A stretch of DNA of 64,000 bases from Raillietiella orientalis (Eukaryota): contig JAYWIR010000136.1 in assembly GCA_036172245.1 (NCBI GenBank), forward strand, positions 1 through 64,000, in the 5' to 3' direction. The notes under the pieces were generated by a model. The model did no database searches. It had not been told where the DNA came from and worked only from the letters and a program-made list of their open reading frames with translations. Below, one piece after another: positions 1 through 64,000 of this stretch; within the stretch, counting starts at the first letter, position 1; the number at the start of each line of letters is the position of its first letter. A program made the translations under genes and the position numbers.

Positions 1-1689
1 GGGAACCCGCCTCTTCCGAGGCGGGTTGATGACCATTTTGGTTTCAGCCTCCTCAGGCACCTTGGGTACCTTTCCGGCTTCAACCCTCTCCATCTCCTCC
101 GTGTCTGTGCGTGGTCTGTCGGGTGACGATTCCCGGGATTCTCTCACGCTCATGGCACCCTCGCAGTCGGAAGTCATATCCACGCCTTCGACCTGGAGAG
201 GGGCTTTCCGGGGTTTGCTGGACTTCCTTCCAGCCTTCCGGCGGGGTGCCGCGGAGATGGAAACTTGGTTTCCGGCCAGCGCTTCGGGGTCGGAAGTTAC
301 CGACTCCTCGGTGGAGGTCGGACGCCTCACTGCCTTTTTGCCAGCCTTGGAGGGGTCTGGCTGCAGCGATGCAGCCAGCTCCTCCGCCGCACGCTCGAAG
401 GCGGCGTCATCCATCACGGTCTCGATGACGGACGCTTCCGCCGGTTCGCTCCCCACGCTGTTGACATTTTCAACAGTGGGTTGCTCGTCGGTAGCAGCGA
501 TTTCTACCTTGCGGCGTTCGGCGGGGACGCGTTCTTCGACTACGCTGCATTCTTTTAAATGCTCGCTAACCTGCTGTTTTTTATTTTGGTAGGCGAGCTT
601 TTTTTCGATTCGTCGTTCTTTCTTCGACTTTTTTTTCTTTTTCGCTGTGACTTCTTGCTATTCCAACACCTGACCGTTTTTGTCAATCTTTTCGGCATTC
701 GTTGCCGGGGTGTCGGCTGAGGCCTGGACCACGGGTGGGGGTGGCACAGCTTGAGCGGCAGCCTTCGCCGCCAGTTTTTTCTGAAGCAGCCGCGAGCGTT
801 TTTTCAGGTTCCTCGCGGAAACTACGCGCACTGCGGATTCTGGACACACTTCCTTCGTGTGGCCCATTGTTCCGCATACCAGGCACTGTACGTTGGGGCC
901 CCTTCTTTTGAGGTGTCCAGACGTGTTGCAGAAGCCACAGTATTTGGGCTTCCCCACGTACCAGAGGTCGACGCTTTCTCCGCCGACCAACAGTTTGTGG
1001 GGAAGGGTAGAGCCCTCCCGAACCGTTACACGGGCAGCCGTGAGGCCGCACTGAACAGTGGTTTAGTCCTCGAAAGGACTAGGCCTGTTCCATACTGCAT
1101 GGACCGTGCCTTATTTTCCCAACGCGGTGCGTAACTGTTCTCTCCGCATCCGCGCGGTAACTCCTGAAAGGTGTACCACCGTACTGTGGTCCGCCGTAAC
1201 GGGAAGGAGCCTGCGTGTCCTCATTACCACGGGGGTTTTAAGTTCACTTTGGACCAGATCTCCATGTTTGCAGATCACCTCTACGTACTGCCCCCCGCTA
1301 CGAATGGTCATAGCGTAAAGCTCCTCTTCTTTAACATCGAGAGCGCGCATCCCCTTCGAAAAGGCGCGCGCACTCTCAGCAGAATACAAATTTCCTACCT
1401 TGTAGAATAGTGATGGGTTATACCCCTCTTCCACATAGGCAGATAATTCTGCCGCGGCTGCAGGCGATGGCGCCGACACGACGGCTTTCCACGCCCGCGC
1501 AGCAGCGGGGAACGCTTTTGTGAGCGCGGACGCCCCCACCTCCTTCGCCACTGAGAGCGAAGTTGCCGCCGCCCCCTGGCACTCCACCTTCTCTAGAGGC
1601 AACGTTGCCGCCGCCATCTGGCACCCCATTTCTTCAGGAGGCGACGTTGACACCGCCCCCTGACACGTACTGGTGGTCGCGTGAGGCAT
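1..1689 (-). pseudogene. ORF1 gag-like zinc-knuckle protein, frameshifted
   Basis: MPHATT start at 1689; EGYNPSLFYKVGNLYS motif; knuckles CGFCNTSGHLKRR and CLVCGTMGHTKEVC; split over several frames. Confidence 0.85.
1550..1670 (-). repeat. Three degenerate 42-bp tandem units in the ORF1 N-terminus
   Basis: gttg(c/a)c(g/a)ccgcc recurs at 1562, 1604 and 1646; protein reads CQGAVSTSPPEEMG / CQMAAATLPLEKVE / CQGAAATS. Confidence 0.75.
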
Positions 1690-1783
1690 TGCTGCTTGAT
1701 CGACCACCACCACACACGAAGCCTACACCTAGGGACGGTTCCCGGCACGAGGAGCGCTGAGGAAACACGTCCGCTCTAGCCGA

Positions 1784-3673
1784 CGTAAAGCTTTCGACTG
1801 CGTCGACCAGGAGCTCCTTCTGGAGCTCCTGGAACGCTTGAGATTTCCGGCCGTCTTCCTGGCCTACCTGCGCTCCTGCTGGCGCTTCGCGTTCATGAAT
1901 ATTAATTTCAGCGGCCGGTATGTGTTCGGCTTGCCGGTTCGTCGTGCCATCCGGCAGGGTGACAGCCTCAGCCCCCTGCTCTTCAGCATCTACTTTGAGT
2001 TGCTGCTGAGAGCATGCAGGGAGACTTTGGCAACTCTGCCGAGCTCGTGTCCCGGCACGCCTGCCGTGTCGGCCTATGCCGACGATCTTCTACTCCTGCT
2101 TCCTTGGTCCACCCCGGCATCGGCGCTCGAGGATTTCTTCGAGTTACTATACCGTGGGACAGGCCTCCAGGTGAACAGGACCAAGTCGTCGTTGCTTTTC
2201 AAAGACTAAACGAGGGATGGACGGTCGGAATGGATCCGCTTGGGGATCCCCACGAGCAGGTACATCAAGTACCTAGGCATTCCGTTGGGGGACTTCTGCT
2301 CTGCAGAAGCCTGGTCCGACCGTCTACAAAAGGTGGAGCTGGCGTTCGGCCCGCTCCGGGACGGCAAGTTTCACTTGCAGGAACGGGCCATGGTATGGAA
2401 CGCTTTCGCGGATCCCCTCCTTCGCCCTTTACTTTTTCTGTGCCCTACCCTGTGTCAAATCAGGACACGGACTAGGGGCCTTATACGGAAAGCCCTCTGG
2501 GGCAACCGGAGGCCTTGCGTCCGGTTCAAAGACTTGTTCGCTCCACGCAGGGACGGTGGACTTGGTCTCCTGACGTTGGAGCGCTTAGAGCGACAGCTCC
2601 AATTTAGAATACTTGCCCTTGTGGCAAAGTTTTGCACAGCACCCTGGTTTGCACCAGCAAAACTCCTTGCTCACAGGGCAACCAGCTGCTTCGGATTGAC
2701 TTCAATCCTGGTAGCCAACGAACGCAGCCTGAACCATTGTGGTTATCAGCTGCGGGATTTGGTTGCTCTGATGAGAAACAACTTTTGGATCTCCTGCATC
2801 CCAGCGGACTGGACTACCTGGCTTCAGGAATCCGTATGCGCATGGGCTAAGATCGATGGCACCAGCGATGAGGACTTCTCCTGCATCCGCGGAGGGAGGC
2901 ACGCTGGTCAGCCACTCCAGGAGATCTTTTCCAACCCACGGATACTTCTGTGGGCTTTCTTCGCCCCCCTTGCTCCAGTGCTGCCTTCTCTCAGGTAAGT
3001 TCGGGACAGCAACCAACAGGCACCGTGGGAAGTGTCCTGCCTCATCGGAGGCAGGAAGAAATCACTGAAGGCGTGGACGCCGAGGGAACTAGCGGAAGCT
3101 AATACCCCGAGTGTCCCGCCGAACGGACTTTTACGCTGTGGCGCGCTACTCGGTATACCTCCGGAGGAGGTGAAGTGGCCCCCAGCGTCATGGGACAACG
3201 GCACCCTTTCCCTGTAGTGGAAGGAGACGGCGTTGCTTCTGCTCCACTGGGGACTTTTAAGCAGAGCACGCCTGTCTCGGGGGACATCGGGGAATGTGGA
3301 TGCTAGTTGTGCAGAGTGCGGGGAAAGGGAGACCTTCCACCACTTGATTCTGGAGTGTGTTTCCCTCCACGAAATGTGGGACAGACTCTCTTCGATTCTC
3401 AACATTCCGGAGGGTGACCCGAAAAATCTTTTCAGACGCCTTCTGACGCGAGACGGCTTGCCAGCCTCCGGGAGCGTAGCAGTGCTCTGCTGCATACGCG
3501 GTATCCTGGAGAAGTGGGCCGCGTCTAGGAGAGGAAGGACCAGCCGGAATGCCATCAACTGGGCAGCGATCTCCTTGGAGAAAGCGTGCCGTTGGCGCCG
3601 ACTTCAAAAACATTTGCCTGCACTTGTTCGGATCCGAAACCGGATGCAAAGGCCTGCTCACGACGCACCGTGA
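1784..3673 (+). pseudogene. ORF2 fragment (RT and C-terminal zinc finger)
   Basis: RQGDSLSP, YADD, KYLG and CAECGERETFHHLILEC motifs; stops at about 2207, 2996 and 3215. Confidence 0.88.
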
Positions 3674-3935
3674 TACCCTCCCTCCCTCCCCCTCCCAAGA
3701 AAACTTAGCCCTCCAAGCGTTTTTTTTTTTTGTTTTTGTTTTCTTTTATTTTTCCCGTCCCGGCGCCAGTGAAGAACCTGATCGACCTCCGGGTCGGTAA
3801 GGACAAGTGCTACTGAACTTCTGAACTGAATTTCTGACGTCGAAAAAAGAAAAATGTTAACAACATAGACTTTGTTACAAAATTTTGTAACTTCAAAATT
3901 TTAGTAATAAAAGCCCCGGCTTACCCGGGTGAAAA
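1784..3935 (+). mobile_element. 3' half of an element (RT C-terminal half, zinc finger, 3' UTR)
   Basis: Starts at RKAFDCVDQ; ends with a T-rich UTR and taataaaagccccggcttacccgggtgaaaaa. Confidence 0.88.
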
Positions 3936-4033
3936 ACCTGCGCCGGTACCACACGCGTTTTTGGTCAGCTCTCGAGAGCGAAGCCAAGACTAGGTGTTGT
4001 GTTGATTGGAAGTGCGGCCGTTCGAAGGCAGAA

Positions 4034-6990
4034 ATGCCTGAAGACGCCGCAGTACCTGCGACGGGAGATGTGAGGCCCACGTCTCCCCAATCTATGGAGG
4101 TGGGGTCATGCCCCACCAAAAAATCAGCCCCCGGCACCCCGGCGAGGGCGTGGAACAACGTGGCCGCGGCGGCTCCTTCGGACGTGGCCGCCGAAGTGCA
4201 GGCCTACATAAAGGAGGGCTACAACCCAGCCCTCCTTTACAAGGTAGGAAATCTTTATTCACCGCTTTCAACGCGGAAATTTGGAAACGCCATCCGTAGG
4301 ATGGAAATCTCTGACAAGGAGATTCTTTGCTTCTCGATTCGGAGCGGCTTGCAGTTTGCGGAGCTGATCTGCAAAGACGCAGCGCTCACACACAAACTGC
4401 TCTGCACGCCCGTTCCGTTCGAAGGGCGGAATCTCTTCTCACACACGGTGGATCACTCTATGGTGATCCACCTCACGGGTACAACGGTGCGGATGACCGA
4501 TGAAGCCATCCGCACTGAAATCAACAAATCCGCGGAGATATACGCGATGTGGTAAAAGCTTAACGCCTTTACTTATCGAGGCGCATTCAGTGGGCGAGTG
4601 GCCGCGCGCGTAGCTCTTCGCGAAAACAAAGAACTTCTTCACAAGCTTGAAGTCAACGACGAGCTCGTCGACCTCTGGTACGTTGGGAAGAAAAAATACT
4701 GTGGGCAGTGCAACACATTCGGGCATCTTAAAAAAAGATGTCCGGATGCCACATGCCCACCCTGCGGCGTGAAGGGCCACACTAGTGCTGTGTGCCCGGA
4801 GAACGCCGCGACAACGCCTTGAGCCCCTTCGACAAATAAGCGGAAGAAGGCAGAAAACCAAAAAAGACGCGACCAACAGACGACCTCAGAAGAAGTCGTG
4901 CACCAGGAGAAGGAGCCTCCAAAGGAGACTTCTGAGCCCACTGCCGAAGAGGAGAACTGGAAAGTCGTTTCAAACAAAAAAGCAAAAGAAACACACAAAA
5001 AAAAACAAAAACTCCTACAAAAAATAACAAAAATCAGAACACAAGCGTTCCGAAAAAACCCGCGGTCGGCAAGCCAAAAATTTCGCCGCGCGAGTCCATA
5101 AAGGAATCCCGTGTTACAATCCAGAGCGTTCCGTCGATCGAGCGTCGATCGGCGAACGCGACTCCCGCAACCGTCGCGAACGCCGCGGAACCGCCGCAGG
5201 AATCCTGCTACAAACACGCGAGCAGCAGCGACGAGAAAAACTTCGCGAAGGCGGCGATGCCACCCGGATACGCCGGGACGTTTATTAAAAACATTTCAAC
5301 GGTCAATACAGAACGTGGTACAAGGCCCCACTGACGGCCACGGAATGCCGGAACTGCCGGGACACCGGGACGCAGCCCGGTATGGCTCTCCACGGCAGTA
5401 AAGGGGGATGAAGGAAAAAACAAAAATAAAATAAAATAGAAAAACAAACCACAAAAATAGTTTGGAGGACCGGGAAGGGATCACAGAAAACTGCTGGGAG
5501 CGCCCATCCTTTGCAGGATGCCTTCTAGTTCCATTTTCAGCTTTCCTAGATGGGGCCATCGGATAGCTCTCTGCAGAAAGCGCGAAGCATACTCGATGAC
5601 GTCCCTCACGATGCAGTCTTCATCTTCGGCATCACTCCAGGCCGCCACGATACCACGAATGCAGCAAAGGGCTGCCAGGGCTGCGGCTGGACTGAGAGCG
5701 TCCCACACGAAGACAAGACTGACGATACATTCAACATTGCCACCATCCGGTATCCGGAGGGCCGTTTTCAGACGATCCCAAAGAATCCGGACGGCAGGGC
5801 ATTCAACTAAGAGGTGGGAAAGCGACTCCCGCTCCCCACACTTGGCACACGCAGGATTTACTCTTCCCCGCGTCCAGTGGAAGCGGCGCGCGTTGCAGGG
5901 TAGACCCCAATGCAGCCACAGAAGCGCCGATTCTTGCCACTTCAAGGGGAGAATCCTGGATCCAAGTAGAACCCGGGGCCACTTCAGGTCATCCAATCGA
6001 ATGCCGAGCAGTTCGCTCCATCTTTTTAATCCACGCGGCTGGAGACTAGGGGTCGTTGCATCTGTCAACTCTCCCATGGTCCAGCCGCTCATCATCTTCT
6101 CTCTGCCTGCGATACGGCAGCAGACTTGCCACCTTGGCTTCCGGCTTCCGTGAAGCGCCCTTTGGAGGAAGGGCAACGCCGTAACAAGGAATGTGCCTTC
6201 CGCCCACGTGCAACTCGGTGGAAATTCAAGAATTTCACGGAGTGCGGCGGGCGTATAAGCCGACTCGCAGGCAGTTCATCCGGTCTTCGCACCTTTGGTT
6301 CTGCTTATCCCAGGTGCCAGCAGTCTCTTCCAGCCAAGCGGAGAAGTTGGCAGGGCCACAAACCATCCAGTCGTTCTCCTTTGCCAGGGTTGCCATGCGG
6401 TCGAGCATTAGACCGCATCTTCGAATCTTCCGGCCAGGGCACAGAAGAAACGATGCGAGTCCTTCGCAGCGGGACACACGCCTGGCTAGGAGGCGGGCCG
6501 GAATGCACCAAGCGGTGCTCCACATCTTCGCTGCGATGGCGAGGGTCCGCCATCGCAGCTGGATTTCCACGTGAAGGCGGCGGAGGAACTCGCGGCCAGC
6601 TTAATGCAGCCGCCTAAGGCTGCAAAGAAGGCCGTCAGACGTCCGACGGAAGTTAAGGGCCCGGAAACTTCCGGGTCCGAGGCCGAAGCCGGAAACCCTC
6701 CCACCGTCGCCCTTCCGAAGAGGAAGGCGGGCCGGACGTCGCGCAACCCTATGCGCGTAGCTCCCCTTCAGGCTGAGGAGAAGGAGATGCGCTCGGATAG
6801 CGAAGAGGCGATGTCCGCCAGGTCGCGGGATGCCTCCATCGACAGCATCCGGTCGGTCCTTCCTATCGACCTCAGTCCGGCTGCAGACGTTCCGGTCGTT
6901 GCCGAAACGCCACCACCGCAGATGGACAACGACCAGCCGCCTCCCGAACAGGAGGCGGCAATACACACGCCACCACCATCACTAGTATGA
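4034..6990 (+). pseudogene. ORF1, disrupted and interrupted
   Basis: MPEDAAV start; CGQCNTFGHLKKRC and CPPCGVKGHTSAVC knuckles; internal stops; FAKAA|EELAA split by the insertion. Confidence 0.85.
5257..6572 (-). mobile_element. 5'-truncated element inserted antisense, 10-bp TSD
   Basis: TSD gaaggcggcg at 5247-5256 and 6573-6582; ORF2 C-terminus with CAKCGERESLSHLLVEC; stop at 5481; terminal hairpin. Confidence 0.9.
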
Positions 6991-7872
6991 TGCCTGGAAT
7001 CGCCTCTTGCCGGCAGCTCCGTATAGCCTGTTGGAATGTCAACGGGCTGCGTAGCGGAAGCAAGAGGCGTAACGTGGCCGACACCCTGCGAACTTTCGAT
7101 CTGGCACTTCTTCAAGAGGTGCATGCCCTGAGAGCAGAAGACGTTCAGGAAATCGAGACGCTCACAGGGGGGAGGCTACTTTGGCGTGGTGGAGGAGACC
7201 ACTCCCGCGGAGTGGCCTTCCTGCTGAAGCCAGCGGTCGCCAATGCGGTGCGCAGTGCACAGTTCGACGAGGAAGGTCGAGTCGGACAACTTGTCCTTAA
7301 GTGGTCCGAATCGATCGACCTCGTAGTCACGAGCCTGTATGCGCCCTGCACCAGCCACAGGCGCGCAGAACGCACTGCGTCCCTCGAAGCCCTGCGGCGA
7401 GAATGGCTGGCCGAAGCAGGCGTGCGGCGGGCGCATCTGATAGCGGGAGCCTTCAACGTCCGCCTGCTGTCGGAAGCGCCCGACATACGAGCACAATTGT
7501 TCAACGAGTTGTGTGCGGCTATGCACACACGCAACTTGTTGGCCGATGAAGCCGGAGCGAGAAGCAGAATCCACCACGTGTTCCTTGATAACCACTTGTG
7601 TACGCGGGTGAGGATTCGAGGAGCAATTGCGTCGGAGCTGTCCGATCACCCTCGGCTAGTGATCAACATTCATCCGCGCGACAGAGTTCCACCCTCCGAA
7701 GCGTGGCACCTGCCGGGGGACTAGTTGCGACTCGCAGGAGCGCGAGAACATCTGCGCGCATTCCTGCGTAGTTGCGAACTGCAGACTCTCGCTGACTGGG
7801 ACAAAATTAAACGCTCAGTCGGAGAGTTCTGTGACCAGTGTCCACTCCATCAACTTCCTCCAGGTTTCGGCG
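6990..7872 (+). pseudogene. ORF2 N-terminus, AP endonuclease domain
   Basis: CWNVNG, LQE and SDH motifs; the GDFN motif reads GAFN; stop at 7722. Confidence 0.88.
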
Positions 7873-8289
7873 ATGCCACCCGGATACGCCGGGACGTTTA
7901 TTAAAAACATTTTAACGGTCAATACAGAACGTGGTACAAGGCCCCACTGACGGCCAGGGAATGCCGGAACTGCCGGGACACCGGGACGCAGCCCGGTGTG
8001 GCTCTCCTCGGCAGTGCAGGGGGATGGGGGAAAAAACAAAAATAAAATAAAATAGAAAAACAAACCACAAAAAAAAAAAGTTTGGAGGGCCGGGAAGGGA
8101 TCACAGAAAACTGCTGGGAGCGCCCATCCTATGCAGGATGCCTTCTAGTTCCATTTTCAGTTTTCCTAGGTTGGGCCATCGGGTAGCTCTCCGCAGGAAG
8201 CGAGAAGCATACTCGATGACGTCCCTCACGATGCAGTCTTCATCTTCGGCATCACTCCAGGCCGCCACGATACCACGAATGCAGCAAAG
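7873..8289 (-). mobile_element. Short 3'-end fragment, same subfamily as 5257-6572
   Basis: Close copy of 5257-5670 including the terminal hairpin. Confidence 0.88.
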
Positions 8290-9508
8290 TGCCCCTCCGC
8301 CCGGGGGGGATGCAATGGTGGAGGAACCAGTGGATGGCAGCGTGGGAGCCCAAGTCGGGCATCACTCACGTGCGGAAGCCGACGAGGAGGCGACTCCAAT
8401 GGAGGAGGGTAACCAGGGGTCAGCAATGCCCTCTGAAACCGCCAAACCTGAACCACCCGCATTGAAGGATGTGGGCCAACAGGTACGAACAACACCCCCT
8501 TCGCACGAGCATCCGGAGACGTCGGCACGAAAGAAGGAGGAGGAGTTGGTGGGCAAGACGCCAACCGCGTCCAGCGACATGCGCCAAAAGTTGGCGGAAG
8601 CACCACCGCCAGGTTCCCAGGTATAACACCTGGACTCGCCTGTCGTCGTCGGATCCGCGCGGCCAGTTGGAATGTTAACAGGCTGCGCGTCGACATAAAC
8701 AGACGAGATACAGACGCCACCTTTCGAGATTTCGACCTGGTGCTTTTGCAGGAGATCCACGTTATCACCGCAAAAGACGCACAGGAGATCAAAACGATCG
8801 CGGGAGGGTGGTTGTACTGGCGATGCGGCGCCCGCAACACTTGTGGGGTCGCGTTCTTCCTAAAGCCAGCCATTAACGCGGCCGTGAAGGGCGTGCGCTT
8901 TGGGGACGACGGACGGATCGGCCAACTGATTATCAGATGGTCCGATTCGATCGACCTCATCGTCACCAATGTGTACGCGCTTAGCGGTAAACAGGGATAC
9001 CAGCAGCGCAATGTTTTACTGGGAACCTTGAAGCGCGAATAGCTGGTGGACGCGGACGTGCGAAAGGCGCATCTGATAGCAGGGGATTTCAACGTCCGTC
9101 TGCTCTCAGATCAGCACGGAGCACAGGGTGACGCGTTCAGCGAGTTGTGCGCCGCCATGCGCGCGCGCAACTTGTTGACAGAAATAAGCGGGATGGTCAG
9201 CAGCGTGGACCACGTCTTCCTCGACGAAGACCTGTGCACACGGGTTCGAAAACGAGGGACACTTGGATCGACGCTCTCGGACCATTCCCGGATATTATTT
9301 GAGATGCGCCCTCGAGACAAGGGACCGCCATCCAGGGATTGGCGTATGCCAGGGGACTGGACGCCCCTGTCAGGAGCGAAAGAACATCTTCGCGAATTCC
9401 TGCGAGGCGTCAGCCTCCAGAGTCTCGCGGATTGGGACCTATTTAAGGACTCGGTCCGGGAGTTCTGCGAACAGTTCCCTGTACAACGTCTGCTCCAGGG
9501 ATTCGGCG
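8290..9508 (+). pseudogene. ORF1 C-terminus (to 8626) plus ORF2 APE domain fragment
   Basis: SWNVN, LQE, AGDFN and SDH motifs; stop at 9040; ends at QGFG. Confidence 0.85.
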
Positions 9509-12500
9509 TTATCATTCGGGTACCCCCGGGGCGTATATTAAAAAACTTCACATGCGTGGTCCAAGGCCCCACCACTGCCGTAAACACAGGACCTGTCGGG
9601 ACACCGGGACGCAGCCCGGCGTGGCACTCCCCGACAGCGAAATCGGATAAGGGGAAAAACAAAAAGAAAAATAAAGACATAAAAAAACAAAAAGGGTTTG
9701 GAGGGTAGGGTAGGGATCACTGGTCGCTGTGAGGAGAACCCATCCTTCGAAGAAAGCCCTCGAGTTCTTTCCGCATATCTCCCAGTTGGGGCCATCCGGC
9801 AGCACTTCGCAAGAAGCGTTGGGCATACGGGATGACATCCCTCGCCTATGGACCCACTCCTTCGTTATTGGCGTCGCTCCATGCCGACACGATGCCACGG
9901 ACGCAGCACATGGCTACGATGCCTGCGGCTGGCTGCAGTGCGTCCTTCACGAAGAGGGGCCGAAGAACGTCTCTGGAAGTGCTGCCCGTAGGGAGCCCGA
10001 GGGTCGTCCCGAACCGTTCCCAAAAAGGACGGAGGGCACCACAATTTACAATAAGGTGGGAAAGCGAGTCCTGCTCCCCGCACCTGGCACACGCAGGATC
10101 CACAGCTCCCCTTGTCCAGTGGAAGCGGCGCGCGTTGCAGGGTAGACCCCAGTGCAACAGGAGCAACGCCGACTCTTGCTACTTGAGGGGCAGAATCCTG
10201 GATTCCTTTATCACCGGGAGCCTCTTCAGCTCATCCCTGGGGATGGCGAGCAGCTTGCTTTATCTTAATAACCCTCGCGGCTGGACGGTCTCGGTCGTGG
10301 CGTCGGCCAGATCTCCTGTTGTCCAGCCGCTAATCAACTTCTCGCGTCCCTCGATGCAGCAGGAGACTTGCAACCTCGGCGTCCGTCTGCTGTGAAGTGC
10401 CCACCTCATGAAGGGCAGCGCCGTAGCTAAGCAGGTCGTCTCTGCCCACGTGCATCTTGCTGGACTCTTTAGGAGATTCCGCAGCGTGCAGCGGGCGTAG
10501 CGGCTGCATCGAAGACGATTCCACGTCTCGCGGATGCTCTGGTTGACCACTGACCACGTTTCAATATTCTCCTCCAGCCAGGCGGGGGAGTTGGCGGGGC
10601 GGCAAACCATCCAGCTTTTCTCCTTGGCCAATGTTGCTATGCGCGCGAGCGGTAGGCCGCATCTTCGCATCTTCCGGACACGGCTCAGAAGAAAAGACGC
10701 GGATCCATCGCACCGAGACACACGGCAGGCCAGGAGGCGGGCCGGAACGCACCAAGGGGTGCTCCACATCTTCGCTGCGATGGCAAGGGTTCGTCACCGC
10801 AGCTGCTTCTCCACGCGCTTTAGCGTCAGGAGGCCAAGACCAACGTCCCGACGCGGAGCGCACAAGTCTCTCAGTGGTACTTGGGGCTTCACCTTACCCC
10901 AAAGGGCGACACGGAGGAGATCCTTCGTCCTCTTCTTGGATTCCACGGTATAAGGGCAAACAAAAAGCAAGGGACGGAGGATAAGGCCCGCGAATTGGTT
11001 TCAAACCGCGGCCCGTTCCGGCAAGTGAAACTTGCCTTCCAGGAACGGGCCGATCGCCGTCTCGACTTTTTGGAGGCAGCTGGACCACGCTTTCGCAGGG
11101 GTGAATTCCCCCAACAGCACACCGAGGTACTTGATGCAACTCACCGTGAAGATCCCCAGACGGAACCAGTCCTGCTGCCCTGCCCACGCCGCACCTATTG
11201 GCACAACCGACGATTTCGCCCTGTTAACCTGCAGTCCGGTATCGCGGCTGAGCAGATCGAAGAAGTCTCCGACCGCCTTTGCCGGGGTGGACCCTGGCAA
11301 CAAGAGCAGAAGATCGTCGACGTACGCTGCAACGGCGGGCGTGCCGGGTCACGAGCTCGGCAATGGAGCCAGAGTCACCCTGTACGTTCTCAGCACCAAC
11401 TCTAAGTAGGTGCTGAAGTGCAGGAAGCTTAGACTATCTCCCAGCCTTATGCCCCGATGCTCCGGCACGCCATGCACCTTGTGACCGCTGAAAGAGACGG
11501 TAATCATTGCATTCCGCCAGCAAGATAGCAGGTAGGAAATCAGGGAGGGTGAAACGCCCATGCAACCCAAAAGCTGCAAGAGAGGTTCCTGGTCTACACA
11601 GTCGAACGCCTTGTGGAGATCGACTGCGAGCGCTAGGGCCCCCTTCCCTGCCCGGGTATCCCTTCCCAGCCCGGCTGGCGGCCCCAATGCGGGGTTGCCG
11701 ACTTTCCCTATCCCTTTCTTTTCTCTTCTCTGCAGGTGCACCCATGTGCTTGCGAAGAAGAGGTTGGCATCCATACTTCGCCCGGGAACAGCATAAGTCT
11801 GCTCCGGGCTAATTACGGATTCTGCCACCTGCCCCAGACGCGAAGCCCATAGCCCTGCTATCAACTTGGCGTCCGTATTCACGATTGTGATCGGACGCCA
11901 GTTCTTTAAATTCCTGAGGTCTCCCCCTTTCGGTAGGAGCCTCACTCTGGCTGACCGAAACGAGGCGGGAACATCGCCTTCGTCTCGGATCAGCCTGACC
12001 AACTTAAGCAGCAGGGGTGCCAGCTCTTCCGCGAAGCTCAGAAAGAATTCCGCAGGCAAGCCGTCTTCCCCTGGAGCTTTACGCCTCTTGAGCCTTTTGA
12101 TACTGGCGAGAATTTCGCCGGTGGTAAAAGGCTCGTCGACGCTTTCCATCTCCTACTCCCCTGTTGCCGGGGCGCCATCCGGAAGCAAGCGCCAAGAGGC
12201 GTTCCTATCCGGAAGCTCCCTGGCGTAAAGGGAGGAATAAAAACATCACACGAGATGCCGCACCGACGCCGCTGACAAACATTCCCGGCCCTGGTCTTCC
12301 AGCTAGCTGGCCGAACCGGATTGCCAGGCTAGGCGTTCGGCCCCGGCGCGGTAATCAGCCAGGCGACGGACATTAAGGGTTCTCTCGTACCTACGAGCCT
12401 GCAAATAGGCCCTATGGTTGCAAGCACCCTTGCCGAATCCGGAGGGCAGGCGATCCATGGGGAACTGCTCACAGAACTCGCGGACCGATTTCTTAAAAAG

Positions 12501-12525
12501 GTCCCAGTCGTTGAGATTCCGGAGC
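9509..12525 (-). mobile_element. 3' two-thirds of an element (subfamily C), degenerate ORF2 ending at 9717
   Basis: KAPGEDG, WRPITIVN, DLHKAFD, YVDD and the CARCGE zinc finger; 3' UTR and terminal hairpin. Confidence 0.88.
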
Positions 12526-14431
12526 GTCGAGCGGACGTGTCTTTTCGTTGCTATTGAGTTCCATTTCCGTTGGTGGTTGTGCGTGGTGTGGGTGGAGGAT
12601 TAGGCAGAAATGCCTGATACCACCACCGGTGAGAATCCGTGGGCGATGACCTCATTGCCCCCGGAGCAGATGGAGGTTGGAGCTCCCGCATCAGTGGAGG
12701 CTCCCGCCAGCACGGATGCGCCCCCGGCTCTACCCAGGGCTTGGAACGCCGTGGCTGCGGCACCTACGCCAGCGGCTATGGCGGAAATGCGCGCTTACCT
12801 GGAGGAGGGGTATAACCAACCCCTTCTATATAAGGTAGGCGGTCTATATTCTCCCGAGAACGCGCGCGCCTTCTCACAGGCGATGCGCGTTCTCGGCGTA
12901 CAGAAAGAGGAGCTTCTGGCTATGTCCGTCAGAAGCGGCAGTCAATTTGTGGAAGTTATCTGCAAAGAAGCAACTCTTGCGCAGAGACTTCTGCGAACCC
13001 CCGTAAGTATGGGCAGCCGGAGGCTTCTCCCAATAACTGAAGACCGGTCGGTGATCATTCACCTGACCGGTATCACGTTCCGGATGACGAAGGAGGCCGT
13101 CCGGAACGAATTGGAAAAATTCTTAACTGTCCACGCGCTGTGGGGAAAGCCTACTCCTTTTGTCGATTACGACGGGTTGCCTGGCGGCCTGGGTGCAGCG
13201 CGAGTGACGGTTCGCGAGGGATGTGAGATTCCCCACAAACTCACCGTCAACGGTGAATCCGTTGACGTGTGGTACGTAAGGAAACCCAAGTTTTGCGGCT
13301 GCTGCAGCAGCTTTGGTCACCTTAAAATGAGGTGTCCGAGAGTGCAGTGCCAGCAATGCAAACAAGCGGGGCACACCCGTCTGTTGTGCCCCTAAAACAC
13401 AGTCCGCGTCGTGTCCGCGAAAAACGCGAGAAAGCGCGCGGCAAAAAAAAGAAATAAGCTGGCAGTTCGTGCTGCTGCTTAGGAGGTCACCTCCGCCACC
13501 AAGTCGAAGGCCAGCCCCGAGACTTCGGCGAAAAACGCCGAAAAGGTCGAGGGCGAGGGTCAAGAGCCAGGGTGGCAAAAGGTCGACCCCAAGAAAAACT
13601 CCCATAAGAAGGGAAAGAACGTGGCGAATCGGAGTGAAACCGCTCTGCGCCGCGATAAAATTAAAAGCTGCTGCGTCGTTGTAGAGCGGATTCCCGCCAT
13701 CGACGAATGCGGCGCTAAAGAACTCGCTGCTGCCGCTGCTCAACCCTCCGTTGACAAAGTCAACAAGGAGGGGAGCGAGGCGGCGGCGTCCGTCATCGAG
13801 CCCACGCTCGATGACGTCGCCTTCGAGCACGCCGCGGAGGAGCTGGCTGCCTCGTTGCAGCCGGTTGCCCCCAAGGCTGGCAAGAAGGCCGTCAGGCGTC
13901 CGGCTTCCCCTCAGGATTCGGCCACTTCCGACCCCGAGGTGAAGGCCGGAAACGCAGCATCCATCTCCGCGGCACCCCGCAAAAAGGCAGGACGAAAGTC
14001 CACAATGCCCCGGAAGATCGTCTCCCCCGACGAAGGGGAAGAGATGGCTTCCGGTAGCGAGGGTGTCATGAGCGTGGGAAACTCCCGGGACCCGTCGCCC
14101 GAGAGAATTCCACGCTCGGACACGCAGGGGATGGTGAGGATGGAGGCCGAACAGGTACCCCAGGCGCCTAAAGAGGCCTCCGTCCTCGTTCCGATGGTCC
14201 TCGTACCGATGGACCTTTCGTACACCTGCCCCGCGGCAGGTGCCGCGACGGCACTTTCCCAGCCATAATGCCGGGAATCGCCTCTCGCCGTCGTCTTCTG
14301 ATCGCCTGTTGGAACGTGAACGGGCTAAGCGACGACGGCAAGAGGCGTGACGTGGCCGCCACCCTGGCATCCTTCGACCTGGTGCTGCTGCAGGAGATCC
14401 ACGTGATCTCCGCAGATCAAGCCTGGGAGAT
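12526..14431 (+). mobile_element. 5' part of an element (subfamily D): ORF1 and the start of ORF2
   Basis: GCGGACGTGTCTTTT 5' motif; TAATG ORF1/ORF2 overlap at 14266-14270; interrupted at 14432. Confidence 0.88.
12610..14268 (+). pseudogene. ORF1 with premature stops
   Basis: MPDTTTGE start; CGCCSSFGHLKMRC and CQQCKQAGHTRLLC knuckles; in-frame stops at about 13393 and 13480. Confidence 0.88.
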
Positions 14432-14786
14432 TTCTCACCCGGTCACGCCGGGGCGTTTATTCCATATAACATAACCAAAAAAAAAGCAATTATACAAAAT
14501 AAACCAGTTGGGAACCAAACTCCCAACCGACGACTGAACAAGAATGAAGAGAATATTGCTGGCACGCAGACCAGAGTAACAGTTTTGTGAACGGTGTGGG
14601 GGGGCGGGAAACACAAAGAAACCAAAATAAAATAAAAACAATGAATAAGGAGGACGGGATAAGGGTCTTTGGGATCGCTCTGGAAGACACGGGGATAAAA
14701 GCATGGGCACCGGAAATTTTACCGAGCGAACGGGGACGGGGTATGGGTGGGCGAGAGGTCGCAGGGGTCACCGGAATACGCCGTTC

Positions 14787-17700
14787 TCAAAGGTGTGTAA
14801 ACCGGCGATGTATGCCGGTGATGTCCTCATTCACCTTGTCACGAAGATGAGACCACCTTGAAGCCTTCTCCATGAATTGAGCTGCAAGCAGGTGAGCCTC
14901 CCTTCGCTGCGATGACAACTCCAGGGCGTAGCGGGCCTTCACGATGGCGCGAACGCAACACATGGTTGCGACAATCGCGCCAACCGAAAGTCCATTTCTG
15001 CTGAAGAAGCGCCGCAGCACATCAATGGCAGTGCCTCCTTGTGGCATGATGGCCAAAGTGAGCCTTCTCCATAGTTCCCGGAGGTCACCGCAGTCCAGCA
15101 AAAGGTGCGGAAAAGACTTGATCTCTCCGCACCTTTAACAGTTTGGCAAAGCAGCTCCCCCGGAAACGATGCTTCGCTGCCTATTACAGTGAAATGCACA
15201 ATGTAAAAAGAGCAGCACATCTTGTTTCCACTTTAGGGGGAACACGAAGCTGTCCAAACAAACGGGGGGAACCACTATCTCTCCGGGGAGCACACTTAAA
15301 TGTTCGCTGCACCGAAGCAGGCCCTTCGCTTGATTCCGAGGATTGGCGGCTTGCACCAACTCCTTTGTCGTCCAGCTGCCGAGCAGCTTACTGACTCCCG
15401 CTATTTTGCAGGAGAACTCCCTTTCCGCCGGTAGGCAACCGTCGTTGCTTTCCCTGAGGGCAGACAGAGCTGCGGCGAGTGGTGTGGCGGCCAGACGATC
15501 CGACATCTTCTTGTCCTGCATGATTTCGTCCATTTGATGACTGAGGAGAAGTCGCAGGCGCCGAAGATCTTCCGGGCTCGTTCTTTCGGAAGCTGCAACG
15601 ATGAAAAAGATTCCTGCCGCCATGCATTAATGTTAATGAGGGGGCAGAATTTGCAGCTTTGGGCTTCCAGCAATCAGGACAGCTGCCTTAGCGGAAAGCC
15701 AAACCCAATTCTGGTGTGCCGAAATCAGTCCCTGGCTTCACGAGCAGCGCCTCAGTATAAGGCGTGCGGGTGAGCACCACGGCGTACACCACAGCCTTCG
15801 CACACAGCAACAGCATGCGGAACTGCACCTGCAGTTCGATGCTGTTTAAGTCGAGGATGCCCAAGCCTGCATCCTGACGCGGCGCCACCAAGTCTTTAAG
15901 TCTAAAACGGAATCTAGCAGCGGCCCACAACGCTTTGCGTAGAAGTCGCTGCTCCCAGACTTTGACTTCCTGGGGGGGTGGACAAACAAAAAACAGGGGG
16001 CGGAGGAGGGGGGCAACGAAGGTGTTCCAGATGCAGGCCCGTTCCGGCAAGACGAACTCGCCTCCTGAAAACGGGCTAAGTGCACGCTCTGCCTTCCGAA
16101 GGCAGTCCGACCACGCTTCTGAGACGCAGAAGTCGCCCAACGGCACGCCAAGGTACCTGAGGTACCTGCCCGTGGGGATCCCCAGGTCGATCCAGTCGGA
16201 CTGCCCCTCCCACGTCGCACCAACCGGAACAACCATACACTTACTCCTGTTAACGCTCACGCCCGCACCCCGACGGATCAACTCAAAGAAATCTTCAAGC
16301 GACGCTGTCGGGGTGGACATGGGCAACAGGAGAAGCAGGTCGTCGGCATAGGCTGCCACGGCGGGCGTACCTCGACAGGAGCTCGGCAGGTTGGCTAGCG
16401 TCAGCCTGTAAGCCTCCAGCACCAATTCAAAATAGATGCTGAAGAGCAGCGGGCTTAAGCTGTCACCCTGCCTAATTCCTCGTCGTACCGGCACGCCATA
16501 CACGCGACAGCCACTGAAAACAATGGATGTAATCGCGTGGCGCCAGCAGGAGCGCAAGTACGCCAACAGGGATGCCGGAAGACCCAGACGTTCCAAAAGC
16601 TCAAGAAGAAGCTTTTGGTTCACGCAATCGAAAGCTTTGTGCAGATCGACTGCAACCGCCAAGGCTCCCGGTGTCTCCCTTTGCGTCCGGCGCCTCCGTC
16701 GGTGAGAGATCGAAGGCGTCGCTTCCGCACGACGATCCACCGCCACACGATGCTGCAATTGCAGCCATGTGCGGATGAACAAGAGATTCGCGTCCATGGA
16801 CCGCCCAGGAACAGCGTACGTCTGCTCCGGACTTACCAAGGATTGCGCGATCCTACCCATTTGCGCCACCCAAAGTTTCGAGAACAACTTGACGTCCGAA
16901 TTCACTAATGTGATCGGACGCCAGTTGTTCAGTTGGCGCAAATCTCCGCCTTTCGGCAGTAGACGCACCTTCGCTGAGCGAAACGAGGCGGGGACATCGC
17001 GCTTGTCTCGCATCAGCGACGAGAGCTGGAGCACCAGAGGGATGAGCTCCGCCGCAAAACACTGAAAGAATTCCGCGGGGAGCCCATCTTCGCCTGGCGC
17101 TTTTCGTCTCTTGAGCCCCGAGATGGCCGAGGAAATTTCCTCTGCCGTGAAGGGCTCATCAAGACGCGCGCGTTCCTCCTCGTCTACAACAGGTGCATCA
17201 ATCGGCAGAAGCAGCCGGGAGAGGCTGCGTTCCGTCGGTGCCTCTGCATACAGAGAAGAGTAATAGCGCCTGACTATCCGTCGCACGTCGGCTGGAGCCG
17301 AGCATTCCCGGTCCTGGTCGTCGAGCAGAACTGTCGCCCCTGACTGCCAGACCTGGCGCTCGGCCTTGGCCTTGTACTCGGATAATCGACCAACGTCCGC
17401 GCACCTGGAAAAGGAGCGGGCCTGCAGAAAATCTCTGCTGTTGGCTACGCCCTCTCCGAAGCCGCGCGGAAGCTGGTGCAAGGGAAACCGGCAGCAGAAC
17501 TCGCGGACCGATCTTTTCAGATCGTCCAAGTCCTCGAGCTCACTTATGGCAAAGCCGAGGAGGTACTGGCGAAGATGCTCAGCCGCCTCCGGGTGGCTTA
17601 GCCAGTCTGCCGGCATCCTCCAAAAACAGTTTGGAGGCCCCTTGCCTGGCGGGAGCAACTCGAACTCGAGCCTGTTGTGGTCTGAAAGCACGGACGGCAC

Positions 17701-18345
17701 GGGACCTCTCCGACCCACTCGACAGAGCAAGTGTTCATCAAGGTATACGTGGTCCGGCGTTGCTGCCATAACAGGGTCGCTAGCGAACAAGTTGCACGCG
17801 TGCACGGACGCGCACATCTCTTCCGGTAGCAACTTTTCCCTTTTGTGGGATCTATTCTCGGAAAGCAGGTGGACGTTAAAGTCCCCCGCAATGAGATGGG
17901 CCACAGTAGGGTGAGATCGAGTGAGCCACTGGCCTTGAAGGGTACCGAAGAACTCAATCCTTTCGGCCCATCGTCCAGCACAGCTCGGCGCGTACACGTT
18001 GGTTACGACAAGGTCGATCGAGTCGGACCACTTGAGTACAAGCTGTCCCACTCGGCCTTCCGTGTCGAAACGAACGCTGCGCACCGCTCCCGCCAAAGTT
18101 CCTCTCACGAGGAAAGCGACGCCGCACGTACGTGCAACGCCGCACCTATAAAGTAGCGTTCCGCCCGCGCGCCGTTCGATTTCGGCAGCCTGCTCTTCGG
18201 AGATGCTGTGAATCTCCTGCAGGAGCGTCAAGTCGAAGGCGCGCAGAGCGTCAGCCACTAGTCGCCTCTTCTCCTCGTGTTGGAGCCCGTTGACGTTCCA
18301 AGACGTTACGGCAACACGACGAGAAGACGCGATTGCCCTCATCAC
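14787..18345 (-). pseudogene. ORF2 (APE-RT-zinc finger); 885-aa open N-terminal part, frameshifted distally
   Basis: SWNVNG, GDFN, SDH, KAFD, QGDSLSP, YADD and RYLG motifs; C-terminus split across frames. Confidence 0.9.
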
Positions 18346-20246
18346 GGCTGGGAAAGCGAGGCCGTGGTGCTCGCCTCACCCGGCGAGCGGGCAGTAAGCA
18401 GCACGACGGGCTGGAGGGCGCGGTCGCCACCGGCCTCAACTGTGCTGCACGTAATCGGGTGCTCCTCCCCGGGTGCCGAACCTGTGGGTTCCGGGGTGAG
18501 CACTCGCCGTTCCGCGGCGAGTGTGTCACGCCTCAGGGCTTCAGCCCTGCGGGCGCTCGCTCCCGCGCGAGTTACGCGTCGTTCAGCGGCGTTATCGGAC
18601 TCCTTTGCGAAGTCTGATGCTCGCACGATCGACGTGCGCTTGCATCCGTCCGATTGCACCGGAATGGTCTTCTCGGCGGTCACAGAAGCGGACTTGCACG
18701 CGTTGAAGGCGTTGGCTTTTTCCTGGGAAGAGTCACAAGCCGCGCGTGTTTTCGTATTCGCGCGACTGCTTTTTCCTTTGGAAGAGCTCAGGGATGGAGG
18801 TTGCGGAGCTTTCTTTGGAGATTTTTCTTTCCTCCTCTCCACAACCTTCCATTCGCCTTCGCGATTTTCTGAAGCTTCCGCGACAGTAGTTGCGGAAACC
18901 TCCGGGATTTTCGCTGCGTTCTCTGGGGGCGTTGCTTTCGCTACGCCTTTAAAAGGCGGCAACGGAGTCACCTTCTTGACAGTCGGGAGATTGCTCCTCT
19001 CCTGCCGAGTCGGCGATGGGGCGACTGCATGCAGCGTGCTTTTGCTCGTTGCGACGCTGCTTTTTACGGCTTTCGTAGCCTTTGCAGTGGGGCCTGCGCT
19101 GCAGTGGGGCTGTCCGGAACTCGGAAGGGACAACGGAACGGGGCAAGAAGTCTTCGCACTGTTGCGATCTTCCTGTTTTCCTACCTTTCCCTCCAGGGTG
19201 TTACAGAGATTTCCTGGTTCCAGGTTCGGAAAGGTGCCTGCGAGTTCGGCAGAGAGGGAAGGCACGGCACGTGTCAAACCCTCGCGCCCCTTTTTAATTG
19301 GCTTCCCCGCCGTGACTTTCCCCTTTCGGGGCGTTGCGGGCGGGGATGCTTTCTTTTTATCCGCGGATCGCTCGTGGTTTTTTTCGAGTTTTTGCGGACG
19401 ACGTTTTTTATTTGCCGCTGCGGCTTTTCGTGCAGTGGTCTCTTGAACCCGACGAATTTCCGCTGCGGCTCTTTTTCTTGCAAGTACCGGGCACTTTTTA
19501 ATTTCGTGCCCGGAATCTTCGCAATAGCGGCATCTTGGAGAGGGCACTCTTGAATTCGGTGCCCCTCCTTGCCTCACTGCTCGCACGCGCAAGTCTGGCC
19601 TATGAACCACAGGTGAACGACCGTGCCGTTCACCTGCAGCTGCTCAGGCACAATACGCCTGTTCGCGACGGTGATCCGCGCGGAGGCTTGTCCAATGTGG
19701 ACAGAGGGGAAATCCTTAAGAGGATTTGGCCTCCTCCACAGAGCGTGCACGGTGGCGAACTTCGCCAGCACACTTACGACATCGCGGTCGGAGATTTCCG
19801 GTTCGATGTCGCACAATTGAACGACAAAAGAGTCGTCCATCGCGGTAGGTAGGACTTCCTTGCCATTGATGGTCAACGGCGTACGGAGAAGGCGCTGCAC
19901 AAGTGCTGCGTTCTTTGCACCGAATCTTCGTATATTCCATCCTGCCAGCAGGCATTATGGCAAGGAGTTCCTCCTCGCGAACGCCTATCCGGACGAGCTC
20001 ATCATTGAGCTCACGACCGATTCTCCCGTTAAGTGGCCCACTGACCTTATAACGGAGTACAGGCATGTATCCTGATGACACATATGCCTGGAACTCCGCA
20101 TCGCAGGGTCCTGGTCTTTGGGAGGTAACGACGGCGTAACTCCTCACCGGGGGCGAGGAAACCATTATGGAGGATGCGGCCACTTCAAGTGCAGCTGAAG
20201 TGCATCCAGTGGCTTGCTCCTCCACACTATCCTGTGTACTGGCCAT
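18342..20246 (-). pseudogene. ORF1, frameshifted
   Basis: MASTQDS start; GYMPVLRYKV motif; CRYCEDSGHEIKKC knuckle; TGATG overlap with ORF2. Confidence 0.85.
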
Positions 20247-20361
20247 GTTGCACTATGCTACTTGGCAGATTGCACAGGAACACACAAGTGCGAGCAAAAA
20301 CGCAGGCACAAAGTTGCCCGATCGTTGGCGCGGAAAGACGCGGAAACACGTCTGCACTGTA

Positions 20362-23300
20362 CGAGCGCAGGAGATCGAACGGATCTCGGGTGGGCGGCTG
20401 TTGTGGCGTTGCGGCACCGCGAAATCAAGCGGTGTCGCCTTCCTGCTTCGGCCAGCCATCGACACCGCAATAAAGGACGTTCGGTTCGATGACGCAGGTC
20501 GCGTCGGTCAGCTGACTCTCAGCTGGTCCGACTCTATCGACCTGGTCGTCACCAACCTATACGCTCCTAGCGGAAATAACGCGTTGAAGGCGAAGGCAAG
20601 AAGGGAATTCTACCTTGCCCTGAGACGCGATTGGCTGACCGATGCAGGAGTTCGCAAAGCGCACCTGATCGCAAGTGATTTCAACCTGCGCCTGCTTTCA
20701 GGTGCGCCGGATACACTGAACGACCGCGTCAACGAGTTGTGCGCAGAAATGAACACGCGCAACTTGTTGGCCGGGGACCCGGCCATGGAAAGCAGCATTG
20801 ATCACGTGTACTTTGATCAGCACCTATGCTCTCGGGTGGGCAGGCGCGGCAAGGTACCATCCGAGCTGTCGGACCATGGTCGGATCATGTTCGAAGTGCG
20901 TCCGCGCGACCAGGGCCCCCCCTCGTCAGCGTGGCGTCTGCCAGGGGACTGGCTGAAGTTTCCCGACGCGTCGGAGCACCTCCGCGCTTTTATTCGGAGC
21001 TTCAGGCTGCACACACTTCAGGACTGGGACCGCTTCAAGCGGTCGGTCCAGGAGTTCTGCGATCAGTTCCCCCTGCATCGCCTTCCTGCGGGGTTTGGGG
21101 AGGGCCCGCGTAACGAAAGGTGCTATCTTCAGGCCAGACGTTACGCGAGAACCCCCGACATGCGCAGGTTAGCAGAGTACCGAGCGGGAGCCGAGAGGCA
21201 AGCCTGGCAATCCGGATCGGCCAGCTTGCTGGACGACCAGGGCCGGGAGCACTCGGTTCCCGCTCAGAAACGCGGGATAGTAAGGAAATTCTACTCCTCC
21301 CTGTACGCCAGGGCGCCTCCGGAGCGAGACGTCTCAAGACTTCTGCTTCCGGAAGGTGCTCCAGCGATCGGGGAGGAGGAGAAAAGAAGTCTCGACGAGC
21401 CTTTCACGATGGACGAGATCCTGTCGGCCATCGGAAAGCTCAAGAGGCGGAAGGCTCCAGAGGAGGACGGCCTGCCCGCGGAGTTTTACCAAACTTTCGC
21501 GGCTGAGCTTACTCCCCTGGTACATCAGCTCACCTTGCTGATCCGTGAAACAGGTGACGTTCTTACCTCGTTTCGTTCAGCAAAGGTGCGGCTCCTCCCG
21601 AAGGGAGGAGACCTAAGGAGCATGAACAACTGGCGTCCCATCACAATAGTGAATGCGGACGCCAAGTTGATAGCCAAGATGTGGGCAGAGCGTCTGGGAC
21701 GGGTTGCCAACATCTTCATCAGCCCAGAACAGACTTATGCTGTTCCCGGGCGGAGCATGGAGGCGAACCTGTTCCACGCTTCCACATGGTTAGAGCTCCA
21801 ACAAGGAAGGGGCTTATTAAGCAGCCGGAATTCCGGTGCGTCCGTTGGCGGGAGACGGAACGGATGGGTGGGGAAGGAAGCCCTTGCGGTCGCTGTCGAC
21901 TTGCGTAAAGCATTCGACAGCGTCGACCAGAATCACCTGCTGGAGCTTCAGGAACGCTTAAGCTTCCCGGCCTCTTTGTTGGCCTACCTGCGCTCCAGCT
22001 GGCGCGACGCGCTCATTAATGTTCTTTTCAGCGGGCAAACCGTGCACGGAGTACCGGTGCGACGCGGCATACGGCAGGGAGACAGCCTGAGCCCCCTGCT
22101 CTTTAGCGCCTTTTTCGAATTGGTGCTGAGAGCGTACAGGGAGACTCTTGCGCACCTGCCGTGCGATTGCCCCGGTACGGATGCGGTTTCGGCGTACGCG
22201 GACGACCTTCTGCTGCTGCTGCCTATGTCCACCCCGGCCTCCGCGGTCGAGGACTTCTTCGACCTGCTGAGTCGTGGAACAGGACTGACGGTGAACAGGG
22301 CGAAGTCGTCCGTAATGCCAGTCGGAGCGGCGTGGGCAGGGCAGCAGGACTGGGTCCGTTTGGGGATCCCCACGGTGAGGTACTTCAAGTACCTTGGTTT
22401 GCCGTTGGGGGATTACTACCCTGCGGAAGCGTGGTCCGGCTACCTTTAGAAGGCTCAGGCGGCGATCGGCCCGTTCCAGGACGGCAGGTTCTACCTGCAG
22501 GAACGGGCCGCGGCGTGGAACGCGTTTGCGGCCCCCCTCCTTCGCCCCTTGCTTTTTGTTTGATCCCCCTCAGCGGAGTCAAAGAAGAGGACGAAGGACC
22601 TCCTGAGGATCGCCCTTTGGGGCAGAGGGAGGCCCCGAGTCCGTCTTTCGGACTTGTGCGCTCCTCGTCGGGATGGTGGTCTGGGCCTCCTGACGTTGGA
22701 GCGGCTGGATCTACAGCTCCAGTTCCGAGTTGTTGCCTTTATGGCAGGAAATTGGTGCACCCCTTGGTGCCTCCCTGCACGTCTCCTCGTCGAGCGGGCC
22801 ACCGGCAATGCGGGACTCTCGTCCTAATTTGCACTCCGAAGCCCCATCTGCCACTGCGGACTTCAACTTCGGAGGGCGGCCAAGCTCGTGAAGAACAACT
22901 CGGCGCGGATCCTCGTGCGCCCCGCGAACGGTCCTGCCTGGTTGCAGGAAACCGTCCGCATGTGGGCGATGATTCAGGAGCAGAGCCCGCAACACGAGCG
23001 AATAGCTCTGTTCGGGCCGCATGCCCGCCGCACGCTCCGAGAAATCATCGAGAATCCCCGAAGGAGAGCGTGGGCACAAAGAACCTCCCTTGCTGCGGTA
23101 CTGCCTACCCTACGGGAACATCTGGGCAGCGACGTCGCGGCACAATGGGAGGTAACTGTGAAGATCGCCAGCAGGGCAAAGAAGATCGGGGATTGCAGAA
23201 CGGGTCAGCTCACCAACGCTGCGACCCCGAGGACCACCCCAAATGAACTTTTGCGCTGGGGAGAGCTACTGGATGTTCCAGAGGAACATCTCGAGTGGCC

Positions 23301-23793
23301 TCCGGTGCTCATGGACTCGCGCACCCTCCCCATGAAGTGGCAACAGTCGGCACTGATGGTGTTGCATTGGGGGCTTCCTTGCAACGCCCGCCGACACCAC
23401 TGGACGCGGGGGGGTGTCAACCCTAATTGTGTCAGGTGCGGGGAGAGGGAATACCTCCCCCAACTGTTAGTGGATTGTGTTGCCCTCCGTCCCTTGTGGG
23501 AACGCTTTGCCGCAGCCCTGGGGATCCCCGGAGGCAACCCCAGAGACGCTTTGCGCCCCCTCTTCGTCCGTGACGCCCTGCCTCCAGCGGCCTCGCTTGC
23601 AGCCCTGTGCTGCCTACGCGGGATCGTCGTGGCATGGAGCAAAGCGACGGCAGGATCCAGCGACAGGGATGCCAACGTGTATGCTGCCCGTTTCATCAGG
23701 ATGGCGACGCGATGGCCCCATCTGGAACCACACAAGCAGAAACAGCTTGCCGGCATCCTCCAGAGGATGACGGACCCTCCCAGCAGACTGTGA
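20362..23793 (+). pseudogene. ORF2 (APE remainder, RT, zinc finger) with stops
   Basis: SDH, YADD and CVRCGE motifs; stops at about 22447, 22561 and 22825. Confidence 0.9.
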
Positions 23794-24007
23794 TCCCTTC
23801 GCGCTCCCTTCCTGATTTTTGTTTATTTTTTGTTTTCTTTTTGTTTCGTTCCCCTCCCCGCTGCTGCCGAGGTCGACCGCGCCGGTCTGCGCACCGGTAG
23901 CCCGGCAGGCTATATCTTTCCAGGGCGTGGCTGGACTACTGGTCCAGTCACAGATTGTATAAGTTTATTCGTGAGAATAAACGTCCCGGCGCACCCGGGT
24001 TTCAATG
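20362..24007 (+). mobile_element. ORF2 and 3' UTR of an element (subfamily E; probably the continuation of 12526-14431)
   Basis: APE resumes at AQEIERI; ends ataaacgtcccggcgcacccgggtttcaat. Confidence 0.85.
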
Positions 24008-24020
24008 GAGATTCCGGAGC

Positions 24021-25174
24021 TCGAGGGCACGTGTCTTTTAGTTGCTCCTGAGTTCCATTTCAGTTGGTGCTTGTGCGTGGTGTGGGTGGAGGATTAGGCA
24101 GCAATTCCTGATACCACCACCGGTGAGGTTCCGGGGTCGATGACCTTATTGCCCCCGGAGGAGATGGAAGTGGGGGATCCCGCATCAGTGGAGGCTTACG
24201 CCAGCATGGATGCGCCCTCGGCCCTACCCAGGGCTTGGAACGCCTTGCTGCGGCACCTAAGCCAGCGGCTATGACGGAAATGCGCGCTTACCTGGAGGAG
24301 GGGTATAACCCACCCCTTCTATATAAGGTAGACAATTTATATTCTCCCGAGAACTCGCGCGCCTTTTCGCAGGCGATGCGCGTTCTCGGTGTACAAACAG
24401 AGGAGCTTCTGGCTATGTCCGTCTGAAGCGGGGGTCAATTTGTGGAAGTTTACTGCAAGGAGGCAACTCTTGCGCAGAGACTTCTGCGAACCCCCGTAAT
24501 TATGGGCAGCCGGAGGCTTCTCCCATTACTGAAGACCGGTCGGTGATCATTCACCTGAACGGTATCACGTTCCGGATGACGAAGGAGACCGTCCGGAACG
24601 AATTGGAAAAATTCGCAACTGTCCACGCGCTGTAGGGAAAGCCTACTTCTTTTGTCGATTACGACGGGGTGCTTGGCGGCCTGGGTGCAGCGCGAGTGAC
24701 GGTTCGCGAGGGATGTGAGTTTCCCCACAAACTCACCGTCAACGGTGAATCCGTTGACGTGTGGTACGTGGGGAAACCCAAGTTTTGCGGCTGCTGCAGC
24801 AGCTTTGGTCACCTTAAAATGAGGTGTCTAAGCGTGCAGTACCAGCAATGCAAACAAGCGGAGCACACCCGTCTGGTGTGCCCCCAAAACACAGTCCGCG
24901 TCGTGTCCGCGAAAAACGCGAGAAAGCGCGCGGCAAAGAAGAGAAAGAAGCTGTCAGCTCGTGCTGCTGCTAAGGGGGTCACTTTTGCCACCAAGGCGAA
25001 GGCCAGCCCCGAGACTTCGGCAAAAAACGCCGAAAAGGTCAAGGGCGAGGGTCAAGATCCAGGGTGGCAGAAGTTCGTCCCCAAGAAAATCTCCCATAAG
25101 AAGGGAAAGAACGAGGCGAAACGGAGCGAAACCGCTCTGCGCCGCGAAAAAATTAAAAGCTGCTGCGTCGTTGT
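24021..25174 (+). mobile_element. 5' part of a subfamily D element, degenerate ORF1
   Basis: Homologous to 12526-13682; start codon mutated, several stops and frameshifts. Confidence 0.87.
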
Positions 25175-27884
25175 TTATTACCCGGTTGCGCCGGGACGTT
25201 TATTAAAATATCAACTGAGAACTGTGTTCCCAGGCAAGGGGAACAGAAAATGGGGAGTAGATTTCCCGGAACGCAGTCCGGACACACTGAGAGTTCGGAA
25301 CGGGAGGGGGTGGGACAATAAATAAATAAACTGGGTGGGGGGGCGGGGACAGGGGTATACCGTCCAACCGTTCCTATTCTCAGAACCGGCGATGAATGCT
25401 GCCGATCTCCATCCTTACTTCTGCTCCAAGATGTGGCCACCCGGCAGCCATTTGCAGGTTGCAGGCTGCGGTGTCGGGGACCGATGTTGGGACTGCTCGC
25501 ATCTGCAATACGTGGCGGGCCCTGACAATGGCGCGGACTCAGCAGATGATTGCGACGACCGCTCCAAGAGAAAGTCCGCCACGCGTGTAGAAGCAACGCA
25601 TCCAATCCAGTGCGGTGTGTCCAGGGTGCAGGAGCGCTGAAGACAGCCGCTACCACAGCTCCTGGAAGGCACCGCACTCAAACAGCAAATGCGGAAGCGA
25701 TTCCACCGCTCCGCATTTGGCACAGTTCGGGAACGCAACTCCCCCGGAAGTCAGGTGCGCCCGCTGGTTGCAGTACAAACCCCAATGCACCAGCAGAAAA
25801 GCGTCCTGCTTCCACCGAAGGGGGAAGAGAGTCGCGTCCAAACACGCAGGAGGGACCACAAGTTCATCGGTGTCCACTCCGAGGAGCTCACTTCACCGGA
25901 GAAGCCCCTTTGCAAGAATGCGTGGTGTGGCAGCGTCTTCCACTTCGCAAGTACGCCAGCCGCCCAGCAGTCGGGATTCGCGTGCGATTTCGCAAGTGAT
26001 CTCCCACCTCGTAGGCAGGTCACTGTCATCTCGCACCATCAGTGCACACAGTGCTTCGGCGAGTGGCGTAGCGGCTAGGCGTGTCCACTGGTCCTGGTCT
26101 TGTAGCACCTCCCCCACTGGACAGTATGGGGAAAGTTTCACGCTACGGAGTTCCAAACGGGACACATCCTTTTGCGCTGCCTAGGACGATAAGGCTTCCT
26201 GCCTCCAGGCGTTGAAGTTCGTCGGCCGGCAGGAGATCCACTCATGCTATCCCAGAAGAGTGGCGAGCTGCTTCAAAGGGAAGCCGAATCCTCTCTGGGC
26301 GCGCTCCGTGCGCACATGCAACGAACGTAGTCCGTCGCCACCCGTGCTGCGCCGCAGCAGCAGCCGCGCTGGAGCACACCAGGGAGTAGTCCAGAGCTGC
26401 GCACAAAGTGCCAGCTTGCGGAACTGCACTAGCAGTCCGATCCGCTCCAGCGTCAGGATGCCCAATCCTGCATCCCGCCGAGGAGCCGCCAAGTCCTTCA
26501 GGCGTATCCTTGACCCCGCCGGTCCCCACAGGGCGTTACGCAAGAGGCGTTGCGCCCGGCGCTTAGCCGAGTAGTGAGGTGGACAAACAAAAAAGAGGGG
26601 ACGGAGGAGGGGGGCAAGGAAAATGTTCCAAACGAAGGCCCGTTCCGACAGGACAAACCTGCCGCCTTGGAACGGGCACAGAGCAGTCTCGGCCTTGTGA
26701 AGGCAGTCCGACCACGCTTCTGCTGGACAGAAGGCGCCCAAGGGAACATTGAGGTACTTCAAGCACCTGCCCGTGGGAATCCCCAGGCGGATCCAGTCGG
26801 ACTGCCCCTCCCACGTAGAGCCAACCGGTACAACGGTTGATTTCGTCCTGTTTACGCTCAGACCCGCTCCCCGACGAATGAGCTCGAAGAAGTCCTCGAG
26901 CCTGGACGCCGGGGTGGACATGGGCAGCAGCAGGAGAAGATCGTCCGCATAGGCGGCCACGGCCGGTGTTCCCGGGCAGGAGCTCGGCAGGTTGGCCAGC
27001 GTCAGCCTATACGCCCTCAGCACCAACTCAAAGAAGATGCTGAAGAGCAGGGGGCTTAAGCTGTCTCCCTGCCTGATACCCCGCCGTATGGGAACACCGT
27101 ACACGTGACGCCCGCTTAAAAAGATACAGCATAACGCGTGGCGCCAGCAGGAGCGCAAGTAGGTGATGAGGTGCGTCGGGAGGCCTAGGCGTCCCAGAAG
27201 CTCCAGAAGGAGGTCCTGGTTTACGCTGTCGAACGCTTTGCAGAGATCGACGGCGACCGCTAAGGCTCCCGGCGTTTCATCGTGCCTTGAACACCGCCAT
27301 TTTCCTCTGGTAGCGGCGATTTCGGCTGCCTGGTTCTGCTGCGCCACGCGCTGCTGCAACTCGAACCACGTTCGCGCGAAGAGATTCGCGTCCATGGACC
27401 GCCCCGGAACAGCATACGTCTGCTCCGCACTTACCAAGGACTCTGCGATTCTCCCCAGGCGCGCGACTTATAGCCTGGAGAACAACTTGACGTCCGAATT
27501 CAATAATGTGATCGGACGCCAGTTGCTGAGGTGGCGCAGATCACCGCCTTTCGGCAGGAGCCGCACCTTTGCTGAGCGGAAAGAAGCGGGAACATCTCCC
27601 GTCTCACGCATCAGCGAGTAAAGGCTTAGCACCAGGGGGACGAGCTCCGCCGCGAAGCACTGGAAGAACTCCGCGGGCAGGCCATCCTCCCGAGGCGCCT
27701 TACGCCTCTTCAGGCCCGCTAGGGCAGAACGTACATCTTCCGCCGTGAAGGGCCAATCCATTCTGGCGCGTTCCTCCTCGTCGATAGCAGAGTTGCCCGT
27801 CGGAAGAAGCAGCTCGGAGAGACTGCGTTCCGTGGGCTCCTCCGCGTACAACGAGGAGTAGTAGCGCTTGACTACGCGGTGCAC
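25175..27884 (-). mobile_element. 3' part of an F-related element (RT, zinc finger, 3' UTR)
   Basis: KAPREDG, KAFD, YADD and CAKCGAVESLPHLLFEC motifs; terminal hairpin near 25180-25205. Confidence 0.88.
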
Positions 27885-29165
27885 GGCGGACGCAATTGTT
27901 GTGCGCTCCGTGGATAAGGAGTTTTTCTTTCCTGGTGTTTCGTGTGTGTTTGGCGGCCGTTGACAGGCAGAAATGCCTGTGAACGCCACAGTTTCAGGTG
28001 AGGGAGGCGGGAAGACCGCGTCTCCCAAGCCAAAGGAGGTGGGATCACGCCCCACCACTTCTTCTGAACCCGCCACTACGGCGAGGGCCTGGAGCGCGGT
28101 GGCAGCGGCGGAAACGCCCGATGTCACCGCCGAAATCCAATCCTACATCCAGGAGGGCTACAATCCGGCCCTCCTGTACAAGGTAGGCAATTTATATTCC
28201 CCGTTAAGAGCGCGAAAGTTCGGCAATGCCATCAAAAAGATGGGCATTGCCGACCATGAAATTCTTTGCCTCTCTATACGGAGAGGAGGGCAGTTGGCGG
28301 AGCTCATCTGCAAGGTTGCAGCTCTTACCCACAAAATGCTCTGCACGCCCGTACAATTTGAGGGCAGGAATTTACTCCCACACACGGTGGACCACTCCAT
28401 TGTGGTCCACCTAACAGGGACAACAGTGCGGATGGATGAGAACGCCATCCGCGCTGAACTGGAAAAATACGCAAGCGTTTTCGCGATGTGGAGAAAGCCC
28501 AACACCTTCGGAGTGAACGGTGCATTTAGTGGGCGAGTAGGCGCGCGCGTGACGCTTCGAGAAAGCGTACAGCTTCCCCACAAGCTCCAAATTGGCGACG
28601 AGTTCGTCGACATTTGGTTTGTGGGGAAACCTAAATTTTGTGGAAACTGTAAGTCGTTCGGGCATTTGAAAAAGCGGTGCCCGGACGCGGTTTGCCCAAC
28701 GTGCGGCGCGAAGGGCCACACCAAAGTGGTGTGCCCGATGAACGTCGCTCCAACGCCGGAACTTCCGCAAAAGAAGGAAGGGAAGGCAAAAATAGTGATA
28801 AACCCCACAAAAGGGGATCAGCCGTCGGCTCCGACAAAAGTCGCGCAGCAGGAAAGGGACTCGGTACAGGAGCTCCCGGAAAAGACTGCCGACGAGGAAG
28901 GCTGGCAGCTGGTCACCCGTAAAGTAAAAATTGTTAAAACAACCGCGCCCGCACCGGCGAAAGTGGTGAAGGGCAAGGGGAAGGTAGCGCCACGCCCAAC
29001 AATCAAAGCGTGCAGCGTGGCCATCAAATGCGTGCCGGCGATCGATACTCGCTCCACTGACGGATCGATGCGACGTGACGTCACGCCAGCTGTTCAAGCC
29101 GCCGCCGCGCGAACGTCGACGCCGCAACAAAGTTGCGAGCCTAGCGTGAGCAGCGACGACCGGGT
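27885..29165 (+). mobile_element. 5' part of an element (subfamily J)
   Basis: 5' UTR, GCAGAAATG start context, ORF1; truncated at a rearrangement junction. Confidence 0.85.
27973..29165 (+). pseudogene. ORF1, open frame but 3'-truncated
   Basis: MPVNATV start; CGNCKSFGHLKKRC and CPTCGAKGHTKVVC knuckles; homology ends after VSSDDR. Confidence 0.85.
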
Positions 29166-29307
29166 CATCGTAGCAGTAGCGACAAAGCGTTGCTCAGGAT
29201 GGTCAAGGGAGCCTCGCGCTCCCCTCTGACCAAGAACATTATGCAGAAGAAAGGATGGACTCGTAGGGAGCCTTTGCCGTCGCGGTCAATTTGCACAAAG
29301 CATTCGA
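29166..29307 (+). pseudogene. Small RT fragment (subfamily H-like)
   Basis: Matches about 42280-42423 (AQDGQGSLAPPSDQE...LHKAFD). Confidence 0.8.
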
Positions 29308-29988
29308 TTTTCACCCGGATTTCGCCGGGGCGTTTATTGTAAAATAAACTTTTACAAAGACGTGTGGTGGCTGGACCATTGCTCCAGCCACGCACGAAGA
29401 AACACAGAGCCTGCCAGGTCACCGGTTCGCAGACCGGTACGGTCCACCACGGCAGCAGGGGGAAGGGGGAAAAACAAAAAACAAAACAAAAAAGAAAAGA
29501 AAAGTTGGGAGGGTAAGGGAAGGGATCACAGTTGCTGGTGGTGCCGTTGCATCCTTTGCAGGATGCCGACAAGCACTTTCTGTATTACTGAATCCAGGTG
29601 GGGCCATCGGGACCCCCTCCTCAGGAACTATGAGGCTGGATGGAAGGCACCCTGGTCGCGTTGTCCTCCCGTAGCCATGCTCCAAGCGGTGACGATCCTG
29701 CGTAGGCAGCACAAAGCTGCTAACGATGCCGCGGGCCGAAGGGCGTCGGCAACGAAGAGGGCTTTCAGTGCGTCCCTGGGGTTGCCGCAGGGGATTCCGA
29801 TGGCCGCGGCAAAGCGAAACAAAAGGGCCGAAGGGCAACACAATCCACTAGCAGGTGGAAGAGCGACTTACGTTCCCCACACCAGACGCAATTGGGGTCC
29901 ACCGCTCCCCAGGTCCAGTGGCGTCGGCGGGCGTTGCAGGGGAGTCCCCAGTTCTGCAACAGGAGAGCCGACTTCTGTTATTTTAAGG
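29308..29988 (-). mobile_element. 3'-end fragment (subfamily K, related to E)
   Basis: WGLPCNARR and CVWCGE zinc finger; 3' UTR; terminal hairpin near 29312-29338. Confidence 0.85.
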
Positions 29989-30095
29989 GAACGACGAGGA
30001 AGGTTGGCAAAAGGTAGAAAGGAAGAAGCCCCAGAAGAAGGAGGCAAAAAAGATAAACAAGTCGGCGCCGAAAAAGCAGAAACCGGTCGTCCGCG
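29989..30095 (+). pseudogene. ORF1 internal fragment (G-like)
   Basis: EGWQKVERKK...KPVVR, homologous to about 41225-41331. Confidence 0.75.
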
Positions 30096-30349
30096 TTTTC
30101 ACCCGGATATGCCGGGGCATTTATTCAAAAGAATAAAATCACAATGGATTGTCGCGTGGTGAACCCAAAGGTCCACCACTACAAAACAGCTTGGTATTTA
30201 CGGGCGCTATGCCGTAGAGGTCCATCCGATCCGCGGGGGTTGGGAAAGAACAAAACAAAAAACAAACAAATAGTTTAAGTATGGGAGGGAGCAAATGTTT
30301 CGGGAATGGGAGGGCAGGGAGGGGATCACCGTGCGGGCGGATAGGTCCT

Positions 30350-33300
30350 CTAGATCCTATTTAGGATCCGTACAAGCTGAGTCCTCTCTGCGCCCAAGTG
30401 GCGCCACTTGCAGACGTCTCGGACGAATAGGCGGGTGAACCGTAAGGCGTTGCCAGTTGGCTGACGTCTTCTTCTGGTGGCGTTCCAAGCCGCCACGATC
30501 CCTCGAATGCAGCAGAGGACTGCTACAGAAGAGGGGGGGGACAAGGCGTCACTACAGAAGAGGAGCCTAAAAACGTCCTTAGGGCCGCATCCGCGCAAGA
30601 CCAGGATCGCCGTAAGGCGATCCCATAAAAAGCGGATGGCACTGCACTCGATGAGGAGGTGGGGGAAGGTCTCTTTTTCCCCGCACCGGTCACAATAAGG
30701 ATCCACAATTCCCCGGGTTGTGTGATGAAGGCGTGCTTTGAATGGAAGTCCCCAGAGGACCACAAGCAACGCCAGATCCTGCCATTTCAGGGGGAGGGAT
30801 CCACTGTTTCAGGACGCCGGGGGCCACTTCATCTCCTCCGGAGATAGTCCGAGTAGCTCGCCCCAGCGTCGAATTCCGTTAGGCGGGACTCTCGGTGTCG
30901 CAGCGTCCGCTAGCTGCCGAGATGTCCACGCCATAATCGTTTGTGTCCTGCCTCCAATAGTGCAGGACACGTTCCATTTCCCAAGCTCCCTACTGTCCCT
31001 GGCGTCGATGAGGAAGGGCAGCACTGGGGCAAGGGGGTAATCAAAGCCCACATGCGCTTTTCGTGGGACTGCACGATCTCCTGCAGTTTCCAGCGGGCGT
31101 GCCTTTGCAGGCAAGTGTTTCTTGTGCCCGCCGAAACGTGGATCTTTACCCAGGTGGACACTGACTCGTGCAGCCATGCAGAGTAGTTCCCTGGGCGGCA
31201 GGAGATCCAGGCGTTCTCCCGTACCGCAACTTCCATGCGACGCAGGATTAAGCAGCCGTGTGCTTCTCTGCGGTCGCGTGCCAGCAGAAACGACAAAAGT
31301 CCGTCGAATCCGCAGGCTCGTTGGGCCAGGAGGCGTGCTGGAACGCACCAAGGCGTGTCCCACAATTCCGCCGCAAGGGCGAGAGTCCTGAACCGGAGTT
31401 GTAGTTCAATGCGCTCCAGCGTAAGAACGCCAAGTCCTCCGTCCTTACGTGGAGCGCACAAGTCTTTGAGCCTCACACGGGACCTCCCTTTGCCCCAAAG
31501 GACTGTCCTCAGGAGGCCCGCTGCTCGTTTACGGATGAAGTAAGGGGCGGGGCACACAAAAAGTAGGGGGCGAAGAAGGGGGGCCGCAAACGCGTTCCAC
31601 ACCGCGGCCCGTTCCTGCAAGTAAAGCTTGCTTTCTTGGAACGGACCGGTCGCCAACGCTGCCTTTTGGAGACGGTCGGACCAGGCTTCTGCTGCGCAGA
31701 ATTCCCCCATCGGAACGCCTAGTTACTTGAAGCACCTGTCCGTGGGGATCCCCAAGCGGATCCAATCCGACCGTCCAGCCCACGCCGAACCGACGAAGAC
31801 CATGGACGACTTCGCCCTGTTCACCTCCAGGCCCGTCCCGCGGCGCAACACGAAGAAATCCTCGAGCGCACTCGCCGGAGTGGACCGGGAAGCAGCAGCA
31901 GAAGATCGTCTGCATGGGCCGACACGGCAGGCGTGCCGGCACGAGCTCGGCAGGGCTGCCAGAGTTACCCTGTATGCCTAAGCACCAACTCCAGTAGATG
32001 CTGAAGAGCAAGGGGGCTCAGGCTGTCACCCTGCCGTATGCCGCGGCGCACTGGCACGCGGTACACGTGCCGGCCGCTGAAACAAACGTATTCATTGACG
32101 CGTTGCGCCAGCGGGAGCGCAGGTAGGACTGGAGCACGGCCGGGAAACCCATGCGTTCCAGGAGCTCCAGAAGGAGATCTGGTCGACGCAATCGAATGCT
32201 GTGCAAAATCGACGCGACGGCAAAGGCTCCCGCCGAGTCCATCCCACCCTCGGCCCGATCTTCTTGGTCAGAGGGGGGCGCGAGGCTCCCTTGACCGTCC
32301 TGTGCAACGCGTTGTCGCAACTGCCACCATGAGCTGGCGAGGAGCAGGTTGGCCTCCATGGTTCGTCCGGGAACAGCAGAGGTCTGCTCGGGACTCACCA
32401 CGGAAGCGGCCACCCGCCCCAAACGCTCAGCCCACACCTGGGCATACAACTTTGCGTCCGCATTCACTACTGTGATGGGACGCCAGTTGCCAATGTTGCG
32501 TAAGTCTCCTGACTTCGGCAGGAGACGTACTTTAGCTGACCGGAACGAGGCGGGAACTTCGCCGTGTTCGCGGATCAGAGCACTTAACCTGAGCACCAGG
32601 GGGGCCAGCTCTGGCGCGAAGCGATGGTAAAACTCCGCGGGCAGGCCGTCCTCCCCTGGTGCCTTCCTTCTCTTGAGCCTGTTGATGGCGGAGATGATCT
32701 CCGCCATCGTGAACGGTTCCGCCAATCAGGAACGGTCCTCCTCCTTGAGCGCGGGAGCGCCATCCGGCAGCAGGCGCTGCGCGAAATGGCGCTCAGGTGT
32801 CAGTGGCGCGTACAAGGAGGAATAAACCTCCCGCACGATGCGGCTTACCTGGGCTGGGCTGGAGAGTTCTTGGCCCTGATGATCCAGCAGGCAGGCCGAG
32901 CCTGACTGCCAGGCCTGCCTCTCCGCCTCAGCCTTGAATTCAGCCAGGCGACGGACGTCGGGACGCCGGGAATAACGGCGCGCCTGTAGGTACGCCCGCT
33001 CGTTCCGGACACCCTCACCGAAGCCCGGCGGAAGACGTTCCAGGGGAAACTGGTCGCAAAACTCACGGACTGAGCACTTCATTTCGTCCCAGTCCGCAAG
33101 CGTGTGAAGCTGGAATCCTCGCAGGAAACAGCGTAGATGTTCCGCCGCTCCTGCGAGGCGCAACCAATCCCCTGGCAGGCGCCATGTTTTCAGGGGAGGG
33201 CCCTTATTGCGAGGATGTAACTCGAGCACGAGCCGTGGATGGTCGGACAGCTCTGCCGGGAGCGTTCCTCGAGTTCCCACCCGCGTGCACAGGTGGTTGT

Positions 33301-33898
33301 CGAGGAACATGTGGTCGATGTTCCGATCTCTCCCGGCATCGCCGGCCAACAAGTTGCGCGCATGCATGGCTTCGCACAACTCGTTGACCAGCTGTGCTCG
33401 TCCGCTGGGCGCACCTGCCAGCAGGCGGAGATTGAAATCGCCCGCAATGAGGTGCGCCCTTCGCACGCCTGCTTCGGCCAACCAGTCTCGCCGCAAGGTT
33501 TCGAAGAACGCAGTGCGTTCCTCGGCCCTGTGGCTGCTCACCGGAGCGTACAGGTTCGTGACTACGAGGTCGATCGAGTCGGACCACTTGAACACAAGCT
33601 GCCCAACTCGACCATCCCCGTCGAACCGTGCACTGCGCAGTGAGTTGTCGACGGTTGGCTTTAGCAGAAAGGCCACTCCGCAGAAGTTGTCCGTTCCGTT
33701 CCTCCACAGTAGCCGCCCTCCCGCGATTCTTTCGATTTCCTGGACATCTCCCGGTCGGAGAACGTGCGTCTCTTGCAGGAGCACCAGGTCGAAGTCTCGC
33801 AGTATGGCGGCTACATCTCGCCTCTTTCCGTCGTCGCGCAACCCGTTGACATTCCAACAGGTGATGCGCAAGCGGCGGCAGGAGGCGAGCCCACGCAG
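30350..33898 (-). pseudogene. ORF2 (APE-RT-zinc finger), frameshifted
   Basis: CWNVNG, GDFN, SDH, KAPGEDG and CDRCGEKETFPH motifs; indels clustered at about 31700-32250. Confidence 0.9.
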
Positions 33899-34710
33899 TG
33901 GTGTATTTATGGTGGGGTGGAGGCGGCCTCCTCCCTTTCGGGAGGCGGCTCGTTGGCGGCCGTGACGACGGTCGGCTGCTCACCCGGGAGCACGTCGACA
34001 GCAGCGACCTCCATTGCGCTGGCTTCCGAGACACGGATCGGAGAAGGCTCGCGTGACGCGACGCACATTGCCTCCTCCTCCGTGCCCGATGACATGGGCT
34101 CCTCCACTTGGGAGGAGGCGACACGTCTCGGGCATCCGGCCTTCTTGCCAGCTTTCCTCTTCGGCACGGCTGCGGAAGTAGAGCAACCGGCTTCAGCGTC
34201 GGACCCGGAAGATTCCGGGCCCTTCGCCGTCGCCGGTCGTCTCAAGGCCTTCTTTTCGACCTTGGCAGGCCGCCTGAACATGGCTGCCAGCTCTTCCGCG
34301 GCCTGCTCGAAGGTCGCGTCTTCGATTCGCGCCACCTCCTCGCTTTCCGCACCGACACACGGCGCAGGCGCAATGGAAGCGGCTTCATCGATCGGCGCGC
34401 AGACGTCCTTCGCTGGCAATGCCGGAGCGGCATTGTCGCCAGCTGATGGTGACGTCACTGCGTTTTTACCCGGATATGCCGGGGCATTTATTTAAAAAAA
34501 TAAAAATACATGTAATTTTCGGGTGAAGAACCTGATGGTTCAGCACAAAGCAGCCTGCTTCTTGCCGGTTCTAAACCGGCGAGGTCCTTTGAACGCGCGG
34601 GAACGGGAAGAAAGAAACAAAACAAACAAAAAAATGTAAAAGTTGGAGGGAGTACTTATGTTTGGGAAGGGAGGGCGGGAAGGGAATCACATTGCACGCT
34701 TAAAGGTCCT

Positions 34711-37700
34711 CTAGATCCTGTTCAGGATCTTCACAAGCTGCGTCCGTTGTGCACCCAGGTGTCTCCACCTGCAAATGTTTCTCACAAAAAGGCGAGTCCA
34801 GTGTACCGCATTGCCGCAAGCTTGGCGCCTTCTTCTTGTCGCGTTCCAAGCCGACACGATCCCTCTAATGCAGCAAAGAACTGCCACAGAAGCGGGAGGG
34901 GACAAGGCATCACGCAAGAAGAGTCGCCTAAAAACATCTTTAGGGCCGCCTCCGCGAATGTCCAGGATTGCTGCAAGACGATCCCAGAGAGGGCGGAGAG
35001 CAATGCACTCAATAAGGAGGTGGGGGAATGTCTCTTTCTCCCCGCACCGGTCGCACTGGGAATCCACAGCCCCCCGAGTGGAGTGAGAGAGGCGTGCCTT
35101 GAAGGGTAAACCCCAATGTATCACAAGCAGCGCCACCTCCTGCCATTTCAGGGGGAGAGAGTCACTATTCCAAGACGCTGGGGGCCACTTCATCTCCTCC
35201 GGAGATAGTCCGAGTAGCTCTCCCCAGCGTCGGATTCCGTTGGGCGGGACACTCGGCGTCGCAGCGTCCGCTAGCTGCCGAGATGTCCACGCCTTAATCT
35301 TTTGTGTCCTACTTTTGATGGTGCAGGATACGGTCCATTTCCCCTGCTCCCTGTTGTCTCTAGCGTTTTGTAGGAAGGGCAGCACAGGAGAAAGCGGGGT
35401 TATCAGGGCCCACAGAAGCTGATCGTGGAACTGCACGATCTCCTGTAGCGTCCAGCGGGCGTGCCTTTTTAGGCAAGTGTTTTTTGTGCCCGCCGGAACG
35501 TGAAGCTTTTCCCAAGTGGAGACTGTCTCGTGCAACCATGCCGAGTAGTTCCCTAGGACGCAGGAGATCCAGGTGTTCTTCCGAACCACAACGGCCATGC
35601 GCCGCAGATGAAAGCCGGAGTGTGCTTGTCTGCGGTCGCGCGCCCAGAGAAACGAAGAAAGTCCGCTATATCCTGAGGCTCGCTGGGCCAGAAGTCGTGC
35701 TGGACCGCACCAAGGCGTGTCTTACAATTCCACCGCAAGGACGAGAGTCCTAAACTGAAATTGTACTTCCATGCGCTCCAGCGTAAGTAGGCCAAGTCCA
35801 CCGTCTTTACGTGGAGCGCACAAGTCTTTAAGACGCACACGGGACCTCCCTTTGCCCCAAAGGACTGTCCGTAGGAGGCCCGCTGCTCTTTTCCTGACGA
35901 AATAAGAAGCGGGGCACACAAAAAGTAAAGGGCGTAGAAGGGGGGCCGCAAACGCGTTCCACACTGCGGCCCGTTCCTGCAAGTAAAACTTGCCTTCGTG
36001 AAACGCACCGATCGCCAACGATGCCTTTTGTAGACGGTCGGACCAGGCTTTTGTCACGCAGAATTCCTTCAACGGAACACCAAGGTACTTAAAGCACCTG
36101 CCCGTGGGGATCCCCAAGCGGATCCAGTCCGACCGTCCAGCCCACGCCGAGCCGGTACAAGTTATGGACGACTTCGCCCTGTTCACCTCCAGGCCCGTCC
36201 CGCGGCGCAGCAACTCGAAGAAGTCCACGAGTGCACTCGCCGGGGTGGACCCGGGAAGCAGCAGCAGAAGATCGTCTGCATAGGCCGACACAGCAGGCGT
36301 GCCGGGACACGAGCTCGGCAGGGTTGCCAGAGTTACCCTGTATGCCCTCAGCACCAACTCAAAGTAGATGCTGAAGAGCAAGGGGCTCAGGCTGTCACCC
36401 TGCCGGATGCCGCGGCGCACTGGCACGCCATACACGTGCCGGCCGCTGAAAACAATGTTAATCAACGCGTTGCGTTAGCAGGAGCGCAGGTAGGACTGGA
36501 GCACGGACGGGAATCCCATTCGTTCCAGGAGCTCCAGAAGGAGATCCTGGTCGACGCAGTCGAATGCTTTGCGCAAGTCGACAGCGACGGCGAAGGCTCC
36601 CGCCGATTCCGCCCCACCCTCTACCGGGTCTTTCTGGTCAGAGGGGTGCTCAAGGCTCCCTTGACCGTCCTGTGCAAAGCGCTGTTGCAACTGCCACCAT
36701 GTGCTGGCGAGGAGCAGGTTGGCTTCCATGGTTCGCCCGGGAACAGCGTATGTTTGCTCCGGGCTCATCACGGAATCCGCCACCGGTCCTGAACGCTCAG
36801 CCCACAATTTGGCATACAACTTTGCGTCCGCATTCACCACTGTGATGGGACGCCAGTTGCTAATGTTGCGTAGGTCTCCTGACTTCGGCAGGAGACGTAC
36901 TTTTGCTGATCGGAACGAGGCGGGAACATCGCCGTGTTCGCGGATCAGCGTACTTAGCTTGAGCACCAGGGGAGCAAGCTCTGTCGCGAAGTGTTTGTAA
37001 AACTCCGCGGGCAGGCCGTCCTCCCCTGGTGCCTTTCTTGTCTTTAATTTACTGATGGCGGAGACAATCTCTGCCACCGTAATTGGTTCCGACAACCTGG
37101 AACAAACTTCCTCCCCGATCGCGGGAGCCCCATCCGGCAGCAACTGCTGCGCGAATTGGCACTCGGGTGTTAATGGCGCGTATAAGGAGGAATGAAACTC
37201 CCGCACGATGCGGCTTACCTGAGCTGGCCTGGAGCGTTCTTGGCCCTGATGGTCCAGCAAGCAGGCCGAGCCTGACTGCCAGGCCTGCCTCTCCGCCTCA
37301 GCTTTGAATTCCGCCAGGCGACGAACGTCGGGTCGTCTGGAATACCGGCGGGCCTGAAGGTAGGCTCGCTCGTTGCTGACACCTTCTCCGAAGCCCAAAG
37401 GAAGACGCTCCAGGGGAAACTGTTCGCAAAACTCGCGGACTGAGTACTTCATTTCGTCCCAGTCCGCGAGCGTCTGAAGATGTAATTCTCGCAGGAAGGC
37501 GCGCAGATGTTCCGCCGCTCCTGCGAGGCGCAACCAGTCCCCTGGCAGGCGCCACGTTTTCAGGGGAGGACCCTTGTCGCGCGGATGTAGGTCGAGCACG
37601 AGCCGTGGATGGTCGGACAGCTCTGCCGGGAGCGTTCCACGAGTTCCCACCCGCGTGCACAGGTGGTTGTCGAGAAACATGTGATCGATGTTCCGATCTC

Positions 37701-38267
37701 TCCCGGTATCACCGGCCAACAAGTTGCGCGCATTCATTGCTGCGCACAACTCGTTGACCAGCTGTGCTCGTCTGTTGGGTGCACCTGCTAGCAGGCGGAG
37801 ATTCAAATCGCCCGCAATGAGGTGCGCCTTCCGTACGCCTTCTTCAGCCAGCCAGTCTCGCCGCAGGGATTCGAGGAACGCAGTGCGTTCCTCGGCCCCG
37901 TGGTTGCTCACTGGCGCGTATATGTTCGCCACAACGAGGTCGATCGATTCGGACCACTTGAGAACAAGTTGTCCAACTCGACCGTCCCCGTCGAAGCGAA
38001 CGCTACGCAGAGAGTTTTCGACTGCCGGCTTCAGCAGAAAGCCACTCCGCAGGAGTAGTCTGTTCCGTTCGTCCACAGTAGCCGCCCTCCTGTGATTCTT
38101 TCGAAATCCTGGCCTGCTTCTGTTGTGAGCACGTGAGTCTCTTGCAGTAGGGCCAGGTCGAAGTCTCGCAGAATGGCGGCTACGTCTCGCCTCTTCCCGT
38201 CGCTGCTCAACCCGTTGACAGTCCAACAGGTTATTCGCAAGCGGCTAGAGGAGGCGAGTCCACGCAA
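34711..38267 (-). pseudogene. ORF2 of element I, disrupted
   Basis: All APE, RT and zinc-finger motifs recognisable; frameshift near 38040; stops at about 36475 and 35722. Confidence 0.9.
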
Positions 38268-38275
38268 TGGTGTTG

Positions 38276-40018
38276 TTATGGTGGGGTGGAAGAAACCGCC
38301 TCCTGTTCAGAAGACGGGTGGTCCGGGTCCATGTCGTTGGAGTGTTCAGGGGCATCGCTTACTCCGTCGGCCGTGGACTGTGTTAACAGTTGGTAAAGGA
38401 TGCTCTCAGGCACGGAGTCGCATTGTGCAACGCACATGGACTCTTCCTCGCTGTCAGATGCCATTTCAACCTCTTCCTGAGAGGTGACAGCACGCCTACG
38501 AGCACCTGTTGCATTTTTATGTTTTCTTTTCGGCAAGCCAACGGAGGGCGAGTTCCCGCTTTCGGCGTCAGACTCGGAGGTGTCCGGGTCTTTTGCCGTA
38601 GCCGGGCGTCGAACGGCCTTCTTCTCGGCCTTGACGGGCTGCCTCAGGAAGGCAGCCAACTCTTCCGCGGCTTGCGCGAAGTTTGCATCAGAGATGCGTT
38701 CCACGTCATCACGGATTTCGCCGCCTGTTGGCGAGTCGGGTGACGTAACAACCGATTCGATAGCGGCAACTGGCGCGCTATCGTTCGGAACCGCAGCGGC
38801 TGAGCTTTCGCTCGCCGCTACAACGCTTCCAGTGGACTGGACTGGAACAATAGATTCGATCGCGGCAACGTGTGCCGCGCTATCGATCGCGACCGTAGCG
38901 ATTTCGCCGCACGAAGCCGGAACCGCTCTATCGATCGACGCCGCGGGTGCGGTATCGATCGATGGCTTGCTGGTGGAAGCCTTCGCGGGAACGCGATCGA
39001 TGTGCACGGTGGAACGGCCGACGGTTTTTGCCACCATTTTCACCGTTTTCTTGGGGGCCTTACCTTTCCCTTTGCTTTCCTTCTTTTTCACCAACTGCCA
39101 ACTGTTTTCGGCGACAGTTTCGCCTTCCTCCGGTTTTTGTTCCACTGGCGTCGATATCTCGCCTGTCTGGGAGGTTTCACTCGATTGGGGATCCTGTTTG
39201 TCCGGTTCCTGTGGCGACTCTGTTCTCTTGTTGCCAACAGGAGTGGACGCAAAACGAAGAGGGCACACCTTTCTTACGTGGCCCTTGTTACCGCAGCGTA
39301 GACACACGATGTTGGGGCACCTCCGTTTAAGGTGCCCTGTAGTCTCGCAGTTTCCGCAAAATTTGGGTTTCCCTATGTACCACAGATCAATGTATTCTTC
39401 ATCGACCTGAAGTCGGTGGGGTAAACCACTATCCTCGCGGACTGTCACACGCGCGGCGGCATAGCCACTGAACGCCCTAGTATAGCCCAGGGTGTTCGGC
39501 TTAGCCCACAGAGCGTGGACGGTCCCGTACTTTTCCAGTTCCTGCCTAACGGCATTTTCGCCATTCGCATCGTCAACCCGGTCAGGTGGATGACGATCGA
39601 TTTGTCGGCAGTAAACGGGAAGATCCTTCTCCCGTTCACGGTCACCGGGCATCTCAGCAACTGCTGAGTCATTCCTGCAGTTTTGCAGTTCAGCTCCACT
39701 AGCTGACGCCACTGCGAACGGAAAGGCCGAGAACTTCTTCTTCCGGCACTTTCAGTTTTTAAATTCCGCGGCAAACGTTCTCAACATCGCGGGAGAATAA
39801 AGCCCACCTACCTTATACAGTAGGGCCGGGTTATATCCGTGGGACTCATAGGCCCGCTGTTCCTCGCATGTTGGCGGCGCGGGAGCCGCCACCACCGCAC
39901 TCCAAGACCTCGCCGGGGCGGGGGACGAATCTGTGGGGGAGATGGTTCCCACATCCATGGGCTGAGGGGACAAGGCACGCCCGTCCCCCTTTTCCGCATT
40001 GGCGGTGTCCTCAGGCAT
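38276..40018 (-). pseudogene. ORF1 of element I, frameshifted
   Basis: Inverted near-identical copy of 44621-46366 with a few 1-bp deletions. Confidence 0.9.
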
Positions 40019-40225
40019 TTCTGCCTTCAAAACACCGCCCAAACACCACACAACCTACAACCTCGCGCTAAAACGCAGGAGCAGCAAAAGAAACACGTCT
40101 GCCGTCACTGCGGGCACGACCGGCTCAGGATCGACGGTATCGATCGCCTTTACCGTTACTTTCTTTACGGCTCTGGCGATCGAGACGCGTTCGATCTTCA
40201 CCGTACAAGCGCGGACGACCGTAAA

Positions 40226-41368
40226 TTGAGAGGACGTGTTTTTCGGTGCTTCCGAAAACCGTCTTTTTTGCGAGTGTCGGTGTTTTTCTAGGTGCGGTCG
40301 TTCCTGGGCAGAAATGCCCGAGGACACCGCCGCCACGGCGAAGGGGGGCGAGCGAGCCTCGTCCCCCCAGCCCATGGATGTGGGGGCCATCTCCCCCACG
40401 GAATCGTCCCCCGCCCCGGCGAGGGCTTGGAGCGCGGTGGTGGCGGCGCCTGCGCCGCCCCCCGCAGAGGAACAGCGGGCATACATGGCCGACGGGTATA
40501 ACCCGGCCTTGTTATACAAGGTAGGTGGCCTGTACTCCCCCGCGGTTTTGCGGTCGTTCGCGGCCGAGTTTAAAAAATTAAAAGTCCCGGAGGACGAAGT
40601 CCTCGGACTTTCGGTAAGGAGTGGCGGGCAGCTGGTTGAGCTGAACTGCAAGTCTGCAGGGATGGCTCAGCAGCTGCTCCGCCTGCCGGTGACCGTGAAC
40701 GGTCGAAGAATCTTCCCGTTCACGGCGGAGAACTCCATCGTTGTCCACCTCACCGGTATTACGATGGGAATGGCCAAGACCGCCGTTCGGGAAAGTTTGG
40801 AGAAGTTCGGGACGGTCCACGCGTTGTGGGCAAAACCCAATGTCCTGGGTTACACCAGGGCATTTAGTGGTTACGCCGCTGCGCGCGTGACGGTACGTGC
40901 CGAGGGTGGGCTACCCCACAGACTGCAGGTCGGGGAGGAGGAGATCGACCTGTGGTATGTGGGGGAACCCGTATACTGCGGCTTTTGCCAGGTGTCGGGG
41001 CACCTGAAGAAAAGATGCCCCAACATCGTGTGCTTGGGCTGCGGCGCAAAGGGGCACATCAGGCGGATGTGCCCCAACAGAAAAAGGTCAGTTCCTACAG
41101 GCGCGAGGAAAGCAGACACGCCGAAGGAACAGGACCGAAGCCACGAAATGGCAGAAACCCACCCTGCAGACCAACCCGCTGCTCAGCCATCCACCAGCGA
41201 ACAACCAGCTGGAGAAAGCGCCGAGAACGAGGAAGGTTGGCAGAAGGTGGAGAAGAGGAAAAAGGCCCCGAAGAAGGAGGTCAAACGAATCACCAAGGCG
41301 GCACCGCTGAAGAAGAAGCAGGTGATCCGCGCTTGTTCGGTAAAAATCGAACGCGTGTCGGTCATCGC
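40226..41368 (+). mobile_element. 5' part of an element (subfamily G); ORF1 from 40314, truncated
   Basis: GAGGACGTGTTTTT 5' motif; MPEDTAAT start; CGFCQVSGHLKKRC and CLGCGAKGHIRRMC knuckles. Confidence 0.88.
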
Positions 41369-41586
41369 TCCTCGCCTTGAGCGGTGAGGGCGATTCCGGG
41401 GCGGACGCCCCTGATTCTGTAGGCTGTGGGGGTGGGCAAGCCTCCCCCACACCTACCTCCATCGTGGTGTCCTCAGGCATCGCTGCCATCGGACACCAAC
41501 GATGTTCCACACCAAACAACAATAGAAAAAAAACCGCTTCCTGTCGACTCACTCGGGAGCGAAGGAAACACACGTCCACTCGCCAA
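41369..41586 (-). mobile_element. Short 5'-end fragment with ORF1 start at 41480
   Basis: GGACGTGTGTTT 5' motif; MPEDTTMEVG start. Confidence 0.75.
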
Positions 41587-44526
41587 GGGCTTCGGTGAGG
41601 GTGTCCGGAACGAGCGGGCGTACCTACAGGCGCGCCGTTATTCCCGGCGTCCCGACGTCCGTCGCCTGGCTGAATTCAAGGCTGAGGCGGAGAGGCAGGC
41701 CTGGCAGTCAGGCTCGGCCTGCCTGCTGGATCATCAGGGCCAAGAACGCTCCAGCCCAGCCCAGGTAAGCCGCATCGTGCGGGAGTTTTATTCCTCCTTG
41801 TACGCGCCACTGACACCTGAGCGCCATTTCGCGCAGCGCCTGCTGCCGGATGGCGCTCCCGCGCTCAAGGAGGAGGACCGCTCCAGATTGGCGGAACCGT
41901 TCACGATGGCGGAGATCATCTCCGCCATCAACAGGCTCAAGAGAAGGAAGGCACCAGGGGAGGACGGCCTGCCCGCGGAGTTTTACCATCGCTTCGCGCC
42001 AGAGCTGGCCCCCCTGGTGCTCAGGTTAAGTGCTCTGATCCGCGAACACGGCGAAGTTCCCGCCTCGTTCCGGTCAGCTAAAGTACGTCTCCTGCCGAAG
42101 TCAGGAGACTTACGCAACATTGGCAACTGGCGTCCCATCACAGTAGTGAATGCGGACGCAAAGTTGTATGCCAAGTTGTGGGCTGAGCGTTTGGGGCGGG
42201 TGGCCGCTTCCGTGGTGAGTCCCGAGCAGACCTATGCTGTTCCCGGACGAACCATGGAGGCCAACCAGCTCCTCGCCAGCTCATGGTGGCAGTTGCGACA
42301 ACGCGTTGCACAGGATGGTCAAGGGAGCCTCGCGCCCCCCTCTGACCAAGAAGATCGGGCAGAGGGTGGGATGGACTCGGCGGGAGCCTTTGCCGTCGCG
42401 GTCGATTTGCACAAAGCATTCGACTGCGTCGACCAGGATCTCCTTCTGGAGCTCCTGGAACGCATGGGTTTCCCGGCCGTGCTCCAGTCCTACCTGCGCT
42501 CCTGCTGGCGCAACGCGTCTATGAATATTTGTTTCAGCGGCCGGCACGTGTACGGCGTGCCAGTGCGCCGCGGCATACGGCAGGGTGACAGCCTGAGCCC
42601 CTTGCTCTTCAGCATCTACTTTGAGTTGGTGCTTAGGGCATACAGGGTAACTCTGGCAGCCCTGCCGAGCTCGTGTGCCGGCACGCCTGCCGTGTCGGCC
42701 TATGCAGACGATCTTCTGCTGCTGCTTCCCGGGTCCACTCCGGCGAGTGCGCTCGAGGATTTCTTCGAGTTGCTGCGCCGCGGGACGGGCCTGGAGGTGA
42801 ACAGGGCGAAGTCGTCCATGGTCTTCGTCGGTTCGGCGTGGGCTGGACGGTCGGATTGGATCCGCTTGGGGATCCCCACGGACAGGTGCTTCAAGTACCT
42901 AGGCGTTCCGATGGGGGAATTCTGCGCAGCAGAAGCCTGGTCCGACCGTCTCCAAAAGGCAGCGTTGGCGACCGGTCCGTTCCAAGAAAGCAAGCTTTAC
43001 TTGCAGGAACGGGCCACGGTGTGGAACGCGTTTGCGGCCCCCCTTCTTCGCCCCCTACTTTTTGTGTGCCCCGCCCCTTACTTCATCCGTAAACGAGCAG
43101 CGGGCCTCCTGAGGACAGTCCTTTGGGGCAAAGGGAGGTCCCGTGTGAGGCTCAAAGACTTGTGCGCTCCCCGTAAGGACGGAGGACTTGGCGTTCTTAC
43201 GCTGGAGCGCATTGAACTACAACTCCGGTTCAGGACTCTCGCCCTTGCGGCGGAATTGTGGGACACGCCTTGGTGCGTTCCAGCACGCCTCCTGGCCCAA
43301 CGAGCCTGCGGATTCGACGGACTTTTGTCGTTTCTGCTGGCACGCGACCGCAGAGAAGCACACGGCTGCTTAATCCTGCGTCGCATGGAAGTTGCGGTAC
43401 GGGAGAACGCCTGGATCTCCTGCCGCCCAGGGACCTACTCTGCATGGCTGCACGAGTCAGTGTCCACCTGGGTAAAGATCCACGTTTCGGCGGGCACAAG
43501 AAACACTTGCCTGCAAAGGCACGCCCGCTGGAAACTGCAGGAGATCGTGCAGTCCCACGAATAGCGCATGTGGGCTTTGATAACCCCCCTTGCCCCAGTG
43601 CTGTTCTTCCTCATCGACGCCAGGGACAGTAGGGAGCTTGGGAAATGGTACGTGTCCTGCACCATTGGAGGCAGGACACAAACGATTATGGCGTGGACAT
43701 CTCGGCAGCTAGCGGACGCTGCGACACCGAGAGTCCCGCCTAACGGAATTCGACGCTGGGGCGAGCTACTCGGACTATCTCCGGAGGAGATGAAGTGGCC
43801 CCCGGCGTCCTGGAACAGTGGATCCCTCCCCCTGAAATGGCAGGATGTGGCGTTGCTTGTGGTCCTCTGGGGACTTCCATTCAAAGCACGCCTTCATCAC
43901 ACAACCCGGGGGGCTGTGGATCATTATTGTGACCGGTGCGGGGAAAAAGAGACCTTCCCCCACCTTCTCATCGAGTGCAGTGCCATCCGCCCTTTATGGG
44001 ATCGCCTTACGGCGATCCTGGACTTGCGCGGATGCGGCCCTAAGGACGTTTTTAGGCTCCTCTTCCGTAGTGACGCCTTGTCCCCCCCCTCTTCTGTAGC
44101 AGTCCTCTGCTGCATTCGAGGGATCGTGGCGGCTTGGAACGCCACCAGAAGAAGACGTCAGCCAACTGACAACGCCTTACGGTTCACCCGCCTATTCGTC
44201 CGAGACGTCTGCAAGTGGCGCCACTTGGGCGCAGAGAAGACTCAGCTTGTACGGATCCTAAATAGGATCTAGAGGACCTATCCGCCCGCACGGTGATCCC
44301 CTCCCTGCCCTCCCATTCCCGAAACATTTGCTCCCTCCCATAATTCAACTATTTGTTTGTTTTTTGTTTTGTTCTTTCCCAACCCCCGCGGATCGGATGG
44401 ACCTCTACGGCATAGCGCCCGTAAATACCAAGCTGTTTTGTAGTGGTGGACCTTTGGGTTCACCACGCGACAATCCATTGTGATTTTATTCTTTTGAATA
44501 AATGCCCCGGCATATCCGGGTGAAAA
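41587..44526 (+). mobile_element. 3' two-thirds of a subfamily H element; ORF2 at 41587-44272 with one stop (43562)
   Basis: Begins GFGEGVRNE; YADD and zinc finger; 3' UTR nearly identical to 30096-30350 inverted. Confidence 0.92.
44497..44526 (+). other. Conserved 3'-terminal AATAAA plus CCCGG-N5-CCGGG hairpin (representative copy)
   Basis: aataaatgccccggcatatccgggtgaaaa; 17 copies in the window, a few with stem mutations. Confidence 0.8.
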
Positions 44527-44536
44527 CGCAGTGACG

Positions 44537-44550
44537 GCAGACGTGTTTCT
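44537..44550 (+). promoter_or_regulatory. Conserved 5'-terminal GACGTGT motif (representative copy); putative internal promoter
   Basis: Present within about 10 bp of the 5' end in most subfamilies. Confidence 0.5.
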
Positions 44551-44620
44551 TTTGCTGCTCCTGCGTTTTAGCGCGAGGTTGTAGGTTGTGTGGTGTTTGG
44601 GCGGTGTTTTGAAGGCAGAA

Positions 44621-46366
44621 ATGCCTGAGGACACCGCCAATGCGAAAAAGGGGGACGGGCGTGCCTTGTCCCCTCAGCCCATGGATGTGGGGGCCATCTC
44701 CCCCACAGATTCGTCCCCCGCCCCGGCGAGGTCTTGGAGTGCGGTGGTGGCGGCTCCCGCGCCGCCACCATGCGAGGAACAGCGGGCCTATGAGTCCCAC
44801 GGATATAACCCGGCCCTACTGTATAAGGTAGGTGGGCTTTATTCTCCCGCGATGTTGAGAACGTTTGCCGCGGAATTTAAAAAACTGAAAGTGCCGGAAG
44901 AAGAAGTTCTCGGCCTTTCCGTTCGCAGTGGCGGTCAGCTAGTGGAGCTGAACTGCAAAACTGCAGGAATGACTCAGCAGTTGCTGAGATGCCCGGTGAC
45001 CGTGAACGGGAGAAGGATCTTCCCGTTTACTGCCGACAAATCGATCGTCATCCACCTTACCGGGTTGACGATGCGAATGGCGAAAAATGCCGTTAGGCAG
45101 GAACTGGAAAAGTACGGTACCTTCCACGCTCTGTGGGCTAAGCCGAACACCCTGGGCTATACTAGGGCGTTCAGTGGCTATGCCGCCGCGCGTGTGACAG
45201 TCCGCGAGGATAGTGGTTTACCCCACCGACTTCAGGTCGATGAAGAATACATTGATCTGTGGTACATAGGGAAACCCAAATTTTGCGGAAACTGCGAGAC
45301 TACAGGGCACCTTAAACGGAGGTGCCCCAACATCGTGTGTCTACGCTGCGGTAACAAGGGGCACGTAAGAAAGGTGTGCCCTCTTCGTTTTGCTTCCACT
45401 CCTGTTGGCAACAAGAGAACAGAGTCGCCACAGGAACCGGACAAACAGGATCCCCAATCGAGTGAAACCTCCCAGACAGGCGAGATATCGACGCCAGTGG
45501 AACAAAGACCGGAGGAAGGCGAAACTGTCGCCGAAAACAGTTGGCAGTTGGTGAAAAAGAAGGAAAGCAAAGGGAAAGGTAAGGCCCCCAAGAAAACGGT
45601 GAAAATGGTGGCAAAAACCGTCCGCCGTTCCACCGTGCACATCGATCGCGTTCCCGCGAAGGCTTCCACCAGCAAGCCATCGATCGATACCGCACCCGCG
45701 GCGTCGATCGATAAAGCGGTTCCGGCTTCGTGCGGCGAAATCGCTACGGTCGCGATCGATAGCGCGGCACACGTTGCCGCGAGCGAATCTATTGTTCCAG
45801 TCCAGTCCACTGGAAGCGTTGTAGCGGCGAGCGAAAGCTCAGCCGCTGCGGTTCCGAACGATAGCGCGCCAGTTGCCGCTATCGAATCGGTTCTTACGTC
45901 ACCCGACTCGCCAACAGGCGGCGAAATCCGTGATGACGTGAAACGCATCTCTGATGCAAACTTCGCGCAAGCCGCGGAAGAGTTGGCTGCCTTCCTGAGG
46001 CAGCCCTTCAAGGCCGAGAAGAAGGCCGTTCGACGCCCGGCTACGGCAAAAGACCCGGAAACCTCCGAGTCTGACGCCGAAAGCGGGAACTCGCCCTCCG
46101 TTGGCTTGCCGAAAAGAAAACATAAAAATGCAACAGCTGTTCGTAGGCGTGCTGTCACCTCTCAGGAAGAGGTTGAAATGGCATCTGACAGCGAGGAAGA
46201 GTCCATGTGCGTTGCACAATGCGACTCCGTGCCTGAGAGCATCCTTTACCAACTGTTAACACAGTCCACGGCCGACGGAGTGAGCGATGCCCCTGAACAC
46301 TCCAACGACATGCACCCAAACCACCCGTCTTCTGAACAGGAGGCGGTTTCTTCCACCCCACCATAA
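44621..46366 (+). CDS. Intact ORF1 nucleic-acid-binding (gag-like) protein, 581 aa
   Basis: GCAGAAATG context; knuckles CGNCETTGHLKRRC and CLRCGNKGHVRKVC; low-complexity C-terminal half; no interruptions. Confidence 0.88.
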   Translation: MPEDTANAKKGDGRALSPQPMDVGAISPTDSSPAPARSWSAVVAAPAPPPCEEQRAYESHGYNPALLYKVGGLYSPAMLRTFAAEFKKLKVPEEEVLGLSVRSGGQLVELNCKTAGMTQQLLRCPVTVNGRRIFPFTADKSIVIHLTGLTMRMAKNAVRQELEKYGTFHALWAKPNTLGYTRAFSGYAAARVTVREDSGLPHRLQVDEEYIDLWYIGKPKFCGNCETTGHLKRRCPNIVCLRCGNKGHVRKVCPLRFASTPVGNKRTESPQEPDKQDPQSSETSQTGEISTPVEQRPEEGETVAENSWQLVKKKESKGKGKAPKKTVKMVAKTVRRSTVHIDRVPAKASTSKPSIDTAPAASIDKAVPASCGEIATVAIDSAAHVAASESIVPVQSTGSVVAASESSAAAVPNDSAPVAAIESVLTSPDSPTGGEIRDDVKRISDANFAQAAEELAAFLRQPFKAEKKAVRRPATAKDPETSESDAESGNSPSVGLPKRKHKNATAVRRRAVTSQEEVEMASDSEEESMCVAQCDSVPESILYQLLTQSTADGVSDAPEHSNDMHPNHPSSEQEAVSSTPP

Positions 46367-46374
46367 CAACACCA

Positions 46375-49300
46375 TTGCGAGGAATCGCCTCCTCTAGCCG
46401 CTTGCGAATAACCTGTTGGAACTTCAACGGGTTGACGGCATGCTGGCGACGCGTCGGCGGGCGGTTGCCGCCGCATTCCTCAACTTCGACTGCTTCTTGC
46501 TGGCGCCTCACAACAAGCAGGCGGGGCCAAGTTTGAAAATCACGGGAAGAGGGCGCTGCGGCTACTGGCGGGAGGATGAACGAGACCACTCACCGCGAAT
46601 TGGCGCCTTTCTGCTGAAGCCGGCAGTCGAAAACTCTCTGCGTAGCGTTCGCTTCGACGTGGACGGTCGAGTTGGACAACTTGTTCTCAAGTGGTCCGAA
46701 TCGATCGACCTCGTTGTGACGAACATATACGCGCCAGTGAGCAACCACGGGGCCGAGGAACGCACTGCGTTCCTCGAATCCCTGCGGCGAGACTGGCTGG
46801 CTGAAGCGGACGTACGGAAGGCGCACCTCATTGCGGGCGATTTCAATCTCCGCCTGCTAGCAGGTGCACCCAACCGACGAGCACAGCTGGTCAACGAGTT
46901 GTGCGCAGCAATGAATGCACGCAACTTGTTGGCCGGTGATACCGGGAGAGATCGGAACATCGATCACATGTTTCTCGACAACCACCTGTGCACGCGGGTG
47001 GGAACTCGTGGAACGCTCCCGGCAGAGCTGTCCGACCATCCACGGCTCGTGCTCGACCTACATCCGCGCGACAAGGGTCCTCCCCTGAAAACGTGACGCC
47101 TGCCAGGGGACTGGTTCCGCCTCGCAGGAGCGGCGGAACATCTGCGCGCCTTCCTGCGAGAATTACATCTTCAGTCGCTCGCGGACTGGGACGAAATGAA
47201 GTACTCAGTCCGCGAGTTTTGCGAACAGCTTCCCCTGGAGCGCCTTCCTCCGGGCTTCGGAGAAGGTGTCAGGAACGAGCGAGCCTACCTTCAGGCCCGC
47301 CGGTATTCCAGACGACCCGACGTTCGTCGCCTGGCGGAATTCAAAGCTGAGGCGGAGAGGCAGGCCTGGCAGTCAGGCTCGGCCTGCTTGCTGGACCATC
47401 AGGGCCAAGAACGCTCCAGCCCAGCTCAGGTAAGCCGCATCGTGCGGGAGTTTTATTCCTCCTTATACGCGCCATTAACACCCGAGTGCCAATTCGCGCA
47501 GCAGTTGCTGCTGGATGGGGCTCCCGCGATCGGGGAGGAAGTTTGTTCCAGGTTGTCGGAACCATTTACGGTGGCAGAGATTGTCTCCGCCATCAGTAAA
47601 TTAAAGACAAGAAAGGCACCAGGGGAGGACGGCCTGCCCGCGGAGTTTTACAAACACTTCGCGACAGAGCTGGCTCCCCTGGTGCTCAAGCTAAGTACGC
47701 TGATCCGCGAACACGGCGAAGTTCCCGCCTCGTTCCGATCAGCAAAAGTACGTCTCCTGCCGAAGTCAGGAGACCTACGCAACATTAGCAACTGGCGTCC
47801 CATCACAGTGGTGAATGCGAACGCAAAGTTGTATGCCAAATTGTGGGCTGAGCGTTTAGGACCGGTGGCGGATTCCGTGATCAGCCCGGAGCAAACATAC
47901 GCTGTTCCCGGGCGAACCATGGAAGCCAACCTGCTCCTCGCCAGCACATGGTGGCAGTTGCAACAGCGCTTTGCACAGGACGGTCAAGGGAGCCTTGAGC
48001 ACCCCTCTGACCAGAGAGACCCGGTAGAGGGTGGGGCGGAATCGGCGGGAGCCTTCGCCGTCGCTGTCGACTTGCGCAAAGCATTCGACTGCGTCGACCA
48101 GGATCTCCTTCTGGAGCTCCTGGAACGAATGGGATTCCCGTCCGTGCTCCAGTCTTACCTGCCCTCCTGCTGGCGCAACGCGTTGATTAACATTGTTTTC
48201 AGCGGCCGGCACGTGTATGGCGTGCCAGTGCGCCGCGGCATCCGGCAGGGTGACAGCCTGAGCCCCTTGCTCTTCAGCATCTACTTTGAGTTGGTGCTGA
48301 GGGCATACAGGGTAACTCTGGCAACCCTGCCGAGCTCGTGTCCCGGCACGCCTGCTGTGTCGGCCTATGCAGACGATCTTCTGCTGCTGCTTCCCGGGTC
48401 CACCCCGGCGAGTGCACTCGAGGACTTCTTCGAGTTGCTGCGCCGCGGGACGGGCCTGGAGGTGAACAGGGCGAAGTCGTCCATAACTTGTACCGGCTCG
48501 GCGTGGGCTGGACGGTCGGACTGGATCCGCTTGGGGATCCCCACGGGCAGGTGCTTTAAGTACCTTGATGTTCCGTTGGGGGAATTCTGCCTGACAGAAG
48601 CCTGGTCCGACCGTCTACAAAAGGCATCGTTGGCGATCGGTGCGTTTCACGAAGGCAAGTTTTACTTGCAGGAACGGGCCGCAGTGTGGAACGCGTTTGC
48701 GGTCCCCCTTCTACGCCCTTTACTTTTTGTGTGCCCCGCTTCTTATTTCGTCAGGAAAAGAGCAGCGGGCCTCCTACGGACAGTCCTTTGGGGCAAAGGG
48801 AGGTCCCGTGTGCGTCTTAAAGACTTGTGCGCTCCACGTAAAGACGGTGGACTTGGCCTACTTACGCTGGAGCGCATGGAAGTACAATTTCAGTTTAGGA
48901 CTCTCGCCCTTGCGGCGGAATTGTGGGACACGCCTTGGTGCGGTCCAGCACGACTTCTGGCCCAGCGAGCCTCAGGATATAGCGGACTTTCTTCGTTTCT
49001 CTGGGCGCGCGACCGCAGACAAGCACACTCCGGCTTTCATCTGCGGCGCATGGCCGTTGTGGTTCGGAAGAACACCTGGATCTCCTGCGTCCCAGGGAAC
49101 TACTCGGCATGGTTGCACGAGACAGTCTCCACTTGGGAAAAGCTTCACGTTCCGGCGGGCACAAAAAACACTTGCCTGAAAAGGCACGCCCGCTGGACGC
49201 TACAGGAGATCGTGCAGTCCCACGATCAGCTTCTGTGGGCCCTGATAACCCCGCTTGCTCCTGTGCTGCCCTTCCTACAAAACGCTAGAGACAACAGGGA

Positions 49301-49937
49301 GCAGGGGAAATGGACCGTATCCTGCACCATCAAAAGTAGGACACAAAAGATTAAGGCGTGGACATCTCGGCAGCTAGCGGACGCTGCGACGCCGAGTGTT
49401 CCGCCCAACGGAATCCGACGCTAAGGAGAGCTACTCGGACTATCTCCGGCGGAGATGAAGTGGCCCCCAGCGTCTTGGAATAGTGACTCTCTCCCCCTGA
49501 AATGGCAGGAGGTGGCGCTGCTCGTGATACATTGGGGTTTACCCTTCAAGGCACGCCTCTCTCACTCCACTCGGGGGGCTGTGGATTCCCAGTGCGACCG
49601 GTGCGGGGAGAAAGAGACATTCCCCCACCTCCTTATTGAGTGCATTGCTCTCCGCCCTCTCTGGGATCGTCTTGCAGCAATCCTGGACATTCGCGGAGGC
49701 GGCCCTAAAGATGTTTTTAGGCGACTCTTCTTGCGTGATGCCTTGTCCCCTCCCGCTACTGTGACAGTTCTTTGCTGCATTAGAGGGATCGTGTCGGCTT
49801 GGAACGCGACAAGAAGAAGGCGCCAACCTTGCGGCAATGCTGTACACTGGAGTCGCCTTTTTGTGAGAAACATTTGCAGGTGGAGACACCTGGGTGCACA
49901 ACGGACGCAGCTGGTGAAGATCCTGAACAGGATCTAG
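46375..49937 (+). pseudogene. ORF2 of element I, disrupted
   Basis: Garbled APE start at about 46420-46610; stops at 47094 and 49422; RT motifs intact. Confidence 0.9.
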
Positions 49938-50196
49938 AGGACCTTTCAGCGTGCAATGTGATTCCCTTCCCGCCCTCCCTTCCCAAACATAAGTACTCCC
50001 TCCAACTTTTAAATTTTTTTTCTTTGTTTTGTTTTTTTCTTCCCGTTCCCGCGCGTTGGAAGGACCTCGCCGGTTTAGAACCGGCAAGAAGCAAGCTGCT
50101 TTGTGCTGAACCATCAGGTTCTTCACCCGAAAATTACATGTATTTTTATTTTTTTAAATAAATCCTCCGGCATATCCGGGTAAAAACGCAGTGACG

Positions 50197-53100
50197 TCAC
50201 CATCAGCTGACGACAATGCCGTTCCGGCATTGCCAGCGAAGGACGTCTGCGCGCCGATCGATGAAGCCGCCCCTGTCGCGCCTGCGCAAAGCGTCGGTGC
50301 GGAAAGCGAGGAGGCGGCGCGCATAACGGACGCGACCTTCGCGCAGGCCGCGGAAGAGCTGGCAGCCATGTTACGGCAGCCTGCCAAGGCCGAGAAGAAG
50401 GCCTTGAGACGACCGGCAGCGGTGAAGGGCCCGGAAAATTCCGAGTCCGAAACCGAAGCCGGTTGTTCTACTTCCGCAGCCGTGCCGAAGAGGAAGGCTG
50501 GCAAGAAGACCGGTTGCCCGAGACGGGTCGCCCCTCAACAGGTGGAGGAGGCCATGTCCTCGGGCACGGAGGAGGAGGCAATGTGCGTCGCGCCACGCGA
50601 CCCCTCTGCGATCCGTGTCTCGGAAGCCAGCCCCATGGAAGTCGCTGTGGACGACGTGCTCCCGTGTGAGCAGCCGACCGTCGTCACGGCCGCCAACAAG
50701 CCGCCTCCCGCAAGGGAGGAGGCCGCCTCCACCCCACAATAAACGCATCAGTGTGTGGGCTCGCCTTCTGCCGCCGCTTGCGCATCACCTGTTGGAATGT
50801 CAACGGGTTGCGCGACGACGGAAAGAGGCGAGATGTAGCCGCCATACTGCGAGATTTCCACCTGGTGCTCCTGCAAGAGACGCACGTTCTCCGACCGGGA
50901 GATGTCCCGGAAATCGAAAGAATCGCGAAAGGGCGGCTACTGTGGAGGAACGGAACGGACAACTCCTGCGGAGTGGCCTTTCTGCTAAAGCCAACCGTCG
51001 ACAACTCACTGCGCAGTGCACGGTTCGACGGGGATGGTCGAGTTGGGCAGCTTGTGTTCAAGTGGTCCGACTCGATCGACCTCGTAGTCACGAACCTGTA
51101 CGCTCCGGTGAGCAGCCACAGGGCCAAGGAACGCACCGCGTTCTTGGAATCCGTGCGGCGAGACTGGTTGGCCGAAGCAGGCGTGCGAAGTGCGCACCTC
51201 ATTGCGGGCGATTTCAATCTCTGCCTGCTGGCAGGTGCGCCCAGCGGACGAGCACAGCTGGTCAACGAGTTGTGCGCAGCCATGCATGCGCGCAACTTGT
51301 TGGCCGGCGATGCCGGGAGAGATCGGAACATCGACCACATGTTCCTCGACAACCACCTGTGCACGCGGGTGGGAACTCGAGGAACGCTCCCGGCAGAGCT
51401 GTCCGACCATCCACGGCTCGTGCTTGAGTTACATCCGCGCAATAAGGGCCCTCCCCTGAAAACATGGCGCCTGCCAAGGAATTGGTTGCGCCTCGCAGGA
51501 GCGGCGGAACATCTACGCTGTTTCCTGCGAGGATTCCAGCTTCAGACGCTCGCGGAATGGGACGAAATGAAGTGCTCATTCCGTGAGTTTCGCGACCAGT
51601 TTCCCCTGGAACGTCTTCCGCCGGGCTTCGATGAGGGTGTCAGGAACGAGCGGGCGTACCTCCAGGCGCGCCGTTATTCCCGGCGTCCCGACGTCCGTCG
51701 CCTGGCTGAATTCAAGGCTGAGGCGGAGAGGCAGACCTGGCAGTCAGGCTCGGCCTGCCTGCTGGATCATCAGGGCCAAGAACGCTCCAGCCCAGCCCAG
51801 GTAAGCCGCATCGTGCGGGAGTTTTATTCCTCCTTGTACGCGCCACTAACACCTGAGCGCCATTTCGCGCAGCGCCTGCTGCCGGATGGCGCTGCCGCGC
51901 TCAAGGAGGAGGACCGTTCCAGATTGGCGGAACCTTTCACGATGGCGGAGATCATCTCCGCCATCAACAGGCTCAAGAGAAGGCAGGCACCAGGGGAGGA
52001 CGGCCTTCTTGCGGAGTTTTACCATCGCTTCGCGCCAGAGCTGGCCCCCCTGGTGCTCAGGTTAAGTGCGCTGATCCGCGAACACGGCGAAGTTCCCGCC
52101 TCGTTCCGGTCAGCTAAAGTACGTCTCCTGCCGAAGTCAGGAGACTTACGCAACATTGGCAACTGGCGTCCCATCACAGTAGTGAATGCGGACGCAAAGT
52201 TGTATGCCAAATTGTGGGTTGATCGTTTAGGACCGGTGGCGGATTCCGTGATCAGCCCGGAGCAAACATACGCTGTTCCCGGACGAACCATGGAGGCCAA
52301 CCTGCTCCTCGCCAGCTCATGGTGGCAGTTGCGACAACGCGTTGCACAGGACGGTCAAGGGAGCCTCGCGTCCACCTCTCACCAAGAAGATCGTGCAGAG
52401 GGTGGGATGGACTCGGCGGGAGCCTTTGCCGTCGCGGTCGATTTGCACAAAGCATTCGACTGCGTCGACCAGGATCTCCTTCTGGAGCTCCTGGAACGCA
52501 TGGGTTTCCCTGCCGTGCTTCAATCTTACCTGCGCTCCTGCTGGCGCAACGCGTCAATCAATATCGGTTTCAGCGGCCGGCACGTGTACGGCGTGCCCGT
52601 ACGCCGCGGCATCCGGCAGGGTGACAGCCTGAGCCCCTTGCTCTTCAGCATCTACTTCGAGTTGGTGCTGAGGGCATACAGGGTAACTCTGGCAACCCTG
52701 CCGAGCTCGTGTGCCGGCACGCCTGCCGTGTCGGCCTATGCAGACGATCTTCTGTTGCTGCTACCCGGGTCCACCCCGGCGAGTGCACTCGAGGACTTCT
52801 TCGAGTTGCTGCGCCGCGGGACGGGCCTGGAGGTGAACAGGGCGAAGTCGTCCATGGTCTTCGTCGGTTCGGCGTGGGCTGGACGGTCGGACTGGATCCG
52901 CTTGGGGATCCCCACGGGCAGGTGCTTTAAGTACCTTGGTGTTCCGTTGGGGGAATTCTGCGTGACAGAAGCCTGGTCCGACCGTCTACAAAAGGCATCG
53001 TTGGCGATCGGTGCGTTTCACGAAGGCAAGTTTTACTTGCAGGAACGGGCCGCGGTGTGGAACGCGTTTGCGGCTCCCCTTCTTCGCCCCCCACTTTTTG

Positions 53101-54565
53101 TTTGCCCCGCCCTTTATTTTATTCGGAAACGAGCAGCGGGCCTCCTGAGGACAGTCCTTTGGGGCAAAGGGAGGTCCCGTGTGAGGCTCAAAGACTTGTG
53201 CGCTCCACTTTAGGACGGTGGACCTGGCGTACTTACGCTGGAGCGCATGGAACTACAACTTCGATTCAGGACTCTCGCCCTTGCGGCAGAATTGTGGGGC
53301 ACGCCTTGGTGCGTTCCAGCACGCCTCCTGGCCCAACGAGCCTGCGGAATCGGCGGACTTTTGTCGTTTCTGTCTGCGCGCGTCTGCAGAAGACCATACT
53401 GTGGCTCTATGCTGCGACGCATCTTTGTTGCGGTTCGGGAGAACGCCTGGATCTCCTGCCTCCCAGGGAACTACTCCGCCTGGTTGCACGAGTCAGTCTC
53501 CACCTGGGTAAAGATCCACGTTCCGGCGGGCACAAGGAACACTTGTATGAAAAGGCACGCCCGCTGGACGCTGCAGGAGATCGTGCAGTCCCACTACAAG
53601 CTTCTGTGGGCCTTGATAACCCCCCTCGCCCCAGTGCTGCCCTTCCTTGTGAATGCCAGGGACAGTAGCGAGCAGGGGAAATGGACCGTGTCCTGCACTA
53701 TAGGCGGCAGGACACAATCGCTAAAGGCGTGGACATCCCGGCAGCTAGCTGACGCTGCGACGCCGAGTGTCCCGCCCAACGGAATTCGACGCTGGGGCGA
53801 GCTACTCGGACTATCTCCGGAGGAGATGAAGTGGCCCCCAGCGTCCTGGAACAGTGCATCCCTCCCCCTGAAATGGCAGGATGTGGCGTTGCTTGTGGTC
53901 CTCTGGGGACTTCCATTCAAAGCACGCCTTCATCACACAACCCGGGGGGCTGTGGATCCTTATTGTGACCGGTGCAGGGAAAAAGAGACCTTCCCCCACC
54001 TTCTCATCGAGTGCAGTGCCATCCGCCCTTTATGGGATCGTCTCGCGGCGATCCTGGACTTGCGCGGATGCGGCCCAAAGGACGTTTTCAGGCGCCTCTT
54101 CTGTAGTGACGCCTTGTCCCCGCCCGCTAGTGTAGCAGTCCTCTGCTGCATCAGAGGAATAGTGGCGGCTTGGAACGCCACCAGAAGAAGGCGTCAGCCA
54201 ACCGGCAACGCCTTACACTGGACTCGCGTTTTCGCGCGAAGTGTCTGCAAGTGGCGCCACTTGGGCGCTGAAAGGACTCAGCTTGTGCGGATCCTGAATA
54301 GGATCTAGAGGACCTCTCCACGCGCACCGTGATCCCTTCCCCGCCCTCCCATCCCTACAACATTTGTTCCCCCCCCCACATTTGAACTTTTTGTTTCTTT
54401 TTGTTTTTTTTTATTTCCCATCCTCGCGCATCGGAAGGACCTCTCCGGCACGGAGCCGGTAACCAGCAAGCTGTTATGGAGTGGTGAACCTTCGGGTTCG
54501 CCACGCGACAATTTTTCTGTTAGTTTATTTCTATGAAATAAATGCCCCGGCACATCCGGGTGTGA
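50197..54565 (+). mobile_element. H/G-type element: ORF1 C-terminus (to 50742), ORF2 and 3' UTR
   Basis: Resumes after the TSD at VTSPSADD; ends aaataaatgccccggcacatccgggtgtga. Confidence 0.9.
50751..54308 (+). pseudogene. Near-intact ORF2 (APE-RT-zinc finger, ~1185 codons), one in-frame TAG at 53211-53213
   Basis: The 820-aa and 353-aa ORFs are in the same frame; all catalytic motifs are present. Confidence 0.92.
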
Positions 54566-54574
54566 ACGACCGTA

Positions 54575-54726
54575 TTTCCCATCCCCGCGCATCGGAAGGA
54601 CCTCTCCGGCACGGAGCCGGTAACCAGCAAGCTGTTATGGAGTGGTGAACCTTCGGGTTCGCCACGCGACAATTTTTCTGTTAGTTTATTTCTATGAAAT
54701 AAATGCCCCGGCACATCCGGGTGTGA
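54575..54726 (+). repeat. Tandem copy of the terminal ~150 bp of the 3' UTR
   Basis: Nearly identical to 54414-54565; separated by acgaccgta. Confidence 0.92.
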
Positions 54727-54737
54727 ACGACCGTAAA

Positions 54738-54926
54738 GTGAGAGGACGTGTTTTTCGGTGCTTCCGAAAACCGTCTTTTTTGCGAGTGTCGGTGTTTTTC
54801 TAGGTGCGGTCGTTCCTGGGCAGAAATGCCCGAGGACACCGCCACCACGGCGAAGGGGGGCGAGCGAGCCTCGTTCCCCCAACCCATGGATGTGAGGGCC
54901 ATCTCCCCCACGGATTCGGGTGTGAA
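54738..54926 (+). mobile_element. Subfamily G 5' end fused to a 10-nt 3' terminus (mini-element)
   Basis: Matches 40226-40405, then cgggtgtgaa at 54917-54926. Confidence 0.7.
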
Positions 54927-56309
54927 CAACCCGCCGCCGCGCGAACGCCGACGCCGCGACAAAGTCGCGAGCCCAGCGTGAGCAGCGACGATCGGGACTT
55001 CAACAAGGCGGCGGAAGAGTTGGCAGCTATGCTCCAGCAGCCTCCCAATGCCCAGAAAAAGTCCTTGAGGCGTCCGGCTGAGGCGAATGGACCGGTGACT
55101 TCCGAGTCCGAAGCCGAAGCCGGCAACGATCCGGCTGTCGCTCTCCCGAAGCGCAAATCGGGCCGAAAGGTAGGCAACCCGCGGCGCTCCCCACCTCCAC
55201 CGGCGGAGGAAAAAATGCGGTCGGACCACGACGACGGGGAGGCGATGTCCGCAAGGTCTCGCGACTCCTCGCCGGAGACGTCCCTGGCAAAGCAGGGTCA
55301 TCCAACCACCACCACAACCACCGACGGACCGCCTCCTTGCGAGCAACAGCCCGTCGCAATGGATACACAACTCCCGCCTGCTGAACAGCAGGCGGAGGAC
55401 GGTAAGCAAGCACAATAAACACACCAACGCGTGGACTCTCCTCCTGCCGGCGACAGCGCGTAATCTGTTGGAACGTCAACGGGTTGCGCGACGACGGCAA
55501 GAGGAGAGAAGTGGCCGCCAGCCTGCGGGACTTCGACCTGGCGCTTTCGCAGGAGGCGCACGTTCTCCACGCAGGGGAGGCCCAGGAAATCGAACGGATT
55601 GCAGGCGGGCGGCTCGTATACCAAAACGGGAGAGACCACACCCGCGGTGTGGCTTTCATGCTGAAGCCAGCCGTCGTTGATGCGCTGCGCGACGTGCACT
55701 TCGACGGGGAAGGTCAAATCGGGCAGATTGTTGCCAAGTGGTCCGACGCGATCGACCTCGTCGTGACAAACGTGTACGCGCCCGGCGCGAGCCACAGGCG
55801 CGGGGAACGCACTGCGTTCTTCGAAGGCCTGCGGCGAGATTGGCTGGCCGAAGCAGACATGCGAAAGGCGCACCTCATTGCCGGGGACTTTAACGTCCGC
55901 CTGCTGGCAGGTGCGCCCGACATTCGCGCACAGCTGGTCAACGAGATGTGCGCTGCCATGCACGCGCGCAACTTGTTGGCCGGTGACGCCGGGACGAAGA
56001 CGAGGATCGACCACATGTTCCTCGACAACCACCTGTGTTCGCGGGTGGGAAATCGAGGGGCAGTGCCATCCGAACTCTCCGACCATCCCCGGCTCGTGCA
56101 AGAAATACACCCGCGCGGTAGAGGTCCACCCTCCACAGCGTGGCGTTTGCCAGGGGACTGGTTGCGCCTCGCAGGAGCAGCGCAACATCTTCGCTCGTTC
56201 CTGCAAGGCTTCCATCTGCAGTCGCTCGCGGACTGGGACGACTTGAAGAGCTCAGTCCGCGAGTTCTACGACCAGTTTCTCCTTAACGGTCTTTCTCCAG
56301 GTTTCGGCG
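54927..56309 (+). pseudogene. J-like ORF1 C-terminus (to 55418) plus ORF2 APE domain (from 55427)
   Basis: FNKAAEELAA in ORF1; CWNVNG, GDFN and SDH in ORF2; cut at PGFG. Confidence 0.88.
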
Positions 56310-59167
56310 TCATCACTCGGGTACGCCCGGGGCGTTTACTAATAAACTTTACATGCGTGGTACAAGGCCCCACCACGGCCGTAAACACAGGACCTGTCGG
56401 GACATCGGGACGCAGCTTGGCGTGGCACTTCCCGACAGCGAAAGGGGATGAGGGGAAAAACAAAAAGAAAAATAAAGAAATAAAAAAAACAAAAAAAGTT
56501 TGGAGGGCAGGGTAGGGATCACTGGTCGCTGTGAGGAGGGCCCATCCTTCGAAGAAAGCCCTCGAGGTGTCTCCGCATATCTCCCAGTTGGGGCCATCCG
56601 GCAGCTCTTCGCAAGAAGCGCTGGGCATACGGGATGACATCCCTCGCCTGTGGACCCACTCCTTCGTTATTGGCGTCGCTCCATGCCGCCACGATGCCAC
56701 GGACGCAGCACAAGGCTGCGATGGCTGCGGCTGGCTGCAGGGCGTCCTTCACGAAGAGGGGCCGAAGAACGTCTCTGGGAATGCTGCCCGTAGGGAGCCC
56801 TCGGTTCGCCCCGAACCGTTCCCAGAGGGGTCGGATGGCAGCACAGTCCACAATAAGGTGAGGAAGCGACTCCCGCTCCCCACACCTGGCACACGCAGGA
56901 TCCACAGCTCCCCTCGTCCAGTGGAAGCGGCGCGCGTTGCAGGGTAAACCCCAGTGCAACAAAAGCAACGCCGACTCTTGCCACTTGAGGGGCAGGATCC
57001 TGGATTCCTTCATCACCGGGGGCCACTTCAGCTCATCCCTGGGGATGGCGAGCAGCTCGCCCCATCTTCTTAGTCCTCGCGGCTGGACGCTCGCCATCGT
57101 GGCGTCGGCCAGTTCTCCTGTTGTCCGGCCGCTGATCAACTTCTGGCGTCCCTCGATGCAGTAGGAGACTTGCCACCTTGGCGTCCGGGTGCTGTGAAGT
57201 GCCCTCCTTAGGAAGGGCAGCGCCGTAGCTAGGCAGGTCGTCTCTGCCCACGTGCATCTTCCTGGACTCTCCAGGAGATTCCGCAGCGTGCAGCGGGAGT
57301 AGGGGCTGCATCGAAGACGATTCCGCGTCTCGTGGCTTCTCTGGTTAACCACTGCCCACGTTCAATATTCTCCTCCAGCCAGACGGGGGAGTTGGCGGGG
57401 CAGCAAATCATCCAGATGTTCTCCTTGGCCAATGTTGCGATGCGCCCGAGCAGTAGGCCGCATCTTTGCATATTCCGGCCACGGCTCACAAGATAAGACG
57501 CGAGTCCATTGCACCGGGACACACGGCAGGCCAGGAGGCGGGCCGGAGTGCACCAATGGGTGCTCCACATCTTCGCTGCGATGGCGAGGCTTCGCCACCG
57601 CAGCTGCTTCTCCACGCGCTCCAGCGTCAGGAGGCCGAGACCGCCGTACCGACGAGGAGCGCTTAAGTCATCTAGAGGCAGACGTGGCCTCCCTCTGCCC
57701 CAGAGGGCGATGCGAAGTAGGTCCTTGGTCCTCTTTTTAACGTCACGGGGGACGGGGCACACTAAAAGCAGGGGGCGGAGGATGGGAGCCGCGAAGGCGT
57801 TCCACACCGCGACCCGTTCCGGCAGAAGGAACTTGCCTTCCAGGAACGGGCCGATTGCCAACTCTACCTTCTGGAGACGACCTGACCAGGCTTCTGCGAG
57901 GCAGAAGTCCCCTATCGGGACACCCAGGTACTTCAGGTACCTGGCCGTGAAGATCCCCAAGCGGATCAAGTCAGGCCGTCCGACCCACGTCGCACCCACC
58001 GGTACGACCGACGACTTCGCCTTGTTTACCCGCAATCCAGTCCCACGACTTAGCAGGTCGAAGAAATCCTCTACTGCGGCTGCCGGGGCGGACATGGGCA
58101 ACATGAGCAGAAGGTCGTCGGCGTATGCTGCTATGGCGAGCGTGCCGGGGCACGAGCTGGGCAGGGCAGCCAAAGTCACCCTGTACGCTTTCAGCACCAA
58201 CTCAAAGTAGGTGCTGAAGAGCAGGGGACTGAGGCTATCGCCCTGCCGTATGCCCCGTCGCTCCGGCACGCCGTACACCTGTTGGCTGGAAAAGACGATG
58301 TTGACAAAGGCATTGCGCCAGCATGAGCTCAGGTAGGAGAGAAGGAAGGGTGGGAAGCCCATGCGACCCAGGAGCTGCAACACTAGCTCCTGGTCTACGC
58401 AGTCGAACGCCTTGTGGAGATCAACGGCGATCGCTAGGGCTCCCTTCCCAGCCCGGGTATCCATTCCCAGCCCAGCTGGCGGTCCCAAAGTGGGGTTGCC
58501 AATGTTTCCCCCTGTTTCCTTCAGGCAAGGCTGCACATGGAACCATGTGCTCGCGAAGAACAGGTTGGCATCCATACTTCGCCCGGGAACAGCGTATGTC
58601 TGCTCCGGGCTAATTATGGAGTCTGCCACCTGTCCTCTACGCGAAGCTCACAGTCCAGCGATCAGCTTGGCGTCCGTATTCACATTTGTGATCGGACGCC
58701 AGTTGCCTAGGGATCTCAGGTCCCCTCCCTCCGGGAGGAGCCTCACACGGGCTGACCGAAACGAGGCGGGAACGTCGCCTTCGTCTCGGATCAGCCCGGT
58801 CAACTGGAGCACCAGGGAAGCCAGCTCTGTCGCGAAGCATTAAAAAAATTCCGAAGGAAGGCCGTCCTCCCCTGGCGCCTTACGCCTCTTAAGCCTTTTA
58901 ATACCGGCGAGAATTTCACCGGTAGAAAAAGGCTCGTCGGGGCTGATCCTCTCCTCCTCCCCTATTGCCTGGCCTCCGTCCGGAAGCAGGAGCCGCTTTC
59001 GGGGCAGGTGCCCCTATCTCCATGGGTACGGGGGACGTTCGCCCGGCCCCCACCCCACATTCACTAGTGGCGGGATCTGGCATTTCTGCCATCCCCCGAC
59101 CACTGATGCACCGCACTACACCAATAAAGTCGAACGAGTCAGAAGCGCGCAGAGAACACGTCTGAAC
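56310..59167 (-). mobile_element. Subfamily C element: 3' UTR, ORF2 RT and zinc finger (stop at 56519), joined near 58990 to a 5' end with ORF1 start at 59083
   Basis: YADD and CARCGE motifs; CAGACGTGTTC and GCAGAAATG at the right end. Confidence 0.85.
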
Positions 59168-59829
59168 GTCGGCACTGCTGGTGTTGCATTGGGGGCTTCC
59201 TTGCAACCCCCGCCGACACCACTGGACGAAAAGGGGTGTCAACCCTAATTGTGTCAGCTGCGGGAGAGAGAATACCTCCTCAACCAGTTAGTGGATTGTG
59301 TTGCCCTCCGTCGCTTGTGGGAACGCTTTGCCGCAGCCCTGGGGATCCCCGGAGGCAACCCCTGAGACGCTTTGCGCCCCTTCTTCGTCCGTGACGCCCT
59401 GCCTCCAGCGGCCTCGCTTGCAGCCTTGTGCTGCCTACGCGGGATCGTCGTGGCATGGAGCAAAGCGACGGGAGGATCCAGCGACGGGGATGCCAGCGTG
59501 TATGCCGCCCGTTTCCTCAGGATGGCGACGCGATGGCCCCATCTGGAACCACACAAGCAGAAACAGCTTGCCGGCATCCTCCAGAGGATGACGGACCGTA
59601 CCAGCAGACTGTGATCCCTTCCCGATCATTCCCTGATTTTTGTTTATTTTTTGTTTTCTTTTTGTTTCGTTCCCCCTCCCCTCTGCTGCCGAGGTCGACC
59701 GCGCCGGTCTGCGCACCGGTAGCCCGGCAGGCTATATCTTTCCAGGGCGTGGCAGGACTACTGGTCCAGTCACAGATTGTATAGGTTTATTCCTGAGAGT
59801 AAACGTCCCGGCGCACCAGGGTTTCAATG
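59168..59829 (+). mobile_element. 3' fragment of subfamily E
   Basis: Homologous to 23346-24007. Confidence 0.9.
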
Positions 59830-59842
59830 GAGAATCCGGAGC

Positions 59843-62800
59843 GTCGAGCGGACGTGTCTTTTCGTTGCTCCTGAGTTTCATTTCCGTTGGTGCTTGTGCG
59901 TGGTGTGGGTGGAGGATTAGGCAGCAATGCCTCATACCAAAACCGGTGAGCATCCGGGGGCGATGACCTCATTGCCCCCGGAGGAGATGGAGGTGGGGGC
60001 TCCCGCATCAGTGGAGGCTTCCGCCAGCATGGATGCGCCCCGGCCCTACCCAGGGCTTGGAACGCCGTGGCTGCGGCACCTACGCCAGCAACTATGGCGG
60101 AAATGCGCGCTTACCTGGAGGAGGGGTATAACCCACCCCTTCTATATAAGGTAGGCGGTTTATATTCTTCCGAGAACGCGCGCGCCTTTTCGCAGGCGAT
60201 GCGCGTTCTCGGTGTACAAAAAGAGGAGCTTCTGGCTATGTCCGTCAGAAGCGGGGATCAATTTGTGGAAGTTATCTGCAAGAAGGTAACTCTTGCGCAG
60301 AGACTTCTGCGAACCCCCGTCATTAAGGGCAGCCGGAGGCTTCTCCGCATTACTACAGACCGGTCGTTGATCATTCACCTGACCGGTATCACGTTACGAA
60401 TGACGAAGGTGGCCGTCCGGAACGGATTAAAAAAATTTGCAACTGTCCACGCGCTGTGGGGAAAGTCTACTCCTTTTGTCGATTACGACGGGGTGCTTGG
60501 CGGCCTGGGTACAGCGCGAGTGACGGTTCGCGAGGGACGTGAGTTTCCCCACAAACTCACCGTCAACGGTGAATCGGTTGACGTATGGTACGTAGGAAAA
60601 CCCAAGTTTTGCGCCTGCTGCAGCAGCTTTGGCCACCTTAAAATGAGGTGTCCGAGCGTGCAGTGCCAGCAATGCAAAAAAGCGGGGCACACCCGTATGG
60701 TGTGCACCCAAAACACAGTCCGCGTCGTGTCCGCGAAAAACGCGAGAAAGCGCGCGGCTAAAAAGAGAAAGAAGCTGGCAGCTCGTGCTGCTGCTAAGGA
60801 GGTCACCTCCGCCACCAAGGCGAAGGCCAGCCCCGAGACCCCGGCGAAAACCGCCGAAAAGGTCGAGGGCGAGGGTCAAGAGCCAGGGTGGCAAAAGGTC
60901 GACCCCAAGAAAAAATTCCATAAGAAGGGAAAGAACGTGGCGAAACGGAGCGAAACCGCTCTGCAACGCGAAAAAATTAAAAGCTGCTGCGTCGTTGTAG
61001 AGCGGATTTCCGCCATCGACGAATGCGGCGCTAAAGAACTCGCCGCTGCCCCTGCTCAACCCTCCGTTGACAAAGTCCACAAGGAGGGGAGCGAGACGGC
61101 GGCTTCCGTCATCGAGCCCACGCTCGATGACGTCGCCTTCGAGAGCGCCGCGGAGAAGCTGGCTCTCTCGTTGCAGCCGGTTGCCCCCAAGTCTGGCAAT
61201 CCGGGTCGTCCAGCTTGCTGGACGACCAGGGCCGGGAATGTTCGTCCCCGGCGTCGGTACGGCATCTCGTGCGGAGTTATTATTTCTCCCTTTACGCCAG
61301 GGCGCCCCCGGATCAAGATGCCTCTCGGCTCTTGCTTCCGGATGGTGCCCCGGCAATAGGGGGGGAGGAGTGGTTAAGCCTCGATGAACCTTTTACCACC
61401 GGCGAAATTCTCGCCGGTATCAAAAGGCTCAAGAGGCGGAAAGCTACAAGGGAAGACGGCCTTCCCGCGGAGTTCTAACAGAGCTTCGCGGAAGAACTGG
61501 CACCCCTACTGCTTCAGCTGACAAGGCTGATCCGACACGAAGGCGATGTTCCCGCCTCGTTTCGGTCAGCGAGAGTGAGGCTCCTTCTGAAAGGGGGAGA
61601 CCTTAGGAATTTGAACAACTGGCGTCCGATCACGATTGTGAATACGGTCGCCAAGTTGGTTGCCGGGCTATTGGCTTCGCGTCTGGGGCAGGTGGCAGAA
61701 TATATAATTAGCCTGGAGCAGACATATGCTGTTCCCGGGCGAAGTATGGATGCCAACCTCTTCTTCGCGAGCACATGGATGCACGCCCAGAGGTGTCAAA
61801 AGGAAGGGAAAGGAAAAATCGGTAACCCCACTTTAGGGCCGCAAGCAGGGCAGGGAATGGACTCCCGGGCGGGGAAGGGGGCCTTAGCGCTCGCAGTCGA
61901 TCTCCATAAGGCGTTCGACTGTTTTGACCAGGGGCTTTTGCTGGAGCTCCTGGTTCGCATGGGCTTCCCACCCTCCTTGATTACCTACCTGCGCTCTTGC
62001 TGGCGGAATGCGATTATCACCATCTTTTTCAGTAGTCAGAAGGTGTATGGCATGCCGTTGCGGCGAGGCATCAGGCAGGGAGATAGCCTTAGTCCCCTGC
62101 TCTACAGAACCTACTTTGAGTTGGTGCTGAGAGCCTACAGAGTGACTTTGGCCTCCTTGCCGAGATCGTGTCCCGGCACGCCCGCCGTAGAAGCCTTTGC
62201 CAACGACCTTCTGCTCCTGTCACCTATGTCCACCCCGGCTTCGGTGGTCGAGAAGTTCTTCGATCTGCTCAGCCGTGGGACCGGACTGCAGGTCAACAGG
62301 GCGAAGTCGTCGGTGGTGCCAGTAGGTGCGGCGTGGGCAGGGCAGCAGGACTGGGTCCGTCTGGGGATCCCCACGGCGAGGTGCCTCAGGTACCTTGGTG
62401 TGCCGTTGGGTGACTACTCCCCTGCGGAAGCGTGGTCCAGCTGTCTTCAAAAAGTCGAGACGGCGATCGGCCCGTTCCTGGAAGGCAAGTTTCACTTGCC
62501 GGAACGGGCCGCGGTTTGGGACGCCTTCGCGGCCCCCATCCTCCGCCCCTTGCTTTTTGTTTGCCCCGCCCCCAGAGAATGCAAAAAGAGGAAGAAGGAC
62601 CTCCAGAAGATGGGAAGATGTTAAGCGGCTGGACCACAGGAGAACTGGCGGACGCCACGACCCCGAGCGTCCAGCCGCGTGGACTAATGAGATGGGGCGA
62701 GCTGCTCGCCATCCCTACGGATGTGCTGAAGTGGCCCCCGGTACTAAAGGAATCCAGGATCCTGCCCCTTAAGTGGCAAGAGTCGGCGTTGCTACTTCTG

Positions 62801-64000
62801 CACTGGGGTTTACCCTGCAACGCACGCCGCTTTCACTGGACAAGGGGAACTGTGGATCCCGAGTGTGTCAGGTGCGGAGAGCGGGATTCGCTCTCCCACC
62901 TTATTGTGGACTGTGCTGCCATTGGACCCCTCTGGGAACGGTTCGGGGCGACCCTGGGGCTCCCTACGGGCAGCACCCCCAGAGACGTTCTTCGGCCCCT
63001 CTTCGTGAAGGACGCACTGCAGCCAGCCGCAGCCATCGCAGCCTTGTGCTGTGTCCGTGGCATCGTGGCGGCATGGAGCGACGCCAACAAAGAAGGAGTG
63101 GGTCCATACGCGAAGGATGTCATCCCATACGCCCAACGCTTCATGCGGAGAGCTGCCGGATGGCCTCAACTGGGAAATATACGGTCGGACCTCGAGGGCT
63201 TCCTTGAACGAATGGGCCCTCCTCACAGCGGTCAGTGATCCCTTCCCTGCCCTCCAACTTCTTTTTGTATGTTTATTTTTTTATTTTTCTTTTTGTTTTA
63301 TCCCCATCCCCCTTCGCTGCTGAGGAACGCTACGCTGGGCTGCGTCCCGGCGTCCCGGCAGGTCCAGTGCATATGGCCGTGAGCGGGGCCTTGTACCGCG
63401 GATGTAGAGTTTTTTAAAAATAAACGCCTTGGGCGTACCCGGGTGTAAACTCACAAGGCTGGCAAGAAGGCCGTCAGGCGTCCGGCTTCCCCTCTGGAGT
63501 CGGCCACTTCCGACCTCGAGGTGAAGGCCGGAAACACAGCATCCATCTCTGCGGCACCCCGTAAAAAGGCAGGACGAAAGTCCACAATGCCCCAGAAGAT
63601 CGTCTCCCCCGACGAAGGGGAAGAGATAGCTTCCGCAAGCGAGGGTGCCATGAGCGTGGGAAACTCCCGGGACCCGTCGCCCGAGAGAATTCCACGCTCG
63701 GACACGGAAGGGATGGTGAGGATGGAGGCCGAACAGGTACCCCAGGCGCCTGAAGAGGCCTCCGTCCTCGTTCCGATGGTCGTCGTACCGATGGTCCTTT
63801 CCTACACCTGCCCCGCGGCAGGTGCCGCGACGCCACTTTCCCAGCCATAATGCCGGGAATAGCCTCTCGCCGTCGTCTTGTGAGCGCTTGTTGGAACGTG
63901 AACGGGCTAAGCGACGACGGCAAGAGGCGTGACGTAGCCGCCACCCTGGCATCCTTCGACCTGGTGCTGCTGCAGAAGATCCACGTGATCTGTGCAGATC
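59843..64000 (+). mobile_element. Subfamily D element (ORF1 59927-63850, ORF2 from 63850), interrupted at 61200-63453
   Basis: Homologous to 12526-14418; TAATG at 63848-63852. Confidence 0.88.
61200..63453 (+). mobile_element. 5'-truncated subfamily C element inserted in sense, 12-bp TSD with one mismatch
   Basis: caagtctggcaa at 61188-61199 and caaggctggcaa at 63454-63465; RT with YADD changed to FAND; internal deletion near 62610; stop at 63238. Confidence 0.87.

Follow-up and report, generated by a model that had tools for sequence, protein, structure and literature searches.

Arrays in which LINEs alone form the centromere, made of Zepp or ZeppL, are known; how such arrays stay pure is not settled. 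The window considered here, meaning the whole 64 kb stretch of DNA that was analysed (positions 1 to 64,000), raises the same question. Is it made of a single LINE lineage? Do copies land in one another at random? If not, is the sequence of related copies itself the target, or would confinement to a chromatin domain suffice? The window offers base-level clues: a target hit repeatedly within coding sequence of the elements themselves, insertions that strongly favour the antisense orientation, and tail-to-head joins precise to the first transcribed base. We favour, with a probability of roughly 0.6, the reading that a single LINE lineage of the L1 superfamily produced the array by landing preferentially in and on its own relatives.

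Composition and integrity of the array

The window consists of one lineage of LINEs encoding an APE and an RT, with copies inserted into and joined onto each other (Table 1). Approximately 27 insertion units, from at least 12 subfamilies, occupy both strands. The array runs past both edges, the window being an interior piece of something larger than 64 kb. Using 23 ORF1 and ORF2 translations derived from the window as queries, non-self tblastn hits (E ≤ 1e-4) cover 89.7% of bases, and the 28 uncovered gaps of at least 40 bp are read as 3′UTR/5′UTR junction zones and the variable middle of ORF1. By blastn, paralogous sequence at another position of the window matches 91.5% of bases. With respect to leftover segments, 40113–40224 is an ORF1 fragment, 58995–59165 carries a 5′UTR and ORF1 start, and 29099–29164 matches 54931–54996; bases 8292–8565 of F7 have no cross-match.

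Pfam comparisons of the 150 longest of 248 stop-to-stop ORFs (at least 110 aa) gave hits for 27, all to RVT_1, Exo_endo_phos, zf-CCHC or zf-RVT, and revealed no other TE class or host gene in the 64 kb. No tRNA was found in the window, and Tandem Repeats Finder identified no satellites there, the sole repeat being a 161-bp × 2 duplication of an element 3′ end. The preliminary description of a window built only of mutually nested LINEs is borne out, and its figure of about ten subfamilies is fair given the 12 or more lineages that fall below approximately 80% nucleotide identity in the identity matrices. Not all of the pattern is nesting; tandem joins and duplication at the DNA level contribute part of it.

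GC content ranges from 54 to 63% across the window. At 0.99, the CpG observed/expected ratio carries no trace of the CpG decay that long-term cytosine methylation leaves and, with TpA at 0.55, RIP-like decay is unlikely.

Table 1. Features of the 64 kb window, with ORF residues (aa) and junctions.
Feature	Position	Strand	Content	Junctions and remarks
F1	1..1786	-	5′ start complete (5′UTR + ORF1); tblastn ORF1 aa 34-266, 455-537	5′ motif GGACGTGTTT; 3′ part exits left window edge; 5′ end adjoins F2 interior, antisense
F2	1787..3937	+	Subfamily C, ORF2 aa 562 to 3′ end	Tail GAAAAAC joined directly to F3 5′ start
F3	3938..5256	+	5′ start to ORF1; left half of element cut by F4	Left TSD GAAGGCGGCG at 5247-5256
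F4	5257..6572	-	Subfamily G, 5′-truncated, ORF2 aa 860 to 3′ end	Antisense in F3+F5 ORF1; 10-bp TSD
F5	6573..7872	+	Continues F3, ORF1 C-terminus to ORF2 aa 328	Right TSD 6573-6582; ends GFG ...GGTTTCGGCG^
F6	7873..8291	-	Subfamily G, short, 5′-truncated	3′ end at GFG site of F5
F7	8292..9508	+	Own subfamily, presumed ORF1 C-terminus to ORF2 aa 325	Ends at GFG hot spot
F8	9509..12512	-	Subfamily E, ORF2 aa ~300 to 3′ end	3′ end at F7 GFG site; 9 in-frame stops
F9	12513..14429	+	Subfamily D, 5′ start to ORF2 aa ~80	Left half of T1
F10	14430..20358	-	Subfamily F, full-length 5,929 bp	Antisense in T1; ORF2 open 895 codons
F11	20359..24007	+	Right half of T1, ORF2 aa ~80 to 3′ end	Tail TTTCAATG joined to F12 5′ start
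F12	24008..25174	+	Subfamily D, 5′ start to mid ORF1	Cut by F13
F13	25175..27900	-	ORF2 aa 371 to 3′ end	Antisense in F12 ORF1; 79% nt identity to F10 (RT region)
F14	27901..29165	+	Degenerate 5′ start to ORF1 aa ~440	ORF1 identity to F3 73%
F14b	29174..29306	+	Small ORF2 fragment, aa 553-597	Cut by F15
F15	29307..30092	-	Internally deleted; ~100 nt 5′UTR (29993-30092) fused to ORF2 aa 1065 through 3′ end	
F16	30093..34459	-	Subfamily B, seven 5′-start-like bases, then ORF1 aa ~425 to 3′ end	Left duplication arm
F17	34460..40112	-	Subfamily A, full-length 5,653 bp	98-99% identical to A over most of length; left duplication arm
Fragment	40113..40224	-	112-bp ORF1 fragment between F17 and F18 5′ starts	31-nt match, 90%, to F18 ORF1, inverted
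F18	40225..41357	+	Subfamily H, 5′ start to ORF1 aa 356	Interior-to-interior junction with X
X	41358..41582	-	5′UTR + ORF1 start of antisense copy	5′ end adjoins GFG site of F19
F19	41583..44529	+	Subfamily B, GFG site (CCAAGGGCTTCGGTG...) to 3′ end	98% identical to F16; tail GAAAACGC joined to 5′ start of A
A	44530..50189	+	Subfamily A, full-length 5,660 bp	ORF1 open; ORF2 with 2 in-frame stops
B	50190..54574	+	Subfamily B, AGTGACG then ORF1 aa ~425 to 3′ end	Reference copy; ORF2 1,212 codons, 1 stop
F22	54575..54735	+	161-bp repeat of B 3′ end	99% identical; tail-to-3′UTR
F23	54736..56309	+	5′ start (subfamily H) to ORF1 aa 43, deletion, ORF1 aa ~415 to ORF2 aa 320	Ends at GFG
F24	56310..59165	-	Subfamily E, 5′UTR + ORF1 start fused to ORF2 aa 403 through 3′ end	3′ end at F23 GFG site
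F25	59168..59829	+	Subfamily D, ORF2 aa 1073 to 3′ end	Tail joined to F26 5′ start
F26	59830..61199	+	Subfamily D, 5′ start to ORF1, left half	Cut by F27+F28; left TSD AAGTCTGGCAA at 61189-61199
F27+F28	61200..63454	+	Subfamily E, ORF2 aa ~355-825 and 1016 to 3′ end	Internal 575-bp deletion
F29	63455..64000	+	Continues F26	Right TSD AAGGCTGGCAA at 63455-63465; exits right window edge
Inverted duplication, 10 kb	left arm 30094..40112; right arm 44527-54568			Identity 94.7% overall

After transposition the array was reshaped: part of it was duplicated in inverted orientation, gene conversion left mosaic identity, and interiors became joined to interiors. The identity of the duplication arms is a mosaic, from 81% to 99% in 500-bp bins, and the meeting of interior with interior at F18/X indicates rearrangement rather than insertion. 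Repeats of this kind, an inverted duplication included, are hard to assemble, and the array might then be an artefact of long-read assembly, with dispersed LINE copies collapsed or joined chimerically and a fold-back palindrome among them. We consider that extremely unlikely. The arms differ by 1–19% in a mosaic, unlike the near-identity of a fold-back read, which rules out the palindrome as an artefact, and subfamilies only 55–80% identical are separable by assemblers. Short contigs from a DNA sequencing run also cover 30 of 30 bins of 40001–60000 at 95–100% identity, with the caveat that this run may be the source sample and not independent.

That run contained 0.43 of the sampled window words. 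Among the contig pieces listed, which are the longest retained (368–686 bp), 42 of 125 match at 99% identity or better and 83 of 125 at 95–99%; one contig joins 46435 to 50930. The contigs show presence and related variants only, and are uninformative on copy number, context or expression. No RNA run carrying window sequence was present among the sequencing runs listed.

Element structure and relationships

Complete elements are 5.6–5.9 kb in length, with the motif GGACGTGTTT at the 5′ start. ORF1 carries two CCHC knuckles and ORF2 the order APE, RT, zf-RVT. The 3′ module comprises two hairpins (TTTATT-n4-AATAAA and CCCGG-n5-CCGGG) and a short tail. All 17 element 3′ ends close with this conserved module followed by 5–14 nt, and none displays the A-run of an L1-like poly(A) tail. 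Motif scans for the terminal hairpin matched 16 of the 17, the other (F8) being read at its junction. The CCCGG-n5-CCGGG hairpin folds in 13 of 16 terminal slices and in a shifted form in two; the remaining slice, that of F8, was misplaced. Zepp ends in a poly(A) tail, and in this the window elements differ from it.

The same ORFs match both Exo_endo_phos, at E-values as low as 9e-16, and RVT_1, at values as low as 2e-24. In seven ORFs zf-RVT follows the RT with E-values of 1e-6 to 6e-4, one hit exceeding the Pfam cut-off (29.7 against 27.5 bits) and the others falling just under it. The best RT relative of solved structure is human L1 ORF2p at 1e-44, with R2 proteins around 1e-16 (6e-16 or weaker) in a comparison covering PDB sequences only. 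The similarities support placing the lineage, as a predicted APE- and RT-encoding LINE, in the L1 superfamily and agree with the L1 half of its initial designation as L1/Tx1-type. An exhaustive library search identified a closest protein 67% identical and a next at 36%, whilst word-indexed protein searches gave two and nine hits, either with no family name or labelled as fungal 'hypothetical'. An Atlas search using homologue P0003 returned mixed taxa, with a TX1-named cluster sub-threshold at 0.88, and the eight loci from a metagenome search, at 24–32% identity, are too distant for testing junction rules.

Nucleotide identity among subfamilies is 55–80%. In the RT region dN/dS is 0.16–0.44 for 54 of 55 pairs, which shows that the subfamilies diverged under purifying selection as parallel lineages, once active. 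The exception is A versus F17, where a dS of 0.005 marks a DNA-level duplicate. No copy retains an intact ORF2, since every one spanning at least 800 codons has at least one stop or frame change. A variant genetic code is ruled out as the explanation of the in-frame stops because the three types are near equal (TGA 21, TAG 19, TAA 19) and fall at many different residues. An AlphaFold model of ORF1, from a 5-row alignment, has a pLDDT of 54, too weak for a fold search, and a strand and helix order that looks RRM-like, which makes an RRM no more than a candidate.

Insertion sites and junctions

Seven of the 17 element 3′ ends adjoin the antisense interior of another copy, eight meet a same-strand 5′ start precisely, one adjoins a sense interior and one a 3′UTR fragment. 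The insertions are target-primed, with intact 3′ ends, 5′ truncations and clear TSDs of 10–11 bp in two of the three cases (F4, F10 and F27+F28) for which both flanks are visible in the window. The TSD of F4 is 10 bp (GAAGGCGGCG) and that of F27+F28 is 11 bp, AAG(T/G)CTGGCAA. At F10 the target coordinates are contiguous and the flanking duplication is degenerate, with 9 of 15 bases matching.

Nine of ten interior insertions are antisense to their target (P = 0.011), F27+F28 being the only sense-oriented example in the window. One site recurs. It lies in the coding region of the ORF2 APE–RT linker, where the sense strand reads ...GGnTTCGGCG^ through the codons G-F-G, and we term it the GFG site. 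Eleven ORF2 copies contain this site, which is broken in four (F5, F7, F23 and F19) and intact in seven. Each break is caused by an antisense insert; the targets represent different subfamilies and the inserts are from subfamilies E and G, plus element X. Of the 25 TTCGGCG heptamers in the window only three served as targets, all at GFG junctions. In simulations the probability that at least four of ten breakpoints fall within 15 bp is 1.4e-5. A nucleotide identity of only 65% between F7 and F23, both broken at GFG, rules out F7+F8 and F23+F24 as one duplicated composite. The GFG site accounts for four of the ten interior events, and the remaining sites are scattered with no common motif, their primer ends including ...GGGAG, ...TCGTT, ...ATTCG and ...GCCTT.

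The eight tail-to-head joins have zero extra bases and represent at least six independent events, with a chance probability of approximately 2e-15. The 5′ start of subfamily D, GAGATTCCGG, begins at the same base in F9, flanked by an element interior, as in F12 and F26, flanked by a 3′ tail. A 5′ start is kept in 16 of 27 units, true 5′ truncations occurring in F4, F6, F8, F13, F22, F25 and F27. Internal segments are missing behind an intact 5′ start in F15, F23, F24 and B/F16. Similarly, copies of Hebe, a subtelomeric LINE of the rotifer Adineta vaga, are, by the title of one paper (PMC2861651), inactivated by internal deletions with 5′ ends kept, although that is a different organism and true 5′ truncations are also common in the window. 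Twin priming or two-sided TPRT is not needed for the head-to-head junctions if each insert entered the previous one.

Could the joins reflect growth at a chromosome end? Elements added serially to a terminus or a healed break and later internalised, after the manner of HeT-A/TART or of Zepp on Chlorella minichromosomes, would leave same-orientation runs such as F19→A→B→F22→F23, F2→F3, F11→F12 and F25→F26, with tail-to-head and tail-to-truncated junctions of a type that McGurk and Barbash describe for telomeric LINEs (PMC5932611, in excerpt). This origin is very unlikely. Drosophila HeT-A/TART lie in uniform orientation at chromosome ends, whereas in the window both orientations are interleaved throughout and interior antisense insertions carry TSDs. 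Tandem Repeats Finder detected no telomere-type repeat in the window, and where a join meets a complete 5′ start it is exact to the base and shows none of the erosion that free ends should undergo.

Possible self-targeting or domain targeting, and known LINE clusters

Lineage members flank all 17 element 3′ ends, and the earlier statement that every insertion target belongs to the clade holds. The further proposal, that the lineage uses its relatives as the landing site, is supported in part. That each target is a relative is partly trivial, because a window made of LINEs alone offers no other kind of target; on that account the window alone cannot separate sequence-level homing, domain targeting and passive accumulation. 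The part that stands is self-association at the sequence level, for which non-trivial support comes from the recurrent GFG target, the antisense excess and the exactness of the joins. These same observations support the conclusion that copies land in and on each other non-randomly.

Mechanisms can be suggested. The sense strand of resident copies may be exposed, for instance in RNA:DNA hybrids with homologous LINE RNA, and if nicked and used as primer could produce both the antisense bias and the self-preference. Ready template switching may account for the tail-to-head joins and for the internally deleted, 5′-complete copies, with the RT reaching the 5′ end of one LINE RNA and moving on to the 3′ hairpin module of a second. 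We caution that the joins are predicted by template switching, double insertion and read-through dimer RNAs alike.

A more elaborate version envisages a self-homing LINE. Some subfamilies would recognise the conserved GFG codons in the ORF2 of their relatives, between endonuclease and RT, nick the sense strand and insert antisense, the RT would jump between LINE RNAs by way of the shared 3′ double hairpin to lay down base-precise concatemers, and a dozen competing subfamilies would build and renew a pure LINE centromere, in an organism from which no such case is on record. Taken whole this is unlikely. Several observations also count against the favoured reading itself: most insertion sites have no common motif, a subfamily E copy (F27+F28) inserted off the GFG site in sense orientation, the duplication at F10 is degenerate, no ORF2 is intact, and the partner flank is in the window for none of the four GFG junctions. 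These missing flanks would need a nest five to seven deep with its right-hand closings lost at approximately 29–30 kb, or large target deletions.

The lack of a common motif at most target sites also suits an explanation in which a particular chromatin domain attracts the LINEs or is the only place where they persist. Nesting would then be a by-product, with no recognition of self sequence, in a centromeric, heterochromatic or low-recombination domain where segmental duplication and gene conversion enlarge the array. The 10-kb inverted duplication with its mosaic identity and the 161-bp tandem copy are consistent with this. Furthermore, the available part of one preprint reports that a single Chlamydomonas ZeppL insertion in unique DNA can still bind CENH3 (bioRxiv 10.1101/2025.03.28.645958), so a link between LINE and domain is possible without self-homing. 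As an account of the window we judge it somewhat unlikely. Domain targeting alone would not predict four independent breaks at one ORF2 site (P ~1e-5), antisense orientation in nine of ten interior insertions, or base-precise tail-to-head joins. In addition, no other TE class occurs in the array, in contrast to Chlamydomonas clusters that are only about 60% ZeppL in the excerpt available (PMC9940879).

Preferential landing in and on relatives is the reading we retain. If the patterns hold genome-wide then self-homing and template switching, not chromatin preference alone, would maintain the domain, and the array would provide a natural case of many diverged subfamilies under purifying selection in one genomic niche. 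Should a genome-wide census fail, it would be merely another repeat-rich heterochromatic block.

Site-specific APE LINEs include R1, in rDNA, and Tx1-clade elements, in other repeats. In the reuse of one short target and a 3′ junction reproducible to the base, the window elements partly resemble them. They differ in that specificity is partial, with four of ten interior events at GFG, and in that the target is coding sequence of the element's own relatives, entered antisense. In rDNA, R1 tandem dimers can form on a double hit of one site (PMC5932611, in excerpt).

The comparison with Zepp made in the preliminary description is apt, given nested clusters of an L1-type LINE. Published accounts, drawn on here as excerpts, describe clusters of nested Zepp or ZeppL L1 LINEs as putative or CENH3-bound centromeres in Coccomyxa and Chlamydomonas (PMC3446292, PMC8226300, PMC9940879, bioRxiv 10.1101/2025.03.28.645958), and by analogy a centromeric role for the present array would be plausible. 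Zepp of Coccomyxa subellipsoidea C-169 and Chlorella forms clusters of nested copies of one LINE and inserts into existing copies (PMC8226300, citing Higashiyama 1997); the window is likewise a LINE-dominated cluster with insertion into existing copies evident from 17 of 17 3′ ends, three two-flank insertions and two clear TSDs. The Zepp GC content of 61% (PMC3446292) falls within the range seen in the window, and few or no transcripts are detected in either case. Neither a hot spot within the ORF2 of the element itself nor a preference for antisense insertion is mentioned in the Zepp literature as excerpted, the original Zepp papers excepted. Published clusters span 1.5–42 kb (PMC3446292) as opposed to more than 64 kb, with at least 12 subfamilies, here. 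Zepp arrays contain mostly 3′ ends, owing to 5′ truncation (PMC8226300), whereas the majority of units in the window, 16 of 27, possess a 5′ start.

ZeppL-1_cRei of Chlamydomonas reinhardtii is also L1-type and, according to the same excerpts, forms one localised, CENH3-enriched cluster per chromosome (PMC9940879, bioRxiv 10.1101/2025.03.28.645958). It is a single family with a full length above 8 kb, compared to the many subfamilies of 5.6–5.9 kb elements described here, and Dualen LINEs are mixed into its clusters, where the window holds one LINE lineage alone.

Composition of the window and affinity of its elements

The preliminary description took this DNA to be made only of mutually nested L1/Tx1-type retrotransposons of about ten subfamilies. 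That the window consists wholly of one LINE lineage is borne out. Searches by tblastn with two reference translations taken from the window, one of each ORF (Table), reveal homologous pieces of ORF1 and ORF2 end to end on both strands. With 23 query translations from different copies, 89.7% of the bases lie under non-self tblastn matches; the 28 uncovered gaps of at least 40 bp fall, as read by eye, in 3′UTR/5′UTR junction zones and the variable middle of ORF1. A blastn paralogue occurs elsewhere in the window for 91.5% of bases. Pfam matches were obtained for 27 ORFs among the 150 longest of 248 stop-to-stop ORFs of at least 110 amino acids, the families being exclusively RVT_1, Exo_endo_phos, zf-CCHC and zf-RVT. 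The small leftover stretches are parts of elements (Table).

Tandem Repeats Finder detected no satellite in the window, the sole repeat being a 161-bp copy of one element 3′ end, present twice, and no tRNA occurs in the window. The G+C content is 54-63% all along. Over the whole window the CpG observed/expected ratio is 0.99 and that of TpA 0.55, values that show no trace of methylation decay or RIP. CpG depletion is absent despite the repeat density.

The LINE copies and fragments are numbered F1 to F29 from left to right, together with A, B and X. The full-length copies F17, A and F10 are 5,653-5,929 bp in length and T1, one element with halves F9 and F11 split by F10, sums to 5,566 bp. A conserved GGACGTGTTT motif with an ACGTG core is placed 7-22 nt after the first base of the 5′ start. 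It is clear in seven of nine aligned 5′ regions, the exceptions being F3 (ACGCGT) and F14 (degenerate), and may serve as an internal promoter or initiator. The ORF1 start codon lies in a conserved GGCAGAAATGCC context, which, with the motif, is retained across subfamilies (Table). ORF1 carries two CCHC knuckles and the order in ORF2 is APE, RT, zf-RVT. The 3′ end is formed by two hairpins, TTTATT-n4-AATAAA and CCCGG-n5-CCGGG, then 5-14 nt, with no poly(A) at element 3′ ends. The second hairpin folds in 13 of 16 terminal slices; F24 and F28 display a shifted form and the F8 slice is misplaced.

Of the proteins with solved structures, human L1 ORF2p is the closest to the RT (1e-44) and R2 is distant (6e-16 or weaker), which supports membership of the L1 superfamily. 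The best match among 1.8 billion representative library proteins is 67% identical, the second 36% and others approximately 30%.

Table. Coordinates of elements, junctions and rearranged segments in the window
Feature	Position	Strand	Remark
A	44530-50189	+	full-length copy
B	50190-54574	+	LINE copy
F10	14430-20358	-	full-length copy, splits T1
ORF1 reference translation	44585-46366		
ORF2 reference translation	50670-54308		1,212 codons, one stop
5′ motif and start codon context	44530-44560		example
5′ motif and start codon context	12513-12545		example
5′ motif and start codon context	20340-20358	-	example
5′UTR and ORF1 start	58995-59165	-	leftover, element part
ORF1 fragment	40113-40224		leftover, element part
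Leftover stretch	29099-29164		92% match to 54931-54996
F5 end	7872		GFG site
F7 end	9508		GFG site
F23 end	56309		GFG site
F19	41583-44529		starts at GFG site
F18/X junction	41357		interior-to-interior
Inverted duplication	30094-40112		inverted copy of 44527-54568
F23 internal deletion	54915-54931		filler bases
Tandem repeat of B 3′ end	54412-54735		last 161 bp of B, twice

Insertion junctions and target choice

Twenty-seven insertion units are distinguished and the 5′ start is kept in 16, those of B and F16 resting on seven bases, AGTGACG, for which a target duplication is an alternative. Seven of the 17 element 3′ ends in the window adjoin an antisense interior (F4, F6, F8, F10, F13, F15 and F24). 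Eight are joined tail-to-head to a same-strand 5′ start with zero extra bases (F2-F3, F11-F12, F16-F15, F17-F16, F19-A, A-B, F22-F23 and F25-F26), one adjoins a sense interior (F28-F29) and one a 3′UTR fragment (B-F22). The neighbours of all 17 are other members of the lineage, as the preliminary description noted for the insertion targets. Self-association of the lineage is real at the sequence level, and the interpretation placed on it, self-targeting that may build a centromeric or heterochromatic domain, is partly supported, the centromeric role being no more than a possibility.

Three insertions have both flanks within the window. F4 in F3+F5 displays the target site duplication (TSD) GAAGGCGGCG, and F27-28 in F26+F29 displays AAG(T/G)CTGGCAA, for which the uninterrupted sequence is visible in F9. 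F10 lies between contiguous target coordinates of F9 and F11, where the duplication is imperfect, with only 9 of 15 bases matching. When the 5′ junctions of F1 in F2 and X in F19 are included, nine of ten interior insertions are antisense (P = 0.011).

One breakpoint recurs in ORF2 at codons G-F-G between APE and RT (sense strand ...TTCGGCG^, the GFG site). The conserved ...LPPGF-GEG... stretch of this endonuclease-RT linker is present in eleven ORF2 copies, unbroken in seven (F8, F10, F11, F16, F17, A and B) and broken exactly there in four. F5, F7 and F23 end with ...GGnTTCGGCG^, followed by the antisense 3′ end of F6, F8 and F24, respectively; F19 starts with CCAAGGGCTTCGGTG, its left neighbour being antisense X with a complete 5′ end. 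Flanks of the left and right types overlap to an extent compatible with a target duplication of 13-15 bp. The targets come from different subfamilies, F7 and F23 sharing only 65% nucleotide identity, so that the four events are independent. Members of subfamilies G and E were inserted, together with X; by eye, the 5′ region of X in the alignment most resembles that of F24. F4, of subfamily G, likewise landed after ...GGCGGCG^. Random throws on 5,650 bp give P = 1.4e-5 for at least four of ten breakpoints within 15 bp. The window contains 291 copies of CGGCG and 25 of TTCGGCG with breaks at these few places only, hence the short motif alone is insufficient for site choice. The window records target-primed insertion into earlier copies, with an antisense bias and an ORF2 target that is recurrent for some subfamilies.

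The partner flank is absent within the window for all four GFG junctions. The simplest reading of the sequence would be a deep nest, F5 > F6 > F7 > F8 > T1-F12 > F13 > F14, in which every insert entered the one before it and the closings on the right disappeared at the start of the inverted duplication, at approximately 29-30 kb. Large target deletions are an alternative explanation for the missing flanks.

The tail-to-head joins represent at least six independent events; A-B and F17-F16 are copies of one junction and F11-F12 and F25-F26 possibly likewise. The probability that six of 15 random junctions fall within 3 bp of a same-strand 5′ start is P ~2e-15. The position of the subfamily D start, GAGATTCCGG, does not shift by a base between an element interior (F9) and a 3′ tail (F12, F26) as left neighbour, which indicates that the joins are precise. 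DNA-level duplication and conversion came later. Similar joins would be given by double insertion at one site or by retrotransposition of a read-through dimer RNA, sources discussed in sections of McGurk and Barbash (PMC5932611). A TSD between units would favour double insertion, but none is evident between the tail-to-head units in the window.

In the mechanism we propose, the RT would recognise the hairpin module common to the 3′ ends, which would thus be of the 'stringent' kind. On reaching the 5′ end of one LINE RNA, it would jump to the 3′ end of a second and so give base-precise heterologous dimers. The same switching within or between templates could generate 5′-complete deletion copies. 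We conjecture that homologous LINE RNA might pair with resident copies as RNA:DNA hybrids and so expose their sense strand, which would then be nicked to provide a primer, one possible cause of both the antisense bias and the self-preference.

Comparison with known LINE clusters

Nested L1-type clusters as such are already known. In the extracts consulted of the cited accounts, Zepp of Coccomyxa forms 26 clusters of 1.5-42 kb, one per chromosome (PMC3446292), and targets existing copies, leaving mostly 3′ ends (PMC8226300). ZeppL-1_cRei of Chlamydomonas is a single family in clusters of 51-320 kb, which are about 60% ZeppL together with other TEs (PMC9940879); full-length copies are longer than 8 kb and CENH3 binds the clusters (bioRxiv 10.1101/2025.03.28.645958). 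The components of Chlorella centromeres include L1 elements (PMC11005252). The window differs from these clusters in being pure, in holding many diverged subfamilies and many 5′-complete units, in lacking poly(A) and in having an ORF2 hot spot combined with an antisense bias. No description of the last feature was found in these extracts or in a literature search, which is weak ground for calling it unpublished. The value of the window lies in testable insertion rules, not in the mere presence of a LINE cluster.

Subfamilies, decay and later reshaping

Copies were sorted by nucleotide identity in four regions (RT, C-terminus, ORF1 and APE), and a cut at less than approximately 80% identity gives at least 12 lineages. 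Group A (A, F17) displays 98% mutual identity; group B (B, F16, F19, F22) 90-97%, and to A about 90% in the RT region and 77% in the C-terminus. Group C is a single copy, F2. The values are 92-95% in D (F9+F11, F12, F25, F26+F29) and 76-92% in E (F8, F27-28, F24). F10 and F13, a single copy apiece, share 79%. Members of G (F4, F6) have identical 3′ ends, F4 being 66-69% identical to E in the C-terminus, and those of H (F18, 5′ part of F23) have a near-identical 5′UTR. F3+F5 and F14, a single element apiece, share 73%, and F1, F7 and X are singletons.

In 54 of 55 RT-region pairs dN/dS is 0.16-0.44, which implies that the subfamilies diverged while functional. The sole pair outside this range is A and F17 (dS 0.005), identified from their sequences as a DNA-level duplicate. 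ORF2 is intact in no copy and every copy spanning at least 800 codons carries one or more stops or frame changes; the stops number one each in B and F19, two each in A and F17, and nine in F8. The in-frame stops (21 TGA, 19 TAG, 19 TAA) are of mixed type and occur at varied residues, ruling out a variant genetic code as their source. Tryptophan codons are replaced in 16 of the 59 in-frame stops of ORF1/ORF2 copies, six of them by TAA, which requires two G-to-A changes from TGG; duplicated copies may repeat some sites.

The arms of the inverted duplication are 94.7% identical overall, with a mosaic of 81% to 99% across 500-bp bins, a sign of gene conversion or of recombination involving other copies. 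The same mosaic argues against a fold-back assembly artefact. The arms differ by 260 transitions and 236 transversions. F19 is 98% identical to F16 of the left arm and only about 91% to B of the right arm, which suggests gene conversion among copies. The junction of F18 and X is interior-to-interior and hence a rearrangement, not an insertion.

Internal segments are missing with the 5′ start kept in F15, F23, F24 and perhaps B/F16, and a deletion of 575 bp in F27-28 contains 9 filler bases. The F23 deletion holds some 12 filler bases, GGTGTGAACAAC, that look like the subfamily B 3′ tail, GTGAACGACC, and were perhaps left by template switching. The two tandem copies of the B 3′ end are 99% identical, reflecting either a minimal 5′-truncated new copy exactly at the B 3′ terminus or a slippage duplication.

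A few contigs of sequencing runs X1-X3 share some 30 bases with the window, for example 59636-59667, then continue into A+T-rich sequence unlike it; they probably reflect low-complexity matches by chance or the presence of a different organism in the sample. A short contig of run X1 links 46435 to 50930, an A-type 5′ part with a B-type ORF2, implying a recombinant or otherwise arranged copy elsewhere in the sample. On 40001-60000, 83 of 125 contigs of run X1 are 95-99% identical to the window, which implies that more copies of these subfamilies are present elsewhere in the sequenced sample.

Follow-up and report, generated by a model that had tools for sequence, protein, structure and literature searches.

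The window, that is the whole stretch of 64,000 nucleotides analysed here, consists almost wholly of a nest of LINE copies with a GC content of 57-60%, and comparison of the window with itself reveals full-length and 5'-truncated copies mixed together. The open reading frame at 50751-53213 encodes an endonuclease of APE type and, after it, a reverse transcriptase (Exo_endo_phos, E 1.3e-13; RVT_1, E 1.9e-24), and among the 20 ORFs scanned RVT_1 was detected in nine and Exo_endo_phos in four. A zf-RVT match within 53247-54308 reaches 25.4 bits, below the Pfam cut-off of 27.5, and a weaker one lies within 22888-23793; PF13966 is present in most full-length homologues. Among solved structures, the homologue nearest to ORF2 is human L1 ORF2p (8sxt; E 8e-45, 157 bits), the comparison with R2 gives E 5e-16 and 61 bits, and those homologues that carry a name are L1-like proteins from vertebrates, with 25-29% identity. 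The longest RT-bearing ORF measures 885 aa as against 1120-1300 aa in most full-length homologues, and none of the copies in the window has an evidently intact ORF2. Each end that carries the terminal motif described below is the 3' end of such an L1-like LINE, and the motif belongs to a family of L1-like non-LTR retrotransposons that comprises several lineages (Table 1).

Every insertion target that could be determined is itself another LINE copy, and at 3936, 24008, 44527, 54727 and 59830 a further element begins directly behind a 3' end. The 7873 copy lies antisense in the APE-coding region of a plus-strand LINE, adjoining TTCGG, and the 56310 copy lies antisense at the same TTCGG site of an APE-coding region. 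Copy F matches 30093-33026 at 98.0% identity across 2947 bp; over the 3' 2.9 kb, B' is 98% identical to F, while B reaches 91.6% in the same part. A 10-kb inverted duplication relates 30094-40112 to 44527-54568.

Table 1. Terminal 3' modules, their flanking duplications and the reference element in the window.
Feature	Position	Strand	Description
3' module	3896..3935	+	AATAAA, CCCGG-CTTAC-CCGGG, tail TGAAAA; LINE copy 1784-3935; 36.5 bits; next plus-strand LINE starts directly after 3935, ORF1 ATG motif at 4027
Target-site duplication, 3' copy	5244..5256	-	13 bp, CGCCGCCTTCGCG in element orientation; proves 5257 terminus
3' module	5257..5295	-	5'-truncated copy 5257-6569; tail TGGCAT (6 nt)
Target-site duplication, 5' copy	6570..6582	-	5257-6569 insertion; 1 mismatch to partner
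3' module	7873..7911	-	425-bp 5'-truncated copy, 94.6% identical to 5252-5672
Decayed 3' module	9509..9550	-	AATATA, CCGGGGGTACCCGAA; copy 9509-12509
3' module	14432..14473	-	Divergent copy about 14432-19700; tail TGAGAA (6 nt); uninterrupted target homologues
3' module, clear two-hairpin form	23960..24007	+	GTTTATTC-GTGA-GAATAAAC, then CCCGG-CGCAC-CCGGG; 66.8 bits; tail TTTCAATG, up to 8 nt; C-type LINE 5' start at 24008
3' module	25175..25218	-	Tail TAATAA (6 nt), from comparison with two uninterrupted C-type homologues
3' module	29308..29352	-	Loop CGAAAT, 6 nt; tail TGAAAA (6 nt); two uninterrupted homologues
3' module	30096..30141	-	Copy B' (30096-34452); tail TGAAAA; 69.3 bits
3' module	34463..34508	-	Full-length copy A' (34463-40102); tail TAAAAA; 71.3 bits; 10-bp duplication CGCAGTGACG at 34453-34462 and 40103-40112
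3' module	44481..44526	+	Copy F (41587-44526), youngest in window; tail TGAAAA
Full-length element A (reference)	44537..50186	+	5' UTR ~85 nt, ORF1 with CCHC knuckle, broken ORF2, 3' UTR; terminal module 50141-50186; perfect 10-bp duplication CGCAGTGACG at 44527-44536 and 50187-50196
3' module	54520..54566	+	Copy B (50187-54565); tail TGTGA(A)
3' module	54681..54727	+	152-bp copy, repeats terminus of B with 161-bp period (99.4%); ACGACCGTA on both sides, 54566-54574 and 54727-54735
Decayed 3' module	56310..56350	-	AGTAAA; CCGGGCGTACCCGAG; 23.5 bits
3' module duplicate	59782..59829	+	Segmental duplicate of 23960-24007, decayed afterwards (AGTAAA, CCAGG)
3' module	63406..63453	+	Insertion 61200-63453; tail TGTAAACTCA (10 nt); 12-bp duplication CAAG(G/T)CTGGCAA at 61188-61199 and 63454-63465

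The initial annotation had described a common motif at 17 ends, with a few mutated stems and a variable loop. The full motif, AATAAA-N3-CCCGG-N5-CCGGG, is indeed present at 17 of 17 listed LINE ends in exact or decayed form, and the loop takes the forms CTTAC, CGTAT, CATAT, CACAT, CGCAC, CGCAA, CGTGA and CGAAAT. The hairpin sequence CCCGG-N5-CCGGG occurs 11 times exactly in the 64-kb window as compared to an expectation of 0.25 (largest count in 100 shuffles, 2), and in all 11 exact copies AATAAA lies exactly 3 nt to its 5' side (0.01 expected). With up to 3 substitutions tolerated, 13 motif sites are found, and the remaining listed coordinates, read directly, are decayed or indel variants (9515, 29314, 50180, 56316, 59821 and 63443), amongst them a hairpin with a 6-nt loop at 29314, a TCCGG arm at 50180, CCTTGGG at 63443 and an AGTAAA hexamer with a CCAGG arm at 59821. 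A covariance model built from five ends and run against the window recovers 16 of the 17 ends (E <= 0.011), missing 9515; the same scan yields no copy of the motif beyond the listed LINE ends, and hence neither a SINE-like nor any other non-LINE carrier within the 64 kb, so that the trans-mobilisation suggested as possible in the initial annotation has no candidate partner in the window. The 17 ends, all from one 64-kb window of one genome, represent about 10-12 separate insertion events in roughly eight lineages and are not all independent: 34469 and 50180, as well as 23999 and 59821, are segmental duplicates, 54560 and 54721 belong to a 161-bp repeat of 99.4% identity, and 7879, 9515 and 56316 lie within homologous composites.

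That these are true element termini follows from the insertions themselves. Target-site duplications of 9-13 bp at four insertions fix termini including 5257, 50186/34463 and 63453, and uninterrupted homologues fix four more (14432, 25175, 29308 and 30096), all in agreement with the end coordinates proposed initially. Homologous LINE regions can be aligned to the reconstructed empty site of the 5257-6569 insertion with no gap at the junction, an empty site at 13872-13883 confirms the 63453 terminus, and the 9-mer ACGACCGTA is found uninterrupted at 40215-40223. Counted from the hairpin, seven of the fixed termini are at +5 or +6 and another is at +10; the end at 23999, located by where the adjacent element starts, extends to +8 at most. 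The distance from the end of the hexamer to the DNA terminus is 23-29 nt at the duplication-fixed ends. Where a target-site duplication proves the tail, it reads TAAAAA, TGGCAT, TGTGA or TGTAAACTCA; the consensus tail is UGAAAA (about 6 nt), and the length of the A run is constant within lineages (TGAAAA, TAAAAA). The absence of a long poly(A), already remarked upon in the initial annotation, holds in that no run of seven or more A (or T, on the opposite strand) occurs at any of the 17 termini, the longest A/T run anywhere in the window being 12; even the youngest copy, F, ends in TGAAAA without poly(A), and the LINE ends in the window have no 3' terminal repeat. At eight junctions the sequences adjoining the tails could be read (CGCAG, CGCCG, CAAGG, ACGAC, ACAAC, TCGAA, ATCTC and CGCGG). 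The primer strand at these eight junctions is not T-rich and no complementarity exists between the tails and the adjoining target sequences, and priming by annealing is therefore unlikely.

Constraint on the module far exceeds that on the remaining 3' UTR. When representatives of ten lineages are compared, AATAAA has an identity of 0.97 and the two stem arms reach 0.91 and 0.96; the values are 0.53 in the loop, 0.64 in N3 and 0.63 in the 6-nt tail, with 0.42 just upstream of the module and 0.33 beyond +6. Between these lineages, the DNA that encodes the RT shows about 70-80% identity. In an alignment of 11 sequences the last 30 columns are 0.73 identical as opposed to 0.07-0.43 in the upstream UTR, which makes them the most conserved 30-column bin among the last 570 columns, and only one bin of the 870-column alignment, located in the coding part, matches them. 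In segmental duplicates the motif has decayed after the duplication event (50180 compared with 34469, and 59821 compared with 23999); the conservation therefore reflects selection on active lineages rather than a mutational cold spot.

In isolation, the GC hairpin is predicted to fold at -7.1 to -7.7 kcal/mol. Its stem shows no pair changed on both sides, and 93.8% of 80 cells pair, a value that shuffles reach equally well; as the stem is invariant and the loop variable, there is no proof of the hairpin from covariation, and it should be read as a predicted structure to which sequence invariance and calculated stability point. Folds of the terminal 60 nt are only moderately better than those of shuffled sequences, with z of -2.1 to -2.8 in 5 of 11 cases and no significance in the other six. 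In several lineages a further hairpin, rich in AU, is predicted with AAUAAA as its 3' arm; this hairpin is clear in about 6 of 10, and its pair 12-23 appears as UA in five and CG in three sequences of a model-fitted alignment that is biased towards structure. The hexamers of the 3929, 14438 and 25181 ends have no partner strand, yet their sequence is still invariant. An overlapping alternative helix (A-N-G-C / G-C-N'-U) covaries (CG 9, UA 5, AU 1) and is incompatible with simultaneous formation of the GC hairpin. Upstream of the hexamer, TGTA occurs within 45 nt at 11 of 17 ends as compared to 3 of 68 control windows located further upstream. The search of Rfam returned no match at the gathering threshold and no likeness to known stem-loop families. 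Newly recognized here are thus the AU-rich second hairpin that includes AAUAAA, the upstream TGTA and the nicked targets lacking complementarity to the tail.

A constrained module at real, poly(A)-less LINE termini is best read as acting in cis in 3'-end formation and/or recognition by the reverse transcriptase, which retains the core of the initial proposal of an RT-recognition or 3'-processing signal while its contrast with L1 is overdrawn. Specifically, we favour, at a probability of about one half, a module in which a poly(A)-type signal and a hairpin position reverse transcription without base pairing, as an L1-like form of stringent-type recognition. From 5' to 3' this module comprises a TGTA-type element, AAUAAA, 2-3 nt, the 5-bp GC hairpin (about -7 kcal/mol) and the tail of about 6 nt. 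AAUAAA would serve as a poly(A)-type signal that has the transcript cleaved about 24 nt further on, just where the element itself ends; the GC hairpin may be bound by ORF2p or by the CCHC-containing ORF1p, which would thereby set the first templated base 5-6 nt downstream of it; target-primed reverse transcription would then start on the nicked GC-rich target without pairing of the primer, and the poly(A) tail would not be copied into DNA. Canonical cleavage takes place 10-30 nt downstream of AAUAAA. A terminus 23-29 nt after the hexamer fits this range if the DNA terminus is assumed to equal the RNA end, and the hexamer was judged against the canonical AAUAAA, which may not be the host's own poly(A) signal. 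The two termini at +8 and +10 speak against a strictly fixed start, which is thus imperfectly fixed. The common terminal signal without poly(A) suggests that the copying enzyme finds its start by means of the hairpin, a rarer variant of a known LINE mechanism.

The same termini could arise from 3'-end formation only, with AAUAAA and the GC hairpin constituting a precise site of cleavage and polyadenylation, or of termination, that the reverse transcriptase ignores. Such a signal would stop read-through into the next copy of dense head-to-tail arrays, a useful property at the five places where ends abut the next element, and tail-less ends would result if cDNA synthesis set in right where the poly(A) starts. 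Conservation is highest in the hexamer, also in lineages without the AU hairpin, and the spacing of the hexamer from the terminus, the enrichment of upstream TGTA and the fact that most tails end in AA or AAAA, possibly the first bases of poly(A), are all in line with this. However, with a primer strand that is not T-rich nothing would hold the start at the first A, the A-run length is constant within lineages instead of variable, and the duplication-proven tail TGGCAT has no terminal A run, so that we consider this reading rather unlikely. Quite improbable, in our estimate, is a non-polyadenylated end similar to that of histone mRNAs, generated or shielded by a stem-loop-binding protein and trimmed about 5-6 nt past the stem, where AAUAAA would be kept as part of the AU hairpin or as a protein site and not as a poly(A) signal. 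This would account for the lack of poly(A) in the DNA copies and for the pairing of AAUAAA in about 6 of 10 lineages, and the geometry fits at least seven independently fixed termini; at 29314 a loop of 6 nt goes with a tail that still measures 6 nt, which means that the end follows the hairpin. But the hexamer is invariant even where the partner strand is missing, and the lack of resemblance to known stem-loop families also counts against it.

A signal at the level of DNA, in which the palindromes are endonuclease (homing), second-strand or recombination sites in double- or single-stranded DNA, is in our view highly improbable. Both hairpins are palindromic as DNA, the stem is maintained as sequence and not as covarying pairs, the elements insert almost exclusively into each other with 3' tails often abutting the next element, and both boundaries of the 10-kb inverted duplication fall within 6-8 nt of a hairpin. 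Eight fixed insertions (four by duplication or empty site, four by comparison with homologues) nevertheless lie in ORF1 or ORF2 coding parts of other copies with no hairpin nearby, and a homing site need not sit exactly at the element's own terminus. Moreover, A' and A share their target-site duplication, yet A' lacks an upstream hairpin, and the adjacency of A to the hairpin of F therefore came about later, by re-use of CGCAGTGACG. Hardly any weight is given to a common end without function that was inherited or spread by recombination or template switching. Exchange of 3' parts does occur, as seen in the greater similarity of B' than of B to F, and the stem does not covary; conservation, however, is limited to about 30 nt and drops sharply on both sides, loop and N3 have diverged lineage by lineage, and dead duplicates decay in the motif. 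The confined conservation and the lineage-wise divergence argue for long vertical descent under selection and not for recent exchange.

The preferred reading, recognition of a 3' module in cis, has parallels in several systems. R2 has a precise 3' terminus without poly(A), its protein recognizes the structure of the 3' UTR, and initiation occurs without pairing of primer and template, with occasional extra bases at the junction. The elements described here share the precise poly(A)-less terminus, but R2 uses a restriction-like endonuclease and a single target in 28S rDNA, whereas here an APE endonuclease and many targets are found. Human L1 not only provides the closest solved protein but also has AATAAA near its 3' end, as is the case here; in the parts of the literature drawn on, however, its ORF2p uses a long poly(A) together with a T-rich nicked primer (PMC10830416, PMC3747384), while the present elements lack poly(A) and their nick sites are GC-rich.

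A poly(A) or A-rich tail is typical of mammalian and land-plant L1 and is not universal, and it is absent at the 17 termini here. The contrast that the initial annotation drew between the L1 clade and 3' stem-loop recognition was overdrawn, as tail-less and stringent L1 families exist in green algae and monocots (PMC3472496). Amongst 15 green-algal L1 families, two end in (A)n and five lack a 3' repeat (Ohshima 2012, PMC3472496). Stringent-type L1 lineages comprise maize LINE1-1_ZM with ZmSINE2/3 and Chlamydomonas L1-1_CR (ZeppL-1_cRei) with SINEX-3_CR, and such stringent or tail-less families combine, like the elements here, L1-type proteins with a conserved hairpin-forming 3' end (PMC3472496). 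LINE1-1_ZM and L1-1_CR nevertheless both end in poly(A), unlike the elements here, and their motifs differ from our module, that of the maize lineage having a conserved CGAG flank and UCU loop (PMC3472496). An AATAAA-hairpin-6-nt terminus does not appear in the main text of PMC3472496, and one of its five repeat-less families could look alike.

A conserved stem-loop-forming 3' end next to a diverging UTR, one mark of stringent-type LINEs, is found here as well. In eel UnaL2/UnaSINE1 and zebrafish ZfL2, according to the portion of the source used, a conserved stem-loop likewise lies a few bases from the 3' end (PMC4176376), and stem-loops of the UnaL2/ZfL2 type are presumed to be a binding site for the reverse transcriptase that the element encodes, leaving the other 3' UTR free to diverge (PMC4176376; Ohshima 2012/2013). 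UnaL2 and ZfL2 belong to the L2 clade, whereas the protein here is L1-like, and they end in short tandem repeats such as (TGTAA)n for template slippage, which have no counterpart here. Comparable stringent stem-loops exhibit compensatory stem changes and fixed loop or flank bases (Ohshima 2012), in contrast to the invariant stem and variable loop of the present module. For Zepp an (A)n end is listed (PMC3472496, Table 1 note b), unlike our poly(A)-less elements, and Chlamydomonas has a single ZeppL family where about eight lineages coexist here. As described in the sections consulted, Zepp (~61% GC, two ORFs) and ZeppL clusters of green algae are putative centromeres, and these L1-type, self-inserting elements form nested, head-to-tail arrays of tens of kb with many 5'-truncated copies (PMC8226300, PMC3446292), an organization similar to that of the window.

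At 57-60% GC throughout, the 64-kb window consists almost entirely of non-LTR retrotransposon copies on both strands. A Pfam scan of 20 long ORFs found RVT_1 in nine, the APE endonuclease domain Exo_endo_phos in four and the CCHC zinc knuckle of ORF1 in three; one ORF carries a zf-RVT domain slightly below threshold, and six are without any match. For the best ORF2 fragment (50751-53213) the nearest solved protein is human LINE-1 ORF2p (E 8e-45, 157 bits), and R2 proteins match it at E 5e-16. ORF2 homologues in a large protein collection reach at most about 35% identity and are mostly unnamed, the few named ones being vertebrate L1-like proteins; a look-up in an atlas returned nothing beyond generic APE+RT clusters. 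Self-comparison separates about eight lineages, with RT-coding DNA 70-85% identical, in addition to recent duplicates; the full-length copy A (44537-50186) served as coordinate reference. The longest RT-bearing ORF has 885 aa, compared with 1120-1300 aa in most full-length homologues, and as no ORF reaches that range, no copy in the window is evidently intact.

The initial annotation had listed 17 LINE 3' ends that share AATAAA followed by a CCCGG-N5-CCGGG hairpin, and this motif was confirmed at all of them, correctly placed and at a frequency far above chance expectation. The exact hairpin occurs 11 times in the window (0.25 expected), each time with AATAAA exactly 3 nt upstream (0.01 expected), and the remaining six ends carry recognisable variants, listed below by hairpin position. 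Each of the 17 motifs closes a LINE copy at its 3' end, reading in the sense direction; in the best-preserved lineage the ORF2 stop lies about 250 nt upstream. When five of the ends were used to build a covariance model, it recovered 16 of the 17 and nothing else in the window. Some ends are not independent: those with hairpins at 34469/50180 and 23999/59821 are segmental duplicates, 54560/54721 belong to a 161-bp repeat, and 7879/9515/56316 lie within homologous composite blocks. In each segmental-duplicate pair one member was mutated inside the motif after duplication, which indicates that dead copies are free to decay there, so that the duplicates are still informative.

Coordinates of motif variants, insertions with target-site duplications and further features in the window
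Feature	Position	Strand	Detail
Motif variant	29314		6-nt loop
Motif variants	9515, 56316, 63443		one-base insertion giving CCGGG-CGTA-CCCGG-type stems
Motif variants	50180, 59821		point mutation
Copy A and duplicate A'	44537-50186, 34463-40102		each between perfect 10-mers CGCAGTGACG; tail TAAAAA
Copy	5257-6569		13-mer duplication with one mismatch; tail TGGCAT
Copy	61200-63453		12-bp duplication; uninterrupted empty site 13872-13883; tail TGTAAACTCA
152-bp copy	54575-54726		bracketed by ACGACCGTA, also uninterrupted at 40215; tail TGTGA(A)
Overlapping helix	e.g. 44502-44514		columns 17-20 with 26-29 of A1, the alignment of 3' ends
T-rich 3' UTR repeats	23816-23846, 59637-59667, 54387-54417, 29471-29503		
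GGCAGAAATGCC	4027-4038, 12603-12614, 27966-27977, 40307-40318, 44614-44625, 54819-54830, 59920-59931		
GGCAGAAATGCC	40014-40025, 59079-59090	(-)	

Conservation is concentrated at the very end of the elements. In an alignment of 11 representatives the mean pairwise identity is 0.73 in the last 30 columns, 0.07-0.43 in the preceding 3' UTR and about 0.5-0.6 in the C-terminal coding part of ORF2. Resolved by segment over ten lineage representatives, identity is 0.42 in the 11 nt upstream of AATAAA, 0.97 in the hexamer itself, 0.64 in the N3 spacer, 0.91 in the 5' stem arm, 0.53 in the loop, 0.96 in the 3' stem arm and 0.63 in the first six tail bases; it then drops to 0.33 in the next six, and the conserved block thus ends where target-site duplications place the end of the element.

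The GC hairpin alone is predicted to fold at -7.1 to -7.7 kcal/mol and appears in most terminal folds. Across its stem 93.8% of 80 cells pair, with no compensatory change (no pair altered on both sides) and with U-G pairs in decayed copies only; as judged from sequence and folding models, the hairpin is supported by invariance and stability, not by covariation. At least six of the ten lineages have a predicted AU-rich hairpin in which AAUAAA(C) serves as the 3' arm, for example GUUUAUUC-GUGA-GAAUAAAC. Of the 14 termini with an exact hexamer, 8 have TTTATT at most 20 nt upstream of AATAAA; among the other 47 AATAAA sites this arrangement recurs in eight only, as the antisense reading of the same palindromes. 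The closing pair of the AU hairpin is UA in five and CG in three distinct sequences, in a model-fitted alignment that is biased towards structure. Upstream TGTA, at a distance of 14-36 nt from the hexamer, is present at 11 of the 17 ends and in only 3 of 68 control windows. A further candidate helix, A-N-G-C / G-C-N'-U, joins the spacer to the start of the loop, one of its pairs being CG in nine, UA in five and AU in one distinct sequence; its covariation score was reached by none of 500 shuffles, with only two independent change events behind it. This helix overlaps the 5' arm of the GC hairpin, so that the two cannot coexist, and is far weaker than the latter. The AU hairpin around AAUAAA, the upstream TGTA and the overlapping helix are new relative to the initial annotation.

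Four insertions flanked by target-site duplications (A/A', 5257-6569, 61200-63453 and 54575-54726) fix the element ends directly. The 10-mer CGCAGTGACG around A and A' is absent elsewhere in the window even when one mismatch is allowed, and the flanks of 5257-6569, once joined, align without gaps to three homologous LINE regions. The copy at 54575-54726 may also have arisen by plain tandem duplication. At the ends with hairpins at 14438, 25181, 29314 and 30102, comparison with uninterrupted target homologues puts the junction exactly 6 nt past the hairpin. Overall, seven independently fixed termini lie 5 or 6 nt downstream of the hairpin and one at 10 nt, while 23999 ends at 8 nt at most; the previously proposed end coordinates agree with the duplications and the uninterrupted homologues and are accurate. 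By the same two kinds of comparison, the CGC, CGCCG and ACGACCGTA that follow 6-nt tails were ruled out as element sequence and belong to the target. Among the 17 ends none carries an A run of 7 or more or a microsatellite at the terminus. The youngest copy is F (41587-44526), which matches 30093-33026 at 98.0% identity over 2947 bp; its last bases are TGAAAA. Contigs from three DNA runs covering 44001-64000 are short (Logan) and uninformative on termini. They contain a joint 61187->63454 with 12 shared letters that matches the empty-site form, which we did not accept as a polymorphism, as the paralogue at 13872-13883 may be its source.

Each determinable insertion target in the window is another LINE copy, and 3' tails often adjoin the same-orientation 5' start of the next element (3936, 24008/59830, 44527, 54727). 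The site |CGCAGTGACG was used by A and later re-used by F, an order that follows from the absence of F in A'; |ACGACCGTA was used twice, and a TTCGG site in the APE-coding region is found in three homologous composites. The targets begin with CGCAG, CGCCG, CAAGG, ACGAC, ACAAC, TCGAA, ATCTC and CGCGG, of which none gives a T-rich primer strand or is complementary to the tails. Human L1 nicks at TTTT/A and anneals its A tail there, whereas targets in the window are GC-rich and non-complementary to the tail. The three antisense insertions at 7873, 9509 and 56307 have their junction just after TTCGG, at a point (equivalent to about 2726-2737 of A) within about 10 nt of the 5' truncation of F at 41587; either they go back to a single ancient composite that was later duplicated (its blocks share 71-80% identity across the junction), or nicks are preferentially made at this point. 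CGCCG opens the 13-mer duplication of 5257-6569 and also comes directly after the tail of the 94.6%-identical relative of this copy at 7873; another four junctions have CGC at their start. Such starts may mean that |CGC is a preferred nick site, or that a few bases were carried along by 3' transduction out of a source copy.

Taken together, the features of the block resemble those of a composite signal acting in cis. With a hexamer lying 23-29 nt short of the terminus and TGTA upstream, the block has the layout of a poly(A) site, which suggests that the transcript probably ends at or near the last base of the element; the hexamer is invariant even where it lacks a pairing partner. A pure processing or termination signal appears unlikely to be the whole account, and if the block were only a strong poly(A) site it would be an unremarkable trait of a single repeat family. 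In most fixed cases DNA copies stop 5-6 nt past the hairpin, regardless of target. This hairpin-spaced stop, the lack of a copied A run and a primer unable to anneal to the tail argue that protein-RNA recognition would set the start of reverse transcription, for which the hairpin would be the obvious handle. The reading we favour from the DNA sequence, with a probability of about 0.5, is that a poly(A)-type signal is combined with a hairpin that a protein would recognise to set this start. It seems improbable that the end is of the histone type, non-polyadenylated and under the protection of a stem-loop-binding protein. A homing or recombination signal at the DNA level has little to recommend it, since the eight determinable insertions lie in hairpin-free sites, and for these the homing of new copies to existing hairpins was rejected. 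That the block has no function is hardly credible in view of the sharp conservation profile and of motif decay in dead duplicates.

A wider reading, doubtful when all its parts are taken jointly, would have this L1-like lineage wholly abandon poly(A)-dependent priming. The 5-bp GC clamp would then be a molecular ruler setting the first templated base exactly 6 nt downstream, and synthesis would start on GC-rich nicks without primer-template pairing, by analogy with R2, in an APE-type element. The module would have stayed unchanged through 20-30% nucleotide divergence as one recognition system for about eight coexisting lineages, which would home into each other to give a centromere-like LINE array; AAUAAA inside the AU hairpin would act as a signal under regulation or as an alternative one, in a switch whose other state would be the covarying overlapping helix.

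The module follows the concept of stringent-type LINEs, which has precedents inside the L1 clade: a monocot L1 lineage has a conserved 3' hairpin in common with SINEs, and Chlamydomonas L1-1_CR has about 80 nt in common with SINEX-3_CR (Ohshima, 2012, PMC3472496). The earlier proposal of a reverse transcriptase recognition or 3'-processing signal was right in kind, as a functional module, and overstated in its novelty. Likewise, the accompanying statement that poly(A) is the usual end of L1-clade elements is valid only for mammals and flowering plants, as among 15 green-algal L1 families two have (A)n, eight other repeats and five none (Ohshima, 2012, PMC3472496). The nested self-targeting array resembles the Zepp/ZeppL clusters as portrayed in excerpts of PMC8226300 and PMC3446292; Zepp, however, is listed with a poly(A) tail (Ohshima, 2012, PMC3472496), which the window LINEs lack. 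What sets the latter apart from these systems is the hexamer in or beside an AU hairpin, the invariant 5-bp GC stem with a free loop, the roughly 6-nt tail without a repeat and the GC-rich, non-complementary targets; by analogy, their initiation logic would be closer to R2 than to L1. We found no published description of such a terminus in open-access full texts (Ohshima, 2012 by its main text).

Beyond the LINEs of the window, Rfam families gave no match at gathering threshold, and the covariance model found no SINE partner carrying the module, of the kind that the suggested trans-mobilisation would involve, within the 64 kb. A metagenome motif scan returned eight loci that represent two distinct sequences, seven of them with one sequence or a close variant; they have 59-67% GC without an AT-rich upstream context, and only one (L006) surfaced in the covariance-model search, at E 5.8. 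A scan of viral contigs returned 21 loci, all of the AATAAAAAACCCGG..CCGGGT form, which look like bacterial or phage terminators. We rejected both sets as relatives of the module and regard them as chance or unrelated matches; as the scanned collections hold few eukaryotic genomes, the scans are no evidence that the motif is restricted.

The way in which L1-type reverse transcriptases choose their template is well understood in just one case, the poly(A)-dependent element of mammals, and stringent recognition has so far only been proposed as ancestral in this clade (Ohshima, 2012, PMC3472496). The window LINEs offer a compact candidate system for this question, combining L1-like proteins, a minimal invariant hairpin and a roughly 6-nt terminus without tail repeat or primer complementarity, in which a 45-nt RNA and one ORF2p should suffice for binding, structural and retrotransposition tests. 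They also bear on how self-targeting LINEs build nested arrays, which are putative centromeres in some algae. All evidence comes from the DNA sequence of one 64-kb window.

The array has several further features. The tandem of A and its neighbour B (50187-54565) is present as a 10-kb inverted duplication, 30094-40112 (-) against 44527-54568 (+), at 94.7% identity. Its boundaries, the first base of the target-site duplication of A and a point 8 nt past the hairpin of B, are both element ends, and no target-site duplication was found flanking it; it could stem from retrotransposition of a read-through A+B transcript or from palindrome-mediated template switching. At 54412-54735 a 161-bp unit occurs twice at 99.4% identity, the second consisting of the last 152 bp of B plus the 9-bp repeat ACGACCGTA; either the second unit was reinserted very recently, with extreme 5' truncation, at the identical nick, or the two units arose by tandem duplication. 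In the 3' UTRs, short T-rich tandem repeats of 10-12 nt (e.g. TTTTTGTTTAC about three times) lie 100-200 nt upstream of the module. The T-rich stretches 59647-59681 and 63262-63299 have very high contig depth (thousands) in two DNA sequencing runs (X2 and X3), which is probably due to low-complexity cross-matching, not to copies of the element. Full-length copies start at 12513, 24008, 59830, 44537, 54736 and about 3936, usually directly after the 3' tail of another element, resulting in head-to-tail arrays; their 5' UTRs are short (about 85-100 nt), with a sequence resembling GACGTGT(C)TTTT at 5-25 nt from the start. Finally, nine copies belonging to several lineages have GGCAGAAATGCC across the ORF1 start codon (9 matches against 0.58 expected). 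The sequence is able to fold into GGCA-GAAA-UGCC, a hairpin of 4 bp with a GNRA-type loop that holds the AUG, and at the 5' end it may act as a conserved signal for translation or packaging.

Follow-up and report, generated by a model that had tools for sequence, protein, structure and literature searches.

Why do three copies of a LINE, all on the minus strand, end with their exact 3′ termini at one and the same place inside ORF2 of other copies? The question is posed by a 64-kb stretch of DNA (the window, meaning the whole stretch that was analysed), in which nearly everything belongs to a single L1-like LINE family that lacks poly(A), its copies nested in one another. The original prediction placed three minus-strand 3′ ends directly after TTCGGCG, at 7872, 9508 and 56309. 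These coordinates are exact, and the terminal motif of the family is found at each. Our evidence comprises four events in this single 64-kb window.

The family itself can be described from its many copies. A match elsewhere in the window was found for 91.3% of its sequence, and the rest belongs to variable parts of ORF1 or the UTRs of these elements, according to the tblastn map and self-comparison; an Rfam search of the window gave no match. The full-length element is ~5.7 kb. ORF2 encodes an N-terminal APE-type endonuclease domain (Exo_endo_phos) and then a reverse transcriptase domain (RVT_1), both within the same ORF at 15691-18375 and 50670-53210, with zf-RVT downstream of the two. ORF1 lies upstream and has zf-CCHC matches in the ORFs at 38279-39751, 40230-41384 and 44585-46363, at E-values near the cut-off (2e-4 to 4e-4). 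The best matches of ORF2 among solved structures (PDB) are to L1 ORF2p (E 1e-44); a protein search with ORF2 returned just two distant matches (23-27% identity), and an ESM Atlas search returned generic APE-RT clusters. Judged by its predicted proteins (APE and RT in ORF2, ORF1 upstream), the family is an L1-superfamily LINE, with 3′ ends of a different kind. These consist of the hairpin motif (T)AAA..CCCGG..CCGGGT followed by a ~9-nt tail (for example, GAAAACGC). The window has 17 such ends, and poly(A) follows none of them. A metagenome scan with the 3′-terminal motif found 117 loci; none resembles the element by tblastn or blastn, and the motif matches there are hence all due to chance.

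At each of 7872/7873, 9508/9509 and 56309/56310, ORF2 sequence on the plus strand breaks off at ...TTCGGCG and passes directly into a minus-strand element at that element's precise 3′ end. The plus strand beyond each TTCGGCG reads as the reverse complement of an element 3′ end with the terminal motif. TTCGGCG corresponds to the G-F-G codons of a conserved motif, GFGEG, that separates the endonuclease domain from the reverse transcriptase domain. The plus-strand parts (residues ~7-328, 8-325 and 16-320 of a reference ORF2 by tblastn) contain Exo_endo_phos and end before RVT_1.

The first resident element, H1 (3940..7872, plus strand), extends from its 5′ start through ORF1 to the G-F-G codons, with its ORF2 part at 6924-7872, Exo_endo_phos in the ORF at 6801-7721 and TTCGGCG at 7866-7872; it carries a nested antisense element, e5262. 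Its partner is the tail of I1 (7873..8291, minus strand), an alpha-clade piece comprising the 3′-terminal 419 bp (ORF2 residues ~1146-1212 and 3′ UTR), which is 94.6% identical to 5252-5672 and 96% to the tail of e5262; homology stops at 8291. H2 (8292..9508, plus strand) begins in the C-terminal region of ORF1, has its ORF2 part at 8566-9508 and Exo_endo_phos in the ORF at 8452-9039, and ends with TTCGGCG at 9502-9508. It is joined by I2 (9509..12510, minus strand), an alpha-clade element that retains its 3′ terminus and ORF2 back to residue ~290, with RVT_1 in the ORF at 11352-12152, and that spans an intact G-F-G site of its own near 12435, reading TTCGGCAAGGG. H3 (54735..56309, plus strand) has a full 5′ start and an internally deleted ORF1, with Exo_endo_phos in the ORF at 55406-56512 and TTCGGCG at 56303-56309. 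The insert I3 (56310..58995, minus strand; placed by the tblastn map and self-comparison) is also alpha-clade and extends to about ORF2 residue 403; after it, the sequence has a minus-strand piece of 5′ UTR and ORF1 start at 58995-59167. As predicted, the hosts are different (H1-H3 76%, H2-H3 65% and H1-H2 64% identity) and the inserts come from two subfamilies (I2-I3 92%, and 72-73% between I1 and I2 or I3).

To the right of I1, I2 and I3 lie the ORF1 end of H2, the 5′ start of element O and an E12-like 3′ piece, respectively; the host continues on the far side of none of the three, and no complete two-sided insertion with a target-site duplication (TSD) was found at the G-F-G site in the window. 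Ordinary insertions of the same clade do occur elsewhere in it. The alpha-clade element e5262 (5257..6572, minus strand), sister of I1, lies antisense within the ORF1 of H1 and is two-sided in the ordinary way, flanked by the 10-bp TSD GAAGGCGGCG at 5247-5256 and 6573-6582. Its site, GAAGGCGGCG^GAGG (GGCG^GAGG), resembles GGCTTCGGYG^AGGG. E28 (61200..63453, plus strand), an alpha-clade sister of I2 and I3 lying sense in element O′, has the 12-bp TSD CAAG(G/T)CTGGCAA at 61188-61199 and 63454-63465, and an empty site is present at 13872-13883. The full-length copy E11 is also two-sided, and the TSDs of these three insertions are ~10-12 bp. Three of the five alpha tails are thus at the G-F-G site, with e5262 and E28 elsewhere, rather than essentially all copies of the lineage at one target, as strict target specificity would have it.

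The tails of the inserts end ...CGCC, the complement of GGCG, and the join position is therefore ambiguous by up to 4 nt. Tail and target overlap by 2-4 nt at every resolvable join. However, GGCG occurs 87-98 times in each full-length element (~95), so tail pairing alone does not explain one common site. By our own arithmetic, the chance that 3 of ~9 tail-to-internal joins share one position and orientation among ~11,000 is ~7e-7, or ~1e-3 to 1e-2 if all ~95 GGCG sites per element are equally usable. The other plus-to-minus switches in the window that involve a tail all have the same polarity as the three joins. The site is uninterrupted in E18 (33016..33026, minus strand), where it reads GGGCTTCGGTG^AGGG, and further uninterrupted sites are seen in the sequence near 37386-37396, 47252-47262, 51620-51630, 17464-17474, 21090-21100 and 12435. 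Short contigs aligned to 50190-57200 at 80% similarity (n=325) all come from one (X1) of three sequencing runs; X1 is the DNA run listed as containing the sequence, the other two belong to the same sample or study, and no RNA run was listed. The X1 contigs have 219 loose ends; among the six listed, none is at the G-F-G site, and no listed contig bridges 56309.

A fourth event is found at 41587. Here, J (41358..41586, minus strand) is the 5′ end of a full-length element with its 5′ start, AGTGGACGTGTG, at 41569-41580; read on the minus strand, this start (AGTG-GACGTGTG) agrees with those of other full-length copies. Six filler bases (41581-41586) separate it from R (41587..44528, plus strand), a resident element that continues to its 3′ terminus and opens with GGGCTTCGGTG at 41587-41597, where a copy of the TSD would be expected. 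The original prediction took this for the other side of an ~11-bp TSD. A minus-strand 5′ start does lie 6 nt from GGGCTTCGGTG, but the host here is a fourth one, unrelated to H1-H3. R is 98% identical to 30093-33026 (E18). We rejected H3 and R as two halves of one host: R is 98% like the RT part of E18, and H3 is only 78% like its APE part.

With modest confidence, we lean towards target-primed reverse transcription (TPRT) from a preferred sense-strand nick in resident copies, aided by 4-nt pairing of GGCG with the ...CGCC tail of the inserts. All three joins have TPRT-type anatomy, with the whole tail of an element lying directly against a position inside the host. An alpha sub-lineage whose RNA ends ...CGCC would repeatedly have begun TPRT at one place in resident copies, where the sense strand would be nicked directly after TTCGG(C/T)G (predicted at or near G^A, within GGGCTTCGG(C/T)GAGGGTG). 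The freed 3′-OH (...GGCG) would pair with the final 4 nt of the incoming RNA, and the cDNA would continue the host sense strand, so that the newcomer would lie antisense, its very 3′ end forming the join. If a second cut fell 10-11 bp upstream, it would produce a copy of GGGCTTCGGTG such as the one at the start of R, and a preferred nick at the G-F-G site would also explain why R starts at 41587. The endonuclease of the family would have a preference of about CGGYG^RRGG, at which two similar sites (GGYG^AGGG and GGCG^GAGG) hint indirectly. The absent far sides may have been lost via deletion or rearrangement, at integration or later. Several observations count against this reading, among them that the host continues beyond none of the three inserts, whereas e5262, E28 and E11 are two-sided, that just three of the five alpha tails are at the site, and that the short motif CGGYG^RRGG has 19 uninserted occurrences in the window.

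One old antisense insertion could instead have been copied as DNA by segmental duplication in the array, followed by divergence and partial overwriting by gene conversion. Homology does cross the junction in all three pairs, and the composites C2 and C3 each have an O-type element to their right (12513-13883 and 59830-61199, 93% identical). The tree of the tails (14 of 16, omitting the long-branch rows e14437m and e25180m) is ((I1,e5262),(E28,(I2,I3))), in which the TSD-bearing insertions e5262 and E28 nest among I1-I3; forcing I1, I2 and I3 into one clade costs 137 lnL (p-AU 2.3e-54). Host and insert histories thus disagree, although monophyly of the hosts is not formally rejected at 0.05 (p-AU 0.09 for H1+H2+H3 and 0.058 for H2+H3). 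Between C2 and C3, identity jumps from ~66% in the host to ~92% in the insert precisely at the junction. In 100-bp bins, the host is 59-75% identical, low up to the final bin with no residual high-identity patch, and the first four bins wholly in the insert are 92-95% identical; the insert has 83-95% identity (mean ~91%) over 1.3 kb and then ~78%, with 2 gaps in 3.5 kb. The tree path between H2 and H3 (0.66) is eight-fold that between I2 and I3 (0.085). Host differences fall mostly at third codon positions (69:62:131, 52:35:88 and 80:76:129; chi-square p 7e-8 to 1e-4) with omega of 0.22-0.41, from which it appears that the hosts diverged as working genes, necessarily before they were broken. 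I2 and I3 differ neutrally over their 3′ 1.1 kb (39:35:34) and have no premature stop codons in common, which is not decisive alone. As a neutral control for codon positions we tried the comparison of B with E18, which lies in an inverted duplicate of 10 kb; the control failed, with patchy identity (76-99%) and a third-position excess of its own (71:45:126), and the codon-position argument is weaker than it seems as a result. Gene conversion, which DNA copying calls for, is from these alignments active in the cluster. Together, the tail tree, the identity step and the third-position divergence make a single old insertion copied as DNA unlikely; it is already disfavoured on these comparisons, in agreement with what was predicted, and independent origin is the best reading of the three junctions.

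The roles of the two strands could also be reversed, with older minus-strand elements and plus-strand pieces that are 3′-truncated newcomers. A 3′-OH at the minus-strand terminus (...CGCC) would anneal to GGCG within the RNA of the plus-strand element and prime cDNA from the G-F-G codons to the RNA 5′ end. Such internal priming accounts for the downstream host part being absent in all three cases and for H1 and H3 reaching complete 5′ starts. Deleting the plus-strand blocks also places a minus-strand tail near a 5′ start on the same strand (I1 near Z at ~1771, I3 near J at 41580), an arrangement also present at 44528, 24008, 54722 and 59830, and the C of TTCGGCG, found in 3/3 joins but 1/7 uninterrupted sites, is as if from the insert tail. 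Yet it requires a nick exactly at the element terminus three times, leaves the start of R at the same site unexplained, and has to account separately for the tail-to-internal joins at 25174/25175 and 29308/29309, all of which canonical TPRT covers. Internal priming is, to our knowledge, rare among studied LINEs, and we consider it unlikely here; if true, it would be an unusual, recurrent route to 3′-truncated LINE copies. Twin priming was rejected as the origin of the composites, since the joins include an element's real 3′ end instead of linking two internal positions. We think it improbable, too, that endonuclease preference plays no part and that GGCG/CGCC microhomology at random breaks, end joining of two fragile spots or misassembly of the repeat array made the joins. 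The short overlaps at the joins and the extreme repetitiveness of the region fit such origins, but with GGCG so frequent, triple re-use of one site has the low chance calculated above, and the three composites are too different, at 8-35% from each other, to be a single collapse or duplication error of the assembly. A preferred site that depends on sequence, the core of the hotspot originally proposed, is the best reading; strict specificity, with two of five alpha elements elsewhere, does not fit.

Target-specific APE-type LINEs include R1 in 28S rDNA, SART/TRAS at telomeres and Tx1-group elements. Their endonuclease picks a defined sequence, their RNA pairs with the target through its 3′ end, and they have little if any poly(A); we propose the same here from the sequence. 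Here, however, the target would be the coding sequence of the family itself, entered antisense, and by preference only. The R1Bm endonuclease cleaves its 28S target specifically (PMC1919474). Human L1 ORF2p has, like the family described here, APE followed by RT, TSDs of ~10-12 bp, 5′ truncation and, as proposed here, primer pairing with the RNA 3′ end; in contrast, the elements here have no poly(A) and no T-rich target, and the putative nick context is G-rich (...GGYG^RGGG).

Self-targeting LINE arrays are already known (Zepp, ZeppL and CNL1). Zepp and ZeppL, L1 LINEs of green algae at putative centromeres, form localised, LINE-only nested clusters with little else between, often of 5′-truncated copies inside existing copies, as in the window. 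They also have ORF1 and an ORF2 with endonuclease and RT, a likeness by description rather than phylogenetic placement. The GC content of Zepp is 61% in Coccomyxa (PMC3446292) and 58.7% here, and Chlamydomonas ZeppL is >8 kb at full length (10.1101/2025.03.28.645958). Unlike Zepp and ZeppL, the elements here are without poly(A). The parts of the Zepp and ZeppL literature that we consulted, the original Zepp descriptions aside, mention no nucleotide-precise antisense target inside ORF2. CNL1 of Cryptococcus is reported to insert preferentially into its own copies in arrays, and its sequence specificity is described as still undefined (PMC12810828); it is related to R2/MoTeR, with another endonuclease type, and telomere-linked, whereas the family described here has its nearest match, by sequence, in L1 ORF2p.

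It is possible, though doubtful, that an alpha-type sub-lineage evolved endonuclease and tail specificity for the GFGEG site of its own family, inserting antisense and disabling resident rivals, and that such self-targeting is how a LINE-only, centromere-like array is built up and kept renewed. The sole alpha copy spanning the site has GGCA^AGGG there and not GGYG^AGGG, which would fit partial self-immunity. How Zepp, ZeppL and CNL1 elements find their own copies is left open in the portions of the literature consulted, and a nucleotide-precise, orientation-specific entry point in ORF2 would give a concrete mechanism. This bears on the growth and turnover of LINE-only arrays of the kind proposed as algal centromeres, and would exemplify competition between subfamilies of one element.

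Three plus-strand elements, the hosts H1 (3940-7872), H2 (8292-9508), and H3 (54735-56309), are broken in ORF2 and stop at TTCGGCG, where a minus-strand insert begins (joins at 7872/7873, 9508/9509, and 56309/56310). Directly after each of the three breaks, the sequence continues as the reverse complement of the minus-strand element, beginning precisely at the 3′ terminus of that element; this confirms in the sequence the recurrent antisense 3′-end joins of the original prediction at 7872, 9508, and 56309. Since the insert tails end in CGCC, the position of each join is uncertain by as much as 4 nt. The break falls in the G-F-G codons of the conserved LPPGFGEG motif, at about residues 318-320 of the reference ORF2, downstream of Exo_endo_phos (residues 42-247) and upstream of RVT_1 (residues 488-759). 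The sequence around the proposed nick position is GGGCTTCGG(C/T)GAGGGTG. Four of the 11 copies of this site in the window are broken exactly at G-F-G. All three left joins read GGCG; the corresponding codon is GGT, GGA, GAT, or GGG in six of the seven intact sites, and GGC followed by A in the other. This reflects either a preference for hosts that carry GGCG or a C contributed by the insert tail. The evidence consists of four events in one 64-kb window.

The fourth of these is at 41587. A full-length 5′ start on the minus strand (element J, 41358-41586; AGTG at 41577-41580, GACGTGTG at 41569-41576) is followed by six filler bases and then by R, a plus-strand resident element (41587-44528) that opens with GGGCTTCGGTG, 11 bases before the equivalent join. 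R is 98% identical to the RT part (3′ 2.9 kb) of E18, a copy with an uninterrupted site, whereas H3 and the APE part of E18 are only 78% alike, so the R/J junction is counted as a separate event. The minus-strand 5′ start and the position at which the host resumes fit the proposal that this is the other side of a target-site duplication (TSD); a complete TSD-flanked insertion at the G-F-G site was not seen in the window.

There is homology across the junction in all three pairs of host-insert composites, so a single event had to be tested against separate ones. The inserts I1 (7873-8291), I2 (9509-12510), and I3 (56310-58995) belong to a clade, alpha, together with the elements e5262 (5257-6572, minus strand) and E28 (61200-63453, plus strand). 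A tree built on the last 416 bp of the tails has the form ((I1,e5262),(E28,(I2,I3))), with supports of 100/100, 96/95, and 99/98. Forcing I1, I2, and I3 into one clade is rejected (p-AU 2.3e-54; 14 of 16 tails, two long-branch rows omitted), and the 16-row tree has an identical topology. e5262 lies antisense in ORF1 of H1 (target site GAAGGCGGCGGAGG; TSD GAAGGCGGCG, 10 bp) and E28 in sense in element O′ (TSD CAAG(G/T)CTGGCAA, 12 bp; empty site 13872-13883); as ordinary insertions with TSDs, they cannot be descendants of the truncated I copies.

In 100-bp bins, the H2+I2 and H3+I3 composites are 59-75% identical along the host, and identity jumps to 92-95% in the first four bins that lie entirely within the insert. 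Insert identity is 83-95% over 1.3 kb (average about 91%) and then falls to about 78%, with two gaps in 3.5 kb. The tree path is 0.66 for H2-H3 versus 0.085 for I2-I3. Host differences by codon position (H1-H2, 69:62:131; H1-H3, 52:35:88; H2-H3, 80:76:129) have a third-position excess, so the hosts diverged mostly as working genes, before breakage; omega between them is 0.22-0.41. The 3′ 1.1 kb of I2 and I3 differ neutrally (39:35:34), and no premature stop codons are common to the two. The intended neutral control, the pair B and E18 in a 10-kb inverted duplicate, has a third-position excess (71:45:126) and patchy identity (76-99%), and gene conversion therefore operates in the cluster. In the proposed comparison of host and insert phylogenies, the insert tree gives a clear rejection and the host tree is poorly resolved (H1-H3 monophyly, p 0.09; H2+H3, p 0.058). 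The rejected insert clade, the identity step at the junction, and the third-position divergence of the hosts make a single duplicated ancestral event unlikely, as predicted, and indicate that the joins arose separately at least twice and probably three times.

The rest of the host is absent after all three inserts; what lies to the right is the ORF1 end of H2 for I1, the 5′ start of element O for I2, and a 3′ piece resembling E12 for I3. Inserts at 25175 and 29309 are likewise one-sided. The far sides of I1-I3 must have been lost through deletion or rearrangement, at integration or afterwards. Reversed roles, with the 3′-OH of the minus-strand tail priming internally on plus-strand element RNA, could also account for the absent host halves and for H1 and H3 having complete 5′ ends, but this is improbable: it leaves the start of R at the same site unexplained and requires extra assumptions for the other joins. 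The joins show the polarity of target-primed reverse transcription, which is the most likely mechanism and in which the 3′-OH of the host sense strand would be extended into cDNA of another element from the 3′ end of that element's RNA. Tail-bearing plus-to-minus switches elsewhere in the window are all of the same form. Element E11 (14432-20365) is full-length, with an 895-aa open ORF2, and lies antisense in a plus-strand full-length element that it splits at about ORF2 residue 80 into O (12513-14431) and E12 (20366-24008); its decayed TSD of about 11 bp reads GCCTGGGAGAT at one flank and GCGCAGGAGAT at the opposite flank. The insertions e5262, E28, and E11 can each be resolved at both ends and illustrate the usual behavior of the family; in every one, target and tail overlap by 2-4 nt.

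The window has a G+C content of 58.7%, and 91.3% of its bases are similar to another place within it; bases without an internal match fall in variable stretches of ORF1 and the UTRs of these elements. All domains found in six-frame ORFs of at least 180 residues (88 ORFs) are of retroelements (Exo_endo_phos, RVT_1, zf-RVT, and zf-CCHC), and the top match of ORF2 to solved structures is human L1 ORF2p (E 1e-44). A full-length copy of about 5.7 kb (44529-50189) has the 5′ start AGTG..GACGTGT, a CCHC knuckle in ORF1, and the L1-type order of APE, linker, RT, and zf-RVT in ORF2. ORFs 15691-18375 and 50670-53210 are examples from intact copies. The L1-type poly(A) tail is absent from all 17 3′ ends located in the window by motif search. 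Each instead closes with AATAAA, then a short GC hairpin (CCCGG-loop-CCGGG) and about 9 further nt such as GAAAACGC (examples at 54530-54568 and 56310-56350), a conserved module that is probably an RT recognition element. An Rfam search of the window gave no match, and no relatives of the element were found in the protein collection or metagenomes.

The cluster contains other structures. At head-to-tail joins (3938/3945, 24008, 44528/44529, 54722/54735, and 59830), two elements share an orientation, with the full-length 5′ start of the second lying 0-30 nt past the tail of the first, and the upstream partner is mostly 5′-truncated; an RT jump from one RNA 5′ end to another RNA 3′ end, or repeated target use, would fit. 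Seven minus/plus joins are head-to-head (1771-1790, 8291/8292, 12510/12513, 27908-27920, 40112-40233, 41580/41587, and 59167/59168), six with a full-length 5′ start in one partner (at 59167, cut by a few nt). One possibility is the joining of two cDNAs that had been primed on opposite strands. The inverted duplicate (30094-40112 and 44527-54568) is 94.7% identical overall, and its halves differ in history: A and E19 are 97.4% identical, with neutral differences, and B and E18 93.3%. This contrast, with the R-E18 identity, shows signs of gene conversion among copies. The alpha clade is mosaic (9509-12510, 56310-58995, and 61200-63453). Over the 3′ 1.3 kb the closest pair is I2 and I3 (about 91%, neutral differences); upstream, I2 is nearer to E28 (dS 0.30) than to I3 (dS 0.65). 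This pattern suggests that subfamilies have recombined or that cDNA was resolved against copies already present. After the 3′ terminus of B, the end of the B 3′ UTR is repeated as a 154-bp copy (54569-54722), with a second tail at 54722. The 10-nt string CGGGCGTACC occurs in the I3 3′ hairpin region (56325-56340, sense) and at 41623-41632, which in the R/E18-type host is some 26 nt past the proposed nick, on its downstream side; this may be chance.

Zepp and ZeppL of green algae are described as forming self-targeting nested LINE clusters (PMC8226300, PMC3446292). Such clusters are also described for CNL1, with a specificity called undefined (PMC12810828), and R1 is cited as a site-specific APE LINE of a well-known class (PMC1919474). 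In the literature searched, which did not extend to the original Zepp papers, no account was found of an element with a precise antisense target in the ORF2 of its own family.

The sequence-specific hotspot that had been predicted stands in a weaker form. The share of site copies broken exactly at G-F-G and the likeness of the two alpha targets whose downstream sequence is known (GGCTTCGGYG^AGGG and GAAGGCGGCG^GAGG) favor it; the derived motif CGGYG^RRGG has 19 insertion-free occurrences in the window, and target specificity is not strict. The overlap of alpha tails with the target is GGCG, which occurs 87-98 times per element, so pairing alone selects no single site. Because of this, and because the two alpha targets are alike, we infer from the sequence an endonuclease preference, with determinants only partly defined, that would be reinforced by tail pairing.

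Follow-up and report, generated by a model that had tools for sequence, protein, structure and literature searches.

Head-to-tail LINE copies around a 13-bp target-site duplication in ORF2 of a resident LINE, with re-use of the target as the most economical reading

R1, R2, and Tx1L belong to the LINEs with sequence-specific insertion, whose targets are repeated genes or other transposons. In passages of McGurk and Barbash (2018; PMC5932611), R1 is described as a site-specific LINE, tandem junctions that contain a target-site duplication (TSD) are attributed to double insertion of R1, jockey, and P elements, and the telomeric LINEs HeT-A and TART of Drosophila are presented as head-to-tail arrays. 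Tandem arrays also result from nested insertion into existing copies in the L1-type Zepp and ZeppL clusters of green algae, as stated in a passage of Craig et al. (2021; PMC8226300), where Higashiyama 1997 is cited for the nested insertion of Zepp. The current study describes a comparable arrangement within a single 64,000-nt stretch of DNA (the window), in which two copies of a LINE family, D, follow each other head to tail with 13 bp of an older LINE between them. We consider it rather probable that D inserted into ORF2 of the resident LINE C1 with a 13-bp TSD and that a second D then nicked the same bond, which would give the structure D-TSD-D.

Direct matching of the window located the 13-mer GAGATTCCGGAGC exactly on the plus strand at 12513-12525 and 24008-24020 (identity of 13/13) and, with one mismatch, at 59830-59842 (GAGAATCCGGAGC), just as the first-pass annotation had reported. 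With up to two mismatches there are seven matches versus 2.43 expected, and seven or more occurred in 0 of 100 shuffles. The D 5'-end motif GACGTGTCTTTTCGTTGC directly follows all three copies (three matches at ≤3 mismatches versus 0.07 expected), and the common 3' end ...CCGGGTTTCAATG directly precedes those at 24008 and 59830. The 13-mer is therefore, within the window, present at 3/3 D 5' ends and 2/2 D-family 3' ends. Its presence at all D 5' ends had been named beforehand as an observation that would speak against a re-used target; this is literally true, with the window as its scope. Because all D ends in the window carry the 13-mer, it is inseparable from the element when D copies alone are considered. 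The 13-mer alone does not appear to attract D, because the one-mismatch copies at 10473 and 57275 (plus strand, both GAGATTCCGCAGC), which lie inside minus-strand elements, are free of any insertion. At 18797 and 41390, the matches have two mismatches and do not exceed the chance expectation. The features of the locus are compiled in Table 1.

Table 1. Positions of the D-family copies, the 13-mers, and the surrounding elements and stacks in the window
Feature	Position	Strand	Properties
C1, host LINE	9505..12512	-	ORF2 with RT and C-terminal part, 3' hairpin end (nhmmer map, tblastn, 3' end)
Left TSD copy, 13 bp	12513..12525	+	Native C1 ORF2, antisense GCTCCGGAATCTC, codons LRNL
D1, 5' part (earlier "D")	12526..14431	+	5' UTR, ORF1, first ~57 ORF2 codons
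N1, full-length LINE of another family	14432..20363	-	Nested in D1
D1, 3' part (earlier "E")	20364..24007	+	ORF2 from ~codon 52, C-terminal domain, 3' UTR with double hairpin, tail TTTCAATG
Right TSD copy of D1	24008..24020	+	Sole sequence separating the D1 3' end from the D2 5' end
D2, second D copy	24021..25174	+	5' 1.15 kb; cut short at ~25175, where a minus-strand LINE has its 3' end
Stack with full-length X	44528..50196	+	X at 44537-50187; exact 9-mers GCAGTGACG at 44528 and 50188
Stack with 154-bp 5'-truncated copy	54568..54735	+	Copy at 54575-54728; 7-mers GACCGTA at 54568 and 54729
E3, D-family 3' fragment	59165..59829	+	665 bp; 94.8% identical to the D1 3' end
Third 13-mer, one mismatch	59830..59842	+	Between E3 and D3
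D3, third D copy	59843..64000	+	Runs off the window; split by C3
C3, 5'-truncated LINE in D3	61200-63453	+	12-bp duplication CAAGTCTGGCAA (61188-61199), CAAGGCTGGCAA (63454-63465)

The 13-mer at 12513 is host DNA, i.e., the antisense strand of ORF2 of C1, in agreement with the first-pass annotation. In the nhmmer map, C1 corresponds to positions 2648-5546 of X, which served as reference element. Its reading frame runs on into the 13-mer, whose minus strand reads LRNL in frame with NDWD of ORF2, and other ORF2 copies have LQSLADWD, LQTLADWD, or LHTLQDWD at the same place. A codon-anchored, ungapped comparison with eight other ORF2 copies gave agreements of 29-38/48 on the host side, 7-10/13 within the 13-mer, and 4-10/38 on the D side, so that ORF2 homology passes through the 13-mer and ends at its D-side edge. 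The best agreement within the 13-mer was that of P4 (10/13), and the chance of ≥10/13 is 1.3e-4. Gapped tblastn had aligned HVRSTLR with HLRAFIR beyond the 13-mer; an extension of the homology into the D 5' end was rejected, since the ungapped score of 4-10/38 represents the chance level. Within the window, the exact 13-mer site in ORF2 is occupied (1/1) and the one-mismatch sites at 10473 and 57275 are empty (2/2). The homologous site in nine other ORF2 copies, which is unlike the 13-mer at a minimum of three positions, is empty throughout.

The elements D and E, which had initially been taken for two separate elements, make up one family, with D as its 5' part and E as its 3' part, and should be merged in genome annotation. 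D1 is a single element of ~5.5 kb that is split by a nested, full-length antisense LINE. Its 5' part stops at ORF2 codon ~57 (14431) and its 3' part restarts at codon ~52 (20364); the minus-strand element between the halves is complete with both termini and contains an open ORF2 of 885 aa (15688-18345). The proof that both halves constitute one copy is slightly weakened, because the duplication flanking N1 is imperfect and matches at just 9/12 positions (AGCCTGGGAGAT at 14420-14431 versus AGCGCAGGAGAT at 20364-20375). Exact 13-mers adjoin both D1 termini on the outside, and because the copies at 12513 and 24008 thus flank one complete element, with host ORF2 sequence at 12513, they represent the TSD of D1, as previously proposed. 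A length of 13 bp is plausible, since the other duplications in the window are of a fitting size (C3, 12 bp; N1, ~12 bp; X, 9 bp; B, 7 bp). The boundary between duplication and element may be off by a few bases, because D can be aligned locally with the 5' leaders of X, W, and V, and these alignments extend 6-7 nt into the 13-mer.

Since D and E are halves of one family, the sequence of E, 13-mer, and D is a plain D-D tandem junction, and D2, which starts directly behind the 3' TSD copy, completes a D-TSD-D dimer. In the proposed course of events, a family D LINE would have entered the antisense strand of C1 ORF2 by target-primed reverse transcription, and nicks staggered by 13 bp would have left the 13-mer on both sides of D1, which N1 would have split afterwards. 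The first-strand nick of the second insertion would have occurred at the same bond as the first, i.e., at the boundary of the D1 3' terminus and the regenerated target, so that D2 would be placed directly after the 3' TSD copy and one TSD copy would stay in the junction. We infer both the order of the D1 and D2 insertions and a second cut by the endonuclease rather than a later DNA duplication. The 5' terminus of D2 deviates from those of D1 and D3 by the missing first G and two substitutions within the first 14 nt. These differences would fit independent insertions, because such changes are expected from them.

Stacking is a general and nonrandom property of the window, which is a nest of APE-type LINEs only, with ~30 LINE segments in both orientations according to the nhmmer map and with nested insertions accompanied by duplications. 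Among the independent full-length 5' ends, 5/11 follow a 3' terminus of the same strand at a distance of 0-13 nt, versus 0.02 expected (P ~7.5e-12), and three of the stacks unite different families (Y>X, X2>B>W, and P1>P2). The full-length X directly follows the Y 3' terminus (ends at 44527) and is itself directly followed by a further element, the 154-bp copy is placed between the X2 3' terminus (ends at 54567) and the W 5' end, and no recognizable duplication is present between the 3' and 5' termini of the P1-P2 junction. Re-nicking at the 3' terminus of a resident element would give rise to these other stacks as well. All 17 3' termini in the window share the hairpin motif TAAAYGYCCCGGC....CCGGGT, in some cases as a close variant, with a tail of 6-10 nt behind it, and poly(A) was found at none of them (0/17). 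Twin priming was rejected for the head-to-head pairs, whose inverted partners have their own 3' ends. The three plus-strand ORF2 fragments with antisense elements behind them were also considered as DNA duplicates of one composite, which was dismissed for P4-C1 versus P5-C2, where the hosts are 65.9% and the inserts 93.0% identical.

In kind, the junction at 59830 equals that at 24008, with the same E-type 3' end, 13-mer, and D 5' end, and copies of one family stand head to tail at both D1-D2 and E3-D3. This much of the stack proposed for 59830 was retained, but not its independent re-use of the target, as the left 13-mer is absent beside E3, whose left edge (~59165) directly meets C2, a minus-strand element, at its 5' end. 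The fragment at 59165 was also considered as the missing part of D2; in element coordinates, D2 and this fragment are separated by 3.8 kb, and they have no common duplication. The right end of the array, at which a 13-mer would lead into the remainder of C1, lies beyond the window. The third junction could also be the product of an expansion at the DNA level: after one D insertion with a 13-bp TSD, the two 13-mers would have mediated unequal sister-chromatid exchange or slippage during replication, which would generate the dimer, and exchange between D copies would have expanded it. We regard this sequence of events as unlikely, although it yields the same D-13-D structure and the R1 tandem array of Drosophila is explained in a passage of PMC5932611 by double insertion and subsequent expansion through unequal exchange. 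The D 5' regions are 92-93% identical to each other (94.8% for the 3' regions), and the three 5' regions, which have 40, 45, and 43 private changes, are equidistant, a pattern that would fit an insertion burst and a rapid DNA duplication equally well. However, the first step of such a duplication requires recombination over only 13 bp, the D2 5' terminus is unlike that of D1 at 3 of the first 14 positions, and the stacks of unlike elements (Y>X, X2>B>W, and P1>P2) are beyond the reach of unequal exchange. The most economical interpretation is a re-used target. It fits four other stacks, three of which join different families. Of the original proposal that elements piled up at one site on a re-used TSD, the TSD and its host origin have stood, but the second cut stays conditional, since for D the outcome of an insertion plus unequal exchange would look alike.

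A 13-mer that is carried by the D RNA itself, either as a 5' leader from a start 13 nt upstream in C1 or as a 3' read-through tail that aids annealing to the target, appears quite improbable. Its occurrence at 3/3 D 5' ends and 2/2 D-family 3' ends would be explained, the D-D self-BLAST alignments have their exact start at base 1 of the 13-mer, and the 3'-side duplication of N1 is unlike the 5'-side one at three adjacent bases, as if it stemmed from another locus. Nevertheless, the insertions of D2 and D3 would still have to hit a D 3' terminus precisely, and a 5' leader would entail either a D1 without its own 3' duplication or two 13-mers in series, whereas one is seen. M1, the family with the ORF1 most similar to that of D (53% amino acid identity), lacks such a leader, as it aligns with D only from 12529 on and has no 13-mer upstream. 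A one-event concatemer, formed by a reverse transcriptase that leaves one D RNA at its 5' end and jumps to the 3' end of a second D RNA, or alternatively by the copying of a read-through dimer transcript, would suit the P1-P2 junction without recognizable duplication (likewise Y-X and X2-W, if the 9-mer and the 7-mer belong to 5' leaders) and the resemblance of the 59165-64000 block to a 5'-truncated dimer, but it is highly improbable, because a template jump would not leave an exact host target copy between D copies and a dimer transcript presupposes an existing dimer.

With respect to relatives, a protein search returned 39 matches, one with 63% identity to N1 and the rest with ≤31%, including the best named proteins. 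The 63% relative, a protein without a name on a 2.9-kb metagenome contig, is 68.7% identical to D1 ORF2, and the protein atlas contained generic APE+RT clusters only. The 3' hairpin pattern occurred at 71 loci in metagenomes, 0/71 of which had a tblastn match (E ≤ 1e-3) to the LINE proteins of the window, and these loci look like unrelated hairpins. The D 5' motif was found at 17 loci in prokaryote genome contigs, all with bacterial titles and no protein matches; 3/17 had a total of four seed-sized blastn matches of 20-33 nt. Within the window, the LPPGF(G) site carries an antisense insertion in 4/11 ORF2 copies, which represent at least three independent events, and a loose motif (GAR, 1-3 nt, CC, 0-1 nt, GG) is common to all five target sites. 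The window also suggests that, within other LINE copies, the sequence determines where an insertion takes place. It is conceivable, albeit as a tentative idea that we would not favor at present, that the hairpin-tailed LINEs live on their relatives, i.e., that their endonuclease cuts conserved ORF2 motifs in antisense (L-x-x-L for D; LPPGF(G)) and re-nicks resident 3' termini, by which LINE-only islands would assemble themselves. If true, sequence-chosen sites in LINE copies would explain the LINE-only region.

Re-use of the target at the D junction would provide a base-level view of how a LINE tandem starts: the duplication made by an insertion would keep the cut site intact right behind the element, and the next copy would land there head to tail. 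Dimers of this type have been proposed to seed satellite arrays as well as centromere-like regions built from LINEs.

Compared with described systems, the D junctions resemble HeT-A and TART in that consecutive elements are connected 3' end to 5' end. In contrast, the Drosophila elements are added to chromosome ends without duplications, whereas the D junctions hold a 13-bp duplication and the elements of the window occur in both orientations with internal nested insertions and duplications. Zepp is said to have a poly(A) 3' tail, unlike the LINEs of the window with their hairpin, tail of 6-10 nt, and 0/17 poly(A). About 11 full 5' ends among the elements of the window are a further difference from Zepp and ZeppL. 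The likeness in cluster organization comprises a LINE-only region, insertion into or next to existing copies, head-to-tail arrays, and an ORF2 with APE and RT (compare passages of PMC8226300). With R1, R2, and Tx1L, D would have in common that the nick position is defined, the duplication length fixed, and one site used repeatedly, whereas in the view that this window offers, one occupied D site is visible and two one-mismatch sites are empty. The tandem dimers that arise by double insertion, e.g., in the R1 array of the D. melanogaster X and in jockey and P elements, differ in their target, which for D is the antisense coding strand of ORF2 of another LINE rather than rDNA or a promoter, and for D we infer independent insertion. 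As far as they are described in passages of McGurk and Barbash (2018; PMC5932611), these dimers share with the D tandem the head-to-tail copies and a target of TSD length in the junction and, in the case of R1, the non-LTR nature of the element and, putatively, a preferred site.

The elements that the first-pass annotation had treated separately as D and E are the two parts of one element, D1. Since a 5' part, the complete LINE N1, and then plus-strand ORF2 resuming at codon ~52 follow each other, D1 is a single ~5.5-kb element with a nested insertion. The 12-nt duplication expected for N1 matches at 9/12 positions (14420-14431 versus 20364-20375); its three mismatches are adjacent (CTG versus GCA), and the ORF2 of N1 is still open. 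Conceivably, the 3'-side duplication copy originated from an RNA read-through tail. D3 is built like D1 and resumes across a 5'-truncated plus-strand insertion, whose flanking 12-bp duplication contains one mismatch.

Features of the D tandems and of neighboring LINE copies
Feature	Position	Strand	Description
C1	9505-12512	-	host LINE of the left 13-mer
13-mer, left	12513-12525	+	exact
D1, 5' part ("D")	12526-14431	+	5' UTR, ORF1, ORF2 codons 1 to ~57
N1	14432-20363	-	complete LINE, both termini present, open 885-aa ORF2
D1, 3' part	20364-24007	+	ORF2 from codon ~52, RT, C-terminal domain, "E" 3' end at 24007
13-mer, second	24008-24020	+	exact
D2	24021-25174	+	D copy
X	44528-50187		full-length copy, ruler for mapping
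W region	54736-56305		true 5' end kept, internally deleted; W (X positions 12-186), 77 nt, ORF1 end plus APE part (X positions 1432-2735)
C2	56306-59168	-	true 5' end kept, internal deletion; X positions 10-178 joined to 2974-5656
E3	59165-59829	+	665-bp D-family 3' fragment
13-mer, third	59830-59842	+	one mismatch
D3	59843-61199, 63454-64000	+	D copy with insertion

A sequence search confirmed the three positions reported for the 13-mer GAGATTCCGGAGC and the same D 5' end after each of them (3 matches versus 0.07 expected). With up to two mismatches, seven matches to the 13-mer were found versus 2.43 expected, a number reached in 0/100 shuffles. The copies at 24008 and 59830 have the same 3' end ahead (...CCGGGTTTCAATG) and indeed lie alone between an E 3' end and a D 5' end. 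The minus-strand ORF2 reading of the copy at 12513, LRNL-NDWD, was also correct, other ORF2 copies encoding LQSLADWD, LQTLADWD, or LHTLQDWD there. Plus-strand copies with one mismatch at 10473-10485 and 57275-57287 (GAGATTCCGCAGC), homologous positions of C1 and C2, are unoccupied, which argues against a strong specificity of the 13-mer alone.

Judged from its flanks, the 13-mer is the target-site duplication (TSD) of D1, with exact copies just outside both termini. The antisense strand of C1 was compared with eight other ORF2 copies in a codon-anchored, ungapped manner; 29-38/48 positions matched on the host side of the 13-mer, 7-10/13 in the 13-mer itself, and 4-10/38 on the D side past it. 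The closest copy, P4 (CCTCCAGAGTCTC), reached 10/13, and the probability of at least 10/13 by chance is 1.3e-4; the left 13-mer is thus host DNA. The most similar ORF1 family, M1 (53% amino acid identity), aligns to D from 12529 onward only, and upstream of its D-aligned 5' end no 13-mer-like sequence is present. Other duplications in the window measure 12, ~12, 9, and 7 bp, and 13 bp is therefore in range. When D is aligned with the 5' leaders found in the copies X, W, and V, the match extends into the 13-mer by 6-7 nt. The duplication-element border may be shifted by a few bases, and the target-derived portion is at least GAGATTCC.

D2 begins directly after the 3' duplication of D1, and D3 directly after the 13-mer behind E3. 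The 5' regions of D1, D2, and D3 (1.17 kb) are related in a star-like manner, private substitutions numbering 40, 45, and 43, and E3 is 94.8% identical to the 3' end of D1. Since each D copy has changed by ~3.6%, it is no surprise that two 13-mers stayed unaltered (P = 0.39). The 5' terminus of D2 lacks the first G and carries two substitutions in the first 14 nt; D2 is interrupted at ~25174 by a minus-strand LINE, whose 3' end lies there, and the remainder of D2 was not found in the window. The left edge of E3 (59165) adjoins the 5' end of C2 and carries no 13-mer. The junction at 59830 is of the same kind as the D1-D2 junction; candidate origins are the same array split by 34 kb of LINEs, unequal exchange, or a 5'-truncated dimer copy.

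Stacking, i.e., a 5' end directly behind the 3' terminus of another element on the same strand, is general in the window. With copies in a 10-kb inverted duplication excluded, 5/11 independent full-length 5' ends follow a same-strand 3' terminus at a distance of 0-13 nt (expected in our own rough model, 0.02; P ~7.5e-12). The stacks are P1>P2 (3937), D1>D2, E3>D3, Y>X (44527), and X2>B>W (54567). Exact 9-mers flank X (44528, 50188) and 7-mers flank the 154-bp copy B (54568, 54729). For X as for B, the position of the first-strand nick is also the 3' terminus of the preceding element. Unlike elements are joined in three of the five stacks; as a general explanation, unequal exchange therefore fails, and renewed nicking at an old nick site serves.

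It had been proposed that a TSD was re-used at one site. The TSD itself holds, given the 13-mers flanking D1 and the host ORF2 reading of the left copy, and re-use is the best reading, which we favor with moderate confidence. D would have entered the antisense ORF2 of C1 by target-primed reverse transcription, with nicks staggered by 13 bp, the duplication would have kept the nick site intact behind the 3' end of D1, and a later D, nicked at the same bond, would have given D-TSD-D. A single insertion followed by unequal exchange could also yield the tandem of like elements but is unlikely here, and it is rather improbable that the RNA brought the 13-mer along, either as a 5' leader or as a 3' read-through tail. 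A concatemer formed by template jump or from a dimer transcript is very improbable, and every one of these rivals still requires stacking at a D 3' terminus or a pre-existing dimer.

Antisense insertion at the ORF2 codons LPPGF(G) was found in 4/11 copies covering this site. At three 3' junctions (7868|7869, 9504|9505, 56305|56306), a plus-strand ORF2 fragment ends where a minus-strand LINE has its 3' end; at the one 5' junction (~41583|41584), ORF2 of copy Y begins against a minus-strand 5' end, and the two junction types overlap by 7-12 nt. Since the hosts P4 and P5 are 65.9% identical versus 93.0% for their inserts, these two insertions were separate events. In insertion orientation, the flanks GAAACCTGGAGGA, GAATCCCTGGAGC, and GAAACCTGGAGAA are similar to the GAGATTCCGGAGC of D, which suggests a loose common target motif, albeit a short one seen in few cases.

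The whole 64 kb is made up of APE-type non-LTR retrotransposons, either complete or in fragments, in ~30 segments of both orientations (nhmmer search with X). ORF1 (~590 aa) contains a weak CCHC knuckle, and ORF2 carries Exo_endo_phos and RVT_1 domains followed by a ~300-aa C-terminal part. All families share the 5' end type g.gc.GACGTGT, with ggcagaaATGcc ~100 nt further on, and a 3' end with two adjacent hairpins, the first containing AATAAA and the second reading CCCGG(N4-5)CCGGG, and a 6-10 nt tail (e.g., 23960-24007, 44480-44527, 54520-54567). Poly(A) was found at 0/17 3' termini in the window, and three of five folded 3' ends had z-scores of -2.6 to -3.4. The nearest protein in public collections is one unnamed metagenome fragment (63% identity to N1, 68.7% to D1); all other matches, APE+RT LINEs, some with zf-RVT, are at most 31% identical. 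Relatives were found at 0/71 loci of a metagenome scan with the 3' hairpin pattern and at 0/17 loci of a prokaryote contig scan with the D 5' motif.

The inverted duplication (30100-40112 versus 44527-54562; 94.8% identity) contains one full-length and one shortened element, and 41587-44529 matches 30093-33026 in inverse orientation (98.0% identity). The 3' fragments at 29308-29991 (minus strand) and 59165-59829 (plus strand) belong to different families (75% identical) and begin at nearly equal X positions (4965 and 4985). At five head-to-head junctions (~1783, ~12525, ~27890, ~41583, ~59165), one partner is 5'-truncated and the other, on the opposite strand, starts with a full 5' end; the partners have 3' ends of their own, which does not fit twin priming.

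Double insertion is described as the origin of R1, jockey, and P element tandem dimers with the target duplication in the junction, and such dimers are also proposed as satellite seeds (PMC5932611). For Zepp and ZeppL, LINE clusters are described that arose as elements inserted into copies already present (PMC8226300). By structure, the D tandem is a further case alongside these. The LINEs of the window carry a hairpin tail in place of poly(A), and the target of D lies within the coding sequence of another LINE.

Follow-up and report, generated by a model that had tools for sequence, protein, structure and literature searches.

Two LINE subfamilies adjoin the same nucleotide of a ten-base target in the ORF1 of a sister LINE

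How do the 3′ ends of two different LINE subfamilies come to lie against one and the same nucleotide? In the stretch of 64 kb of DNA analysed here (the window), the 3′ end of an H-type LINE is followed at position 44527 by the 10-mer cgcagtgacg (CGCAGTGACG; T in the following), and T in turn by the 5′ end of a full-length I-type LINE. The reading that we favour, with a probability of roughly 0.55, is that the window holds a nest of APE-type LINEs that nick defined sequences in their sisters, and that the H and I copies stand in tandem at a regenerated duplication of T.

Repeats that are 65–99% identical fill nearly the whole window, which has a GC content of 54–63% (in 2-kb steps), and LINE copies are nested in LINE copies. 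The elements are of the APE type, with an ORF2 that combines an apurinic-type endonuclease (EN) and a reverse transcriptase (RT); the ORF at 15688–18342 on the minus strand, for example, matches PF03372 at 2.6e-11 and PF00078 at 9.6e-20. We used nhmmer to list 17 3′ ends in the window at E ≤ 10, the flanks of which were collapsed by eye to 11 distinct sites. The 3′ ends carry AATAAA, a 5-bp hairpin and a 5-nt tail, and long poly(A) is found in none of the 17. The nearest database proteins are a single metagenome protein with 63% identity and then proteins with no more than 30% identity, all with uninformative names; the protein homologue search and atlas gave no named family beyond RT/EN, and a search of Rfam gave no matches. 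Scanning metagenomes for the exact H/I end gave no loci, and scanning for a degenerate family end gave eight, none of which was window-like by BLAST and which are apparently unrelated sequences. The copies and target sites that bear directly on the junction are as follows.

30096–34452, minus strand: Ha, H-type LINE from ORF1c to the 3′ terminus, with the tail gaaaa at 30096–30100; the host half downstream of I1
34463–40102, minus strand: I1, the second I copy, with T at 34453–34462 and 40103–40112 (minus strand)
41587–44526, plus strand: Hb, 3′ part of an H-type LINE from the ORF2 EN–RT linker to the 3′ terminus, with RVT_1 in the ORF at 41906–43564
44527–44536, plus strand: upstream copy of T, between the Hb tail and the 5′ end of I2; the junction of interest
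44537–50186, plus strand: I2, full-length I-type LINE with 5′UTR, ORF1, ORF2, AATAAA, hairpin and tail
50187–50196, plus strand: downstream copy of T, followed by the remainder of the H ORF1 (AVTSPSADDNAVP...)
50197–54566, plus strand: Hc, H-type host from ORF1c to the 3′ terminus, with the hairpin at 54547–54561 and the tail gtgaa at 54562–54566

RVT_1 is present in ORFs of I2, Hb and Hc, and the endonuclease could be aligned in Ha, Hc, I1 and I2. The I-type element is 5.65 kb long. In I2, ORF1 (with CCHC) spans 44621–46366, ORF2 consists of the endonuclease with an in-frame stop and then the reverse transcriptase, and the 3′ end has AATAAA, a hairpin at 50167–50181 and the tail aaaaa.

T has four exact matches in the window, compared with a mean of 0.15 after shuffling (four or more in none of 100 shuffles), and every match sits at an end of I1 or I2. 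Read on the minus strand, the host frame runs ...VKIERVSIARAVKKVTVKAIDTVDPEPVVPAVT as far as the upstream 10-mer and resumes as AVTSPSAGDNAAP... from the downstream 10-mer. As the host ORF1 frame reads across both copies, T is a real duplication of 10 bp within an H-type ORF1, and the proposal of the sequence-only reading that it is the target duplication of I is upheld. This duplication around I1, with host ORF1 on both sides, is a trace of target-primed reverse transcription, as are 5′-truncated copies: an ORF1a fragment (W) that starts at 29991 and possibly a 161–163-nt copy at 54573–54735. The window contains only two H-type T sites; both are filled and there is no empty site.

At the upstream end of I2 the host sequence is replaced by the end of another element. 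Positions 44507–44526 are a complete H-type 3′ end, made up of the terminal hairpin (44507–44521) and the 5-nt tail gaaaa (44522–44526). Hb and Ha share 97.9% identity over 2954 nt, and the last 200 nt of Hb match the end of Ha (30096–30295) at 198 positions. Since the tail of Ha is bounded by host ORF1 sequence (ggtcgtccgcg, 30085–30095), the H terminus is ...GGGTgaaaa, and T begins directly after it with its first C at 44527. The I tails (aaaaa) adjoin that same C at 50186/50187 and at 34463/34462. It had been claimed from the letters of the window that an H 3′ end, and not host ORF1, precedes T at 44527 and that the H and I termini adjoin an identical nucleotide; both statements agree with these boundaries. 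The Hb tail, cgcagtgacg and the 5′ end of I2 lie in one orientation at 44522–44540, the arrangement that defines an R1-type tandem. A crossover within the hairpin shared by H and I, which the same reading had named as a possible refutation, was checked and is ruled out: Hb keeps the H-specific g at 44522, where I has an a, and what comes after T is the I 5′ end, not ORF1.

The H 3′ end could also have come to lie beside T through a later rearrangement, by ectopic recombination, end joining or gene conversion, in which case the junction would record no integration at all. The surroundings offer material for this: an inverted pair of cgcggacgacc (30085–30095 and 40210–40220) encloses a block whose two ends make up one ORF1, the window has inverted arms of 10 kb with 94.8% identity, 4.4 kb apart, and the H copies are mosaic in identity. 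The break would need, however, to have fallen exactly between the last A of a full H tail and the initial C of T, without a base lost or gained; the homology with the I end there lies only upstream of the H-specific g at 44522, or amounts to 14 nt (aaaacgcagtgacg); and a crossover in the hairpin would yield an I-type tail with ORF1 behind T, neither of which is present. We consider such an origin improbable.

The assembly itself could be at fault, with the H 3′ end falsely joined to a nonadjacent T–I 5′ end, as might happen in a window made almost entirely of repeats and covered by contigs that are short (∼6×). Among the Logan contigs listed over 43000–51000 (∼6×, with a depth of about 2–19 near the junction), which come from a sample that contains 0.60 of the sequence words and may be the source, none bridges 44526/44537, and the listed contig that covers the H end (44189–44529) diverges from the window after 44529, as the Ha junction would, and fits that junction instead. 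This result speaks neither for nor against the junction in the window, and the missing bridge does not count as evidence of absence. To be joined falsely, the two sides would need a stretch in common, but they share only the 10-mer; the inverted arms are 95% and not 100% alike and are 4.4 kb apart, so they are not a fold-back chimera; and the window contains no N. We regard mis-assembly as very improbable.

The two I copies are more alike than the hosts in which they lie. Over the last 837 nt of I, I1 and I2 show 21 differences (2.5%), whereas the next 654 nt of the H host in the same two copies show 66 (10.1%), with none inside T (Fisher p = 5e-10 for I against host); the first 299 nt of the host flank have 89% identity. 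I is therefore younger than the split between the hosts and hit T at least twice. Over their full length, I1 and I2 differ by 146 substitutions and 42 gap columns in 5666 columns, with 101 of the differences within two 250-nt bins (46287 to 46786). This divergent patch, together with the mosaic identity of the H flanks (77–98% in 200-nt windows), indicates that gene conversion acts here, and it could have homogenized the I copies.

In the nest of self-targeting LINEs that we favour, T, which lies in a low-complexity linker of the H-type ORF1, would be one of the endonuclease sites. One nick would fall in the bottom strand immediately 5′ of the C that opens T, another in the top strand 10 nt downstream, and this stagger would leave T on both sides of each new copy. 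Each copy of T would retain half of the original context, so that the site would remain usable, and a second integration at the same phosphodiester would give a head-to-tail pair separated by exactly T. I would have used T in two different H hosts; in one of them an H-type element (Hb) and I2 would both have used it, in an order that is not fixed, to give H tail, T, I, T and the remainder of ORF1. Over 225 amino acids the endonuclease domains of H and I share 84% identity, which makes a shared specificity plausible.

Such pairs have a precedent in Drosophila. According to Stage and Eickbush (2009; PMC2718515), tandem R1 copies in 28S rDNA lie at the normal site and are separated by the 14-bp duplication; they are taken to arise when an element inserts into the duplication that stands at the 5′ end of an R1 already in place. 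In D. ananassae the tandem R1A copies are all upstream of R1B. R1 arrays and the present pair both involve APE-type, sequence-specific elements in one orientation, with copies separated by exactly the target duplication, and in both two lineages may use one site (R1A and R1B there, H and I here). They differ in that the R1 target is a host rRNA gene, the place of which is taken here by the ORF1 linker of a sister element, and in the length of the duplication (14 nt in R1, 10 nt here); here there is also one pair only, with the upstream host half missing. The likeness is one of behaviour.

That missing half is evidence against a tandem. Downstream, the array ends as expected, with T and then ORF1c from 50187. 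Upstream, the block is rearranged: before the 5′ side of the H element that ends at 44526 there is neither T nor host ORF1b, and M, X and antisense ORF1b are found instead. The pieces concerned are listed here.

29991–30095, plus strand: W, H-type ORF1a fragment, ending in ggtcgtccgcg (T1′, 30085–30095) and followed by the antisense Ha tail
40113–40220, minus strand: H ORF1b piece upstream of I1 (...VVRACTVKIERVS...VVP), ending in cgcggacgacc and adjoining the 5′ end of X
40215–41360, plus strand: X, H-like 5′UTR and ORF1 (40314–41390), with the 5′ end acgaccgtaaattgagagg
41362–41586, minus strand: M, antisense 5′ fragment (5′UTR and about the first 38 codons of ORF1), the 5′ terminus of which adjoins Hb at the ORF2 linker site

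Joined together, W and the ORF1b piece give a continuous ORF1; the ORF1b piece has no second copy in the window. The sequence cgcggacgacc (T1) lies at 40210–40220 on the plus strand. X is 96.9% identical to a second copy, X2, at 54727–54918. As there is no upstream host half before Hb, the tandem model requires one deletion and one inversion, and the claim that two subfamilies inserted at one base stands only in part: for I it holds, with at least two hits, but an integration of its own by H is not borne out, the upstream host half that it predicts being absent. After the two integrations the upstream half would have been removed and the segment turned round, by an inversion between inverted repeats, most simply I1 and I2, and one internal deletion. 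The duplication that speaks for an I1 × I2 inversion is weak: cgac, or gaacgac if three tail letters are counted. We ranked an inversion between Ha and Hb lower; it fits the cgcggacgacc pair equally well but yields no host duplication. Two further candidates were rejected. Twin priming does not account for the pattern of sense 5′ and antisense 3′ parts, since the 3′ terminus lies inside, beside the break, and not at the outer edge, and the T–I–T–H arm is not a read-through retrocopy, since the sequences before I and behind the H end differ in both arms.

A single integration could dispense with the lost half. If an I RNA carried T at its 5′ end, the reverse transcriptase could have jumped from it to the 3′ end of an H RNA, and H would never have nicked T, so that no lost upstream T is required before the 5′ side of H. 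The I RNA would start about 10 nt upstream of gcagacgtg, and T, copied from the donor site, would later aid annealing at the 5′ junction. A LINE reverse transcriptase that jumps between templates is cited in PMC2718515. In the window, six of the 17 3′ ends lie within 0–10 nt of a 5′UTR on the same strand (3930, 24000, 44521, 54561, 54722 and 59822), where 54561 is included only on account of the copy that follows it, and 24000 and 59822 belong to copies of a single composite. The I leader ahead of GACGTGT measures 13 nt if T is counted, inside the range of 10–27 nt of X, M and N, and 3 nt if it is not (by eye). On the other hand, the start of the I RNA at T is an assumption; a cDNA of about 14 kb over two RNAs would be needed if a single event made everything between the two cgcggacgacc copies; and Hc apparently has its own short duplication beside the 5′ end of X2, which points to separate integrations at 5′ boundaries. 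We judge a template jump to be unlikely.

The use of defined sites in sister LINEs extends beyond T. At a second hot spot (T2), three plus-strand hosts break off behind the same ORF2-linker TTCGGCG (at 7872, 9508 and 56309), and antisense 3′ ends come next.

7866–7892, minus strand: first T2 instance; the host ORF2 (plus strand) ends at 7872, followed by the K1 tail ggcat at 7873–7877 and the hairpin at 7878–7892
9502–9530, minus strand: second T2 instance; the host ORF2 (plus strand) ends at 9508 after ttcggcg, followed by the k9 tail gataa at 9509–9513
56303–56331, minus strand: third T2 instance; the host ORF2 (plus strand) ends at 56309 after ttcggcg, followed by the k56 tail gatga at 56310–56314

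The k9 and k56 inserts are 91.2% alike and their hosts 67.2%. Across the T2 site, at a distance of 11 nt, the antisense 5′ end of M adjoins Hb. Independent copies are thus found at one nucleotide of a multicopy target in three hosts at T2 and with two I copies at T, and these sequences support the view that independent reuse of sites is a habit of this family. The targets also resemble one another: four of the 11 distinct sites (T, T1, T2 and the K2 site) start with CGC, compared with a CGC frequency of 0.026 (p = 1.4e-4), and the duplications are 10 nt for T and at most 11 nt for T1 and, by estimate, for T2. H-type 3′ ends are found at at least three targets in the window (T, cgcggacgacc and cgaccgta), so H is not strictly T-specific. 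Recognition at a fixed distance from the 5′ motif GACGTGT was discarded as a candidate, as the distance from nick to motif varies from 6 to 23 nt.

Site-specific LINEs are known from host multicopy genes and simple repeats, and Tx1L targets a DNA transposon. The site where H and I adjoin one base fits this habit, but with other LINEs as the target. Like target-specific LINEs of the R1 and Tx1 clades, the elements here have an APE endonuclease, a reverse transcriptase and an ORF1 with CCHC knuckles, and they use one nucleotide position of a multicopy target repeatedly; they differ in that the targets are coding parts of their own relatives, on both strands, and in that different subfamilies use no fewer than three different sites in 64 kb. 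If the reading is correct, LINEs that home into the coding parts of their relatives would let LINE-only islands grow without damage to genes, with several defined sites and with subfamilies that use one site in common. The endonucleases (84% identity between H and I) would then be a natural set, possibly with different targets, in which the evolution of APE-type specificity could be followed.

More tentatively, this family may have made its sister LINEs its safe harbour, although we do not think this the likelier outcome. The endonucleases of the subfamilies would nick different defined sites, with a CGC start and a stagger of 10–11 nt, in the ORF1 linker (sense), in ORF1 (antisense), in the ORF2 EN–RT linker (antisense) and at 5′ boundaries; because the nicks would fall inside sister elements, new copies would accumulate within old ones, and islands made up of LINEs alone would grow. 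Such insertion could provide a mechanism at the sequence level for the unexplained Zepp-like clustering at algal centromeres. The ends here, which have AATAAA, a hairpin of 5 bp and a 5-nt tail but no long poly(A), on elements of 5.65 kb, differ from those of Zepp, an L1-clade LINE with a poly(A) tail. Zepp/ZeppL of green algae form GC-rich, LINE-only islands of nested copies, Zepp has 61% GC and its propensity to form clusters is stated and left unexplained (PMC3446292; bioRxiv 10.1101/2020.06.13.149070). The window shares the GC-rich nesting of LINEs (54–63% GC against 61%), and by this description the resemblance may serve as a lead only. If the host has LINE-based centromeres, the question of clustering becomes testable.

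A further H-type end lies behind Hc.

54567–54735, plus strand: second copy of the Hc 3′ end, 161–163 nt, bounded by (ga)acgaccgta and followed by the 5′ end of X2

Positions 54412–54574 and 54573–54735 are 99.4% identical over 163 nt, and ACGACCGTA has three matches compared with 0.20 expected. The copy would be either a 5′-truncated H element at the same nick or a duplication by slippage. As it stands behind the full Hc end, and both ends are then followed by (ga)acgaccgta, it is possibly a second tandem case in the window.

The whole 64 kb consists of related non-LTR retrotransposons (LINEs), contains no N and has a G+C content of 54–63% in 2 kb steps. ORF1 of these elements carries CCHC knuckles, and ORF2 combines an endonuclease of the apurinic type with a reverse transcriptase and has a zinc-binding region at its C-terminus; the closest database protein is a single metagenome protein with 63% identity, all others being at 30% or below. 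A profile made from ten 3′ ends and searched over the window with a cut-off of E ≤ 10 listed 17 3′ ends, the least significant with E = 3e-05. All 17 share one layout across subfamilies: AATAAA, a 5 bp CCCGG/CCGGG hairpin whose loop varies (of five ends that were folded, four were predicted to form it) and a 5 nt tail, read by eye as, for example, gaaaa, aaaaa, gtgaa or ggcat. None of them has a long poly(A), and Rfam gave no matches in the window. The 5′ UTRs of different subfamilies have in common GACGTGT and a T-rich run, 3–27 nt from the 5′ end (at 40236, 44547, 54748, 41568 on the minus strand, 12539, 24033 and 59857), a possible promoter or initiator element.

The 10-mer CGCAGTGACG, here called T, has four matches in the window against 0.15 expected. 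It brackets both copies of the subfamily I, and upstream of the second copy it adjoins an element of another subfamily, H.

34463–40102, minus strand: I1, a 5.65 kb element with T at both ends
44537–50186, plus strand: I2, a 5.65 kb element with T at both ends
41587–44526, plus strand: Hb, a 2.94 kb H-type 3′ part, 97.9% identical to Ha (the H-type element at 30096–34452, minus strand) and matching it in 198/200 of the last 200 nt
30100–40112 and 44527–54562, inverted: two arms, each with T at its start and an H 3′ end at its finish

I1 is flanked by host sequence at either end. On the minus strand the host frame enters the upstream T with ...VKIERVSIARAVKKVTVKAIDTVDPEPVVPAVT and leaves the downstream one with AVTSPSAGDNAAP..., in the same layout as in the ORF1 of I itself. 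T thus lies in an H-type ORF1 linker and is a true 10 bp target duplication, which bears out the sequence-only reading of it as the duplication made by I in H ORF1. I2 has no ORF1 sequence on its upstream side, where the H-type 3′ part stands instead. The Ha tail, gaaaa, is bounded by ggtcgtccgcg, part of an ORF1 on the other strand, which places the H terminus to the base: at 44526/44527 the H tail is complete, and its next base is the C that opens T. The I tails meet this C likewise, at 50186/50187 and 34463/34462, and the 3′ ends of H and I do, as had been proposed, adjoin the identical nucleotide. The further proposal that two subfamilies inserted at one base stands in part: the shared nucleotide is exact, but the H ending at 44526 has no upstream T and no ORF1b of its own.

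We favour two integrations at the same phosphodiester as the origin of this junction, with a probability of roughly 0.55. The first would leave T in two copies, with half of the original context on each, and one of these copies would then be nicked again by another element whose nuclease is related. A second, 5′-truncated case of same-nick insertion is possible behind the full end of Hc (H-type, 50197–54566, plus strand), where a 161–163 nt copy of the H end (54412–54735; 99.4% identical) directly precedes the 5′ end of the element piece X2 and (ga)acgaccgta follows both ends; replication slippage making this copy would have the same outcome. The junction could also stem from a single integration in which the reverse transcriptase, on an I RNA starting at T, jumped template to an H RNA at its 3′ end. 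Direct abutments of 3′ and 5′ ends are common (6/17 ends), and the I leader including T is similar in length, up to the shared GACGTGT, to that of other subfamilies (both our own counts), but the jump would require a very long cDNA, and next to the following 5′ end there seems to be a separate duplication belonging to Hc; we consider it unlikely. Rearrangement without integration is less probable still, as no base is lost or gained at the join. This exactness also counts against mis-assembly of 44526/44527, as do the two sides having only the 10-mer in common and the two arms being 94.8% alike and 4.4 kb apart, which rules out a fold-back chimera; no piece bridging the junction was found among the contigs listed (short, low-depth contigs of one run), and we regard such an error as very improbable. 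A crossover in the shared hairpin was rejected: it would yield an I-type tail (aaaaa) with ORF1 behind T, whereas 44522 in Hb is g, the H-type letter, and the tail is followed by T and the I 5′ end; the crossover would further require a pre-existing I–T–I tandem, itself a reuse of the site.

I1 and I2 differ at 21 positions in the final 837 nt of I and at none in T, against 66 in the adjoining 654 nt of their hosts (Fisher p = 5e-10). The simplest reading of these counts would be two insertions of I at T, into H copies already diverged from each other. Two old I copies homogenised by gene conversion are also possible. Gene conversion is active in the region: the H parts of the arms form a mosaic of 77–98% identity (200 nt windows), and 101 of the 188 I1/I2 differences are clustered within 46287–46786 (500 nt, ORF1 end to ORF2 start), which suggests a patch of other origin, through gene conversion or a recombinant element.

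A second hot spot, T2, lies in ORF2. Three plus-strand copies stop after the same TTCGGCG in the endonuclease–reverse transcriptase linker (at 7872, 9508 and 56309), and each stop is followed by another element in antisense, tail and hairpin first.

7866–7892, 9502–9530 and 56303–56331: T2 instances, antisense 3′ ends in plus-strand ORF2
41576–41600: Hb side of T2; Hb starts at 41587, 11 nt across the site, behind the antisense 5′ end of the element piece M

The Hb start and the M 5′ end give an estimated duplication of 11 nt. Two of the antisense inserts, k9 and k56, are 91.2% alike and their hosts 67.2%; the two integrated independently at the same position. Elsewhere in the window six further copies of ORF2 run through this point unbroken, so the site is not always filled.

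A third site, T1 (CGCGGACGACC), forms an inverted pair at 30085–30095 and 40210–40220 around a 10 kb block. At the first copy the plus-strand ORF1 fragment W ends and the antisense Ha tail starts; at the second an antisense ORF1b piece gives way to the element piece X, at its 5′ end. W and ORF1b make one continuous ORF1, ...KKQKPVVRACTVKIERVS..., and the pair therefore represents both junctions left by a single element that integrated antisense into the ORF1 of an H. That these junctions now face each other points to the inversion of a segment. Two inverted-repeat pairs could drive it, I1/I2 and Ha/Hb. With I1 × I2 the host would be W + ORF1b + T–I–T + Hc, bounded by cgac (gaacgac with tail letters) at 29989–29995 and 54564–54570; this short duplication weakly backs I1 × I2, and Ha × Hb gives no such support. 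Either version leaves one H tail–T–I junction. Both also presuppose an internal deletion, lying between M and X (which runs to about 41360).

The flanks of the 17 3′ ends were collapsed by eye to 11 distinct sites, four of which start with CGC (frequency in the window 0.026; p = 1.4e-4) and a fifth with CGA.

T: CGCAGTGACG, CGC start
T1: CGCGGACGACC, CGC start
T2: CGCCGAAACC, CGC start
K2 site: CGCCGCCTTC, CGC start

A common nick preference with longer, subfamily-specific recognition would fit these starts and the endonuclease domains of H and I, which are 84% identical over 225 amino acids. Two K-type 3′ ends (5252–5261 and 7868–7877, minus strand) are followed by the identical ten letters ggcatcgccg and then by different sequence; these letters could be the 5 nt tail plus the shared CGCCG target start, or a short carried flank.

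Tandem R1 elements are described as having a 14 bp duplication between copies, attributed to a new copy entering the duplication that a resident R1 has at its 5′ end, and in D. ananassae all R1A tandem copies are placed upstream of R1B (PMC2718515). As far as that description goes, these arrays are like H tail–T–I in having copies spaced by a target duplication and two lineages on one site; for R1 it is on record that two lineages use one site in tandem, and the phenomenon at T is therefore of a known kind. Target-specific APE LINEs are assigned mainly to the R1 and Tx1 clades, with transposons among the targets listed (PMC4640811). The difference lies in the target: the elements here insert into coding sequence of sister LINEs, in either strand and at more than one site, and the family thus nests into itself. 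A narrow literature search, covering few subscription journals, found no LINEs described as homing into defined sites within their sister LINEs. Nested LINE-only islands are reported as Zepp/ZeppL clusters in green algae (PMC3446292; 10.1101/2020.06.13.149070), a clustering called a propensity, with no mechanism offered in the passages that describe it (PMC3446292; 10.1101/2020.06.13.149070; 10.1101/2025.03.28.645958; PMC9940879). The window is likewise a nested cluster, a likeness by description, and its ends lack long poly(A). The interest of the junction is moderate and would be greater if self-targeting proved systematic genome-wide.

The endonuclease frame is damaged in both I copies, by an in-frame stop in I2 (46605–47300) and a frame change in I1 (37200–38267), and neither is autonomous as it stands. 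A P-type 3′ end followed directly by an N-type 5′ UTR and ORF1 occurs as a composite twice (23346–25174 and 59168–60998; 93% identity); a third N copy (12513–13883; 92%) has another upstream neighbour, an antisense ORF2.
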